From Pyrinomonadaceae bacterium (GTDB taxonomy: Bacteria; Acidobacteriota; Blastocatellia; Pyrinomonadales; Pyrinomonadaceae), in assembly GCA_035316225.1 (NCBI GenBank), contig DATHJK010000261.1, positions 1-34,429 of the forward strand: 34,429 nt of DNA, read 5' to 3'. Shown in pieces: positions 1 to 34,429 of the stretch; positions within the stretch are counted from its first letter, which is position 1, and every line of letters starts with the position of its first letter. The notes beneath the pieces are model-generated. The model did no database searches. It saw only the letters and a program-made list of their open reading frames with translations, and was not told the origin of the DNA. The position numbers were made by a program, and so were the translations under genes.

Positions 1-1016
1 GTCACGGAAGTCATAGAGGTAAGTTGCTTCGAGCCGTTGGCTAGCGCGTGCGCGGTCTCCGTCGTTACAGTGACTTCTACCTGACGAACGGCAGCCTCCT
101 CTGTCGGTGAGCTGAGCTGGTGCACAGGTTGATCGTAGAGACCGCCGATGCCGGGCAGGTCAAGGATGTAGCGGAACTGTAGTCCTGCGACGTGTTCGGC
201 AATCACGCTGTCTGTGTGCCCGAGACCGCCGTTAACGCCGAAGAGCCGCCTGACGAGAAGCCCGTTCTGGTCAATGTAGTAATGAATGATGCGCATTCTT
301 CTGATGGAAGTCGGCAGCGTCCCCGCTTTGGCGATTGTGCTTATAGGCCCGCCAGCGGCGGCATTATTGAGTCCGTATGCATCACCTGTGGCGAAGCTCA
401 GCTTTCGCGTGCTGTTGTCTATGGAAGTAATCGTCCCGAAAGTAGCTCCCACAGAGGACACGATGAAATAGATCTCTCCCGCCTGAAAACTGGGAAGGTC
501 AGAGAGCGGCACTCTAATAGTTGACCCGTTGGCCGGAATCGCCGTCGCCGCGAGTGTAATCGGCGTAAAGTCTGTGTCGATCTGTAGGATGTTAATCCTG
601 TCGGTCAGCGCAGGGGTGGAGCGAACTGTAACGGCTGGGGTCGTAAGAGCTACTGTGGTGCTGGCAGGCACGTTATTGTCCGACTCGACCAGCGGGATAT
701 TGACCATGTTTGTTCCACATGACGAAGTGTTCGGATTTAGCGTCAGGAATCCAGTCACGAAGTTTTTGCGCACGCAGATATTGTTGAATCCACGCAGACC
801 GTCGCCAGCCACAATCAGGTCGCGGCTAATGTATTCCTGCGCCGTTCGCAGATTCTCCTGCGAGTCCGTCATCTCGTAGGTTGACATGCTCACCATGATG
901 CTGCCTTTCATAAGCATGACGGCTGCGCCCGCAAGAATGAGCATGACGCTGAAGACGATCAGCAGCTCGACCAGCGAGAATCCTGATTGCTTGCTTGAAG
1001 CGGTTTGTGTCGGCAT
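1..1016 (-). CDS. Type IV pilus minor pilin / pseudopilin, PilW-like (C-terminus runs off the left window edge)
   Basis: Minus-strand frame is open from ATG (1016-1014) to position 1. It is absent from the ORF track because there is no stop in the window. N-terminus MPTQTASSKQSG|FSLVELLIVFSVMLILAGAAV is a prepilin (class III) signal: G-F-x-x-x-E followed by a hydrophobic helix. It is the third consecutive gene with this motif. Confidence 0.75.
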   Translation of the reverse strand, partial: MPTQTASSKQSGFSLVELLIVFSVMLILAGAAVMLMKGSIMVSMSTYEMTDSQENLRTAQEYISRDLIVAGDGLRGFNNICVRKNFVTGFLTLNPNTSSCGTNMVNIPLVESDNNVPASTTVALTTPAVTVRSTPALTDRINILQIDTDFTPITLAATAIPANGSTIRVPLSDLPSFQAGEIYFIVSSVGATFGTITSIDNSTRKLSFATGDAYGLNNAAAGGPISTIAKAGTLPTSIRRMRIIHYYIDQNGLLVRRLFGVNGGLGHTDSVIAEHVAGLQFRYILDLPGIGGLYDQPVHQLSSPTEEAAVRQVEVTVTTETAHALANGSKQLTSMTSV

Positions 1017-1066
1017 TCGGTAATGACCTCCAGTTGTCAGAAGACTCATCTGACCTTCATCTACAC

Positions 1067-1678
1067 TTATGGAAGGAAGTTGCTGCGCGCGTCGTTATTC
1101 AAATAACTCACGCCCACTCTCGTCTCCATCTGCCCCCTGTCGCCGGGGTATTTCAACGTCACCTGGATTCTTTTCAGATTAGAACTCAAGGATGTGATAA
1201 CTATCTCGCGCGTATAACCCGAGATAGCCCAGCCCGTATTCGTTACATCGTTACCATCGCCATAAACGCCACCTGAGCCGGGATCAATCAGGTCATCACC
1301 GGTGCCGAAAATTCCGTCAGGTCCCGGGTTGATAGAAACGGGTTGAAAGCCAGTGGGGAAGCCGCTAAAGGATTGCGTCGCTCCAGTGTTATCAACCGCT
1401 CCTGCGTTGCTTATCTGTCCGAAGGTAAGCTGCTTCGTATTGCGCAACGTCTCCATCTGTTCGAGGATTGAGACGACCAGCAATTTAGAGTTGGTTATGT
1501 TGCGCCCCTTATTGCTCACCATGAAGGCGTAGCTGATAGACGAAGCCACGGCCAGCAGTCCAATCGTCAAGAGGAGCATGGCAATAGTCATCTCCAAAAG
1601 CGTGCCGCCGTCTTCGGAACTGCGCGTAGAGCGCGACACAGCCTCAAAGGGGTGATTACTCGGCGTAGATATTTCCAC
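1067..1678 (-). CDS. Type IV pilus minor pilin, PilV-like (prepilin-type N-terminal cleavage/methylation domain)
   Basis: 203-aa ORF with ...SSEDG|GTLLEMTIAMLLLTIGLLAVA (Glu at +5, hydrophobic helix). It overlaps the upstream pseudopilin gene by 23 nt. The leader is unusually long, so the exact start is uncertain. Confidence 0.65.
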   Translation of the reverse strand: MEISTPSNHPFEAVSRSTRSSEDGGTLLEMTIAMLLLTIGLLAVASSISYAFMVSNKGRNITNSKLLVVSILEQMETLRNTKQLTFGQISNAGAVDNTGATQSFSGFPTGFQPVSINPGPDGIFGTGDDLIDPGSGGVYGDGNDVTNTGWAISGYTREIVITSLSSNLKRIQVTLKYPGDRGQMETRVGVSYLNNDARSNFLP

Positions 1679-2303
1679 TGCTGGTGTACCTCCAGGTTTT
1701 GATTCTTCCCGCGCTGCCGAGCACTGAAATGGCGCTAGCCGTCTGGCTTGACATTGATCCTGTGTAGAAGTAGAGCGCGAAGTTGATCGGCTGCTCTGCG
1801 CCGTTCACAACGGAGCCGTCCGGCTGAAAGGTGATGTTGATTATGTTTTGGCCGTTTAGCGTGGTCTTAGTCGTGCCATCGCCCAGAGCGCCCGTAGGCA
1901 GCCCCGTTGGTATGCCGTAGGTGATGTCTGCGACGGCCATGCCCTCGCCCGTCAACGGGTAGGTGCTGATCACAGTGCTGCCCGCAGTGTTCGGATAACT
2001 TGGATCGGTAATGATTGATCCACCAGACCCTGTGTGTGCTATGAGCGTGATCGTCTTGTTCACGTCGTTGTATTGAAACGTATAAGCTCGCCGCTCCGAC
2101 ATGGCTTCTTGCCGCGCTAACCTCATCTGAGTCGCTACCTGCTTAGGAAGCGCTGTAATGCGTTGTAAGCGGCGAGCCGAAATAAGTTGAGGTAGTGCAA
2201 AAGCGGTGACGATTGTGATGAGGCCCGCCACTATCAGCGTCTCAAGCAGGGAGAAACCTCTGTCGGCACAGGGTCGTTGATTATTAATCTGTGTAGTCAT
2301 CAT
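1656..2303 (-). CDS. GspH/FimT-like pseudopilin (first gene of the minor-pilin operon)
   Basis: 215-aa ORF. N-terminus ...CADRG|FSLLETLIVAGLITIVTAFALPQL is a canonical prepilin peptidase site. Size and position ahead of the PilV/PilW-like genes match the fimT-pilV-pilW order. Confidence 0.75.
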   Translation of the reverse strand: MMTTQINNQRPCADRGFSLLETLIVAGLITIVTAFALPQLISARRLQRITALPKQVATQMRLARQEAMSERRAYTFQYNDVNKTITLIAHTGSGGSIITDPSYPNTAGSTVISTYPLTGEGMAVADITYGIPTGLPTGALGDGTTKTTLNGQNIINITFQPDGSVVNGAEQPINFALYFYTGSMSSQTASAISVLGSAGRIKTWRYTSSGNIYAE

Positions 2304-2847
2304 TGGTTGATCTCAAATTCTTTTGGAGATAGCGCGTTACGCAACGTCAAACGGGTTTCGCGCCGTATCTGCTCTTATCTCATTGAGATTCATCTCTATC
2401 TTTCTCACACGCTCGCAGGAAATACGTGCGCTCTGCCCCCTAGCACGGCAACGACCATGCCATTAACCGAAATGTGAGAAAACAGGCTGGAAACAAGAGG
2501 CAGAGCAGAGGCAGGACTCGCCCATGCGTTACTTTCAGTTACAGCATGTGAAGAGCGTTTCACATCTTCCTGTCAGGCCAAAAGCGCAAACTCGGATCAG
2601 AAATTCTCCTTGCGGTGAAGAGCAATCCGCCGCAGGTTTACTGTGAAAGTGCGTGTTTGGCGAAGCCCGAACGCATGTGAAGCGGCTAAGAGTGAGTCGC
2701 GCAGAGCGATGGGCAATAGAGCGTATTTGTAGACGGCGCGCAAATTGCAATCTTAAGGCGGACGGGCGCGAGGTTCTCGCGTCCCATTGAGCATGTAATC
2801 AGCAAGAGCGCGATTTGAATGTCGGTTGTTAATTAAGGATCGTTCAT

Positions 2848-3014
2848 GGGGGATGTGCGGCATCTCCTTCGACGGGACATGGCCGGAGCGAAAACGCGCT
2901 CAAACAGTAATCAAGGGATCGCTCCCTCGCGCGAGGTGCCGCACGCCGCGCGTCGAGAGGAGCGGGAAGCGCCCCGGCGACTCTCAGGCCGTCGGGGCGC
3001 GTTTCTTTTTTTTG
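2848..3014 (+). ncRNA. Candidate structured small RNA (unclassified) ending in an intrinsic terminator
   Basis: Lies in an 829-nt gap with no credible ORF. Contains several GC-rich helices: GAGCG/CGCTC at 2887-2902, GGGA/TCCC at 2915-2926 and the palindrome CCTCGCGCGAGG at 2925-2936. Two long-range pairings occur in non-nested order: 2855-2862 with 2937-2944, and 2864-2874 with 2951-2962. It ends at a strong plus-strand terminator. The 5' end and promoter are not identified. Confidence 0.3.
2969..3014 (+). terminator. Rho-independent terminator (plus-strand orientation)
   Basis: GCGCCCCGGCG (2969-2979) pairs with the 11 nt at 2990-3000 (CGTCGGGGCGC), including one G-T wobble. It is followed by GTTTCTTTTTTTTG. 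Confidence 0.7.
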
Positions 3015-3054
3015 TCTTTAATCCAGAGAAGTAATGAGGAGCAGGACAGAAAGA

Positions 3055-3107
3055 TGAGGGATGAAAGAATAACTGTTCGTGTTGAATAGCTATTCTTTCA
3101 TCCCTCA
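3055..3107. repeat. GGGATGA-family hairpin (17-bp perfect stem, 19-nt loop)
   Basis: TGAGGGATGAAAGAATA (3055-3071) is the exact reverse complement of 3091-3107. A third partial copy, CTTTCATCCCTG, lies at 3117-3128. The element sits just 3' of the PBP4 gene stop. Confidence 0.85.
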
Positions 3108-3132
3108 CGTTGCCGCTTTCATCCCTGCTTTT

Positions 3133-4512
3133 CTACGGAGCAGGTTCGTACTCGTTATTGTTTTGACCAGCCGATTCAGATTCTGTGTTGGCAAGGCGCA
3201 TCGCTAGCGTCTGCGGGCGATATTGGAATGGCGCTGGGCCGCCGCGCGAATTCTGCAACTGAGTTACGAGCGCATCCTGATTCTGGCGAAAGCGCATGAC
3301 GTTGCCGCGCTGGTTGAAGATGACGAAGAGTAGAGTTTCGCCGCTTGCCGTGTTCATCTGGCCTACGAGCGCGCTCGCTCCGCCGTCTGTTCTGACGAGA
3401 GTGCCGGTTTTGGCAATCACACTTCCGCGCGCTTGTCCTTCGGTGAAGCGCTTTTCCAGCGTGCCGGGATCAATGCCAGCGACCGGGAGAATATCTGAAG
3501 GTTGCAGATGATTCTTAGCAAGCTCGTCGCTGAGCGCACGATATATCTTCATCATCGCGCGCGGTGTGACTCGGTTGACGCCAAGACCACTGGTCGAAGC
3601 CAGACGAACTTCATCGGGACGAATGCCCAGATTGTTGATCAGGTATCGTCTAACTGCTTCAGGGCCGCCAACATTGTCTCCAATGCGCTCTGCCATGAAA
3701 TTATTCGAGTAGCAGAGAAGAACTTTCAGAATGTCTGGAAGCGTGCTCGAACGATGGACTAGCAGCATACGAGCGTTGGCCGGAACAGTCCCTATGTAAA
3801 CCGCTCCCATGACGGTCACGCTCGGCGCGGACTGTAAGCCTGCTGTGTCGCCCAGCGTTATGCGCTCCTGTCTCCACGCTTCCGTAGCCTGCGCCGAACG
3901 CCGCGTATCATCCAGCGTGTCGTAAAAACTGTTACCCGACCCTTGCGCAGACCAGTCGAAGTTCATAGTGAATTTCGGCGGCACTACCAGATCGCCTGTT
4001 ACCGTACGTATTCCCAGGCGGTTTAGCTCGCGCGCAACCATCACAGCGTGCTCGAAGTGGAAGGAAGGATCACGCCCTGAAATGATAAGGTTGCCGTTGA
4101 TCGTTCCCGTCGCTGCGTCGAATGAGCCGTCAGTCCAGATTGCTGTGATGAAGCGATGCTGTACTCCGAAGTTATGAAGAGCTACAAGTGAAATTGCCAG
4201 CTTCACTGCCGACGCTGGATTGAATGCTTGGTCAGCAGCCTGCTCGGCCACGACTCGACCATCCAGTGTTTCAACCAGCATGCCTTGAAGACCGGAAATG
4301 TTGGTTGGGATAGGCGGCTGCGCAATATCCGGCGCGGGCTGAAGCGGTCTGGATAGAACTGTTGGGCGCACCAGAGAAGGTGCCGGGGCAGGCTCATCCG
4401 TCGTCGGCTGCTGTGCAAACGCATCAAGCGGCCACGCCGCGAAAAACAGGAGCGCGAAAATGATTGCCAGATGATTAAGACGGATGCGCTTGCTCATTCT
4501 TCTCTTCTTCAT
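3133..4512 (-). CDS. dacB: D-alanyl-D-alanine carboxypeptidase/endopeptidase, PBP4 (peptidase S13) family
   Basis: Carries SxxK (PASAVKL), SxN (YSNN) and KTG (AKTGT) motifs in the correct order. Signal peptide MKKRRMSKRIRLNHLAIIFALLFFAAWPLDAFA. I chose ATG 4512 rather than the ORF-track start at 4572. Confidence 0.85.
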   Translation of the reverse strand: MKKRRMSKRIRLNHLAIIFALLFFAAWPLDAFAQQPTTDEPAPAPSLVRPTVLSRPLQPAPDIAQPPIPTNISGLQGMLVETLDGRVVAEQAADQAFNPASAVKLAISLVALHNFGVQHRFITAIWTDGSFDAATGTINGNLIISGRDPSFHFEHAVMVARELNRLGIRTVTGDLVVPPKFTMNFDWSAQGSGNSFYDTLDDTRRSAQATEAWRQERITLGDTAGLQSAPSVTVMGAVYIGTVPANARMLLVHRSSTLPDILKVLLCYSNNFMAERIGDNVGGPEAVRRYLINNLGIRPDEVRLASTSGLGVNRVTPRAMMKIYRALSDELAKNHLQPSDILPVAGIDPGTLEKRFTEGQARGSVIAKTGTLVRTDGGASALVGQMNTASGETLLFVIFNQRGNVMRFRQNQDALVTQLQNSRGGPAPFQYRPQTLAMRLANTESESAGQNNNEYEPAP

Positions 4513-4690
4513 GAAAATGTTTCGGGGGATGAGTAATATAATACGGTAACCTGTGCGGCAGCGTCCATCCATAAATTTCTCGCAAGGGGAAGAGACTATT
4601 TAAGCCCTTTATTCGATGCGAGGCGTGCTCCTGCGGGATGCACGACGGCGAGCGTGTGAATGAATGCGCAGATTCATTAAATTCAATTCG

Positions 4691-4720
4691 TTGACAATAG
4701 CGCAAACGCGCTCATAATAT
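4691..4720 (+). promoter_or_regulatory. Sigma70-like promoter candidate for the ogg gene
   Basis: TTGACA (4691-4696), then a 16-18 nt spacer, then CATAATAT (4713-4720), about 20 nt upstream of the TTG start. Confidence 0.45.
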
Positions 4721-4741
4721 TCTCAGTGTTGACAGTCGTCC

Positions 4742-5407
4742 TTGTTGAGTTTGAATCGAACACCCGCCACGATTGAAACTATTCGCGCTGCGCATCGCTC
4801 GCGCCGCCGGATGATTCGCGCGCGTCTAGCGGAGTTTCGCGCCGTCTGGGATGAAGGATCGGACGAGCGTCTGTGGGAGGAACTGGTCTACTGCATCTTC
4901 ACTGCTGGCGCTTCGGCGCGCATGGGTCTTCGTTCTGTAGAGGCCGTGAGGCATCTGTTGTTTGAAGGATCGCATCAAGAGTTAACGAATGCGCTCGAAG
5001 GCGTCCATCGTTATCCACGGTCGCGCCCCGGCTACATCCTTGTGACGCGCGAATACCTGCGCGAAGATTGCGGGATGCGCCTTCGTGAGCGGCTTCTAAG
5101 TTTCTCCGACGCGCTTGCGCGCCGCGACTGGCTCGCAAAAGAGAAGAGAGTCAAAGGGCTTGGCTATAAAGAGTCCAGCCACTTTCTTCGCAATGTTGGA
5201 CTGAGCGGCTATGCTATCCTGGACAAGCACATCCTTCGCTGTCTTGCAGAACTTGGTGTTATAGAGTCTCCCCAGCCGCCGTCAACCCGCTCGCGCTATC
5301 TTGAGACGGAAGATCGCCTGCGGCGCTTTGCGCGCGACACGCGCATTGATTTCGACGAGCTTGACCTTGTTCTCTGGTCAATGAAGACCGGAGAAGTATT
5401 AAAGTAA
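4742..5407 (+). CDS. ogg: 8-oxoguanine DNA glycosylase/AP lyase, archaeal-type Ogg2 (HhH-GPD)
   Basis: Motifs LWEELVYCIFTAGASA, KGLGYKESSHFLRNVG, AILDKHIL and the C-terminal LDLVLWSMKTGEVLK closely track the Methanocaldococcus Ogg sequence as I recall it (GIGYKEASHFLRNVG...IIDRHIL...LDLYIWYLRTGKVLK). TTG start. Confidence 0.8.
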   Translation: MLSLNRTPATIETIRAAHRSRRRMIRARLAEFRAVWDEGSDERLWEELVYCIFTAGASARMGLRSVEAVRHLLFEGSHQELTNALEGVHRYPRSRPGYILVTREYLREDCGMRLRERLLSFSDALARRDWLAKEKRVKGLGYKESSHFLRNVGLSGYAILDKHILRCLAELGVIESPQPPSTRSRYLETEDRLRRFARDTRIDFDELDLVLWSMKTGEVLK

Positions 5408-5409
5408 GT

Positions 5410-5483
5410 GATGAATGATGAGTGCAGAATGATGAATAAGAAGAATTTGTCTTTAATTCATCATTCTGCACTCATCATTCATC
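5410..5483. repeat. GTGATGA-family hairpin (perfect 28-bp stem, 18-nt loop)
   Basis: GATGAATGATGAGTGCAGAATGATGAAT (5410-5437) is the exact reverse complement of 5456-5483. The arm reads as 7-nt units GTGATGA/ATGATGA/GTGCAGA/ATGATGA. Confidence 0.9.
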
Positions 5484-5501
5484 CCTTCAGGAGTTCCCCT
5501 G

Positions 5502-7109
5502 ATGAAATACAATCGAAGAGCCAACGGTAAGAGCCGCCGCTTAGTGGCGCTCGCAACCCTCGCTTTCATGTGTTGTGTCTTGAGCGTGTCCTTCGTGAGT
5601 AGCGGGCGGGCGTGGGACGACAGGACGCGCAGTCGCGCCGAGCGCGCTCTGCGTGAAGGCGAGTATGAGACAGCCGAGAGGCTTTATCGCGAGCTGCTTG
5701 CCAGAGATGCGCACGACAATAGCGCGCGCCTGGGCTTGAGCTTCGCGCTCTACAAGCAGAGGAATTTTCAGGATGCATACGATCACGCCGCGCGCGTTAT
5801 CGGCAACGACCCGCTCTCTTCGCGCGCTCACGCGCTTCTTGGCGCGGCTGTGCTTGGCTCCGGCGATTTCCGCCTCTCCGTAGAAGAGTTTCGCACGGCG
5901 CTGAGCATTAGAGAGAACGAGGCGCTTGCGATTGCCGGACTCGCGCTCGTTGATTTTTACGAAGGGCGGCTTGATCGCAGTCTAGCAGGCTTCCGTCGCG
6001 CCGTATCGCTGGATTCCAACGAGCCAGACTACATCTACAGCCTTGCTCAGGCAGCCGCGCGCACGGAGCGCTACAAGGAGGCAGCCGACGCTTACGAAAG
6101 GTTTCTGATAATCGCGCCGCGCACGGAAGAAGACCGCCGCGCGCGAATTCGCGGCCTGATTGATTTCCTTCGTTATCTTGGCAGACAGAATCAGCTTTAC
6201 GATCCGTCGGGCGCGTCCCACACCTCTATCCCTTTCGAGATAGTCAACAACCGCCCCATCATCCAGATAAGAATCAACGGCGAGCGCAAGCCTCTGCGCT
6301 TCGTGATTGACACGGGTTCGGGCATGTCCGTTGTTTCGGAAGAGACGGCACGACGCATGAACATTCACGCAGTGGCGCGTGGCGGATTGGCCCGCGCGGT
6401 CGGAGGCGGTGGAAAGTTCGAGATAGTTTACGGTTTTATTCCGCGCATTGACATAGGCGAAGTCCAGATCGAGAACTTGCCTGTTTACATTCGCCACTTC
6501 TATGACGACGGCAATCCTACGGACGGCTACATAGGCATCGCCGCGCTCACGAAATTCATAGCGACGGTTGATTACGGCGCTCGCACCTTTTCGCTCTTGC
6601 GCCAGCGCTCGTCCCCAACTCAGGCCCCTATTCCACTCTCGAATGGGCTTGAGCTACCTCTTCGCACTACAGCAAGCGGGTTCTTGAGCAGCGAAGTTCA
6701 TCTGGAAGGATTGACTAAACCTCTGAACTTCATCATTGACACGGGCGCGACCGTTTCCGTGGTTTCAAAAGCGCTCGTCGCAAGCTCTGACCTTGAACGC
6801 TTCGCGCACGGAACAAGAATGCGTGTTTACGGTGCAGCAGGGATAGAGGACAACGTGAAGCTGTTGATGCTCCCGCGCTTCATGCTGGGAACTCTGGTGC
6901 GCGACCACTTGCCTGCTGCCGTGCTCGATCTTGATCCGGTGAACGAGACGGCAGGGTTTGATCAGACGGGAATAGTCGGCGGGAATTTCTTGCGCTACTA
7001 CCGCGTCACCTTCGACTTCCAGCGCGCAGTGATGCGGCTTGAATCGCTCGGCGCAAATCAGCAGCCTGCGGACACACTGAACGGCGCAGGCACTATCCCA
7101 TCACCATGA
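5502..7109 (+). CDS. Secreted/anchored TPR-repeat protein with two retropepsin-like aspartic protease domains
   Basis: N-terminal hydrophobic segment, TPR-like helical repeats at about aa 45-210, then two D-T-G active-site motifs (FVIDTGSGMSVVS and FIIDTGATVSVVS). AGGAG lies 9 nt upstream of the ATG. Confidence 0.75.
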   Translation: MKYNRRANGKSRRLVALATLAFMCCVLSVSFVSSGRAWDDRTRSRAERALREGEYETAERLYRELLARDAHDNSARLGLSFALYKQRNFQDAYDHAARVIGNDPLSSRAHALLGAAVLGSGDFRLSVEEFRTALSIRENEALAIAGLALVDFYEGRLDRSLAGFRRAVSLDSNEPDYIYSLAQAAARTERYKEAADAYERFLIIAPRTEEDRRARIRGLIDFLRYLGRQNQLYDPSGASHTSIPFEIVNNRPIIQIRINGERKPLRFVIDTGSGMSVVSEETARRMNIHAVARGGLARAVGGGGKFEIVYGFIPRIDIGEVQIENLPVYIRHFYDDGNPTDGYIGIAALTKFIATVDYGARTFSLLRQRSSPTQAPIPLSNGLELPLRTTASGFLSSEVHLEGLTKPLNFIIDTGATVSVVSKALVASSDLERFAHGTRMRVYGAAGIEDNVKLLMLPRFMLGTLVRDHLPAAVLDLDPVNETAGFDQTGIVGGNFLRYYRVTFDFQRAVMRLESLGANQQPADTLNGAGTIPSP

Positions 7110-7579
7110 AGCAGAGCCTTTACCTGGAAACTTCTGTGGTCGGCGCTTATCTTGATAACGGCGAGCCGTTCCGGCGCGACCTGACGATTCGGTGGTGGGA
7201 GCACGAGTTGCCGGAGTATCGCGCTGTGGTCTCGCCGCTGGTTGCGCGCGAGCTCGAGCGCGTAGTGGAGCCGCACCGCACAGGCTATCTGAAACTTGTG
7301 GAGCCGCTCGAACAGGTCGAGTTGACGGACGAGGCGGCCATCCTCGCGGAAGGCTACATCTCGCGCGGCATCTTTCATCGCAAGTACATTGCCGACGCAG
7401 TGCATGTTGCTCTTGCTTCGTGTCATAAAATTGATTACTTGGTAACATGGAACTTCGGCCACCTGGCGAATGTGCGCCGTCAGGCTCGCATACGCCTATT
7501 CAACACGGCGGCAGGCTTCTTCGTCCCGATGATAGTGACCCCGGAGTTCCTGGTTTCGGAAGCAACAGAAAGGCAGTGA
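7106..7579 (+). CDS. PIN-domain-like protein (VapC-like nuclease fold, atypical acidic residues)
   Basis: 157 aa. YLETSVV, VARELERV, IADAVHVALA and VTWNFGHL occupy the positions of the four PIN acidic residues (E, E, D, N). The start overlaps the upstream stop (ATGA). Confidence 0.5.
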   Translation: MKQSLYLETSVVGAYLDNGEPFRRDLTIRWWEHELPEYRAVVSPLVARELERVVEPHRTGYLKLVEPLEQVELTDEAAILAEGYISRGIFHRKYIADAVHVALASCHKIDYLVTWNFGHLANVRRQARIRLFNTAAGFFVPMIVTPEFLVSEATERQ

Positions 7580-7648
7580 TGAATGCAAAGTGCAGAGTGA
7601 TGAACTGAAAAGCATTTAATTCATCACTCATCATTCTGCATTCATCAC
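7576..7648. repeat. GTGATGA-family hairpin, paralogue of 5410-5483 (imperfect stem)
   Basis: Left arm GTGATGAATGCAAAGTGCAGAGTGATGAA (7576-7604) and right arm 7620-7648. The outer 12 bp and inner 10 bp pair, with an internal mismatch block. The left arm matches about 25/30 nt of the arm at 5408-5437. It overlaps the PIN gene stop codon. Confidence 0.85.
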
Positions 7649-7654
7649 TTCATT

Positions 7655-7897
7655 ATGTATCGCAAGCCCAGATTTCTGGAAGAGCTGCACGCTATACGCG
7701 AGGAGATGTCGCGCGAGGCGGATTATGATGTTGACCTGTTCGCGGAGATGGTTCGCTCCGGCGTTAGACCCAGACACGGGGCCGAGCGAAATATACGGGG
7801 CTTCAAGAGTCGTGCGCTGCGCGAAGTCGAATCAACTGCTCGTTCAGCTTCTGAATCACCTTCACAACAGAAACGTCGCAAACGTTCTGCCAGATAA
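7655..7897 (+). CDS. Small hypothetical protein (80 aa), possible partner of the PIN-like gene
   Basis: The N-terminal half (MYRKPRFLEELHAIREEMSREADYDVDLFAEMV) looks coding. The C-terminal half is basic and low-complexity. No SD; the ATG follows the hairpin directly. Confidence 0.4.
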   Translation: MYRKPRFLEELHAIREEMSREADYDVDLFAEMVRSGVRPRHGAERNIRGFKSRALREVESTARSASESPSQQKRRKRSAR

Positions 7898-7940
7898 GAC
7901 GTTCGATTTTGTATGTAAGATTATTTCATAATGAGCTACA

Positions 7941-7974
7941 CTAACATCCGACATCATACATCTGACATCTGAAC
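7941..7974. repeat. Single-arm heptamer tract (ACATCYG type)
   Basis: AACATCC GACATCA TACATCT GACATCT GAAC, followed by CTTTT and the ATG at 7979. It is the complement of the tract at 15455-15500. Confidence 0.8.
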
Positions 7975-7978
7975 TTTT

Positions 7979-8767
7979 ATGGACGTGACGTTTGAGACAA
8001 TCGGGCTTGAAGTGCCGAGCGAGAAAGCTTTCAACTACCTCGCGGAGCGAGCGGGCAATCAAGGCGAGGCGACGCAACTGATGCGGCGAGGCGCTGTGCT
8101 TCACGGTCGCTGCTGGAAGTTGGGCGAAGGTCTTGAAGTCTGGACGGTGCTTTACGAATCGGGCACTGGCGAGATTTTCTACGCCGACTGTCGCCCAGGC
8201 TTTAGAGCGCGCTACACGCAGCGCATAAGCCCCTGGGCTTTGACTGAATACGATGAAGAGGGCGAGGCAGTCATTCACGGCTACTGCGATGGCACGGACA
8301 CGGAAGTTCTGTTCGAGCTTCAAAATCTTACGGAGGTGGGCGCGCAGGGTTTCCGCGCGCAGGAGCTTCACGTAGGCTTGTGCGGCCTAGCCTATAGAGC
8401 GCGCGTCTGCTCGCGCCCGGTGAAAGCGCGCTGGCAGCCTCTGGAGCAGACTGCGCCGTCTCGTGCGGCGCACGAAAACGATTGGGGACTGACCGGGCGC
8501 GTTATCGCCTTCAAGCCGCTTCGCAACCCGCTTTCTGGAAGCAACCTTTACTGGGTTTACGTTGATCTGGATCGTCTCAAGCTCGAAATCCTGGTGAACG
8601 GGCGCTCGCTGCGCGGCGGTAACCTTCAGATCGGCGCAACCATTTCCGCAGAAGTCTGGTTGCAAGGCCACGTGCTGGACGAGCGAGCGCTTCGTTCTCG
8701 CTTCGAGGGCGTTGACCCTGCTTATGCGACCGTCGCTTTCTGGCAAGGGCTGAGAAGGAGAAATTAA
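7979..8767 (+). CDS. Hypothetical cytoplasmic protein (262 aa), no family recognised
   Basis: Long ORF with GC-rich third positions like its neighbours. No signal peptide or motif that I can name. Confidence 0.6.
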   Translation: MDVTFETIGLEVPSEKAFNYLAERAGNQGEATQLMRRGAVLHGRCWKLGEGLEVWTVLYESGTGEIFYADCRPGFRARYTQRISPWALTEYDEEGEAVIHGYCDGTDTEVLFELQNLTEVGAQGFRAQELHVGLCGLAYRARVCSRPVKARWQPLEQTAPSRAAHENDWGLTGRVIAFKPLRNPLSGSNLYWVYVDLDRLKLEILVNGRSLRGGNLQIGATISAEVWLQGHVLDERALRSRFEGVDPAYATVAFWQGLRRRN

Positions 8768-8768
8768 T

Positions 8769-8856
8769 CAGGAGTCAGAATTCAGAAGCCATTAGCCAGA
8801 AGAAAAGTTTGCATCCGCATATCTTCTGACTCTTGACTCCTGACTTCTGACTCCTG
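8769..8856. repeat. CAGGAGT/CAGAAGT heptamer hairpin (5 units per arm), followed by a T-run
   Basis: Left arm CAGGAGT CAGAATT CAGAAGC CATTAGC CAGAAGA (8769-8803). The reverse complement of the right arm (8822-8856) reads CAGGAGT CAGAAGT CAGGAGT CAAGAGT CAGAAGA, about 29/35 complementary. CTTTTTT then the ATG at 8864 follow. Confidence 0.85.
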
Positions 8857-8863
8857 CTTTTTT

Positions 8864-9490
8864 ATGAAACGCCTGCTCGTCATCCTCATCCTTCTTGTGC
8901 TCGTGGGCGCGGGCGCGTACTTTTTCAATCAATACTGGATTCACCGCTTCGATCCGTTGATAGCTCGTCAGGCGGGCATCTATCGCATTGACCCTGATCT
9001 GGTGTGGTGCGTCGTTTACGAGGAGACGTATTTTCGCCCGTGGAAGGTTGGAAACGACGGCGAGATTGGATTGATGCAGATAACGCCTGCCGTGGGGCGC
9101 ATGTGGGCTACAGAGACGGGCATGCGTGATTTCGAGCGGCAGATGGCACAAGACCCTAAGAAATTTTTAAGTGACCCAGAGCGCAACATACAGATAGGTT
9201 GCTGGTATCTTGAGAAATTCTACGAGCAGTTCCGCGACATGCCGGGCGCAGAGGCTCGCATGGTCGCAGGCTACAACGCAGGCGCTAGCCGCGCGGAGGA
9301 GTGGAATCGCTCTTCCGATAATCGCCAGCTTTCCGCAGACGAATTCATAACGCGCATTGACATACCTTCCACGCGCGCTTACGTCTCTTCGATCCTCAAC
9401 CGATACAGAAAACTGAAAGCAGAGAGAGCAAGAGAGCAGCAGCAGCTACAGGCGAATTCTAATGCAAACTCGGCGGGGGGCGGGCATTGA
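8864..9490 (+). CDS. Lytic transglycosylase, SLT domain (GH23), membrane-anchored
   Basis: N-terminal TM (LLVILILLVLVGAGAYFF). Catalytic-Glu region VVYEETYFRP, plus GLMQI and AGYNAG motifs. Confidence 0.8.
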   Translation: MKRLLVILILLVLVGAGAYFFNQYWIHRFDPLIARQAGIYRIDPDLVWCVVYEETYFRPWKVGNDGEIGLMQITPAVGRMWATETGMRDFERQMAQDPKKFLSDPERNIQIGCWYLEKFYEQFRDMPGAEARMVAGYNAGASRAEEWNRSSDNRQLSADEFITRIDIPSTRAYVSSILNRYRKLKAERAREQQQLQANSNANSAGGGH

Positions 9491-10827
9491 CCTTCCGAGA
9501 GTTGCTGAAAGCCAATGCGGATTTTCGCCGCCTGTGGTCAGGTCAGGTCATATCCGAGATTGGCGACTGGCTCAACAACATCGCCGTGCTCGCGCTCACC
9601 ATCGAGATAGCGGGCGCTGGTCACGAAGGGCTTGCTATTGCAATCTACGCAATCGCTCGCCACCTGCCGCTATTTCTCTTTGGGCCAATCGCGGGCATAG
9701 TTGCGGATCGCGTTGACCGCAGAAGAATAATGATAGCGTCGGATGTAGCGCGCGCTCTTCTTGCGCTAGGGTTCATTCTGGCGAACAGATTTCTATCGCT
9801 CTCCGTAATCTACATCGTAGGCTCGTCGCTCTTTTCAGTCTCTTCGTTCTTCAACGCAGCGAAGCGCGCTTCAATTCCGAATCTGACGAACACAACGGAA
9901 GAACTGTTGAGCGCCAATTCGCTCTCGGCTTCTACTACGGCTGCGACCATTGCTATAGGCTCAGCCCTGGGCGGAATGGTCGCAACCTTCGTAGGCCGCA
10001 ACGCAGTCTTCATTATCAATGCACTCACTTTCCTGGCATCGGCTGAGATGATTCGTCGTATTCGAGTTCAGCTTCAACAAGACGCGGGGATTAAAAACAG
10101 GAGTTTGGAAAGAGGTGTTCATTTCGCCTCACCACCGCATCGCCGCATCATTGCATCTTTGCGACAAGCAGTTGCTGATTTCCGAGAAGGATTGAGTTAC
10201 GTACGCCACGTACCTATCCTCTCTGCCGTCTTCATAGTCGCGTGCGGTTGGGGATTAGGGAATGGCGTTGCGCGCGCGCTTTACAGCATCTTCGGCGCTA
10301 GACTCGGAGTCGCGGCTGTTCAGGGACAAGTGGCGCGGCCAATGGACTTTGGAATCTCTGTGCTCTTTGTTGCAATGGGATTGGGCGGCGTGCTTGGCGC
10401 GCCCATAGCGCGCAGGTTCAATGCAGGGTCTACTGAAGCGCTGGGGTCGCGCATGGGACGCTCCATGATGTTCGACGGAGTAGGGCTGCTTCTATTCAGT
10501 TTGATGCCGAACCTCTGGGGCGCTGCTTTCGTATTGGTCGCGCGCGAGATTAACTTCGCAATCTGGTGGACTGCGCAGCAGACCATAGTGATGAGCCGCA
10601 CAGCAGATCGCTTCGCAGGCCGCGTCTTCGCTTCATATGAAACTCTGACGACGCTTGCGATGGTAAGCTCCATGCTGGTTTCGGGCGCAGCCGCGGACAG
10701 GTTCGGCATAAGACCTGTGGCTGGCGCGGGCGGCGCTTGTATTGCTCTCTCAGGACTGATGTGGTTCTGGCTCAAACACAGGCAGCGCGCGAGCGAACAA
10801 AGCCGCGCAGAAGATTTTTCAACATAA
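9487..10827 (+). CDS. MFS transporter (MFS_3 / EntS-like subfamily)
   Basis: 446 aa with about 12 hydrophobic segments. The N-terminus FRRLWSGQVISEIGDWLNNIAVLAL is typical of this subfamily. The TTG start overlaps the upstream stop. Confidence 0.75.
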   Translation: MTFRELLKANADFRRLWSGQVISEIGDWLNNIAVLALTIEIAGAGHEGLAIAIYAIARHLPLFLFGPIAGIVADRVDRRRIMIASDVARALLALGFILANRFLSLSVIYIVGSSLFSVSSFFNAAKRASIPNLTNTTEELLSANSLSASTTAATIAIGSALGGMVATFVGRNAVFIINALTFLASAEMIRRIRVQLQQDAGIKNRSLERGVHFASPPHRRIIASLRQAVADFREGLSYVRHVPILSAVFIVACGWGLGNGVARALYSIFGARLGVAAVQGQVARPMDFGISVLFVAMGLGGVLGAPIARRFNAGSTEALGSRMGRSMMFDGVGLLLFSLMPNLWGAAFVLVAREINFAIWWTAQQTIVMSRTADRFAGRVFASYETLTTLAMVSSMLVSGAAADRFGIRPVAGAGGACIALSGLMWFWLKHRQRASEQSRAEDFST

Positions 10828-10879
10828 CTTTTGCGTGTGTGATTGCAGACGATTAAGATTCATTTGAATTAAAAAGCTT

Positions 10880-12238
10880 ATGACCACACTTTATTGCGCC
10901 GACTGGATTATTCCAATGTCGTCCGCGCCGGTTGCGGATGGAGCAATCGCTGTTGACGGATCGCAAATCGTTGGCGTCGGCAAGCGCGCTTCGCTCGTGG
11001 CACGATTCCATGACGCGCGGGCACAGGATTTCGGAGAAGCTGCCATCATTCCCGGGCTAGTCAACACGCACTCGCATCTTGAGTTGACGGCGCTTCGCGG
11101 TTTTCTTGAAGACGTGGAGGGGAATTTTCTGGCGTGGTTGATGAAGTTGACGCTGGCGCGACAGTATCACATGACGCCGGATGATCTTTACGTGTCGGCA
11201 GCGTGGGGCGCTGTGGAGGCTGCGCGCGCTGGCGTGACCTGTATGGCGGATGCGGGCGATGCGGCCATCACGAACATGAGAGCTTTGCGCGATGTGGGTT
11301 TCCGGGGAATTGTTCATCAGGAATCGTTCGGGCCTGATCCTGCTCTGGCTCATGACCAGCTTGAAAAGCTGAAGGAGAAGGTGGGCCAACTGCGCGAGCT
11401 TGAGACGGAACTGGTCAAAGCAGGCGTTTCGCCTCACGCGCCTTATAGTGTGTGCGCGCGTCAACTGGAACTTGTCACCGATTACGCGCTCGCCCAAAAA
11501 CTTCCGCTCACGATTCACGCTTCGGAATCGGAAGCTGAAGAGCTTTTCATGTTCGAGGGAACGGGGCCGTTCGCTGAGGCGCTCGCGCTGCGCGGCATAG
11601 AGTGGAAAGCTCCGGGCATTTCAACGATTCAATATCTACAGCAACATGGGGTGATGCGCGCGCGCCCGCTGCTTGCGCACTGCGTTCGTGTGAACGAGAA
11701 GGATTTGGAGATAATCAAAGCAGAGGATGCGCGCATAGCTCACTGCCCGAAGTCGAATGCTAAGCTGGGTCACGGCTCCGCTTCATATACAGGATTTCTC
11801 AGGCATGAAATCAGAACCGGCTTCGGCAGCGATTCCGTTGCGAGCAACAATACCTGCGACATCATGGACGAAGCGCGCACGGCGCTGACAATCTCGCGTG
11901 CGCGTGGCGACGTGATTGGCGATGACGAGATGGTGAAGGCGGAGCAGGCTCTATTGACTGCGACCGCTGGCGGCGCTCGCGCTCTAGGGCTTGAAAATCG
12001 GATTGGCACGCTTGACGAAGGCATGCAGGCCGATTTCGCAGCCATAGCTTTAGCCAGAGCGCACCAGCTTCCAATTTACGATCCCATCAATACGCTCATT
12101 CATTCAACTTCAGGACGAGACGTTCTGCTAACTGTCGTCGCGGGACGAGAGATTTTCAAGGAAGGTCGAGTCCAGACCATTGACGAAGACCGCCTGCGCG
12201 CACGCATCAGGGAGATAGGTGGGAGAATAAAGGCGTGA
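10880..12238 (+). CDS. Amidohydrolase-superfamily deaminase/chlorohydrolase (ATZ/TRZ-MtaD-like)
   Basis: Metal-binding HxH (GLVNTHSHLE), SPHAPYS, IHASES, and AHC...D near the C-terminus. The substrate cannot be assigned from sequence. Confidence 0.7.
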   Translation: MTTLYCADWIIPMSSAPVADGAIAVDGSQIVGVGKRASLVARFHDARAQDFGEAAIIPGLVNTHSHLELTALRGFLEDVEGNFLAWLMKLTLARQYHMTPDDLYVSAAWGAVEAARAGVTCMADAGDAAITNMRALRDVGFRGIVHQESFGPDPALAHDQLEKLKEKVGQLRELETELVKAGVSPHAPYSVCARQLELVTDYALAQKLPLTIHASESEAEELFMFEGTGPFAEALALRGIEWKAPGISTIQYLQQHGVMRARPLLAHCVRVNEKDLEIIKAEDARIAHCPKSNAKLGHGSASYTGFLRHEIRTGFGSDSVASNNTCDIMDEARTALTISRARGDVIGDDEMVKAEQALLTATAGGARALGLENRIGTLDEGMQADFAAIALARAHQLPIYDPINTLIHSTSGRDVLLTVVAGREIFKEGRVQTIDEDRLRARIREIGGRIKA

Positions 12239-12241
12239 ACG

Positions 12242-12307
12242 GTGAATCGTAAATCGTGGTTAAGAGCTTTCGCGCTCTGCTTTTTCAATTCACGATTTAC
12301 GATTCAC
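12242..12307. repeat. GTGAATC/GTAAATC hairpin (perfect 17-bp stem) with a small terminator-like hairpin in its loop
   Basis: GTGAATCGTAAATCGTG (12242-12258) is the exact reverse complement of 12291-12307. The loop contains AGAGC-tttcgc-GCTCT followed by GCTTTTT (12263-12285). Confidence 0.85.
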
Positions 12308-12342
12308 TATAGCGAATTGCATGTAACCCTGAAGCCAGCGTC

Positions 12343-12424
12343 AATGTCAGTAGCGGCCTGCTAAAGCTCGCGCGGGCGATGATTACGTTGCGACCCGCCC
12401 ACTACCGTAGGCGGTACTGACATT
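12343..12424. repeat. GTCAGTACCGCC-terminus palindromic element (copy 1, reverse orientation)
   Basis: AATGTCAGTAGCGGCCTGC...GTAGGCGGTACTGACATT. The reverse complement of 12382-12423 matches 32172-32206: the first 29 nt from GTCAGTAC agree at 27/29, with an extra CGCAACGT block in this copy. Confidence 0.8.
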
Positions 12425-12437
12425 CAGTCGTCGCTGC

Positions 12438-13793
12438 TTAAGAGCAAGATGCAGCGATGGCTTCATCGAAAATCTCCAGTGCCACATCAACGTGCTCGCG
12501 CTTGAGGATGAGCGGCGGCGACCAGCGTATGGTGTTGAAGCCGCAGCCTAGTAGTATCAGACCGCGCTCGAAGCAGGCCGTCTCTACGCGGTCGCGCAAG
12601 TCTGCATCCGGTTTCATAGAAGCTTTGTCGGTAACAAATTCTACGCCGAGCATCATGCCTAGTCCGCGCACGTCGCCAATGCAATCGTGCTTCTGCTCTA
12701 ACCTTCTCAAGCCCGCTTCCAGATAAGCTCCGACAGATGCAGCGTTAGCAACCAACTCGCGCTCAAGCAACTCAATCGTCTTGAGCGCAGCCGCGATGGC
12801 TACAGGGTTGCCGCCGAAAGTGGAAGCGTGCGCGCCCGGTTTCCAGTCCATCAAATCCGCGCGCGCGACGGTCGCTCCTATGGGAAGCCCTGAGCCTATG
12901 CCTTTGGCAATCGTCACGATGTCAGGCTTCAAATCGTAATGCTCGGAGGCGAACATCTTGCCGGTGCGTCCCATGCCGGATTGAACTTCGTCAACAATCA
13001 GTAGAATTCCATGCTCGTCGCAGATGCGTCTGAGTCCTTGCAAAAACTCACGCGGCGCGGGCACGTATCCGCCTTCGCCCTGCACGCATTCAACTACGAT
13101 GCCCGCAACCTCCTCAGGCGGCGTCGTCGTTTTGAACAGACGATTCTCTATCCAGTCAAGACACGCACGGCTAACCGTAGCCGCATCCGAACGCTCGCCC
13201 GTGAATGGATGACGAAAAACATTCGGGTAGGGCACGTGAACTACGTCCAGCGCCTGACGCTTGAACCCTTTTCGCTGAGCGATCTTCGATGAAGTCAGAG
13301 AGAGCGAGCCGAGCGTGCGACCATGAAAGCTGTTGAAGAAGGCTATGAACTTTTCGCGCCCTGTCGCGTGCATAGCGAGCTTCAGTGCAGTCTCAACCGC
13401 CTCTGTGCCGCTGTTGGCAAAGTGCGTTCGCGTAGGACTCTCTACAGGCACAATCTCGTCAAGTTTTTGGGCAAGCGCGGGCATGTGCCTGTAATAAAAA
13501 TCCGTGCCGCACATGTGTATCAACTGCGCGGCCTGATCCTGAATCGCTTTCACTACTTCCGGGTGGCAGTGACCCGTTGAGCAGACGGCTACGCCCGCGT
13601 TGCAATCCAGAAAGAGGTTGCCGTCAACGTCCGTAACCCAGACGCCCTCGCCCCGCTCGGCCACCAATTTGAAAGAAGGGCGCGGGTAAGAAGGATTAAC
13701 CCATTGCGCGTCGGCCTCTACAATCTGTCGTCCTATGGGGCCGGGCAGCTCTGTCTTGATTTCAGGCTTTCGGGGCGGTGCAATTGTTGACAT
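12438..13793 (-). CDS. Class-III PLP aminotransferase (4-aminobutyrate/acetylornithine aminotransferase family)
   Basis: LIVDEVQSGMGRTGKMFA, the PLP lysine in TIAKGIGSGLP, and a GabT-like N-terminus. AAGGAG SD upstream. Confidence 0.8.
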   Translation of the reverse strand: MSTIAPPRKPEIKTELPGPIGRQIVEADAQWVNPSYPRPSFKLVAERGEGVWVTDVDGNLFLDCNAGVAVCSTGHCHPEVVKAIQDQAAQLIHMCGTDFYYRHMPALAQKLDEIVPVESPTRTHFANSGTEAVETALKLAMHATGREKFIAFFNSFHGRTLGSLSLTSSKIAQRKGFKRQALDVVHVPYPNVFRHPFTGERSDAATVSRACLDWIENRLFKTTTPPEEVAGIVVECVQGEGGYVPAPREFLQGLRRICDEHGILLIVDEVQSGMGRTGKMFASEHYDLKPDIVTIAKGIGSGLPIGATVARADLMDWKPGAHASTFGGNPVAIAAALKTIELLERELVANAASVGAYLEAGLRRLEQKHDCIGDVRGLGMMLGVEFVTDKASMKPDADLRDRVETACFERGLILLGCGFNTIRWSPPLILKREHVDVALEIFDEAIAASCS

Positions 13794-13948
13794 GACACTT
13801 TCTCCTTTGATGAAAGGCGAGGGAAGTAAATGGAATTTAGAAGGATGAAGCGGCGGTCTGGACGAAGAGAGAGTTAATCGGCGAAAAGATTAGCGCGCGA
13901 TTCTACGGGACGAAAATGTGAATTGCGGAAGAGAAACATATGAAAAGC

Positions 13949-14035
13949 AGTGATGAGTGATGAGTGATAAGTGATAAGAAAGAACTAAAGCTTTTTGTCT
14001 TATCACTTATCACTTATCACTCATCACTTATCACT
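13949..14035. repeat. GTGATGA/GTGATAA heptamer hairpin (~30-bp stem, 18-nt loop)
   Basis: Left arm AGTGATGAGTGATGAGTGATAAGTGATAAGA (13949-13979), right arm 13998-14035. The inner 17 bp are perfect. The loop AAGAACTAAAGCTTTTTG resembles the loop of 5410-5483. Confidence 0.9.
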
Positions 14036-14047
14036 ATATCATTCATG

Positions 14048-15448
14048 TTAGCGCCGTTTCCAGCGCACGCCGTCTTTGGTGTCTTCCAATGTGATGCCGC
14101 GCGCGGTCAGTTCGTCGCGTATCTCGTCGGCGCGTGTGAAGTCGCGGCGGCGGCGCGCTTCCTGTCGCTCGTCAATCAGCTTTTGAACCTCTTCGTCCAG
14201 CATTAGCGGTTGCTCTTCAACGAAAATGTTTAAGACCGTGTTGAATCGCTCGATCAAAGCCAGAAGCTCGCGCTTGTTCTCTTCGTAGAGAGCGTGGTCT
14301 GCTATGGCAGTGTTCACCTCGCGCGTCAGGTTGTGAATCGCAGCCAGCGCAACGGAAGTGTTCAGGTCATCGTCCATTCCGGCCTCGAACCCTTCGAGCG
14401 CACGGCTAGCGGCGTCTCGCAGACGCTCGTTAGCGCCCGGCTCGGCTTTGGCTTCCTTCAGGCGCGCATGAAAATCCCTTAATCCTTCGACAGTCTTTTC
14501 AGCCGCGCGCAAGCCTTCCAGAGTGAAGTTGATCTGCTTTCTATAGGGCACGCTCAGCAGGTAGTAGCGCACCGCTGTTGCATCGAAGCCCTGCTCTTTC
14601 AGATCGCGGAAAGTATAGTAGTTGCCCTTGGACTTAGACATGGATTCGCCGTTCACCTTCAGGTGCTCGTAGTGAATCCAGTATTTTACGAACTGCTTAT
14701 TGGTCGCGCCTTCCGATTGCGCAATCTCGTTCTCGTGATGCGGGAAGATAAGATCAACGCCCCCGGTGTGAATGTCAAACGTCTCGCCCAGATATTTCAT
14801 AGACATCGCAGAGCATTCGATGTGCCAGCCGGGACGACCGCGACCAATCTCCGTATCCCACGCAGGCTCATCCGGCGAGTCCGCGCCCTTCCACAATGCG
14901 AAGTCGCGCGCGTCCTCTTTCTCATACTTGTCCGTGTCAACGCGCTCGCTCGCGCCCGCGATGTTGCCAGCGAAATTTATCTTCGAGAGCTTGCCGTACT
15001 CTTCAAACGAACTGATGCGGTAATAGACAGAATCGTCTGAGCGATAAGCGTGACCGCGCTCTTCCAGTTTTTCTATGAGCGAGACCATTTCGGAGATGTG
15101 GTGCGTGGCGCGCGGCGCTACTTCAGGGCGCTCGCAGCCCAGAGCCTCAAAGTCTTCCCAGAAGGCCACGATATACTTTGCGGTATATTCGTCAAGCGGA
15201 AGCCCGGCCTCCAACGATTGCGTGATGATGCGGTCGTCCACGTCCGTAATGTTCATCACGTGCGTTACCTCGAAGCCTTTGAACTTGAGATAGCGCCTGA
15301 GAATATCCGTGCACATGACGGAACGGAAATTTCCTATGTGGCCGTAATTCCAGACGGTCGGCCCGCAGTAGTACATCCTGGCTTCGCCCTCACGCATAGG
15401 GCGAAACTCTTCTAACTGGCTCGTAAGTGTGTTGAAGAATCTAAGCAT
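14048..15448 (-). CDS. cysS: Cysteine--tRNA ligase
   Basis: HIGH-type motif (YGHIGNFRS), KMSKS-type motif (SMSKSKGN), and CysRS-like length (466 aa). I chose ATG 15448 (MLRFFNTLT...). The extra 16 codons in the ORF track are a translated repeat. Confidence 0.9.
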   Translation of the reverse strand: MLRFFNTLTSQLEEFRPMREGEARMYYCGPTVWNYGHIGNFRSVMCTDILRRYLKFKGFEVTHVMNITDVDDRIITQSLEAGLPLDEYTAKYIVAFWEDFEALGCERPEVAPRATHHISEMVSLIEKLEERGHAYRSDDSVYYRISSFEEYGKLSKINFAGNIAGASERVDTDKYEKEDARDFALWKGADSPDEPAWDTEIGRGRPGWHIECSAMSMKYLGETFDIHTGGVDLIFPHHENEIAQSEGATNKQFVKYWIHYEHLKVNGESMSKSKGNYYTFRDLKEQGFDATAVRYYLLSVPYRKQINFTLEGLRAAEKTVEGLRDFHARLKEAKAEPGANERLRDAASRALEGFEAGMDDDLNTSVALAAIHNLTREVNTAIADHALYEENKRELLALIERFNTVLNIFVEEQPLMLDEEVQKLIDERQEARRRRDFTRADEIRDELTARGITLEDTKDGVRWKRR

Positions 15449-15454
15449 AAAAAG

Positions 15455-15500
15455 CAGATGCCGGATGTCAGATGTTAGATGCTGGACATCAAGCATCTAC
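15455..15500. repeat. Single-arm heptamer tract (CAGATGY type) with a small internal hairpin
   Basis: CAGATGC CGGATGT CAGATGT TAGATGC, then TGGACATCAAGCATCTAC. TAGATGC (15476-15482) pairs with GCATCTA (15493-15499). On the minus strand it ends ...CATCTGCTTTTT directly before the cysS ATG. Confidence 0.8.
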
Positions 15501-15566
15501 TTACTTTAGGGAAGGAAGATTTTTGAGTCAAACGCGGAGTGGTGTGGGGTGAACGGTTTTAGAGTC

Positions 15567-15663
15567 TCACGCAAAGACGCAAAGGCGCTAAGAAGAACGC
15601 AAAGGAATTGAATAACATTTTCTTCTTGCGTCTTCTTCTTTGCGCCTTTGCATCTTTGCGTGA
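15567..15663. repeat. CGCAAAG-type hairpin (~40-nt imperfect arms)
   Basis: Left arm TCACGCAAAGACGCAAAGGCGCTAAGAAGAACGCAAAGGAA. The right arm's reverse complement is TCACGCAAAGATGCAAAGGCGCAAAGAAGAAGACGCAAGAAGAA. Begins 12 nt after the thiL stop. Confidence 0.85.
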
Positions 15664-15675
15664 AACCTATTTTTT

Positions 15676-16854
15676 CTAACCGAAATGCTCGAACCCGCCT
15701 CTCTCCAAGTCCCAAACGTGCGAGCCTTCAGATATGAGAATGCGTCCGGCTTCATCTGTAATGTCTCCTATGTATGTTACAGGTACGCCGTCAATTCTTC
15801 TGGGTAGGCGGCGAAGGTTGGGCGGGCGCACGGTGAAAAGAAGCTCGAAGTCCTCGCCGCCGTGCAGCGCCAGCATCAGTGGATCAAGCGCGCGCCGCCC
15901 GCAGGCAATCGCTACGTTGCGGTTGATTGGAATTCGCGCGGCCTCAATTTTCGCGCCGACCCGGCTCTCTTCGCACAGGTGCGCAAGGTCGGACGACAGA
16001 CCGTCGCTCAGATCAATCATGGCTGTCGCCAGCCTGTCTTCTCCCAGAAAGATGCCCCAGCCTGTGCGCGGCAAAGGTTCTCTCTGTCTGCGAACTAAAT
16101 TTTCTATCATGCGCGCCTCGCGCTCGCTTCCTCGTTTCGATTTCTCCGCTCCGCGCTCAAGCAGTCGCAATCCTGCGGCAGCGCCGCCAAGCGTTCCCGT
16201 CACGAAGATATGATCGCCTGCGCTTGCGCCGGAACGAAGCACAGCGCCGCCACTCATCGTTTCTCCCATCAAGATTGAATCAATAACTATTCGCTCAGGC
16301 GTGCGCGACACGTCGCCGCCCACTAACGTAACGTCATGTTCGTCGGCTAGCGCGAAGAAGCCCTGATAAAAATCGTCAACGAACGATGAGCGCCAGACTT
16401 TTGGGGGGACTCCGAGCGAAACGAGCGCCCATACGGGTCTCGCTCCCATCGCTGCTATGTCCGAGAGCGAAACTGCAAGCGCCTTGTGCCCTAGAAGCGA
16501 TGCGGGAGTGTACGAGAGCCTGAAATCTATATCTTCAACGAGTAAATCCGCCGTGATAACGGTGTCGCGCCCGGAAGTCTGTTTGATAACAGCCGCATCA
16601 TCGCCAATGCCGGAAATGAGGGATGAGGGATGAGGGATGAGGGATGAATGAATGAAGCTTTGCTCTGAACTATGTTTAAGGGCGCGTTGTCGGATTTTTT
16701 GTATAAGGTCAAACTCGCTGCGAGATGAGTTATCAGAAGACGCAGAAGGACTGATGAAAGTTTCGCTGTTAGAAGATGAAGCGCGTTTATGTCTTTCCAC
16801 TTGTCTGCGCGACTCGGCGTCTGCGCGTCTCAACTCCTCGTCTTCATCCCTCAT
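15676..16854 (-). CDS. thiL: Thiamine-monophosphate kinase, with a repeat-derived in-frame insertion near the N-terminus
   Basis: SEFDLIQKI...GIGDDAAVI...ADLLVEDIDF...GGD match the ThiL/AIR-synthase-like pattern. The start is uncertain: the ATG at 16854 lies inside a repeat, and in-frame TTG and GTG alternatives lie 7 and 18 codons downstream. Confidence 0.8.
   Translation of the reverse strand: MRDEDEELRRADAESRRQVERHKRASSSNSETFISPSASSDNSSRSEFDLIQKIRQRALKHSSEQSFIHSSLIPHPSSLISGIGDDAAVIKQTSGRDTVITADLLVEDIDFRLSYTPASLLGHKALAVSLSDIAAMGARPVWALVSLGVPPKVWRSSFVDDFYQGFFALADEHDVTLVGGDVSRTPERIVIDSILMGETMSGGAVLRSGASAGDHIFVTGTLGGAAAGLRLLERGAEKSKRGSEREARMIENLVRRQREPLPRTGWGIFLGEDRLATAMIDLSDGLSSDLAHLCEESRVGAKIEAARIPINRNVAIACGRRALDPLMLALHGGEDFELLFTVRPPNLRRLPRRIDGVPVTYIGDITDEAGRILISEGSHVWDLERGGFEHFG
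16616..16656. repeat. (GAGGGAT)x4 tract inside the thiL coding sequence
   Basis: Plus strand ATGAGGGATGAGGGATGAGGGATGAGGGATGAATGAATGAA. On the minus strand it is read in frame as FIHSSLIPHPSSLIS. Confidence 0.9.
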
Positions 16855-16872
16855 CCCTCATCCCTCATCCCT
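16843..16872. repeat. (TCATCCC)x4 tract, inverted copy of 16616-16656
   Basis: Four exact TCATCCC units at 16844-16871. They fill the gap between the aminotransferase stop (16873-16875) and the annotated thiL ATG. Confidence 0.9.
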
Positions 16873-18063
16873 TCAAAGATTTCTTCTTAGGGAATCCAGT
16901 CCTGCTTCTATGGCTTCGATTGAGGTTGAGAAGGAGAAGCGCAGGTGGCCTTCGCCGTGTTCGCCGAAGACTATGCCGGGGACGGTTGCGACCTGAGCGC
17001 GTTCCAGAAGAATTTCTGCGGCAGCACGGCTGTCCGTGCTAACAGAGGTCACGTCCGGGAAAGCGTAAAAAGCTCCTGCGGGGCTTTCGCACTTCAAGCC
17101 CAATTCGTTTAGACCTGATAGCAGCAGGTCGCGCCTTCGTAAATATTCCGAACGTAGTTTCTCAAAAAAATCGCCCGGCGTTGAGAGCGCTGCGAGAGCC
17201 GCCCATTGTCCGGGCGTCGAAACTCCGTTCGTGGAATAGAGCGTCATCTTCTTCAGCCCCGTCATCCAGGGTTCGGGCGCGACGGCGTAGCCCATGCGCC
17301 AGCCCGTCATCGAATAGCTCTTCGATAACGTGTAGCAGGTGATGGTGCGCTCGAACATACCTTCGATCGAAGCAATGGAAACATGCTCGCCGTCGAATAT
17401 GATGTCCTCGTAAGCTTCGTCCGCTATCACGATCAGATCGCGGCTTCGGGCGAATTGAGCGACTGCTTCAGCTTCTTTGCCTGTAAAGACCACGCCCGTC
17501 GGATTCTGCGGCGTATTGTAATAGATTGCGCGAGTTCGCTCGGTCACATACCGCGAGAGCGTTTCAACGAAGCCGTCCCGGCGCGCTGTTTCAGTTGGAA
17601 CTAAAACGAGCGTTGCGCGGCAATGAGCCACAAGGTCTTTAATCGGAGTCCAGTAGGGCGAGAAGACCAGCACTTCGTCTTCCGGGTTGACCACAGATTG
17701 AAATGCAGCGAACAGGCACTGCATGCCGCCGCTCATCACAATCACGTCCTGCTCGCTCGCAGGAATACTGTTACGCTCGCGCACTTTCTCAGCGATGCTT
17801 GAGCGCAACTCCGGTATCCCGGACGACGGCGCATAGCGCGTCCTGTCTTCTGCGAGGGCGCGCATCATTGCTTCTTTGATATGCTCGGGCGTGTTCGTGA
17901 ACGGCTCGCCGCCTTCAAATTGATAGACCTGCTTGCCACGGGAGCGAATCTCCATGACACGGTTGCGAATCGTTACAATATCGGAGAAGCCTACGCGGTC
18001 GAGGCGGGCTGCCAGACGAAAAGCGGTTTCAGACGTGGACACTGTTTTAGGATGAACCTCCAA
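16873..18063 (-). CDS. Class-I PLP aminotransferase (aspartate aminotransferase-like)
   Basis: GGEPF, NPTG, and YTLSKSYSMTGWRMGY (PLP lysine) motifs. TTG start in the ORF track; the exact start is uncertain. Confidence 0.8.
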   Translation of the reverse strand: MEVHPKTVSTSETAFRLAARLDRVGFSDIVTIRNRVMEIRSRGKQVYQFEGGEPFTNTPEHIKEAMMRALAEDRTRYAPSSGIPELRSSIAEKVRERNSIPASEQDVIVMSGGMQCLFAAFQSVVNPEDEVLVFSPYWTPIKDLVAHCRATLVLVPTETARRDGFVETLSRYVTERTRAIYYNTPQNPTGVVFTGKEAEAVAQFARSRDLIVIADEAYEDIIFDGEHVSIASIEGMFERTITCYTLSKSYSMTGWRMGYAVAPEPWMTGLKKMTLYSTNGVSTPGQWAALAALSTPGDFFEKLRSEYLRRRDLLLSGLNELGLKCESPAGAFYAFPDVTSVSTDSRAAAEILLERAQVATVPGIVFGEHGEGHLRFSFSTSIEAIEAGLDSLRRNL

Positions 18064-18131
18064 AAATGCAGGAACGAAAGAGAAACGAAATTATAACTTG
18101 ATGCTTCCGATGCAGTCCAATACGCAAGACT

Positions 18132-18244
18132 GAAAGGGGTAAAAGGGAGAAGAGGGAATAGGTGAAAAGGAAAAGAGCTTGCTTTAAGCAGAACCGCTTT
18201 CACTCTCCTTATAGCCTCTTACACTTTTTACTCTCTTCCCCTTC
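18132..18244. repeat. Purine-rich/pyrimidine-rich imperfect hairpin
   Basis: The left arm (18132-18177) is almost all G/A. The right arm (18197-18244) is almost all C/T and is an imperfect complement of the left arm. Confidence 0.7.
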
Positions 18245-18249
18245 AATTT

Positions 18250-18654
18250 TTATCCTGCTTTGTGGGCTTCTGCCGCCGCAGCCGTGTCCATGTATTCGTG
18301 GAAGCCCTTGATCTTGCCGTCTTGTATGGTGAAGACGTGCGCCCAGTCGCCGCCGTACTCGCGCCCGTTAGACTTCACTCGCCATCTGTATTGGCCCAGC
18401 GCAGCAACCTTGTCGCCCTGAGCTATAAACTCGTGCGGCTCGAATTGCAGAACATCCTGATCCTCAGCCAGCAACGAGAAGAACTGCGCGACACCATCGC
18501 GCCCCTTTCTTCGACCGGAGAACGATACGTTCTCCATCTCTGCGAGTTGCCAATCGACATCATCTGACATCTGACCAAGTAAAGCTTCGATGTTCCCGGC
18601 CTTGAAATTCTGATAAGCCTGTTGTACGACCTGCACGTTATCCTGCTCGCTCAT
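18250..18654 (-). CDS. NTF2/SnoaL-like fold protein
   Basis: 134 aa. The pattern VVQQAYQNFKAGNIEALLGQMSDDVDW...FIAQGDKV...VFTIQDGKI is typical of SnoaL-like/ketosteroid-isomerase-like proteins. Confidence 0.65.
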   Translation of the reverse strand: MSEQDNVQVVQQAYQNFKAGNIEALLGQMSDDVDWQLAEMENVSFSGRRKGRDGVAQFFSLLAEDQDVLQFEPHEFIAQGDKVAALGQYRWRVKSNGREYGGDWAHVFTIQDGKIKGFHEYMDTAAAAEAHKAG

Positions 18655-18997
18655 GGTCTATTCCTTTCCGTTGGTGATTATGCGAAGCGACGCGCGTTAT
18701 ATCTCATCTACACGGAAAGGCGCAACCCTTAATAGCGAGAGCTATACAGTGAATTCGCAAGAGAAGACCTTCTAACTCTTTAACTCCTTTCTTTACATTA
18801 GCCGAAATATATATATGCAACTGGTCAGACAGGAATTTGCAGCTTTCCAACGTCCTGTGGCTCGCGTATGGCCGAAGTGGAATGTTTCGCCTCATTCCTT
18901 ATAGATAGGCAGAGAAGTTGACAGAAAAATTCCGCGATGATTTGAAATGATCTTCATTAGCGGTTTAATTTGAACCATTATTTGCAACTAAAAGTTC

Positions 18998-19026
18998 TTG
19001 ACATACCTTTGGCCGTAAACTATCGT
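18998..19026 (+). promoter_or_regulatory. Sigma70-like promoter candidate for the 520-aa gene
   Basis: TTGACA (18998-19003), a 17-nt spacer, then TATCGT (19021-19026). This implies a leader of about 245 nt. Confidence 0.45.
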
Positions 19027-19278
19027 GCGCAGGTCACAATGGCCAACTGGAACGCTGATAAGTCTTCTTAGATCAGCTTATTCTCCTACTTAAACGGCAG
19101 GAACAACGCAACTGTTAGTTTCCAGACCCGCGCGCTTTGCAGGATAGGTATCGTCCGGTTGCGTCACTTACCCGCACTGATTGAAGAATCTCACGGCCTC
19201 GAAACTGGCCGTTTGAATCCAACTTGTAATCTCAGTTCTTCGCCTGCTCGTTAATGAATCAAAAATTAGACAGGAGGA

Positions 19279-20841
19279 ATGATGTTCAACCTCAACGCAA
19301 CGCTGGACAACCTGATCTCTATGGTCGTGGTGCTCCTCGCCCTGAGTCTTGTCGTGCAGGCTGTACAGGCAGCCATCAAGAAAGCTTTCAAACTCAAGTC
19401 GCGCCAGATCGAAGAATCTCTTGCGCATCTCTTTCAATTCGTCCTGCATAATGAGACCAGCGCGCAAGTGAAGACGCCCGGCGACCAGCCCGCGAACACA
19501 TCGGTCAACGAGTTTGGCGGGTTAAGAGCAATGATCGCTCAGTCACCCTTCCTTCGTATATTCGCGCATTTCTTCATGCGGCTACTCGGTCTGATACCCT
19601 GGGCGGGCAGGTTTTTTAAGGGCGACTGGGCACGCCATCCTGCGGAACGTGACGAGTTCAAGGACGCGGCGGCTCTCTATAACGAAGTGATGAATAAATT
19701 CGGGAGCATCGGTCGAACCGCCTTATCCACTCGCCCCATCTTCGACTCCCTCTCGAAAAGCGATCTGCTTAACGTCGTCGGCAGCATAGCCCCCGGAAAA
19801 GTGGACTCGAACTTCTGGGATAAAGTTGAAAAGGCCGAGGGTCTATTCAAAGAGTTGGAAGATAAGTTTCAGGCATGGGAAGTTGCGCTCAATGGGTTCG
19901 ACCTTAAAAGCGCCGCCGGTTATCTGAGCGATGACGACAAAGCAAAGCTCGCCGATATGCAGGCGAAGTTTAAGCCTCTGATCGCTGATCTTCGTATGCT
20001 TCTCACAATTAATCTGGGCAGCCCGCCTGAAATTGAAGATGCTGCCACGACGCTGATTGATGACATCGCCAAATTGCGAGCGATCAATCTGGACGACGTG
20101 CTGAAGATTCTAGCTGACGTAAGGTCAAGGATTGCTCAAGCTTTAGAGAGAGCAAATCTGGATAATAAAGCTGATCTGGTGAGAGCTTTGACTGTTCTGG
20201 ATACAGAACTGAAGAATCTCTCTGATGCCTTCACTTCCTTGCGTCAGAAATTCACAGACGTTTTCGCCAACTGGGTTAAGTTGGAGAACTATTTCGACAC
20301 CGTAATGCAGAGCTTCGAGGAACGCTACACACGCGCCATGAAGACGGCGGTCATAGTCATCAGCTTCATTGTGGTCGTCTTCCTCAACGCCAATTTCTTC
20401 AATGTTTATCAACAAATCTCGACCAGCGACACAACCCGCGCGCTGATCTTGCAGTCGCGCGAAGATGTTGTGCGGGCGCTCACAAACGGCGGTCAGCAGC
20501 CGACAGAGCAGACCGTAGAAACCTGGTTCAATACAAGCCGGGAGGAGATTAGCAGAGATGCAAGTATCTTCACAGGCTATGGGTTTGCGCCAATCACTCT
20601 GCACGACACGGGAAAATGGTGGGGGACTTTATGGTCGAGCGGTAACTGGTGGATGTATCGCAAGCATGATGCGAGAGTTCTTCTGGGCTGGCTCATCATG
20701 GCGCTATTGCTCAGCGTCGGCGCTCCGTTCTGGCAAGACTTCCTTGAATCTTTATTCGGAATTAAGAACGTGTTGCGTAAGAGCAGCCAGACACAGAACG
20801 TTGAGGAGGCTCCGGGAGCAGGCCAGACCAAGCAGTCTTAG
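19279..20841 (+). CDS. Hypothetical membrane protein (N-terminal TM, long coiled-coil-like middle, two C-terminal TMs)
   Basis: AGGAGG lies 1-2 nt-spaced upstream (19272-19277). TM segments are ISMVVVLLALSLVVQAV, AVIVISFIVVVFLNANFF and VLLGWLIMALLLSVGAPFW. The central ~200 aa are helical, with charged heptad-like repeats. No family recognised. Confidence 0.7.
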   Translation: MMFNLNATLDNLISMVVVLLALSLVVQAVQAAIKKAFKLKSRQIEESLAHLFQFVLHNETSAQVKTPGDQPANTSVNEFGGLRAMIAQSPFLRIFAHFFMRLLGLIPWAGRFFKGDWARHPAERDEFKDAAALYNEVMNKFGSIGRTALSTRPIFDSLSKSDLLNVVGSIAPGKVDSNFWDKVEKAEGLFKELEDKFQAWEVALNGFDLKSAAGYLSDDDKAKLADMQAKFKPLIADLRMLLTINLGSPPEIEDAATTLIDDIAKLRAINLDDVLKILADVRSRIAQALERANLDNKADLVRALTVLDTELKNLSDAFTSLRQKFTDVFANWVKLENYFDTVMQSFEERYTRAMKTAVIVISFIVVVFLNANFFNVYQQISTSDTTRALILQSREDVVRALTNGGQQPTEQTVETWFNTSREEISRDASIFTGYGFAPITLHDTGKWWGTLWSSGNWWMYRKHDARVLLGWLIMALLLSVGAPFWQDFLESLFGIKNVLRKSSQTQNVEEAPGAGQTKQS

Positions 20842-20901
20842 ACAGTAATCGCCGCATCCCGGTTAATAGCCTTACTGCAACGAAGGGCAGATCAGACGGC
20901 G

Positions 20902-20951
20902 GAAGGCTAAGGACGTGAGAAGCCGAATTAATTCTCACGCCCTTAGCCTTC
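20902..20951 (+). terminator. Long hairpin 3' of the 520-aa gene (possible terminator, no T-tract)
   Basis: GAAGGCTAAGGACGTGAGAA pairs with TTCTCACGCCCTTAGCCTTC (19/20) across a 10-nt loop. Confidence 0.35.
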
Positions 20952-21065
20952 GCTCTCTAAACAGGTCAATTGCAATCTAATATCATGTGCGTCATATGGT
21001 GAATCCACATGGCGAGTCTCTTCATTCAACCCTCTTCTCAAGCTCCAACGCCTAAATATAAGTTA

Positions 21066-21094
21066 TTGACACAATTAGCTTGCGCGGGTAACAT
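21066..21094 (+). promoter_or_regulatory. Sigma70-like promoter candidate for the MerR-family gene
   Basis: TTGACA (21066-21071), a 17-nt spacer, then TAACAT (21089-21094). Confidence 0.4.
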
Positions 21095-21220
21095 GGCGAC
21101 AGTTGGGCGCGTCGTAGGTCTCACCTTGTAGGCCGGACAGACGTTATTCAGTCGTCAAGTTCTCGGGCTTCAGCGAAAAGTTTTCAGGTAAATTTCCACG
21201 GCAGGGTTTCACCGAAAGCT

Positions 21221-21742
21221 ATGAACCGTGCAGCAATAGCCATCCCCGAAAAACTGTTCTTCAAGATAGGCGAAGTGTGCGAGTTGACGGGCGTGCAGGC
21301 GCACGTGCTGCGCTACTGGGAATCGGAATTCCCCATGCTCGCGCCGCAGAAGAATCGCGCGGGGCAGCGCACCTATCGCAAGCGCGATGTGGAGATGGCG
21401 CTGCGTATTAGAGAACTGCTTTACGACGACCAGTACACGATTGCAGGGGCGAAGAAGAAGCTGGCGAGCGAAATTCGCGCGGGGAGTAAGCTGAAGGTGG
21501 TCACGCCGGAGATGAGCGCGGCTGCGCAGTCTACTTCGCATTCGTCTCCACAGCCTGCGTCGGCAGATACAGCGAGCAGCGCAGCGGAAGCGCGAGGCGG
21601 CTATTTGCCTTCAACCCTGGGGGCGACCCCGGTGACGGAGGATCAGCGCGCATCGCTTCGCCGTCTAGTCAGTGAGTTGCAGGAGCTTTTAGCCATCATC
21701 AATACAGGTGATGCGTCGCTTCAGAAATCCCTCAAAAAATAG
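21221..21742 (+). CDS. MerR-family transcriptional regulator
   Basis: N-terminal [27 protein letters not shown]...RTYRKRDV. The C-terminal tail is low-complexity. Confidence 0.8.
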
Positions 21743-21829
21743 ATTCTACGAAAAGCCTTCTTGCTTTGAGCGTCTCCCTCATCAATTTGACCAAAAAATC
21801 TTTTCCGGCGATACTTAATCAATCGATGA

Positions 21830-21906
21830 CGGGGCGTGGCGCAGCCTGGTAGCGCGTTCGCTTGGGGTGCGAAAGGTCGGCGGTTCAAATCCGCCCGTCC
21901 CGACCA
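21830..21906 (+). tRNA. tRNA-Pro (anticodon GGG), CCA encoded
   Basis: Folded by hand. Acceptor CGGGGCG/CGTCCCG (one G-T), D stem GCGC/GCGC, anticodon stem TTCGC/GCGAA with loop TTGGGGT (GGG, G37). Variable loop AGGTC, T arm GGCGG-TTCAAAT-CCGCC, discriminator A, then CCA. Confidence 0.9.
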
Positions 21907-21921
21907 GTAAGTAAAGGGGTG

Positions 21922-21947
21922 CGGCCACTTTTGCAGGTGGCCGTTTT
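21922..21947 (+). terminator. Rho-independent terminator after tRNA-Pro
   Basis: CGGCCAC-ttttgcag-GTGGCCG followed by TTTT. Confidence 0.6.
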
Positions 21948-22010
21948 CCTCTGGATACATAATCAAAAGGTTTGAGTTCAAACCCAAAGCTGGTAACATA
22001 AAATTCAAAA

Positions 22011-23393
22011 ATGGCTGAACCAATAACAATTTCACAAATCGAAACGCTTCCAAGCACTACTTCAGGGGCGGGGGAGCAAGTCATTCAGGATAATCTTGAT
22101 TACACTCTATTTTCCTGGAGTAAACAAAAGGGAATAAATCCTATCGCTGTGAAATACGGCGATGGGGTTTATCTCTATGATTACGATGACAATCGTTATC
22201 TTGATTTTTCATCAGGGTTGATGAATGTAAATATCGGTCATGGCAATCAACGTGTGACTGAAGCAGTGGTAAGACAGATGCAGGAAGTGAGCTATGTGAC
22301 TCCATCCTGTGTTACCAAAGCGCGCGGTGAGTTGGGAAAGAAATTGGCGGAGATATGTCCCGGCGATCTGAATAAAGCATTCTTTACTTTATGCGGCGCT
22401 AGTTCTATTGAGAATGCAATTAAGCTGGCAAGGATTTATACAGGACGGCATAAAATACTCAGTCGTTATCAGTCATATCACGGCTCTTCCAGCGGCGCTA
22501 TGACGGCAAGCGGTGATCCACGTAAGCTTCCTGTAGATTCCCAACAAGCGCCGAATTTTGTTCATTTTGATCTGCCATATTTATATCGTTGGGAATATGG
22601 TGAAGAAAATTTATTGAAAGAGTGTGTTGCAAGTCTTGAACGGGTTATTGCTTATGAAGGCCCCGGCAATATTGCCGCTATTTTGTTGGAAGGTGAATCA
22701 GGTTCTTCAGGCTGTCTGAAATATCCTGCCGGTTATTTAAAACAGGTCAGAGAGATATGTGACAGGCATGGCATCCTGCTGATAATGGACGAGGTGATGA
22801 GCGGCTTTGGTCGTACGGGTAAATGGTTTGGTTTTGAAAATCACGACATCGTTCCTGATATGATCGCTATGGCAAAAGGTCTCACTTCCGGCTATCTACC
22901 TTTTGGCTGCTTAATGGTATCGGATAGGATTGCTTCAAAGTTTGACGATACCGTGCTTGCATTAGGACTCACCTACTCTGCCCATCCTGTTTGCTGCGCC
23001 GCTGCCTTAGAAATGCTGAAGATATACGAAGATGATAATTTAATTGCCAATGCTGCTGCGATGGGTAAGTATGTGGATGCCCAGGTGGAACTATTAAAAC
23101 AGAAACATCCAAGCATTGGCGATTGGAGAAATACAGGTTTGCTTGGCTGCCTTGAACTGGTGAAGAACAGAACGACTAAAGAACCTATAGCGCCTTTCAA
23201 TGCAAAGCCGGATGAAATGACGGTAATGAATAAAGTAGCGGCAAAGATCAAAGAGTTGGGCATGTACACGTTTGTAAGATGGAGCTATGTTTTTATTGCG
23301 CCGCCGCTTTGTATAACTGAGAAACAGATAGATGAAGGATTGAAGATCATCAGTGAGGCAATTAAGATTGCAGATGAGCATACAACTGCGTAG
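22011..23393 (+). CDS. Class-III PLP aminotransferase (omega-amino acid/pyruvate-type), visibly AT-rich
   Basis: DEVMSGFGRTGKWFG and the PLP lysine in AMAKGLTSGYLP. No SD; the upstream region is A-rich. Codon third positions are A/T-rich, unlike neighbouring genes. Confidence 0.8.
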   Translation: MAEPITISQIETLPSTTSGAGEQVIQDNLDYTLFSWSKQKGINPIAVKYGDGVYLYDYDDNRYLDFSSGLMNVNIGHGNQRVTEAVVRQMQEVSYVTPSCVTKARGELGKKLAEICPGDLNKAFFTLCGASSIENAIKLARIYTGRHKILSRYQSYHGSSSGAMTASGDPRKLPVDSQQAPNFVHFDLPYLYRWEYGEENLLKECVASLERVIAYEGPGNIAAILLEGESGSSGCLKYPAGYLKQVREICDRHGILLIMDEVMSGFGRTGKWFGFENHDIVPDMIAMAKGLTSGYLPFGCLMVSDRIASKFDDTVLALGLTYSAHPVCCAAALEMLKIYEDDNLIANAAAMGKYVDAQVELLKQKHPSIGDWRNTGLLGCLELVKNRTTKEPIAPFNAKPDEMTVMNKVAAKIKELGMYTFVRWSYVFIAPPLCITEKQIDEGLKIISEAIKIADEHTTA

Positions 23394-23462
23394 GAGTTGA
23401 TTGTTTATAGAAAGAGACCCGCCCCCGTAGAGGTCGAACATAAACTATAGAGCAGGAATACC

Positions 23463-23478
23463 AATCTGCCCGTCCGGA
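23463..23478 (+). repeat. Degenerate direct repeat of the tRNA-Pro 3' end (candidate att remnant)
   Basis: AATCTGCCCGTCCGGA versus tRNA positions 21888-21903 AATCCGCCCGTCCCGA (14/16). It is located where the AT-rich segment ends. Confidence 0.45.
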
Positions 23479-23486
23479 TTATTCAG

Positions 23487-23524
23487 AAGGCTCTCAGCCC
23501 GAACGGTTGAGAGCCTTTTCATTT
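23487..23524 (+). terminator. Rho-independent terminator
   Basis: AAGGCTCTCA-gcccgaacggt-TGAGAGCCTT followed by TTCATTT. Confidence 0.65.
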
Positions 23525-23607
23525 CTCATTCACATGTATTTCCGATTCAGCTATCAGAAGTCTGTCTTCTGTTTTGGTAAATATTTCAATAATCTTCTCT
23601 AACATTT

Positions 23608-23634
23608 GGAACTTTTCCGTTGTCGGGTGCGAAT
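23608..23634 (+). promoter_or_regulatory. Possible ECF-type autoregulated promoter
   Basis: GGAAC (23608-23612), 17 nt, then CGAAT (23630-23634). This resembles the GGAAC-N16/17-CGT pattern of many ECF promoters. The -10 match is weak. Confidence 0.3.
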
Positions 23635-23680
23635 CAGTATTGACTGCCAAGCCGAAACGAATGACCTTGTTGAAGCCAAG

Positions 23681-24307
23681 ATGACGGATTCGTCCACAAT
23701 AGAGCGCGATGAGGAGTTGCTGCGGCGCAGTATGGCCGGAGACGAGGCGGCGTTCGTCTCGCTTTATCGTCGCTGGCAGGGCCGAATCTACCGCTTCGCT
23801 CTTCAAATGAGCGGGTCTGAAGCGACCGCAGAGGACGTGACGCAAGAGGTCTTCATAGTATTGATGCGCGAGGGGCATCGCTTCGACCCCAATCGTGGGA
23901 CTGTACAGGCTTATCTCTACGGAATAGCGCGCAATCACGTGCTGCGACGATTTCAACGCGACCGCGTGTTTGTGCCCATTGGATTTGAAACCGAGAATGA
24001 AGAAGCGAGTGCTGGCAGGCATTTTGTTGCTGATGACGATCCGCTCGGTGATTTGACAAGAACTGAGACGATTGAATCTGTGCGGCAGGCCGTGTTGAGT
24101 CTTCCGGCTCATTACAGGGAAGTCGTCGTGCTGTGCGAACTGCACGAGATGAGTTATGCAGAGGCTGCAACCATACTCAACTGCGCCGTCGGCACCATTC
24201 GCTCGCGGCTGCACAGGGCGCGAGCAATGTTGATTGAGAGGCTGCGCGATCAACATGAGAGCGGGTCGCCAGCGCAGCCCCTGACTCAAGTGAGGTGTTT
24301 CGCGTGA
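23681..24307 (+). CDS. RNA polymerase sigma-70 factor, ECF subfamily
   Basis: Region 2 (FVSLYRRWQGRIYRFALQMSGSEATAEDVTQEVFIVL) and region 4 (EMSYAEAATILNCAVGTIRSRLHRAR). ATG 23681 chosen over the TTG at 23606. Confidence 0.9.
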   Translation: MTDSSTIERDEELLRRSMAGDEAAFVSLYRRWQGRIYRFALQMSGSEATAEDVTQEVFIVLMREGHRFDPNRGTVQAYLYGIARNHVLRRFQRDRVFVPIGFETENEEASAGRHFVADDDPLGDLTRTETIESVRQAVLSLPAHYREVVVLCELHEMSYAEAATILNCAVGTIRSRLHRARAMLIERLRDQHESGSPAQPLTQVRCFA

Positions 24308-25125
24308 ACTGCAAAGATTTTGAATCAGTTGTTAACGATCTGGCGCGTGCGTCTGTGATGGATGCCTCCGCTCGGCAGGAAGCAGCAGAGCACGCCGAGA
24401 GTTGTCAGCGATGCGCCGCTTGTCTTCAAGATGAGCGCACATTGACTTACGGGCTTCGTGCGCTGGGCGCGAGCTTCTCTGAACTCAACGCTCCTGCAAG
24501 CACTGAAGAGGCTCTGCTCTCGGCTTTTCATAATCAGAAGACTGCGAATCACGCTGCCGTTAATCATCCTCCCCACAGTCGCTGGAATAAAACGCGCTGG
24601 TTCGTCGGCGCAGCCGCCGCAGCCGCAGCTTTCCTGCTGATGATGACGAGCGTGCTGCCGCTCATCCAACGCGCAAACGAACAACAGAAGGCCGAGCGAG
24701 CCAGCATCGCAGAGGCTTCTACAGCAGAACCCGACAGAATGCAGAACGCTCCTGTAGTGGATACATCATCTGCTCTTGCGGTCGAGCCTGAATCCATTCG
24801 CAGTCCTCTGGTGCATGATGCGTCCGGCGTGACACCTCGCATGCGGCGCAACCCGCGCATATGGCCGACTAATATTAGCGACCGCGCGAATCCGGGCAGC
24901 GCTTCCGTCGAGGAGCAGGAGTTTACTACGGATTTCATACCGCTCAATTACGAAGCAGCGATTGCTCCGCTCGATAGAGGGAGAGTCGTGCGCGTGGAAC
25001 TGCCGCGTTCTGCATTGGCCGCTTTCGGTCTGCCGGTGAATATGGACAGAGCCAACGAGCGCGTGAAAGCAGACGTGGTTCTGGGCGAAGACGGACTGGC
25101 GCGAGCAATTCGTTTTGTTCGTTGA
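24295..25125 (+). CDS. Anti-sigma factor (zf-HC2 type), single-pass membrane protein
   Basis: HxxxCxxC motif (HAESCQRCAAC) at the N-terminus and a TM (WFVGAAAAAAAFLLMMTSVLPLI). It overlaps the sigma gene stop. An alternative GTG start lies at 24304. Confidence 0.8.
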   Translation: MFRVNCKDFESVVNDLARASVMDASARQEAAEHAESCQRCAACLQDERTLTYGLRALGASFSELNAPASTEEALLSAFHNQKTANHAAVNHPPHSRWNKTRWFVGAAAAAAAFLLMMTSVLPLIQRANEQQKAERASIAEASTAEPDRMQNAPVVDTSSALAVEPESIRSPLVHDASGVTPRMRRNPRIWPTNISDRANPGSASVEEQEFTTDFIPLNYEAAIAPLDRGRVVRVELPRSALAAFGLPVNMDRANERVKADVVLGEDGLARAIRFVR

Positions 25126-25193
25126 GCCATCAACAGGCAAGAGTGTAAACGAACATTCATTCAGCAATTATTTTGTCGAAGGAGACTATAGAA

Positions 25194-26258
25194 ATGCGAA
25201 TTCAAAAGTATCTGTTCCTGAGCTTAAGCCTTGCGCTCACGCTTCTTGCGTGCTCGGTTGTAGCTTCCGCGCAGGAAACACCGCACCCGCAACAGCAGCG
25301 CCGTCCAGCGCCGGAAGTTATCATCGAGCGCAGCGACGTTATGATTGGCGCGCCCGGTCAGACTGTTCCCGTTCCACCTCCGCCGGGTCAACCCGGAGAC
25401 CAACTCCCTTTCCGCATTCTATCTTCCGAGATGCTCTTCGATAACCGTGTGGTCAGAGGCGCGCCTTACTCTGCCGATGCTGTGACAGAGACAGTGCAAA
25501 CGCTGGGCGACGGCAATCGCATAGTGCGCAAGAACACCGCCAAAGTTTACAGGGACAGCGACGGGCGCACGCGCTACGAGCAGACGCTTGGCACCATTGG
25601 CGCGTTCGCAGTCGCGGGCGACCCGCCGCAGTCAATCTTCATAAATGATCCCGTTACAGGAACCGGCTACGTGCTGGATTCGCGCTCGCACACGGCGCAC
25701 AAAATGATGCTCCGTTTCAACTTCAGATTCGATAGAACGCCGGGCGCGCAGGGCGGAAACAATAACGCTCCTACGCCCGAAGCTGTCCCGCAGGGCATGA
25801 CTGTTTTTGAAACCGCCGCTCCTGCGCCGGGCACATCAGTTGCCATCGCGCCGAGGGCGGGCGTCGCCATTAGCAGTAGCAACGGGGGCGCAGTCACATA
25901 TTCGCGCACGACGAATGAGCAGTCCGACCGGGTTAAGACAGAGCAACTGGGCAGGCAGACGATTGAAGGCGTAGAAGCGGAAGGAACGCGCACGACCTAC
26001 ACTATCCCGGCGGGCGAGATTGGCAACGAGCGCGACATACAGATCGTTTCGGAGCGCTGGTATTCGCCAGACTTGCAAACAGTGGTGATGAGCAGGCGCA
26101 GCGATCCTATGGCTGGCGAGACAACTTATCGTCTGACCAACATCAACCGCAGCGAACCGGCGCGCACGCTTTTCGAGGTTCCGTCCGATTACACCCTGCA
26201 CGAAGGCCCGTCGCCCGCGCCCAACGTCCAGATGCGCACCAGAAGACCCAATCAGTAA
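25194..26258 (+). CDS. Secreted hypothetical protein (354 aa) in the ECF operon
   Basis: AAGGAG SD lies 9 nt upstream. Signal peptide MRIQKYLFLSLSLALTLLACSVVASA. Pro/Gln-rich linker, then a beta-rich region. No family named. Confidence 0.7.
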   Translation: MRIQKYLFLSLSLALTLLACSVVASAQETPHPQQQRRPAPEVIIERSDVMIGAPGQTVPVPPPPGQPGDQLPFRILSSEMLFDNRVVRGAPYSADAVTETVQTLGDGNRIVRKNTAKVYRDSDGRTRYEQTLGTIGAFAVAGDPPQSIFINDPVTGTGYVLDSRSHTAHKMMLRFNFRFDRTPGAQGGNNNAPTPEAVPQGMTVFETAAPAPGTSVAIAPRAGVAISSSNGGAVTYSRTTNEQSDRVKTEQLGRQTIEGVEAEGTRTTYTIPAGEIGNERDIQIVSERWYSPDLQTVVMSRRSDPMAGETTYRLTNINRSEPARTLFEVPSDYTLHEGPSPAPNVQMRTRRPNQ

Positions 26259-26318
26259 GAGGCCGCAATCTTCTCATGCTCCGGCAAATAATGGTTCTCT
26301 GAAGTGAAGGAGATAAGA

Positions 26319-27245
26319 ATGACCAGAGGTTTGCTCTCACTGCTCTTGTGCTGTGCGCTGGGGTTGGCAATGATCTTCAACGTAGGCAAGCGCGCGGCTG
26401 CGGCGGCCAGGCCGAACACAACGGTCGCGGAAGTCCCTCTGAAATTCAACGGGCCTGTGCCTCTGGTTGAAGTGATGGTTAACGGGAAGGGGCCTTTTCA
26501 GTTCACGATTGACACGGGCGGGCAGGGGCAGGCGCGTGTTGATTCCTCTTTAGTTGAAAGTCTGGGACTCCCAAAGGCCGGGCAGGTCACGGCCTCGGAC
26601 GGCATGGGACGCAACACCAGAACTTTAGATACTGTGAAGATTGAATCGTTAAAGCTGGGCGACGCGCAGTTCAAGAACGTTGTGGCCGTGACGCGCAACT
26701 ACAACGAGAACCCGCGCATGCCGCACATTGATGGCATTCTAGGCTTCGGCCTTTTCGCGGATTACCTGCTGACGCTTGACTATCCAGCGGGGCGCGTGCG
26801 CATAGAGCGTGGCGAGTTGCCGCAAGCAGATGGCGCGGAGATTCTGAGCTATGAGGAAACTCACGGCACACCGTCCGTCGAACTCGCTTTCGGAGACGTG
26901 AAGGTGAGCGCGCACGTGGATACAGGCAACATGATGGGAGCAATCATGCTGCCCTCTTCCGTTATCAGCAAATTGACTTTAGCCTCCGAGCCTCGCGTCG
27001 TTGGCCGCGTGCGCACTGTGACCAGCACGGTCGAGATAAGCGAGGCTTCTGTGAAAACAAGCATGCGCCTCGGACGCTACGAGTTCGCGCAACCAACCGT
27101 TGCGTTCGCGGAAATCTTCAACGACGCGAACCTGGGTCTCAGACTGCTCAAAAATTTCGCGCTCACCTTCGACCAGAAGAACCACCGCGTTAGATTCGTC
27201 AAGCAGGCGGGCTGGGGTGTCACGGGCGGATTAACGTCAAATTAG
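26319..27245 (+). CDS. Secreted tandem retropepsin-like aspartic protease
   Basis: AAGGAG SD and a signal peptide (MTRGLLSLLLCCALGLAMIF). Two D-T-G motifs: FTIDTGGQG and HVDTGNMMG. Confidence 0.7.
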   Translation: MTRGLLSLLLCCALGLAMIFNVGKRAAAAARPNTTVAEVPLKFNGPVPLVEVMVNGKGPFQFTIDTGGQGQARVDSSLVESLGLPKAGQVTASDGMGRNTRTLDTVKIESLKLGDAQFKNVVAVTRNYNENPRMPHIDGILGFGLFADYLLTLDYPAGRVRIERGELPQADGAEILSYEETHGTPSVELAFGDVKVSAHVDTGNMMGAIMLPSSVISKLTLASEPRVVGRVRTVTSTVEISEASVKTSMRLGRYEFAQPTVAFAEIFNDANLGLRLLKNFALTFDQKNHRVRFVKQAGWGVTGGLTSN

Positions 27246-27314
27246 AGCGAATTTCAGTTGAGTGCATGGAACGCTGCATTCACCATCGAAGACACAAAGC
27301 ACACAGAGATTACA

Positions 27315-27363
27315 CCGAAGAAGTTTAAAGCATTTGAGATTTCAGATTTGAAATCTTCTTCGG
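27315..27363 (+). terminator. Bulged hairpin 3' of the ECF operon (terminator candidate)
   Basis: The right arm TGAAATCTTCTTCGG (27349-27363) pairs with CCGAAGA (27315-27321) and AGATTTCA (27337-27344). The arms contain GATTTCA/GATTTGA units. Confidence 0.35.
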
Positions 27364-27446
27364 CTTCCTTCGCGTACTTTTTGTATGCGGTGATGAAATA
27401 ATCCCTACACTCAATCGAGCTTTGCTCTAATTCCGGCAAGAAATTG

Positions 27447-27480
27447 GAAAGGGGCTGCTCATATCGAACAGCCCCCTTTC
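27447..27480. terminator. Bidirectional intrinsic terminator between convergent genes
   Basis: GAAAGGGGCTG-loop-CAGCCCCCTTTC. A T-rich run follows on the plus strand (TGTTTTCACTTT), and CAATTTCTT follows on the minus strand, 22 nt after the M13 peptidase stop. Confidence 0.65.
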
Positions 27481-27501
27481 TGTTTTCACTTTCCTGTTTC
27501 C

Positions 27502-29538
27502 TTACCAAATCTGGCATCGGTCTGCTTCCGCTCTGACCATCGCATCACTGGCCTTGCAGCTAAAAGCCTGCCCGAATGCAGGGAAGTTGGCTAGCGGGCC
27601 GTTGACGCGAAACTTCGGCAACGGATGCGGGTCAACGTTCGCCAGCAGCCGCGCATACTCTGGCCTGATATTCGTAGCCCAACTCTGCGCGTAGCCCAAA
27701 AAGAAGCGCTGCTCAGGCGTGAAGCCGTCAATCACAGTATGCGGCTTGCCCTCCATGGATTTCTGGAAAGCCGCATAGGCTATGACTAATCCGCCGAGGT
27801 CTGCGATTGATTCGCCAGCCACTAGCTGGCCGTTCTCATGCAGGTCGCCTTCTACGACGAAAGCATCGAACTGCTTGATGATGCACGCGGCTCGCTGGTC
27901 GAATGCCTTGCGATCATCCGCAGTCCACCAATCCGAGAGATTGCCTCTGGCGTCAAACTGTCGGCCTTCGTCGTCGAACCCGTGCGTCATCTCGTGGCCT
28001 ATGACCGCGCCCATCGCGCCGTAGTTGTAGGCGTCGTCTGCCTGCGGGTCGAAGTACGGAGGTTGCAGAATTCCGGCAGGAAAGACTATCTCGTTTATCT
28101 GCGGATTGTAGTAGGCGTTAACGGTTGGAGGCGTCATGCCCCATTCGGCTCTGTCAACGGGCTTGCCTATCTTGTTCACGTCGCGCGTGTTCTCAAACCG
28201 GTTGGCGCGCAGGCGATTCATGATGTAAGAGCTGCGGTCAATCTGTAGCGAAGAGTAGTCGCGCCACCTGTCAGGGTATCCGATCTTCTGAATGAAAGCG
28301 TTCAGCTTGATGATCGCCTGCTGGCGCGTGGCCGGACTCATCCACGAGAGCGTTTGCAGGTCGCTGCGCAGCGCCTCTATCAGATTGTGAACCATGTCTA
28401 GAGCGCGCTTCTTCGCCTCTGGCGGGAAAGCTCTCTGCACGTAGAGTTGGCCGAGCGCTTCGCCCAACGCGCGGTCTGTGCTGGTCACGCATCGCTTCCA
28501 GCGCGGAAGAATTTCCGTAGTCCCGCGCAGCTTCTTGCTATAAAAATTGAAATCCTCGTTGACGAATGGCGTGGAGAGCGCAGGAGCAGCAGCGTTTATC
28601 AAGTTCCAGCGCAAGTAGGTCTTCCAATCGCTAAGGGGCACGCCGCTCACCTGCTCGTTCAGGCGCTGGAAGAATTTCGACGGCACGACGTTGATGTCGC
28701 CCGGACGATTAAGCCCAATGCCTTTAAGATAGTTGGGCCAGTCGATGCTTGGAGCAAGCGCCTTCAACTGCGCCATCGTTATCTTGTTGTTGAGATTGTT
28801 CGGGTCGCGCAATTCAACGCGAGTGAGCGAGGCGTCCGCCAGTTTTGTCTCGAAGTCCAGAATGGTCTGCGCTTCTGCGGCTGCCGTCGCGGGCGCGTCA
28901 CCCATTAGCTCTAACATCTTTGCGACGTGCTGTACGTAAGCCTCACGAATCTCTTTCGACTTCGCGTCCTGTTTGAAATAGTAGTCACGATCCGGCATCC
29001 CCAGTCCGCCTTGAAAGAGGCCGCTGATGACCTGATCGCTGTTCTTAAAGTCCTGTGTCGAGCTGAAAGCGAAGGCGGCGTTGATGCCCTCGGCGTGAAG
29101 ATGCGCTATCTCCTGCTGAAGGTCGCGCACATTATTAATCTTTGCTATGAGCGCAAGCTCAGGCTCAAGCGGTTTCAATCCTTCCGCTTCAATCCTCTGC
29201 TCGTCCATGCAACTCTGGTAAAAGTCGCCTACCTTCTGTTCGTTGCTGCCTCTGGGCGCGTTTGTGTTTTTGGCCGCAGCCTCCAATATCTGGCGCAAGG
29301 TTTCGCGGTTCCTCTCCGAGAGCAAGTTGTCCACGCCCCACGCCGGATAAGCTCCGGGTATCGGATTGCTATTCAACCAGCCGCCATTGGCGTACTGGTA
29401 AAAGTCTGTGCAGGCCTGTGTGCCCGCATCCATGTTCGAGCGGTCGTAGCCGTGAATGGCTGTCTGACCTAAAATCGTTGACACACCGAACGAGACGGCG
29501 AGTGCCAGCGCTATGAAAGATTTCAGTATCTGACTCAT
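27502..29538 (-). CDS. M13-family zinc metallopeptidase (neprilysin/PepO-like), secreted
   Basis: HEMTHGFD (HExxH) and ESIADLGG (ExxxD). Signal peptide MSQILKSFIALALAVSFGVSTILG. GGAG SD lies before ATG 29538. Confidence 0.9.
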   Translation of the reverse strand: MSQILKSFIALALAVSFGVSTILGQTAIHGYDRSNMDAGTQACTDFYQYANGGWLNSNPIPGAYPAWGVDNLLSERNRETLRQILEAAAKNTNAPRGSNEQKVGDFYQSCMDEQRIEAEGLKPLEPELALIAKINNVRDLQQEIAHLHAEGINAAFAFSSTQDFKNSDQVISGLFQGGLGMPDRDYYFKQDAKSKEIREAYVQHVAKMLELMGDAPATAAAEAQTILDFETKLADASLTRVELRDPNNLNNKITMAQLKALAPSIDWPNYLKGIGLNRPGDINVVPSKFFQRLNEQVSGVPLSDWKTYLRWNLINAAAPALSTPFVNEDFNFYSKKLRGTTEILPRWKRCVTSTDRALGEALGQLYVQRAFPPEAKKRALDMVHNLIEALRSDLQTLSWMSPATRQQAIIKLNAFIQKIGYPDRWRDYSSLQIDRSSYIMNRLRANRFENTRDVNKIGKPVDRAEWGMTPPTVNAYYNPQINEIVFPAGILQPPYFDPQADDAYNYGAMGAVIGHEMTHGFDDEGRQFDARGNLSDWWTADDRKAFDQRAACIIKQFDAFVVEGDLHENGQLVAGESIADLGGLVIAYAAFQKSMEGKPHTVIDGFTPEQRFFLGYAQSWATNIRPEYARLLANVDPHPLPKFRVNGPLANFPAFGQAFSCKASDAMVRAEADRCQIW

Positions 29539-29790
29539 GTGCTTCTCCAAAGGGTTGAAAATTGAGAGAAAGAATTTCTTAGCTCAAGCGAAAGCCACGA
29601 AATTCTTTGAAGAGAGGGGCAGAGTTTCGTGCAGCAATCGCTTTTACGAGACAATAGAGAAATTAGTTTCTCTTCTACTGAAAAAGGTTGGCCTGAAGTC
29701 CAGAGCAGCCGGGGCTTTCGGTGAGATCATCGCTAATCTACTTTCCAGCCTTTTATCGTCCAAATTTTCGGATGTCTCTAGCCGCGACCG

Positions 29791-30216
29791 TTAATCTTTC
29801 ATCTCGGAAATCACAATCTCTGACGTGAGCATTTTATGCACTGGGCATTTGTGCGCTATCTCTTGAAGACGAGCGCGCTGCTCATCGGTTAAATCTCCTT
29901 CGACCGTCACATGACGCTCTATGCGATGCGCGAATCCCTCCATGCTTCGCTCGCATTCAACACAATCTTTAGCGTGAACTCGTTGGATGCGCAAATGAAC
30001 TTGAACGCGCTCAAGCGGCCACCCCTTGCGCCTTGCGTAAAGCGTCACGGTCATAGAGATGCAGCCGCCAAGCGCCGAGAGCAAAAGAGTGTAGGGGTCT
30101 GGGCCTGTGCCGTCGCCGCCTGCGCCTGCGGGTTCGTCAATCAATAGAGTTTGATTGTCACCATATAGGACTTCATTCTGTAACTTTCTGAGTGATGTGA
30201 CAACGACTTCGCTCAT
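29791..30216 (-). CDS. OsmC/Ohr-family protein
   Basis: 141 aa from ATG 30216 (GAGGAG SD). Two conserved Cys contexts (LGGCISMT and AHKCPVH). The ORF-track N-terminal extension lacks an SD. Confidence 0.8.
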   Translation of the reverse strand: MSEVVVTSLRKLQNEVLYGDNQTLLIDEPAGAGGDGTGPDPYTLLLSALGGCISMTVTLYARRKGWPLERVQVHLRIQRVHAKDCVECERSMEGFAHRIERHVTVEGDLTDEQRARLQEIAHKCPVHKMLTSEIVISEMKD

Positions 30217-30258
30217 CAGTTCGGTCTCCTCAGATTGAAAATTTTTGAGAGCGCCCGG

Positions 30259-30292
30259 CTTAACTCTGCCGAACTTAACGCTTATGCTTAAC
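30259..30292. promoter_or_regulatory. Three direct CTTAAC(G) repeats in the OsmC/sucC divergent region (candidate operator)
   Basis: CTTAAC at 30259, 30274 and 30287 (spacing 15 and 13 nt), 43-76 nt upstream of the OsmC start. Confidence 0.3.
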
Positions 30293-30411
30293 GCCTTAGC
30301 AATAAGTAGCTGGCAACTTGCCGTCGCGGGGGGCATGCGGCTACACTTCGGAACAAAGATTTCCAGTCAGATGTTTAGCACGGAAAACCCATCATTGACA
30401 GGGGACTCAGG

Positions 30412-31575
30412 ATGAAGATTCACGAATATCAGGGCAAGGAGCTTCTGAAAAAATACGGCGTGGCGGTTCCGCGCGGGATTGTTGCTCGTTCGCCTGAAGA
30501 GGCTTATCACGCGGCGAAGGAATTGGGCACAGACATTGTTGTCGTCAAAGCGCAGATACATGCGGGCGGGCGAGGGCTTGGCGGCGGCGTGAAACTGGCG
30601 AAGAGCGCAGACGAAGCGCAGGAGATTGCCCGAAAAATGCTGGGCATGAAACTTGTCACGCACCAGACGGGGCCGGAGGGCAGGGAAGTGCGCGTGCTTC
30701 TAATAGAAGAGGGCTTGCCGATTGATAAAGAATTTTACCTGGGGATAGTGCTGGATAGAGCGAGCGGTCGTCCTGTCTTCATGGCCTCATCAGAGGGCGG
30801 CATGGACATTGAAAAGGTCGCAGAGCATTCGCCCGAAAAGATTCTTAGAGAAACGGTTGACCCTGCGGTTGGCTTCAGGTCATTTCAGGCCAGAAAGCTC
30901 GCGTTCGGTCTGGGCTTGCCCTCGGATTTAATCAATCAGGCGGCAAAGTTCATGCAGGCTCTTTACAAAGCTTACGAGGAGATGGATGCGTCGCTCGTAG
31001 AGATCAATCCGTTCCTGCTGACGAAGGACAAGCGACTCATAGCGCTCGATGCTAAGGTGACTTTCGACGACAACGCCATGTATCGTCATCCTGATTTCGC
31101 AGCCTTGCGAGACCTGAACGAAGAAGAGCCGCTTGAGATCGAAGCGTCGAAATTCGACCTGAACTACATCAAGTTGGACGGCAACATCGCGTGCATGGTG
31201 AACGGCGCGGGGCTGGCTATGGCTACGATGGACATCATCAAGATTGCCGGGGGCGAGCCTGCAAACTTTCTGGACGTTGGCGGCGGCGCATCACAGGAGC
31301 GCGTCGAAGCTGCTTTCAAGATTCTGCTCGCAGACGAGAACGTGCGCGCCGTGCTCATAAACATCTTCGGCGGCATCGTGCGATGCGACATGGTTGCGCG
31401 CGGCGTCGTGGGAGCGGCGCAGAACCTCGGCGTCAATGTTCCTGTTGTGGTCAGGCTTGAAGGAACGAACGTCGAAGAAGGCCAGCGCGTCATTCGTGAT
31501 TCGGGGATGAATTTCACGGTGGCAAAAGGCATGAAGGACGCTGCCGAGAAGGTGGTCGCGCTTGCCGGACAGTAA
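30412..31575 (+). CDS. sucC: Succinate--CoA ligase (ADP-forming) beta subunit
   Basis: N-terminus [22 protein letters not shown], an ATP-grasp region, GGGA...NIFGGI motifs, 387 aa. Confidence 0.92.
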
Positions 31576-31592
31576 ATGAATTTCATTCAAAG

Positions 31593-31675
31593 GCGCAAAG
31601 AGATTGAATGAGTCTTCAAGGAAATATGAGAGCGCAGTATATTTTGTGCTCTCTCTTTGCGTCTTTGCGTGAGTC
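31593..31675. repeat. CGCAAAG-type repeat element (relative of 15567-15663)
   Basis: CGCAAAGAGA (31594-31603) pairs with TCTCTTTGCG (31652-31661). The reverse complement of 31657-31674 (TCACGCAAAGACGCAAAG) is identical to 15567-15584. Confidence 0.75.
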
Positions 31676-31684
31676 ATCCTATAG

Positions 31685-32203
31685 ATGAAACCAACTAGAA
31701 CAACAATTCTCAGATGGCTTGTGCTGCTATCACGCTTCGGGCTGGCCGCGCTCTTCCTTTTCGCTGTCGCGGCGAAGCTCTACTTCATCAACGACCGCGA
31801 GCACAGTTTCTTGAAGATGATGCCGAACCTTGTGGGCGAGCGTTGGGCGTTGCCAGTAGTGGTCGCCGTGTTCATAGCAGAAAGCGCAGCCGTCGTATTG
31901 CTGCTTTTGCCGCGCACGGTTCGCATAGGAGCAGTGTGGGCTGCCGCGTTGCTCATAGGTTTCGCGGCCTATGCGCTTTATTATCGCTATGGACTGGGGA
32001 ATGCAGAGGGGCTTGAATGCGGCTGCTTCGGCGGAATCATAGCAAGTCAACTCGGAGTGACAACTGCTCTGCGCAATCTCCTGCTTCTGATTCCCTGCGC
32101 TCTGGTCTTCTTCGGCCAGCCATACTTTCGTCAAAAAATTCAAGCGACAAGTGAGATGGAACAAGCCTCCGAGTCAGTACCGCCTGCGGTAGCGGGCGGG
32201 TAA
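31685..32203 (+). CDS. MauE/DoxX-like membrane protein
   Basis: Four hydrophobic segments and the CGCFG motif (LECGCFGGIIAS). The last ~10 codons and the stop lie within a repeat element. Confidence 0.65.
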   Translation: MKPTRTTILRWLVLLSRFGLAALFLFAVAAKLYFINDREHSFLKMMPNLVGERWALPVVVAVFIAESAAVVLLLLPRTVRIGAVWAAALLIGFAAYALYYRYGLGNAEGLECGCFGGIIASQLGVTTALRNLLLLIPCALVFFGQPYFRQKIQATSEMEQASESVPPAVAGG

Positions 32204-32254
32204 TCAACTTGGCCCAACGATGACCCCCCCGCGCTACCGCACACCACCACTCAC
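32173..32254. repeat. GTCAGTACCGCC-terminus element (copy 2, right end degenerate)
   Basis: GTCAGTACCGCCTGCGGTAGCGGGCGGGTAATC (32173-32205) matches the reverse complement of copy 1. The right end CCCGCGCTACCGCACACCACCACTCAC is a decayed inverted copy. Confidence 0.7.
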
Positions 32255-32260
32255 TTGGTC

Positions 32261-33208
32261 TTATCTTTGTCTTCTTGTTCTTACAGGCGTAGCGCGTATG
32301 CGCGCGATTTCGTATTGCGTGTTATCTATTCGCTCCTGCGCATCGGGGTGGTCGCTGAAGATGGAGCCTAATATGCTCGGCTCGCTGTGGGCTATCTGCT
32401 GCACTTTCCGAAGCATCGTGACCATGCCTTCAGGGTCGAATCCTGCTTTCGCTGCCCCATGCACGCCCAGGTAATCCGCCTCGCGCTCCTCATCGCGGCT
32501 GTGCGAAGCCAGCAACCCGCCCGCCACGGCCTGCGCCGCCGCTGTGCCCAGTTCACCAGCCGTCTGCCCGGCTATACCTGTTATCGAGCCGAAGACGTTC
32601 GCAAGGTCGCCCAGCGCCTGCGACTGTTGCAGCCTCTTCAAGCTGTGGCGCGCTACGACGTGTCCAATTTCGTGCGAGAGCACTGAAGCAAGCTCGTCAT
32701 CATTCGCAATCTCAACCAGAGCGTCTGTGACATAAACATGGCCGCCCGGCGTGGAGAAGGCATTCAGCTCGCGCGATTGAATGACGTGAAATTTGTATAG
32801 AAGACCGGGGCGCAAACTGGAGCGCGCAACACGCTGGCCTATGCTGTTGACGCGCTCCTGCCCTACGGTCGTGAACTGAACATGCTTGCCGACTTCCAGG
32901 TGGAATTGATTCCCAAGCCGAACCTCGTCGCGCTCGCTCATCAGCCCGGCGTTAGAATAATGCGCGCCGCGAAACTGCTCATAAGGGTCATACTGTAGCG
33001 AGCCTGTGGCGGTTGAGACGGCAGATGATACAACCGTAGAGCCTAAAGAGAAGATGTCGGAGATGATAGAGCGCTGCGAGTCCGTGTTATTGCTCGGCTG
33101 CTGCTGCTGGCGCTGTTGCGCGGGCGCGCCTGTAAAGGTTGTTAAAGTGATTGCCAGCGTGATAACTGCTATCAACAGCTTGCTATGTCTTGAATTAAGG
33201 GGGTTCAT
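32261..33208 (-). CDS. M48-family zinc metallopeptidase, secreted
   Basis: HEIGHVVARH (HExxH) and a signal peptide (LLIAVITLAITLTTFTGAPA). Confidence 0.85.
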   Translation of the reverse strand: MNPLNSRHSKLLIAVITLAITLTTFTGAPAQQRQQQQPSNNTDSQRSIISDIFSLGSTVVSSAVSTATGSLQYDPYEQFRGAHYSNAGLMSERDEVRLGNQFHLEVGKHVQFTTVGQERVNSIGQRVARSSLRPGLLYKFHVIQSRELNAFSTPGGHVYVTDALVEIANDDELASVLSHEIGHVVARHSLKRLQQSQALGDLANVFGSITGIAGQTAGELGTAAAQAVAGGLLASHSRDEEREADYLGVHGAAKAGFDPEGMVTMLRKVQQIAHSEPSILGSIFSDHPDAQERIDNTQYEIARIRATPVRTRRQR

Positions 33209-33340
33209 CCGTGTTCCTCTTTTTGAAATTCTTTCTGAAAGGTCATTCGATTCTAATAAGTTCGGCGCTTAATCCTTCGCCGCGCTTTCAACAATAGAGA
33301 CGATTACGGAAAAGAGCTTTTGCGAGCCAGCGCCAACCGT

Positions 33341-33475
33341 GTCAGTACCGCCTGAGAGAAGGGATGAGGGCGAAGGGATGAATAAGAATTCAGTGAACAG
33401 GTCAATATGCAATTCATTCAACCCATTTCATCCCTCATCCCTCATCCCTCATCCCTTCTTTCAGGCGGTACTGAC
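33341..33475. repeat. Composite hairpin: GTCAGTACCGCCTGA termini enclosing GGGATGA heptamer arms
   Basis: Left arm GTCAGTACCGCCTGAGAGAAGGGATGAGGGCGAAGGGATGAAT. The right arm's reverse complement is GTCAGTACCGCCTGAAAGAAGGGATGAGGGATGAGGGATGAGGGATGAAAT. Stem about 42 bp, loop about 41 nt. Confidence 0.9.
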
Positions 33476-33580
33476 CTGGACTTTTAGCGGCATTGCTCTC
33501 TTCACCTCTCGTCTATTTTGCATGGGGCGGTGTACAATCGCCAAGTAACATCAAACAAAATTTTCTGAAGAGGAGAGCGG

Positions 33581-34429
33581 ATGGCTTCCATCACTTTCCT
33601 GGGCGGCGCTCAAACCGTCACAGGCTCTAAATATCTGGTCGAATCTGCGGGCGCGCGCCTTCTGGTTGACTGCGGAATGTTTCAGGGATTGAAAGAGTTG
33701 CGCGAGCGCAACTGGCAAGACCCGCCTTTCGATCCCAAATCGCTTGATGCGGTTGTAATCACGCACGCGCACATTGATCACACAGGATATTTGCCGCGTC
33801 TGGTGGCTCTGGGTTACAACGGGCCTATCTACTGCTCACGCGGAACTGGCGACCTCATCAAGATTCTTTTGCCAGATGCCGGGCGGCTTCAGGAAGAGGA
33901 CGCAGATTACCTCAACCGCCATAATCTGACGAAGCACAAGCCCGCGCTGCCTCTTTATACGGAGCGCGATGCTCGCGCGGCGATTGATCTACTGAAACCT
34001 GTGCCAAACGACGGCAGCGCTGTTCAGGTAGCCAAGGGGGTGCGCGCAAGCTTCCGAGTTGCAGGACATATCTTAGGCTCAAGCCTTGTGCTGCTTGAAC
34101 TCGACGGCGCAGGCGACGACCATCAGGGGCGTCGAATACTTTTCTCAGGCGACCTGGGGCATTACAACCAGCCTATAATACGCGACCCCGTTGCGCCGCC
34201 CGCGTGCGATTACCTGCTGGTCGAATCAACATACGGCGACCGCCTGCACGACGCGGAAGACCCGAAAGACGTGCTTGAAAGAATCATACATGATGCTGTG
34301 AAACGAAACGGCGCTGTGCTGATTCCGGCATTTGCCATCGGTCGCACGCAGGAGATCGTTTACCTCATACGCGAGCTTGAAGAGGAGAATCGCATTCCCG
34401 TTCTTCCCGTGCGCGTTGATTCGCCTATG
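33581..34429 (+). CDS. MBL-fold metallo-hydrolase, beta-CASP family (RNA-metabolising nuclease-like), 3' end outside the window
   Basis: Frame open from ATG 33581 (GAGGAG SD) to the window end, 283 codons. HxHxDH motif (ITHAHIDHTGYLP), then GHILGS and ESTYG motifs. Confidence 0.85.
   Translation, partial: MASITFLGGAQTVTGSKYLVESAGARLLVDCGMFQGLKELRERNWQDPPFDPKSLDAVVITHAHIDHTGYLPRLVALGYNGPIYCSRGTGDLIKILLPDAGRLQEEDADYLNRHNLTKHKPALPLYTERDARAAIDLLKPVPNDGSAVQVAKGVRASFRVAGHILGSSLVLLELDGAGDDHQGRRILFSGDLGHYNQPIIRDPVAPPACDYLLVESTYGDRLHDAEDPKDVLERIIHDAVKRNGAVLIPAFAIGRTQEIVYLIRELEEENRIPVLPVRVDSPM

Follow-up and report, generated by a model that had tools for sequence, protein, structure and literature searches.

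Do the long hairpins that stand between the genes of this contig serve as terminators of transcription, or do they belong to a repeat population of another kind? The window, by which we mean the whole 34,429-nt stretch of contig DATHJK010000261.1 analysed here, originates from a soil Pyrinomonadaceae acidobacterium, in which very stable hairpins with arms of tandem 7-base units are found in about every second intergenic gap. For comparison, we employed 80 loci from related genomes (1.22 Mb), an independent set of 80 loci from metagenomes (0.81 Mb) and, as the negative control for heptamer hairpins, 50 kb of E. coli. Unit families were counted over 51.5 kb of the source genome, made up of the window and 17 kb of the same contig that flank it.

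Heptamer-periodic arms and the hairpins of the window

The heptamer pattern described in the first-pass annotation is real. In the window, 8 period-7 tracts were found against 0.2 in dinucleotide shuffles, and other periods stayed near background except for period 14, a harmonic (11 tracts), and small excesses at 3 and 8. The pattern recurred in the related genomes, with 179 tracts of period 7, 34 of period 8, 130 of period 14 (the harmonic of 7) and 11 or fewer for each other period, and in the metagenome set (69, 23 and 49 tracts, respectively, and at most 13 elsewhere). Heptamer-periodic arms, defined by a lag-7 self-identity of at least 60%, were detected in 73 of the 246 strong inverted repeats of the genome loci (about 30%), other lags giving 0 to 16, and no heptamer-periodic inverted repeat was found in the 50-kb E. 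coli control. Using TRF, we identified arrays in most arms of the window, with period 7 and at places 8 (15569-15593, 15638-15660 and 31654-31670). A total of 89 distinct units was represented among 239 tracts.

Nine of the ten hairpins listed earlier were recovered by inverted-repeat search, with arms of 16-41 nt and 80-100% complementarity, and RNA folding gave them a dG of -30 to -84 kcal/mol (z between -7 and -14); the tenth, the purine-rich/pyrimidine-rich hairpin at 18132-18244, is weak and irregular (dG -34.3, z -3.3); it lies 5 nt past the SnoaL gene stop, where the comparison locus L001 has a hairpin of AAAAGTC units. One hairpin with weak period 7 (AAGGCTA/AAGGACG), at 20902-20951 downstream of the ORF 19279-20841, had been missed, and was found by inverted-repeat search and folding. 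The loops, previously given as 12-41 nt, range from 5 to 75 nt according to where the arm boundaries are set, and the 16616/16843 pair has a loop of 194 nt.

Most of these elements lie next to stop or start codons. The hairpin at 3055-3107, with a GGGATGA-type outer arm (24-nt arms, 92% complementary; dG -32.7, z -12), lies 25 nt past the stop of the S13 peptidase gene (minus strand). Two hairpins of the GTGATGA/GTGCAGA subfamily were identified by family alignment: that at 5406-5487 (32-nt arms, 97%; dG -50.1) overlaps the OGG stop codon (5405-5407), the following ATG being at 5502, and that at 7570-7654, also detected by inverted-repeat search and folding, provides with its first unit the stop TGA (7577-7579) of the PIN gene, while the ATG at 7655 adjoins its stem. 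By the latter two methods, a hairpin of CAGGAGT/CAGAAGT units was found at 8766-8859, extending between the stop codon (8765-8767) and CTTTTTT-ATG at 8864. GTGAATC/GTAAATC units form a hairpin in the convergent gap at 12242-12307 (17-nt arms, 100%), in the loop of which a small hairpin (12263-12278) resembles a canonical terminator and precedes GCTTTTTC. Inverted-repeat search, TRF and folding together identified a GTGATGA/GTGATAA hairpin at 13949-14046, with the palindromic centre AAAGCTTT, 1 nt past the minus-strand cysS stop, and a hairpin of the CGCAAAG family at 31583-31675, 7 nt past the sucC stop and 9 nt ahead of the ATG at 31685; the inverted repeats of the two extend over 13949-14035 and 31583-31672. 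The other copy of this period-8 family, at 15564-15666 (dG -61.7; termini GTCTCACGCAAAG...CTTTGCGTGAAAC), lies 9 nt past the thiL stop. The composite hairpin at 33341-33475 (41-nt arms, 90%; dG -77 to -84; arrays by TRF) is built of a non-heptamer outer stem (GTCAGTACCGCCTGAGAGAA) and inner GGGATGA/TCATCCC arrays.

The single-arm tracts also hold period-7 arrays. The (ACATCTG)n tract at 7941-7974 (plus strand; TRF array 7944-7972) ends 4 nt upstream of the ATG at 7979, and the orthologous site of L001 carries a full composite hairpin adjoining the same ATG. The (ACATCTG)n tract at 15455-15500 (minus strand; TRF array 15455-15481) ends 6 nt upstream of the probable cysS start, the ATG at 15448, since homologues align from residue 16-17; L001 has another unit at this site.

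Unit families, copying and turnover

A different unit had been proposed for each locus, but the 16 hairpins in 51.5 kb represent about 6 recurring unit families, GTGATGA/GTGATAA being present at 6 loci, GGGATGA at 4, and CGCAAAG, GTRAATS and ACATCTG at 2 each. The element GTGATGA-ATGxxxA-GTGCAGA-xTGATGA occurs in 3 copies in unrelated gaps of one contig, with 81% column identity and the loop AATAAGAAG..TCTTTAATT. Common loops were also found in other paralogues (L001_11438/21316, L006_425/1525, L018_1244/2757 and four of L033), the CGCAAAG family, with its second window copy at 31583, recurs in L001, L018 (twice), L074 and L009, and in L001 a composite hairpin together with one outer-arm unit is duplicated 10 kb away. 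Since copies in unrelated gaps share loops and the order of variant units, they derive from one another by copying, whole hairpins with their loop being transferred into other gaps. We found neither a transposase nor target-site duplications nor a conserved terminal motif associated with the heptamer hairpins.

At the orthologous gaps of relatives, both arms turn over fast together, new arrays adjoin the loop, and some sites are empty (one gap in L003, another in L015). The flanks of L006 and L033 are about 90% identical, yet both arms differ in 5 of 8 orthologous hairpins, and two neighbouring gaps have changed family in parallel. In the gap orthologous to 8766-8859, 13 genomes display 6 distinct pairs of complementary units. 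In the L001 counterpart of 13949-14046, outer arms and loop are kept and new CAGTTTT/AAAACTG arms lie in between; such emergence of arrays between old arms and a conserved loop means that the hairpin grows from inside. Between L084 and L001, two assemblies of one population, the sole difference in 14.7 kb is a 41-nt indel, corresponding to the second arm at the 15455-15500 site. These data show that arrays gain and lose whole units, that they evolve in concert, a substitution spreading through all units of one arm and the opposite arm usually following, and that orthologous gaps can be empty, filled or occupied by another family.

Could all this arise locally, by slippage and inverted duplication in each gap, without movement and with shared units due to mutational or selective convergence? 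Appearance of arrays in situ between older arms and conserved loop, orthologous units that differ by 1-2 substitutions and are homogenised, single-arm tracts, the arm-sized indel and the large number of distinct units agree with this idea, but we regard it as quite unlikely, because non-orthologous copies have common loops and an irregular order of variant units, the L001 composite hairpin is repeated with its outer-arm unit 10 kb away, and in the L006/L033 comparison two adjacent gaps changed family in parallel. An artefact of short-read metagenome assembly at repeats is hardly credible: the source is a k141 MEGAHIT-style contig and the L084/L001 indel has the size of an arm, but many independently made assemblies, among them MFD MAGs and the complete 5 Mb chromosomes OY969111, OY969475 and OY970256, have the same architecture at orthologous positions, and the frame of the thiL array is kept in about 20 genomes. 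The suggestion that the elements are a mobile family or the product of an in-situ process gained support on both counts, dispersal for the former, slippage and arm-to-arm mirroring for the latter.

Position of the hairpins and the long-range stem at thiL

In most of the 71 heptamer hairpins, the stem base falls at -29 to +33 nt relative to the stop upstream (mode -2 to +5), and the distance to the next start is often 1-30 nt. The gaps are co-directional for 51, divergent for 12 and convergent for 8 of the 71; stop-to-start logic does not apply to the 12 in divergent gaps. Since stems start 0-9 nt past the stop and often end 0-16 nt before the start, they lie mostly within operons and are not canonical terminators. 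The canonical-terminator scan gave 19 sites against 22.4 expected and matched no hairpin stem, its only hit at a listed hairpin being the small hairpin within the 12242-12307 loop. With respect to the sense strand, stem mismatches showed no G·U bias (33 versus 30 in heptameric hairpins, 46 versus 44 in others), a result that speaks against strong purifying selection specific to RNA and agrees equally well with an element that is selfish or acts at the DNA level.

The 16616 tract had been counted as intergenic, but is within the thiL coding sequence. TRF and folding identified a long-range stem between the 3' arm (TCATCCC)4.6 at 16616-16647 and the 5' arm (GGGATGA)4 at 16843-16872 (both minus strand), the latter right after the upstream aminotransferase gene stop and including the in-frame thiL ATG at 16854. 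By TRF, the arms 16616-16647 and 16844-16872 form a perfect (ATGAGGG)4.6/(TCATCCC)4.1 pair, with a predicted dG of -98 for 16616-16872. An inner (GACGCGN) arm at 16803-16830 (minus strand) is a remnant, both inner arms being present, in frame, in L001. The arm 16616-16647 reads as SSLIPHPSSL within ThiL, between the motifs EFxLI and GIGDDAA; SSLIPHP peptides, first taken for spurious ORFs, are thus not always so, and in thiL represent a real, conserved, in-frame insertion. On comparison of the genomes, the two arms are seen to co-vary: MRDE/GGGATGA goes with SSLIPHPSSL/TCATCCC in six, forming perfect 30-34 bp duplexes in five (L006, L043, L051, L069 and the window), while the L001 arms align with those of the window but have mismatches, and MSDE/GTGATGA goes with SSLITHHSSL/TCATCAC in L067, L073, L004 and L049. 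L033 and L003 tolerate one mismatch per unit, so that pairing is not strictly required.

Whether the hairpins could still be bidirectional terminators without U tract, as reported in some GC-rich phyla, with heptamers as a by-product of slippage, was considered in view of these positions. They directly follow stop codons and occur less often than expected in divergent gaps, the GGTAAAA...TTTTACC family of L033/L056 has a GC-rich core flanked by A-rich and T-rich arrays, the 12242 loop contains its small hairpin and T run, and T3-6 follows 8766 and its orthologues. As had been noticed, however, most hairpins carry no T-tract, the run after 8766-8859 being the only one, and they are relatively depleted in convergent gaps (8/71 versus 117/645 background gaps), in contrast to non-heptamer inverted repeats, which are enriched there. 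Moreover, in 5 of 10 hairpins of the window just 0-14 nt separate the end of the hairpin from the following start codon, leaving no space for a promoter, so that efficient termination would silence the downstream genes, and the thiL stem contains a start codon and coding sequence. We therefore judge this reading unlikely, and the earlier view that these are not simple terminators holds. Arrays of binding sites for a protein whose footprint is about 7 nt (a cold-shock/S1-type binder of single strands or a DNA regulator), acting as translational enhancers or operators with the hairpin secondary, have been proposed in similar form for Beggiatoaceae TAACTGA and Nostoc heptamers (PMC4679880; bioRxiv 10.1101/2022.06.06.494920). 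Such sites would agree with the pyrimidine-rich single-arm tracts, alike in unit and orientation, that end 4-6 nt upstream of two start codons, with the T-rich spacers and ATG that often follow 3' arms, and with the enrichment of some tetranucleotides among units (TCAG in 8 versus 1.2 expected). This alternative is nevertheless improbable, as dozens of units per clade and about 6 per genome are hard to reconcile with one sequence-specific protein, the tract would be base-paired in hairpins, and no candidate protein was found.

Relation to known repeats and possible role

REP and BIME sequences of Gammaproteobacteria are short extragenic palindromes that form families of many copies per genome, after stops and within operons, and have been proposed to protect mRNA 3' ends and to allow differential expression inside operons. 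REP units are non-periodic palindromes of 20-40 nt that carry a conserved GTAG at the 5' end and are associated with RAYT transposases. The elements described here likewise form multi-copy palindrome families past stops and in operons, for which the same roles can be proposed, but their arms are heptamer arrays and lack GTAG. REPINs evolve within genomes as replicating families (PMC3116915), a trait shared by the elements here.

As to heptamers, Mrázek et al. 2007, as cited in PMC4679880 and PMC4692102, recorded the heptanucleotide as the favoured period of long, mostly intergenic SSRs in many bacteria; slippage of a polymerase whose footprint is about 7 nt is the proposed cause, and long 7-nt SSRs, cyanobacterial STRR heptamers (Calothrix, Nostoc) and Beggiatoaceae TAACTGA are frequently placed immediately ahead of start codons. 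For the most part these are single direct arrays, whereas here complementary pairs with stems of 20-40 bp prevail. The intergenic GGGAATC arrays of Xanthomonas campestris and X. axonopodis (Rehm et al. 2015, PMC4692102) share the inverted pairing of tandem heptanucleotides: 70-75 cases per genome are facing same-unit arrays, potential stem-loops, and the type (single or inverted pair) is usually kept between species while length varies. Xanthomonas employs one G-rich, G-quadruplex-forming unit genome-wide (PMC4692102), whereas here one genome has about 6 unit families and the clade has dozens, among which only GGGATGA is G4-capable. In Geobacter metallireducens, families of 4-5 tandem heptanucleotides coexist (GGACCGG x4 at 49 sites, within and between genes; MTYCTGA x5), some drawn as paired strands, but are described just as putative regulator sites, without analysis of turnover, codon position or arm covariation (PMC2700814). 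In the 5'-UTR of H. influenzae hmw1A, a long RNA hairpin has (ATCTTTC)n heptamers as one arm; its cleavage by RNase III alters expression, and change in repeat number requires hairpin, transcription and RNase III (PMC12721329). That is a single phase-variable virulence locus with a G-rich non-repeat second arm, whereas the present elements have an array in each arm and occupy dozens of gaps among housekeeping genes. In the literature, we found no report of such repeats in Acidobacteriota.

The explanation we favour, and consider rather likely, is that the elements are lineage-specific REP-like extragenic palindromes with arms of tandem heptanucleotides, occasionally octanucleotides. Replication slippage with a 7-nt preference would generate the arrays, template switching between hairpin arms could match them, and a putative trans-acting transposase or ectopic conversion would perform the copy-paste step. 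If co-transcribed with the flanking genes, RNA stems of 20-35 bp could be intercistronic processing or stability elements, as RNase III-type substrates or in REP-like 3' protection, and downstream initiation could depend on ribosomes terminating at the stem base. Position and stem length would fit such a role in processing, stability or translational coupling. Knowledge of heptanucleotide SSRs and of the Xanthomonas inverted GGGAATC pairs makes the novelty smaller than the first-pass annotation implied; what is new relative to the Xanthomonas arrays is the abutment to stop and start codons, the nesting, the unit turnover at orthologous sites and the translated arm. The heptamer hairpins are thus probably a fast-evolving, dispersed repeat population, kin to known bacterial heptanucleotide repeats, and not ordinary terminators, and thiL, the stem of which would bury the start codon, is the clearest candidate for initiation coupled to ribosomes terminating upstream.

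Heptameric periodicity of the intergenic hairpins

The intergenic inverted repeats reported in the first-pass annotation (named hereafter by their start positions) were all recovered with an inverted-repeat finder, except for the weak hairpin 18132, and carried arms of 16-41 nt with 80-100% complementarity. Arrays of period 7 (2.9-6 copies) were detected by TRF in most of the arms, in both single-arm tracts and in the perfect 16616/16844 pair, together with the occasional 8-nt units of the annotation (period 8 at 15569, 15638 and 31654). As head-to-tail direct repeats of 7 nt in at least three copies, these arrays are heptanucleotide tandem repeats of the long SSR or STRR type. When period-7 tracts were counted with our own tract finder, the window contained 8 against 0.2 in dinucleotide shuffles, while other periods stayed at about background except for the period-14 harmonic. 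The same preference was observed in 80 related genome loci of 1.22 Mb, where period 7 accounts for 179 tracts, period 8 for 34, the period-14 harmonic for 130 and any other period for no more than 11, and in 80 independent metagenome loci of 0.81 Mb (69, 23, 49 and no more than 13, respectively). Among the 246 strong inverted repeats of the genome loci, 73 showed a lag-7 self-identity of at least 60% within the arm, but only 0-16 did so at any other lag. In a 50 kb control from E. coli, the rrnB terminator was the only strong inverted repeat, and no signal at period 7 was seen. The heptamer hairpins are thus real and statistically robust.

As RNA, the stems are predicted to be extremely stable, with folding energies of -30 to -84 kcal/mol (z = -7 to -14), hairpin 18132 again being weak (z = -3.3). 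The predicted stems of 20-35 bp reach the length of about 20 bp or more, with a heptamer-repeat arm, that is associated with RNase III-type processing, their transcription being presumed from the position between co-directional genes. No match to Rfam was obtained at the gathering threshold. The matches at permissive E-values (5401-5490, 7568-7656, 13936-14039, 15566-15664 and 33345-33471) were to eukaryotic miRNA-precursor models of plants and animals, with 24-43 bits against the 62-100 required, and were discarded as reflecting the generic shape of a long hairpin; such artefacts could mislead automated annotation.

The window (34,429 bp, G+C 54%) lies in a 203 kb metagenome contig (ENA ERZ27268080 k141_249831) that belongs to an acidobacterium (class Blastocatellia, family Pyrinomonadaceae). 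The product of its cysS gene shows 91% identity with that of the MAG MNJR01000060 and 73-79% with those of 79 other Pyrinomonadaceae/Blastocatellia genomes, and its gene content is ordinary housekeeping (S13 peptidase, OGG, PIN protein, SLT transglycosylase, MFS transporter, amidohydrolase, aminotransferases, cysS, thiL, sucC and others). No gene is called in a stretch of 830 nt at 2304-3132, which holds hairpin 3055 and a short AGAGGC tandem at 2496-2514; independent gene calls for locus L082 leave it empty as well. Synteny with the related genome locus L001 spans window positions 7979-29176, and the segments 18704-21024 and 21903-23463, which flank a tRNA gene at 21830-21903 (+), are missing from L001. 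These segments include a low-GC stretch at 22-24 kb (0.44-0.47) and have the appearance of island-type insertions, which partly accounts for the scarcity of hairpins in the block of 18.7-31.5 kb.

Unit families and their turnover at orthologous gaps

A census of the window plus about 17 kb of new flank from the same contig (51.5 kb in total) gave 16 heptamer hairpins of about six recurring unit families, and the earlier proposal of a different unit at each locus had to be abandoned. The GTGATGA/GTGATAA family was found at 6 loci, GGGATGA at 4, the CGCAAAG 8-mer and GTRAATS families at 2 each and CAGGAGT at 1, with ACATCTG in two single-arm tracts; for the clade as a whole we counted 89 canonical units. 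The tetramers TCAG, AGTC and GTCA are enriched among the units, yet none is universal, and a universal unit motif was rejected.

Copies at unrelated gaps share not only the units but also the loops and the order of the units, indicating that the hairpins are dispersed families rather than independent inventions. Hairpins 5406 and 7570 and a copy on the same contig (L081_3124) have in common the irregular order GTGATGA-ATGxxxA-GTGCAGA-xTGATGA and the loop AATAAGAAG..TCTTTAATT, with 81% column identity. Paralogous pairs with common loops and unit order at unrelated gaps were also found within three related loci (L001_11438/21316, L006_425/1525 and L018_1244/2757), locus L033 holds four copies of GTGATAGG, and the termini of the CGCAAAG family, GTYTCACGCAAAG...CTTTGCGTGARAC, are kept across several genomes and positions. 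With common loops and unit order at non-orthologous gaps, these are multi-copy families of extragenic imperfect palindromes, as are REP, BIME and REPIN elements.

At orthologous gaps the hairpins are kept, extended, replaced or absent. Between the window and L001 (80-87% nucleotide identity), hairpin 8766 is 92% conserved; hairpins 13949 and 15564 and the 16616/16843 pair have kept their outer arms around a different inner part; and at 15455 and 18132 another unit occupies the same place. The window and L001 have an orthologous loop in hairpin 13949 (AAAAGCTTT.., palindromic at its centre), and in L001 additional CAGTTTT/AAAACTG arms stand between the old GTGATAA arms and this loop, that is, the hairpin has grown from its apex. 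The resulting composite, made up of one outer unit, the CAGTTTT/AAAACTG arms and the loop, was subsequently duplicated into a different gap of L001, where it abuts the ATG of the orthologue of the gene at window position 7979. Replacement is also seen between the related loci L006 and L033, where flanks of about 90% identity enclose 8 orthologous hairpins, 5 of which differ sharply bounded in both arms; at two adjacent gaps, L006 has the CGTAAAT family and L033 the GGTAAAA family, the L033 hairpins having a GAGGCGGAAGCCAC core. One of these gaps (gap 2) is empty in L003; in L056 it contains a core of the L033 type, L025 combines the same arms with a different core, and L016 has AGTCTGG arrays there. 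Likewise, the gap upstream of the SLT gene holds hairpins in nine of 13 genomes, using six complementary unit pairs (AGTCAGG, AGTCAGA, AGTCTGG, AGTCCCA, AGTGGTC and CAGATGT), and is empty in L015.

For a comparison with MITEs, L003 and L015 provide empty sites, but no clear target-site duplication was found around the heptamer hairpins. Elements without heptamers were observed as well: locus L072 carries, at about 2234-2337, a 104-nt palindromic insertion that L024 (93% identical) lacks, and the 8-bp direct repeat on either side of it, ACTTGTCA, resembles a MITE target-site duplication; a REPIN/MITE-like family with terminal inverted repeats TGTAGGACAGRCATTCCTGYCTGTC occupies non-orthologous positions (L006 3935-4050; L033 4555-4692 and 16703-16861; L043 2403-2520); and L004 (CGACCCTGAAAGGGTCGCAC..) and L011/L026 contain further REP-like pairs.

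The metagenome scan for strain-level relatives yielded none except L084, an assembly of the same population as L001. Over 14.7 kb, one 41-nt indel (L084 3284-3324 versus L001 9979) is the sole difference between these two otherwise 100% identical assemblies. It comprises exactly one arm and a portion of the loop in the hairpin that lies upstream of cysS, and may be a polymorphism or an assembly difference; the hairpins may be fragile points for assembly. A pairwise indel scan of whole loci with MAFFT for clean insertions gave few informative events, because replacements align as blocks of low identity. The density of heptamer tracts is clade-specific, being about five times higher in the genomes with the insert in thiL described below (median 2.3 versus 0.47 per 10 kb, P = 8e-6, a value uncorrected for phylogeny).

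Position relative to genes and the thiL stem

The hairpins lie predominantly in non-coding gaps between crude ORF calls, with the translated thiL arm as the exception. Based on crude gene calls, 71 classifiable heptamer hairpins were distributed among co-directional (51), convergent (8) and divergent (12) gaps, against a background of 364, 117 and 164 such gaps, and by the same calls most stem bases fall between -29 and +33 nt relative to the upstream stop codon (mode -2 to +5), with the next start often just 1-30 nt past the stem. In the window, 9 of the 10 hairpins begin 0-9 nt from a stop codon, the stop TGA at 7577-7579 even lying within the first repeat unit, and five of the ten end 0-14 nt before the next ATG; the flanking loci repeat this pattern with independent gene calls. 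Both single-arm tracts, 7941-7974 (+) and 15455-15500 (-), carry the unit ACATCTG, like-oriented to the downstream gene, and stop 4-6 nt short of an ATG (..CTGAACTTTTATG, ..CTGCTTTTTATG). The annotated start of the cysS ORF (15496) falls within the second of these tracts, and the true start is probably 15448.

The suggestion that these hairpins are not simple terminators is supported. They are not short GC-rich stems followed by a U tract: as noted earlier, most lack a T-tract, the 10 nt that follow a stem containing 2-6 T, with a T run only after hairpin 8766. A scan for canonical terminators detected 19 sites against 22.4 expected, without enrichment, and no hairpin stem was among the matches; the sole match at a listed hairpin was a small hairpin plus T run within the loop of 12242-12307. 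Although located downstream of stop codons, about half of the hairpins are internal to probable operons, at 0-16 nt from the next start. Those in short stop-to-start spacers must be transcribed within polycistronic mRNAs, because the spacers are too short for a promoter, and if the downstream genes are to be expressed, the hairpins cannot be efficient terminators. The small hairpin at 12263-12278, which contains GC and is followed by GCTTTTTC, has the canonical terminator shape, and the heptamer arms may have grown around an older terminator. Ordinary short inverted repeats without period 7, at 32185-32241 in a convergent gap (GC-rich, TGCGGTAGCGGGCGGG...) and at 29569-29608 after the M13 peptidase gene, are candidates for the conventional terminators of this genome.

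Stops in all three frames occur in 53 of 146 5' arms against 21 of 146 3' arms, but this excess is only a tendency because the related polarity is not general: a rule that the purine-rich arm always comes first holds for 11 of 11 window hairpins and by 49:17 in the genome loci, yet fails in the metagenome set (7:11). In a test for selection at the RNA level, stem mismatches showed no strand bias of G·U wobble on the sense strand (33 versus 30; 46 versus 44), and thus no positive sign of constraint on the sense RNA. Since, in addition, several hairpin centres are palindromic right to the middle, complementarity seems to be kept mainly by copying at the DNA level and not by wobble-tolerant selection on RNA, and the hairpins probably behave in part as selfish DNA.

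All three reading frames stay open in the pyrimidine-rich arms, which gives rise to spurious ORFs and over-extended gene starts in the annotation. The first reading of the SSLIPHP/SLITHHS-type peptides as spurious therefore holds for these cases, but not for thiL, in which alignment of 49 loci indicates a translated insert. In the window, thiL is the minus-strand ORF 15676-16854, and the tract 16616-16647 encodes the peptide SSLIPHPSSL, located in ThiL between two conserved motifs, EFxLI and GIGDDAA. The basal linker across 49 genomes consists of 16 residues, to which a sub-clade has added 10-14 residues in the form of a perfect or decayed array (ALSTQHSALI, for example). The partner array, 16843-16872, comes directly after the stop codon that ends the upstream aminotransferase gene and holds the in-frame ATG at 16854. 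The two arrays co-vary: an N-terminus MRDE.. (GGGATGA units) pairs with SSLIPHPSSL (TCATCCC) in six genomes, five of which (L006, L043, L051, L069 and the window) form perfect duplexes of 30-34 bp, whereas MSDE.. (GTGATGA units) pairs with SSLITHHSSL (TCATCAC) in L067, L073, L004 and L049. The arms of L001 align with those of the window but have mismatches, and L033 and L003 represent uncompensated intermediates. The extra inner arm pair of L001, GGACGCG/CGCGTCC, is also in frame: compared with the window, the indels measure 42 and 24 nt, each a multiple of three. As judged from these sequences, the 16616/16843 pair is a maintained long-range stem, predicted to bury the thiL start codon right after the upstream stop. 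A start codon buried in a stem just after an upstream stop codon is the classical layout for translational coupling.

Relation to known repeats and possible role

Heptanucleotides are the favoured period of long SSRs in many bacteria, for which polymerase slippage has been proposed as the cause (Mrázek 2007, as summarised in PMC4679880). Xanthomonas genomes contain 70-75 inverted pairs of GGGAATC arrays each (PMC4692102), Geobacter metallireducens carries multicopy elements of 4-5 heptamers (PMC2700814), and heptamer arrays adjoin start codons in Beggiatoaceae and Nostoc. The 5'-UTR of H. influenzae hmw folds into a long hairpin, one arm of which is made of heptamers; RNase III cleaves it, and both the hairpin and transcription are required for the repeat number to change (PMC12721329). 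No report of such repeats in Acidobacteriota was found in our literature search.

The hairpins resemble the Xanthomonas pairs in that two convergent arrays of one unit stand within one gap. However, Xanthomonas uses a single G-rich, G-quadruplex-capable unit genome-wide, in contrast to the several families and many canonical units here, and only (GGGATGA)4 fits the G3N4 pattern. On its purine strand, this array (16616-16647, 16843-16872 and 33428-33456) shows the G3-N4 x4 pattern of a G-quadruplex, as do the GGGAATC repeats of Xanthomonas; the other unit families are unable to form a G-quadruplex. REP units (20-40 nt) carry a conserved GTAG at the 5' end and are internally aperiodic, unlike the period-7 arms described here; GTAG is absent from the hairpin termini, which read AGTGATGA.., CAGGAGTC.. 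and GTCTCACGC.., and no transposase, which might have suggested a link to RAYT (Y1 transposase), was found within the 21 kb loci and the 51.5 kb of source contig. Integron attC sites, CRISPR and riboswitches were dropped in view of the syntenic housekeeping flanking genes, the lack of spacers and the lack of an Rfam match. The hairpins are best described as belonging with the known phenomena of heptanucleotide repeats and extragenic palindromes; new here are the multiple unit families, the positions tied to codons, the nesting, the concerted evolution and the one translated arm. Their evolutionary dynamics are demonstrated by the sequence comparisons, and from position and predicted folding we infer a molecular function in processing, stability or coupling.

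As a speculative reading, to which we give little weight, the hairpins could be a self-renewing palindromic class without a dedicated sequence-specific transposase, recruited by the host, the thiL stem included. Slippage of heptamers at the apex, copying between the arms and copy-paste to other gaps would then generate ever-new stem sequences, and the host would recruit the hairpins as general modules for stop-to-start coupling or RNase III processing. Recruitment would include a stem that sequesters a start codon and whose distal arm the essential enzyme ThiL tolerates as a peptide insert.

The cause and function of the heptanucleotide period, favoured among long tandem repeats in many bacteria, have lacked an explanation. 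This abundant clade of soil Acidobacteriota offers a dense natural experiment, with dozens of unit families and co-varying paired arms, with orthologous gaps caught empty, filled or replaced, and with a single pair extending over both a start codon and coding sequence. What determines the 7-nt period, how the complementarity of the arms is kept up, and whether the stems couple or process neighbouring cistrons are thereby made directly testable.

Follow-up and report, generated by a model that had tools for sequence, protein, structure and literature searches.

Organization of the thiL locus

The DNA analysed here, referred to below as the window, is a stretch of 34,429 nucleotides from a soil acidobacterium of the family Pyrinomonadaceae (GenBank assembly GCA_035316225.1, contig DATHJK010000261.1). 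On its minus strand, a class I/II aminotransferase gene is followed by thiL, which encodes thiamine-monophosphate kinase, and two tracts of a tandem 7-nt repeat lie in inverted orientation around the 5' end of thiL. The features, in the order in which they would be transcribed, are as follows:

18090-18119, minus strand: promoter-like site upstream of the aminotransferase gene (a consensus match only)
16873-18063, minus strand: aminotransferase gene, with its TGA stop at 16875-16873
16843-16872, minus strand: upstream tract, (GGGATGA)x4 plus flanking bases, the 5' arm in the mRNA; the in-frame thiL start ATG is 16854-16852
16649-16842, minus strand: 194 nt between the arms, coding the poorly conserved N-terminal extension (residues 5-46) and the conserved EFDLI helix (EFDLI at 16716-16702)
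16616-16648, minus strand: internal tract, (TCATCCC)x4.6, the 3' arm in the mRNA, translated in frame as (H)SSLIPHPSSLI
15676-16854, minus strand: thiL, 392 aa with AIRS and AIRS_C domains; GIGDD at 16611-16597

Read on the plus strand, the internal tract is (GAGGGAT)x4 at 16618-16645 and the upstream tract is (TCATCCC)x4 at 16844-16871. Tandem Repeats Finder (TRF) reports period 7 for both, with 4.6 copies at 16616-16647 and 4.1 copies at 16844-16872, each with 100% matches, and a scan for exact runs agrees. The longest perfect inverted arms, 16619-16648 and 16843-16872, are 30 nt long, 100% complementary and 194 nt apart. A third identical (TCATCCC)x4 lies at 33428-33456. The 14-mer GAGGGATGAGGGAT, allowing up to two mismatches, occurs 11 times in the window, whereas shuffled sequences give a mean of 0.15 and none of 100 shuffles reaches 11.

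The upstream tract directly follows the stop codon of the aminotransferase gene. It contains four ATGs covering all three frames, TGA in all three frames, and an SD-like GAGGG one unit upstream of each ATG; the thiL ATG is the third of the four. The internal tract has no stop in any frame and is read as ...SFIHSSLIPHPSSLISGIGDDAA. EFDLI is at residues 47-51 and GIGDD at 82-86 of the protein, so the spacer is 30 aa. Pyrinomonadaceae orthologues without a tract have spacers of 14-19 aa (mode 18), and solved ThiL structures have GIGDD at about residue 22-32 rather than 82. The first-pass annotation had proposed that the internal tract is an in-frame insertion and that the thiL start lies within the inverted copy, and both proposals are supported. 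The inserted 10-12 residues fall between helix 1 and strand 1 of the enzyme, where AlphaFold places them, with moderate to low confidence, in a coil running into strand 1.

Because the unit length is not a multiple of three and the tract lies near the 5' end of an ORF, gain or loss of one unit could in principle switch thiL off and on; this appears to be the classical architecture of slippage switches. We consider a contingency locus of this kind very unlikely. All of the tract-bearing thiL loci whose frame was checked are in frame; four units is short for high-rate slippage; and thiL is a housekeeping gene, as are murD, leuS and dnaE, in which similar tracts occur (see below), rather than one of the surface or restriction genes that such switches usually control. 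The spacers of 24, 31 and 38 aa in murD do show that only steps of three units survive. Public reads gave no variant information: only two soil-metagenome runs hold the region, as contigs at about 4x that break at both tracts, and about 140 contigs per run match the tract itself.

Conservation and co-variation of the tracts

The pair is not unique to this genome. In about 20 other Pyrinomonadaceae species the same two tracts sit at the same places, directly after the aminotransferase gene, whose synteny with thiL is conserved in all orthologous loci examined. The recurrence of this architecture in about 20 independent assemblies, together with the fact that both sides of the in-gene tracts belong to one gene, rules out an assembly artefact. 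Of the 120 best ThiL homologues, 83 have a 7-residue-periodic peptide before GIGDD, including SSLIPHPSSL in 27 and SSLITHHSSL in 16. In all tract-bearing loci the frame carrying the EFDFI box is open back to the upstream tract (loops of 77-252 nt). It opens one codon before an ATG there (MRDE, MSDE or MKDE), and there is no other start codon before EFDFI. The upstream stop lies 6-40 nt before the ATG, and no promoter-like site was found between the two genes.

Importantly, the units of the two tracts change together, as GGGATGA/TCATCCC, GTGATGA/TCATCAC or AGGATGA/TCATCCT. To measure this, 17 loci with both tracts were aligned without gaps on the ATG and on GIGDD, anchors that are independent of pairing. 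In this alignment 86.8% of cells pair, against 36.6-56.3% when the partner is slid by 1-3 columns; 10 of 28 pairs show changes on both sides (25 cells), and 0 of 500 shuffles reach the covariation score. On a ThiL tree, the GTGATGA/TCATCAC type appears in at least three separate places among GGGATGA/TCATCCC lineages. Complementarity also extends into locus-specific flanks that are not part of the repeat, for example GAAGAA/TTCTTC in L034, GAGTC/GACTC in L047 and TAAGGG/CCCTTA in L042 (L numbers denote the Pyrinomonadaceae loci compared with the window).

The correspondence is not universal. L008, L019 and L058 keep a perfect internal tract with no upstream partner, L017, L036 and L052 keep an upstream tract with no internal one, and L002 and L056 have both tracts but unmatched units. 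Tract maintenance therefore does not require the stem. In addition, orthologues without tracts show no start-region pairing with the codons preceding GIGDD (-12.9 against -13.9 kcal/mol for control windows, with the start region ranking best in 2 of 25 loci), so that any control through such pairing is not ancestral to thiL.

The internal tract is constrained at the nucleotide level. Four-fold-degenerate sites of thiL are only 32-40% identical between the window and L004, L034, L042 and L053, yet the 28-29-nt tract is identical in the window, L001, L004, L034 and L042, and L053 differs in one unit. This bears on the possibility that the peptide itself is the selected feature, for example as a linker needed by ThiL, with the DNA periodicity only a relic of its origin. 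Although the insertion has a constant position and a similar length in most of the family, the peptide varies at most of its seven positions between lineages (P/T, H/Q/R, I/S/V, L/F) while the 7-nt periodicity stays perfect, and we regard this explanation as highly doubtful.

Another alternative is that the tracts are binding arrays for a protein that recognises heptamer repeats, on DNA (with looping between the two arrays) or on RNA, and that the arms co-vary because both must match its specificity. Heptamer direct repeats are binding sites for SARP-type regulators in Streptomyces (PMC5930380), heptamer repeats close to start codons have been proposed as protein-binding sites in Beggiatoaceae and Nostoc (PMC4679880; bioRxiv 10.1101/2022.06.06.494920), and other tracts in the window sit immediately upstream of start codons. 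However, several unrelated units coexist in one genome (the window itself holds GGGATGA, GTGATGA-type, ACATCTG and CTGACTC tracts), units turn over between sister species, and the complementarity reaches into the locus-specific flanks, making this explanation unlikely. The coexistence of units also means that the arms match each other and not a genome-wide consensus unit, and excludes the possibility that one dominant unit per genome drives the co-variation.

Predicted folding of the transcript

In the predicted fold of 16590-16900 (minus strand), the stem formed by the two arms is present in both the MFE and the centroid structure (-105.6 kcal/mol, z = -5.8). The arm duplex alone is -62.7 kcal/mol. 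In the closest relative, L001, there is a second, nested heptamer helix (-185 kcal/mol, z = -12). A search with Rfam at gathering thresholds finds only a tRNA at 21830-21903, and no TPP riboswitch.

The first-pass annotation had also suggested a G-quadruplex at the thiL translation start. The window sequence does fit the G3-N4-G3-N4-G3-N4-G3 pattern, and the isolated 5' arm is predicted to gain about 10 kcal/mol with a G-quadruplex (-12.7 against -2.6). As the conserved property of the site, however, the G-quadruplex is not supported: orthologues carry GTGATGA or AGGATGA units without G-runs at this position, and with G-quadruplexes allowed the full transcript still folds into the arm duplex. 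Regulation of initiation by a G-quadruplex is thus very improbable.

Mismatches between the arms may help to distinguish selection on RNA from processes acting on DNA. Among transition-type mismatches, 12 are G.U and 3 are A.C in the sense RNA, although this excess rests on only about 13 events. The same comparison in intergenic heptamer hairpins, using the direction of flanking ORFs, was uninformative, as 72 of 83 hairpins could not be assigned a direction of transcription.

Heptamer tracts at other sites

The thiL tracts belong to a wider class of four-copy heptamer repeats. In 462 kb comprising the window and 80 Pyrinomonadaceae loci there are 88 tracts of period 7, against 3 of period 6 and 5 of period 8; this sample is centred on thiL, so thiL's own tracts contribute. 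The exact (GGGATGA)4 occurs in at least 120 metagenome stretches with GC from 0.37 to 0.70. The loops (7-113 nt) and flanks of 23 paired (GGGATGA)n/(TCATCCC)n elements are unrelated, which rejects a classical MITE with a conserved interior or flanks. In other bacteria, (TCATCCC)n lies in uninterrupted ORFs whose products look like LeuRS, DnaE, MurD, MurB and a DegT-type aminotransferase, all but MurD having been identified by eye from the translation. The murD insertion is shared by many orthologues, and its unit turns over at a fixed site and a fixed four copies. The in-gene tracts of murD, leuS, dnaE and murB have no partner within 1.5 kb.

These observations suggest the main rival to a role in thiL expression, namely that both tracts are slippage-prone heptamer microsatellites that colonised tolerant places, a gene junction and a surface loop, and that their complementarity is kept at the DNA level without benefit to thiL, by quasi-palindrome template switching or by non-crossover gene conversion between the inverted repeats. 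Templated correction of imperfect inverted repeats appears to be an established mutational mechanism (Ripley; Lovett), and the partner-less thiL tracts of L008 and L019 remain perfect. On the other hand, template switching is documented mainly for short-loop quasi-palindromes, whereas the loops here are 77-252 nt, and a DNA-level process predicts no strand bias, in contrast to the excess of G.U over A.C. Nor does it explain why perfect repeats persist in essential genes, where off-frame slippage would be costly, or why the 5' arm always holds the start codon in the same register. On balance we consider this explanation unlikely, though less so than the other alternatives.

More speculatively, four-copy heptamer cassettes might be an actively maintained class of genomic element that keeps place and copy number while the unit sequence turns over in concert, even inside essential genes of unrelated phyla. 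The units are TCATCCC, TCATCAC and TCAGCAC in thiL, and CTCATCC, GTCAGCC and GACGCCA at one site in murD. Such a class would imply a dedicated, unrecognised mechanism that homogenises or writes repeats, and the thiL pair would be a case in which such cassettes were recruited as a self-renewing long-range RNA switch providing stop codons, SD and start codon in every frame. We consider this unlikely, although it is not excluded.

A possible long-range stem at the thiL start

Our preferred, though tentative, interpretation is that in the aminotransferase-thiL transcript the two tracts pair into a 30-bp stem that buries the thiL SD and AUG. Pairing is supported by the co-variation, but the stem and its effect on translation are predictions. 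In this model, thiL would be initiated only while the 5' arm is single-stranded, that is, in the interval before the 3' arm is transcribed, or when ribosomes finishing the aminotransferase gene or already translating thiL hold the stem open. A 30-bp stem is more than a terminating ribosome can open (by our estimate it would melt roughly a dozen pairs), so simple termination-reinitiation is not enough and a kinetic window has to be assumed. Once closed, the mRNA would be silent for thiL and a likely RNase III substrate, and the outcome would be low ThiL output tied to translation of the upstream gene. Slippage-type homogenisation within each tract would keep the units alike, with the 5' tract free to change copy number without changing the thiL frame and the coding tract confined to in-frame states, while complementarity between the arms would be kept by selection on pairing.

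There are consequences for the annotation of these genomes: start codons can lie inside repeats, extra protein segments such as SSLIPHPSSL are repeat-encoded rather than functional motifs, and assemblies break at these tracts.

Comparison with known systems

Simple-sequence contingency loci of host-adapted pathogens likewise have an out-of-frame repeat unit inside the 5' part of an ORF, but thiL is a housekeeping gene and the copy number is low and constant across species. REP/BIME palindromes are high-copy intergenic hairpins, and several hairpins between genes are present in this window; REPs have a species-specific, non-periodic consensus and are tied to RAYT transposases, whereas the stems here are periodic and many units coexist.

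Rickettsia palindromic elements (Ogata et al. 2000) are similar in that a repeated element is found in frame inside conserved, essential genes and is tolerated as an extra surface segment. Those elements, however, appear to be 100-150 bp long with a conserved sequence and an internal palindrome, whereas the element here is a 28-nt tandem array whose unit changes between species.

Occlusion of a translation start by a distant segment probably occurs in RNA phage MS2, where the replicase start is paired to coat-gene sequence, and translational coupling is probably associated with AUGA/UGAUG stop-start overlaps. In thiL the SD and AUG are likewise predicted to pair with a distant coding segment, a stop codon of the upstream gene is adjacent, and ATGA motifs are present, but the partner lies inside the regulated gene itself rather than in the upstream gene, and both arms are tandem repeats.

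The closest known systems are the tandem heptanucleotide repeats of bacteria, including the LSSR of Mrazek et al. 2007 (as summarised in PMC4679880), cyanobacterial STRR and Nostoc heptamer repeats (bioRxiv 10.1101/2022.06.06.494920), the TAACTGA repeats of Beggiatoaceae (PMC4679880) and the elements of four tandem heptanucleotides in Geobacter metallireducens (PMC2700814). Such repeats have been noted for decades without an accepted function, although translational regulation is suspected. As here, the unit is 7 nt, there are typically about four copies, and there are many loci per genome, often next to start or stop codons and sometimes inside genes. The units at thiL (GGGATGA, GTGATGA, AGGATGA and others) are not those of the described families (CCCCAGT, TAACTGA, GGGACCG, TTTTGAA and others); a full-text search for the tract and its peptide found no paper, nor did searches for heptamer repeats in Acidobacteria or Pyrinomonadaceae. 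The thiL tracts further differ in forming an inverted pair around a gene start, in that the pair is orthologously conserved and co-varies across a family, and in that one arm supplies the start codon while the other is translated in a conserved enzyme.

Anatomy of the tracts

Direct reading of the sequence, tandem repeat detection with TRF and a search for inverted repeats together define two heptamer tracts at the 5' end of thiL, and the features discussed below are as follows:

16618-16645, + strand: (GAGGGAT)x4, the tract internal to thiL
16844-16871, + strand: (TCATCCC)x4, the upstream tract, containing the thiL ATG
16619-16648 and 16843-16872: the longest perfect inverted arms, 30 nt, 100% complementary and 194 nt apart
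15676-16854, minus strand: ORF of thiL, thiamine-monophosphate kinase
16873-18063: upstream class I/II aminotransferase gene
16646-16657, + strand: tetranucleotide run (TGAA)x3 directly flanking the internal tract (sense TTCATTCATTCA, translated FIH)

Both tracts are scored by TRF as period 7 with 100% matches, and a 14-mer of two units matches 11 times in the window, against 0.15 expected from shuffles. The thiL assignment rests on AIRS and AIRS_C domains and on best PDB matches to ThiL. The ORF reads the internal tract as SSLIPHPSSL, between EFDLI (residues 47-51) and GIGDD (residues 82-86), and its ATG (16854) is the third of four ATGs in the other tract, which begins one base after the TGA of the aminotransferase gene.

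Tracts in orthologous loci

Of the 120 best ThiL homologues (58-78% identity apart from the window's own protein), 83 have a peptide with 7-residue periodicity just before GIGDD. SSLIPHPSSL occurs 27 times and SSLITHHSSL 16 times, and SSFILHPSS, SSLVTRHSSL and others also occur; these peptides are the translations of (TCATCCC)n, (TCATCAC)n, (TCATCCT)n and (TCGTCAC)n. We then fetched 80 orthologous loci from different species (designated here by L and a number) and read the DNA, in which four states exist.

Table. States of the thiL tracts in orthologous loci
No tract: L006, L024, L033, L037 and L039, for example; protein starts MNEFDFI; spacer 14-19 aa, mode 18
Internal tract only: L008 and L019, for example; protein starts MNEFDFI; spacer 26; L008 has a 34-nt perfect (CTCATCA) tract and L019 a 30-nt perfect (CTCAGCA) tract
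Upstream tract only: L017, L036 and L052, for example
Both tracts: about 20 loci, including the window

The first-pass annotation had proposed that the internal tract is an in-frame insertion, and this is therefore correct; the insertion amounts to about 12 aa relative to tract-less relatives. Solved ThiL structures have GIGDD at residue 22-32.

In every locus with the upstream tract, the aminotransferase gene (C-terminus ...IEAGLDSLRRNL*) ends 6-40 nt before an ATG that lies in the tract. The frame that carries EFDFI stays open back to the tract, through loops of 77-252 nt, and opens exactly one codon before that ATG because the tract itself supplies an in-frame TGA. In most loci there is no other ATG, GTG or TTG before EFDFI. 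The ATG used is always the one that leaves one more unit downstream, so the protein starts MRDE, MSDE or MKDE. The segment between the tract and EFDFI is poorly conserved in sequence and length, and in locus L201 it is absent, with (GGGATGA)4 running straight into MRDEFEFI. The 5' tract varies from about 2.5 to 5 units between species, which does not change the thiL frame, and the coding tract is nearly always about 4.3 units.

Co-variation of the two arms

Where both tracts exist, the units match: GGGATGA with TCATCCC, GTGATGA with TCATCAC, and AGGATGA with TCATCCT. To avoid fitting the alignment to the structure, we anchored the 5' segment on the ATG and the 3' segment on GIGDD, and the 17 sequences aligned without gaps. 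On the pairing read from the window, 86.8% of 476 cells form standard pairs, against 36.6-56.3% when the partner is slid by 1-3 columns. Changes on both sides are seen in 10 of 28 pairs (25 cells), and no shuffle of 500 reaches the observed covariation score. The set includes the two loci that do not match, L002 and L056.

On a neighbour-joining tree of the ThiL core, the GTG/CAC type appears in at least three separate places among GGG/CCC lineages, although the tree is from one short protein and its deep nodes are unreliable. Complementarity also runs into flanks outside the repeat that differ from locus to locus. The closest relatives, L001 (2405-2770) and L202 (2100-2430), carry a second heptamer pair, (GACGCGG)n/(CCGCGTC)n, nested inside the thiL hairpin, with both arms translated (GRGDAETRGRG and ASPRPRVSAS). 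It gives about 64 bp of predicted long-range helix, with a folding energy of -185 kcal/mol and z = -12. The same ASPRxRV peptide occurs in several other ThiL homologues (P0014, P0017, P0040, P0076 and P0097 in our set).

Level of constraint

Four-fold-degenerate sites in the rest of thiL are 32-40% identical between the window and L004, L034, L042 and L053, which is close to saturation. The 28-29-nt internal tract is nevertheless identical in the window, L001, L004, L034 and L042, and L053 differs in one unit. The peptide cannot account for this; it varies at most of its positions between lineages, while the 7-nt periodicity stays perfect.

Among transition-type mismatches between the arms, 12 are G.U and 3 are A.C in the sense RNA, or roughly 10 against 3 independent events. 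This is modest evidence that pairing matters in the mRNA rather than in DNA. The mRNA segment is predicted to fold with the 30-bp stem in both the optimum and the centroid (z = -5.8), and no Rfam family matches.

A G-quadruplex in the G-rich arm, also proposed in the first-pass annotation, is not supported as the conserved property. The window's 5' arm fits the G4 consensus and in isolation is predicted to form one (-12.7 against -2.6 kcal/mol), but with G4 allowed, the full transcript still folds into the arm duplex (-62.7 kcal/mol). The orthologues that keep the whole architecture with GTGATGA or AGGATGA units have no G-runs. A transient G4 in this species cannot be excluded, but it is not what is conserved.

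A wider class of heptamer tracts

Period-7 tracts are far more frequent in these loci than tracts of period 6 or 8 (88 against 3 and 5), and 48 of 73 have an inverted partner within 400 nt. Paired copies always read purine-rich arm, then loop, then pyrimidine-rich arm; the loops, of 7-113 nt, are unrelated, as are the flanks, and the purine arm often starts within a few bases of a stop codon. In two soil-metagenome runs compared with window 16300-17200, about 140 contigs per run match the tract at 90% or more, and some join the two arms with only 16-19 nt between them. The short-loop form of this hairpin is therefore very abundant in that community. The window itself has several more hairpins of this general kind, as well as tracts directly before start codons:

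33428-33456 (partner 33360-33392): a third perfect (TCATCCC)x4 with a degenerate purine-rich partner about 40 nt upstream; outer complementary flanks CAGTACCGCCTGA / TCAGGCGGTACTG surround the pair, which sits in a divergent intergenic region (ORFs 32261-33208 minus and 33582 plus)
13949-13975 and 13999-14041: a hairpin whose arms are (AGTGATR)n / (CTYATCA)n heptamer tracts with a 23-nt loop, 7 nt 3' of the cysS stop
5409-5483 and 7575-7650: two related intergenic hairpins (GTGATGAATG..GTGCAGA..TGATGAA and complement) between co-directional genes, each starting right after a stop codon and ending 6-19 nt before the next ATG
7944-7972 (+) and 15455-15481 (-): the same unit (ACATCTG), about 4 copies, in sense orientation directly before two start codons, each followed by a T-rich run and then ATG
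8765-8860: a hairpin of (GAGTCAG)-type and (CTGACTC)x4.4 arms, followed by CTTTTTT and the ATG at 8864, which looks like a terminator placed directly against the next start codon
15564-15597 and 15633-15666: 34-nt inverted arms, 91% complementary, built from an 8-nt period (ACGCAAAG), between the thiL stop and cysS

The last of these shows that repeat-built stems in this genome are not limited to period 7. In the case of cysS, the mechanical ORF start (15496) lies upstream of the ACATCTG tract, but the conserved CysS N-terminus (MLRFFNTLT) begins at ATG 15448, so the real start is probably there.

Solo (TCATCCC)n tracts lie in frame in ORFs whose products look like LeuRS, DnaE, MurD, MurB and a DegT-type aminotransferase, although all but MurD were identified by eye from the translation. 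None has a partner within 1.5 kb. Apart from MurD, the contigs concerned (L085, L180, L163, L162 and L145) range from 37% to 68% GC, so several phyla are involved; in L145, the tract joins an HldE-like and a KdsB-like reading frame into one ORF.

For murD, we checked the homologues. Of 120, 83 have a 31-aa spacer between ELFAQALK and PKVLAITGSNGK, with many different 7-periodic peptides, and four have a 24-aa spacer, a difference of 7 aa or three units. In two MurD homologues (P0138 and P0142), a 25-aa segment (QPGALHRTGRSPARTRAGAPIETPD) interrupts the tract-encoded IPHPSS...LPP peptide, as if a further element had inserted into the tract. At the DNA level, in murD loci of a high-GC lineage (L137, L189, L203, L204 and L205), the one site holds (CTCATCC)4, (GTCAGCC)4, (GACGCCA)4 or a single unit; a different tract, (GTGAGGA)n, lies upstream of murD in L189 and L204. 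Place and copy number are therefore kept while the unit turns over in concert, without any partner, although we cannot explain what homogenises these tracts. In-frame steps of three units, the only survivors of slippage in a coding region, would account for the 24/31/38-aa series and for 'exactly four' in genes.

Interpretation

Our tentative inference is that the arms pair in the mRNA and that the stem hides the SD and AUG, and thiL would therefore be translated only in a window set by transcription and by ribosomes on the upstream gene or on thiL itself. A closed stem would be silent and probably cleaved. The main alternative is that the tracts are functionless microsatellites whose complementarity is kept by DNA-level templated correction or by conversion between inverted repeats, and the partner-less perfect tracts and the murD case do show that tract maintenance itself needs no stem. 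The co-variation, the complementary flanks outside the repeat and the G.U bias are what favour a selected RNA stem for the thiL pair.

Comparison with known repeats

None of the reports on heptamer repeats that we found concerns Acidobacteria, these units, inverted co-varying pairs or orthologous conservation inside an enzyme. Heptanucleotide tandem repeats are described as the commonest long simple repeats in many bacteria (Mrazek 2007, as summarised in PMC4679880). They are also described as TAACTGA repeats before start codons in Beggiatoaceae (PMC4679880) and as heptamer repeats near start codons in Nostoc (bioRxiv 10.1101/2022.06.06.494920), and in Geobacter metallireducens, elements of four tandem heptanucleotides occur at 49 intergenic and intragenic sites (PMC2700814). 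The in-frame tolerance seen here is perhaps reminiscent of the Rickettsia palindromic elements, and start-site occlusion by a distant coding segment, if it occurs, may be likened to that in MS2.
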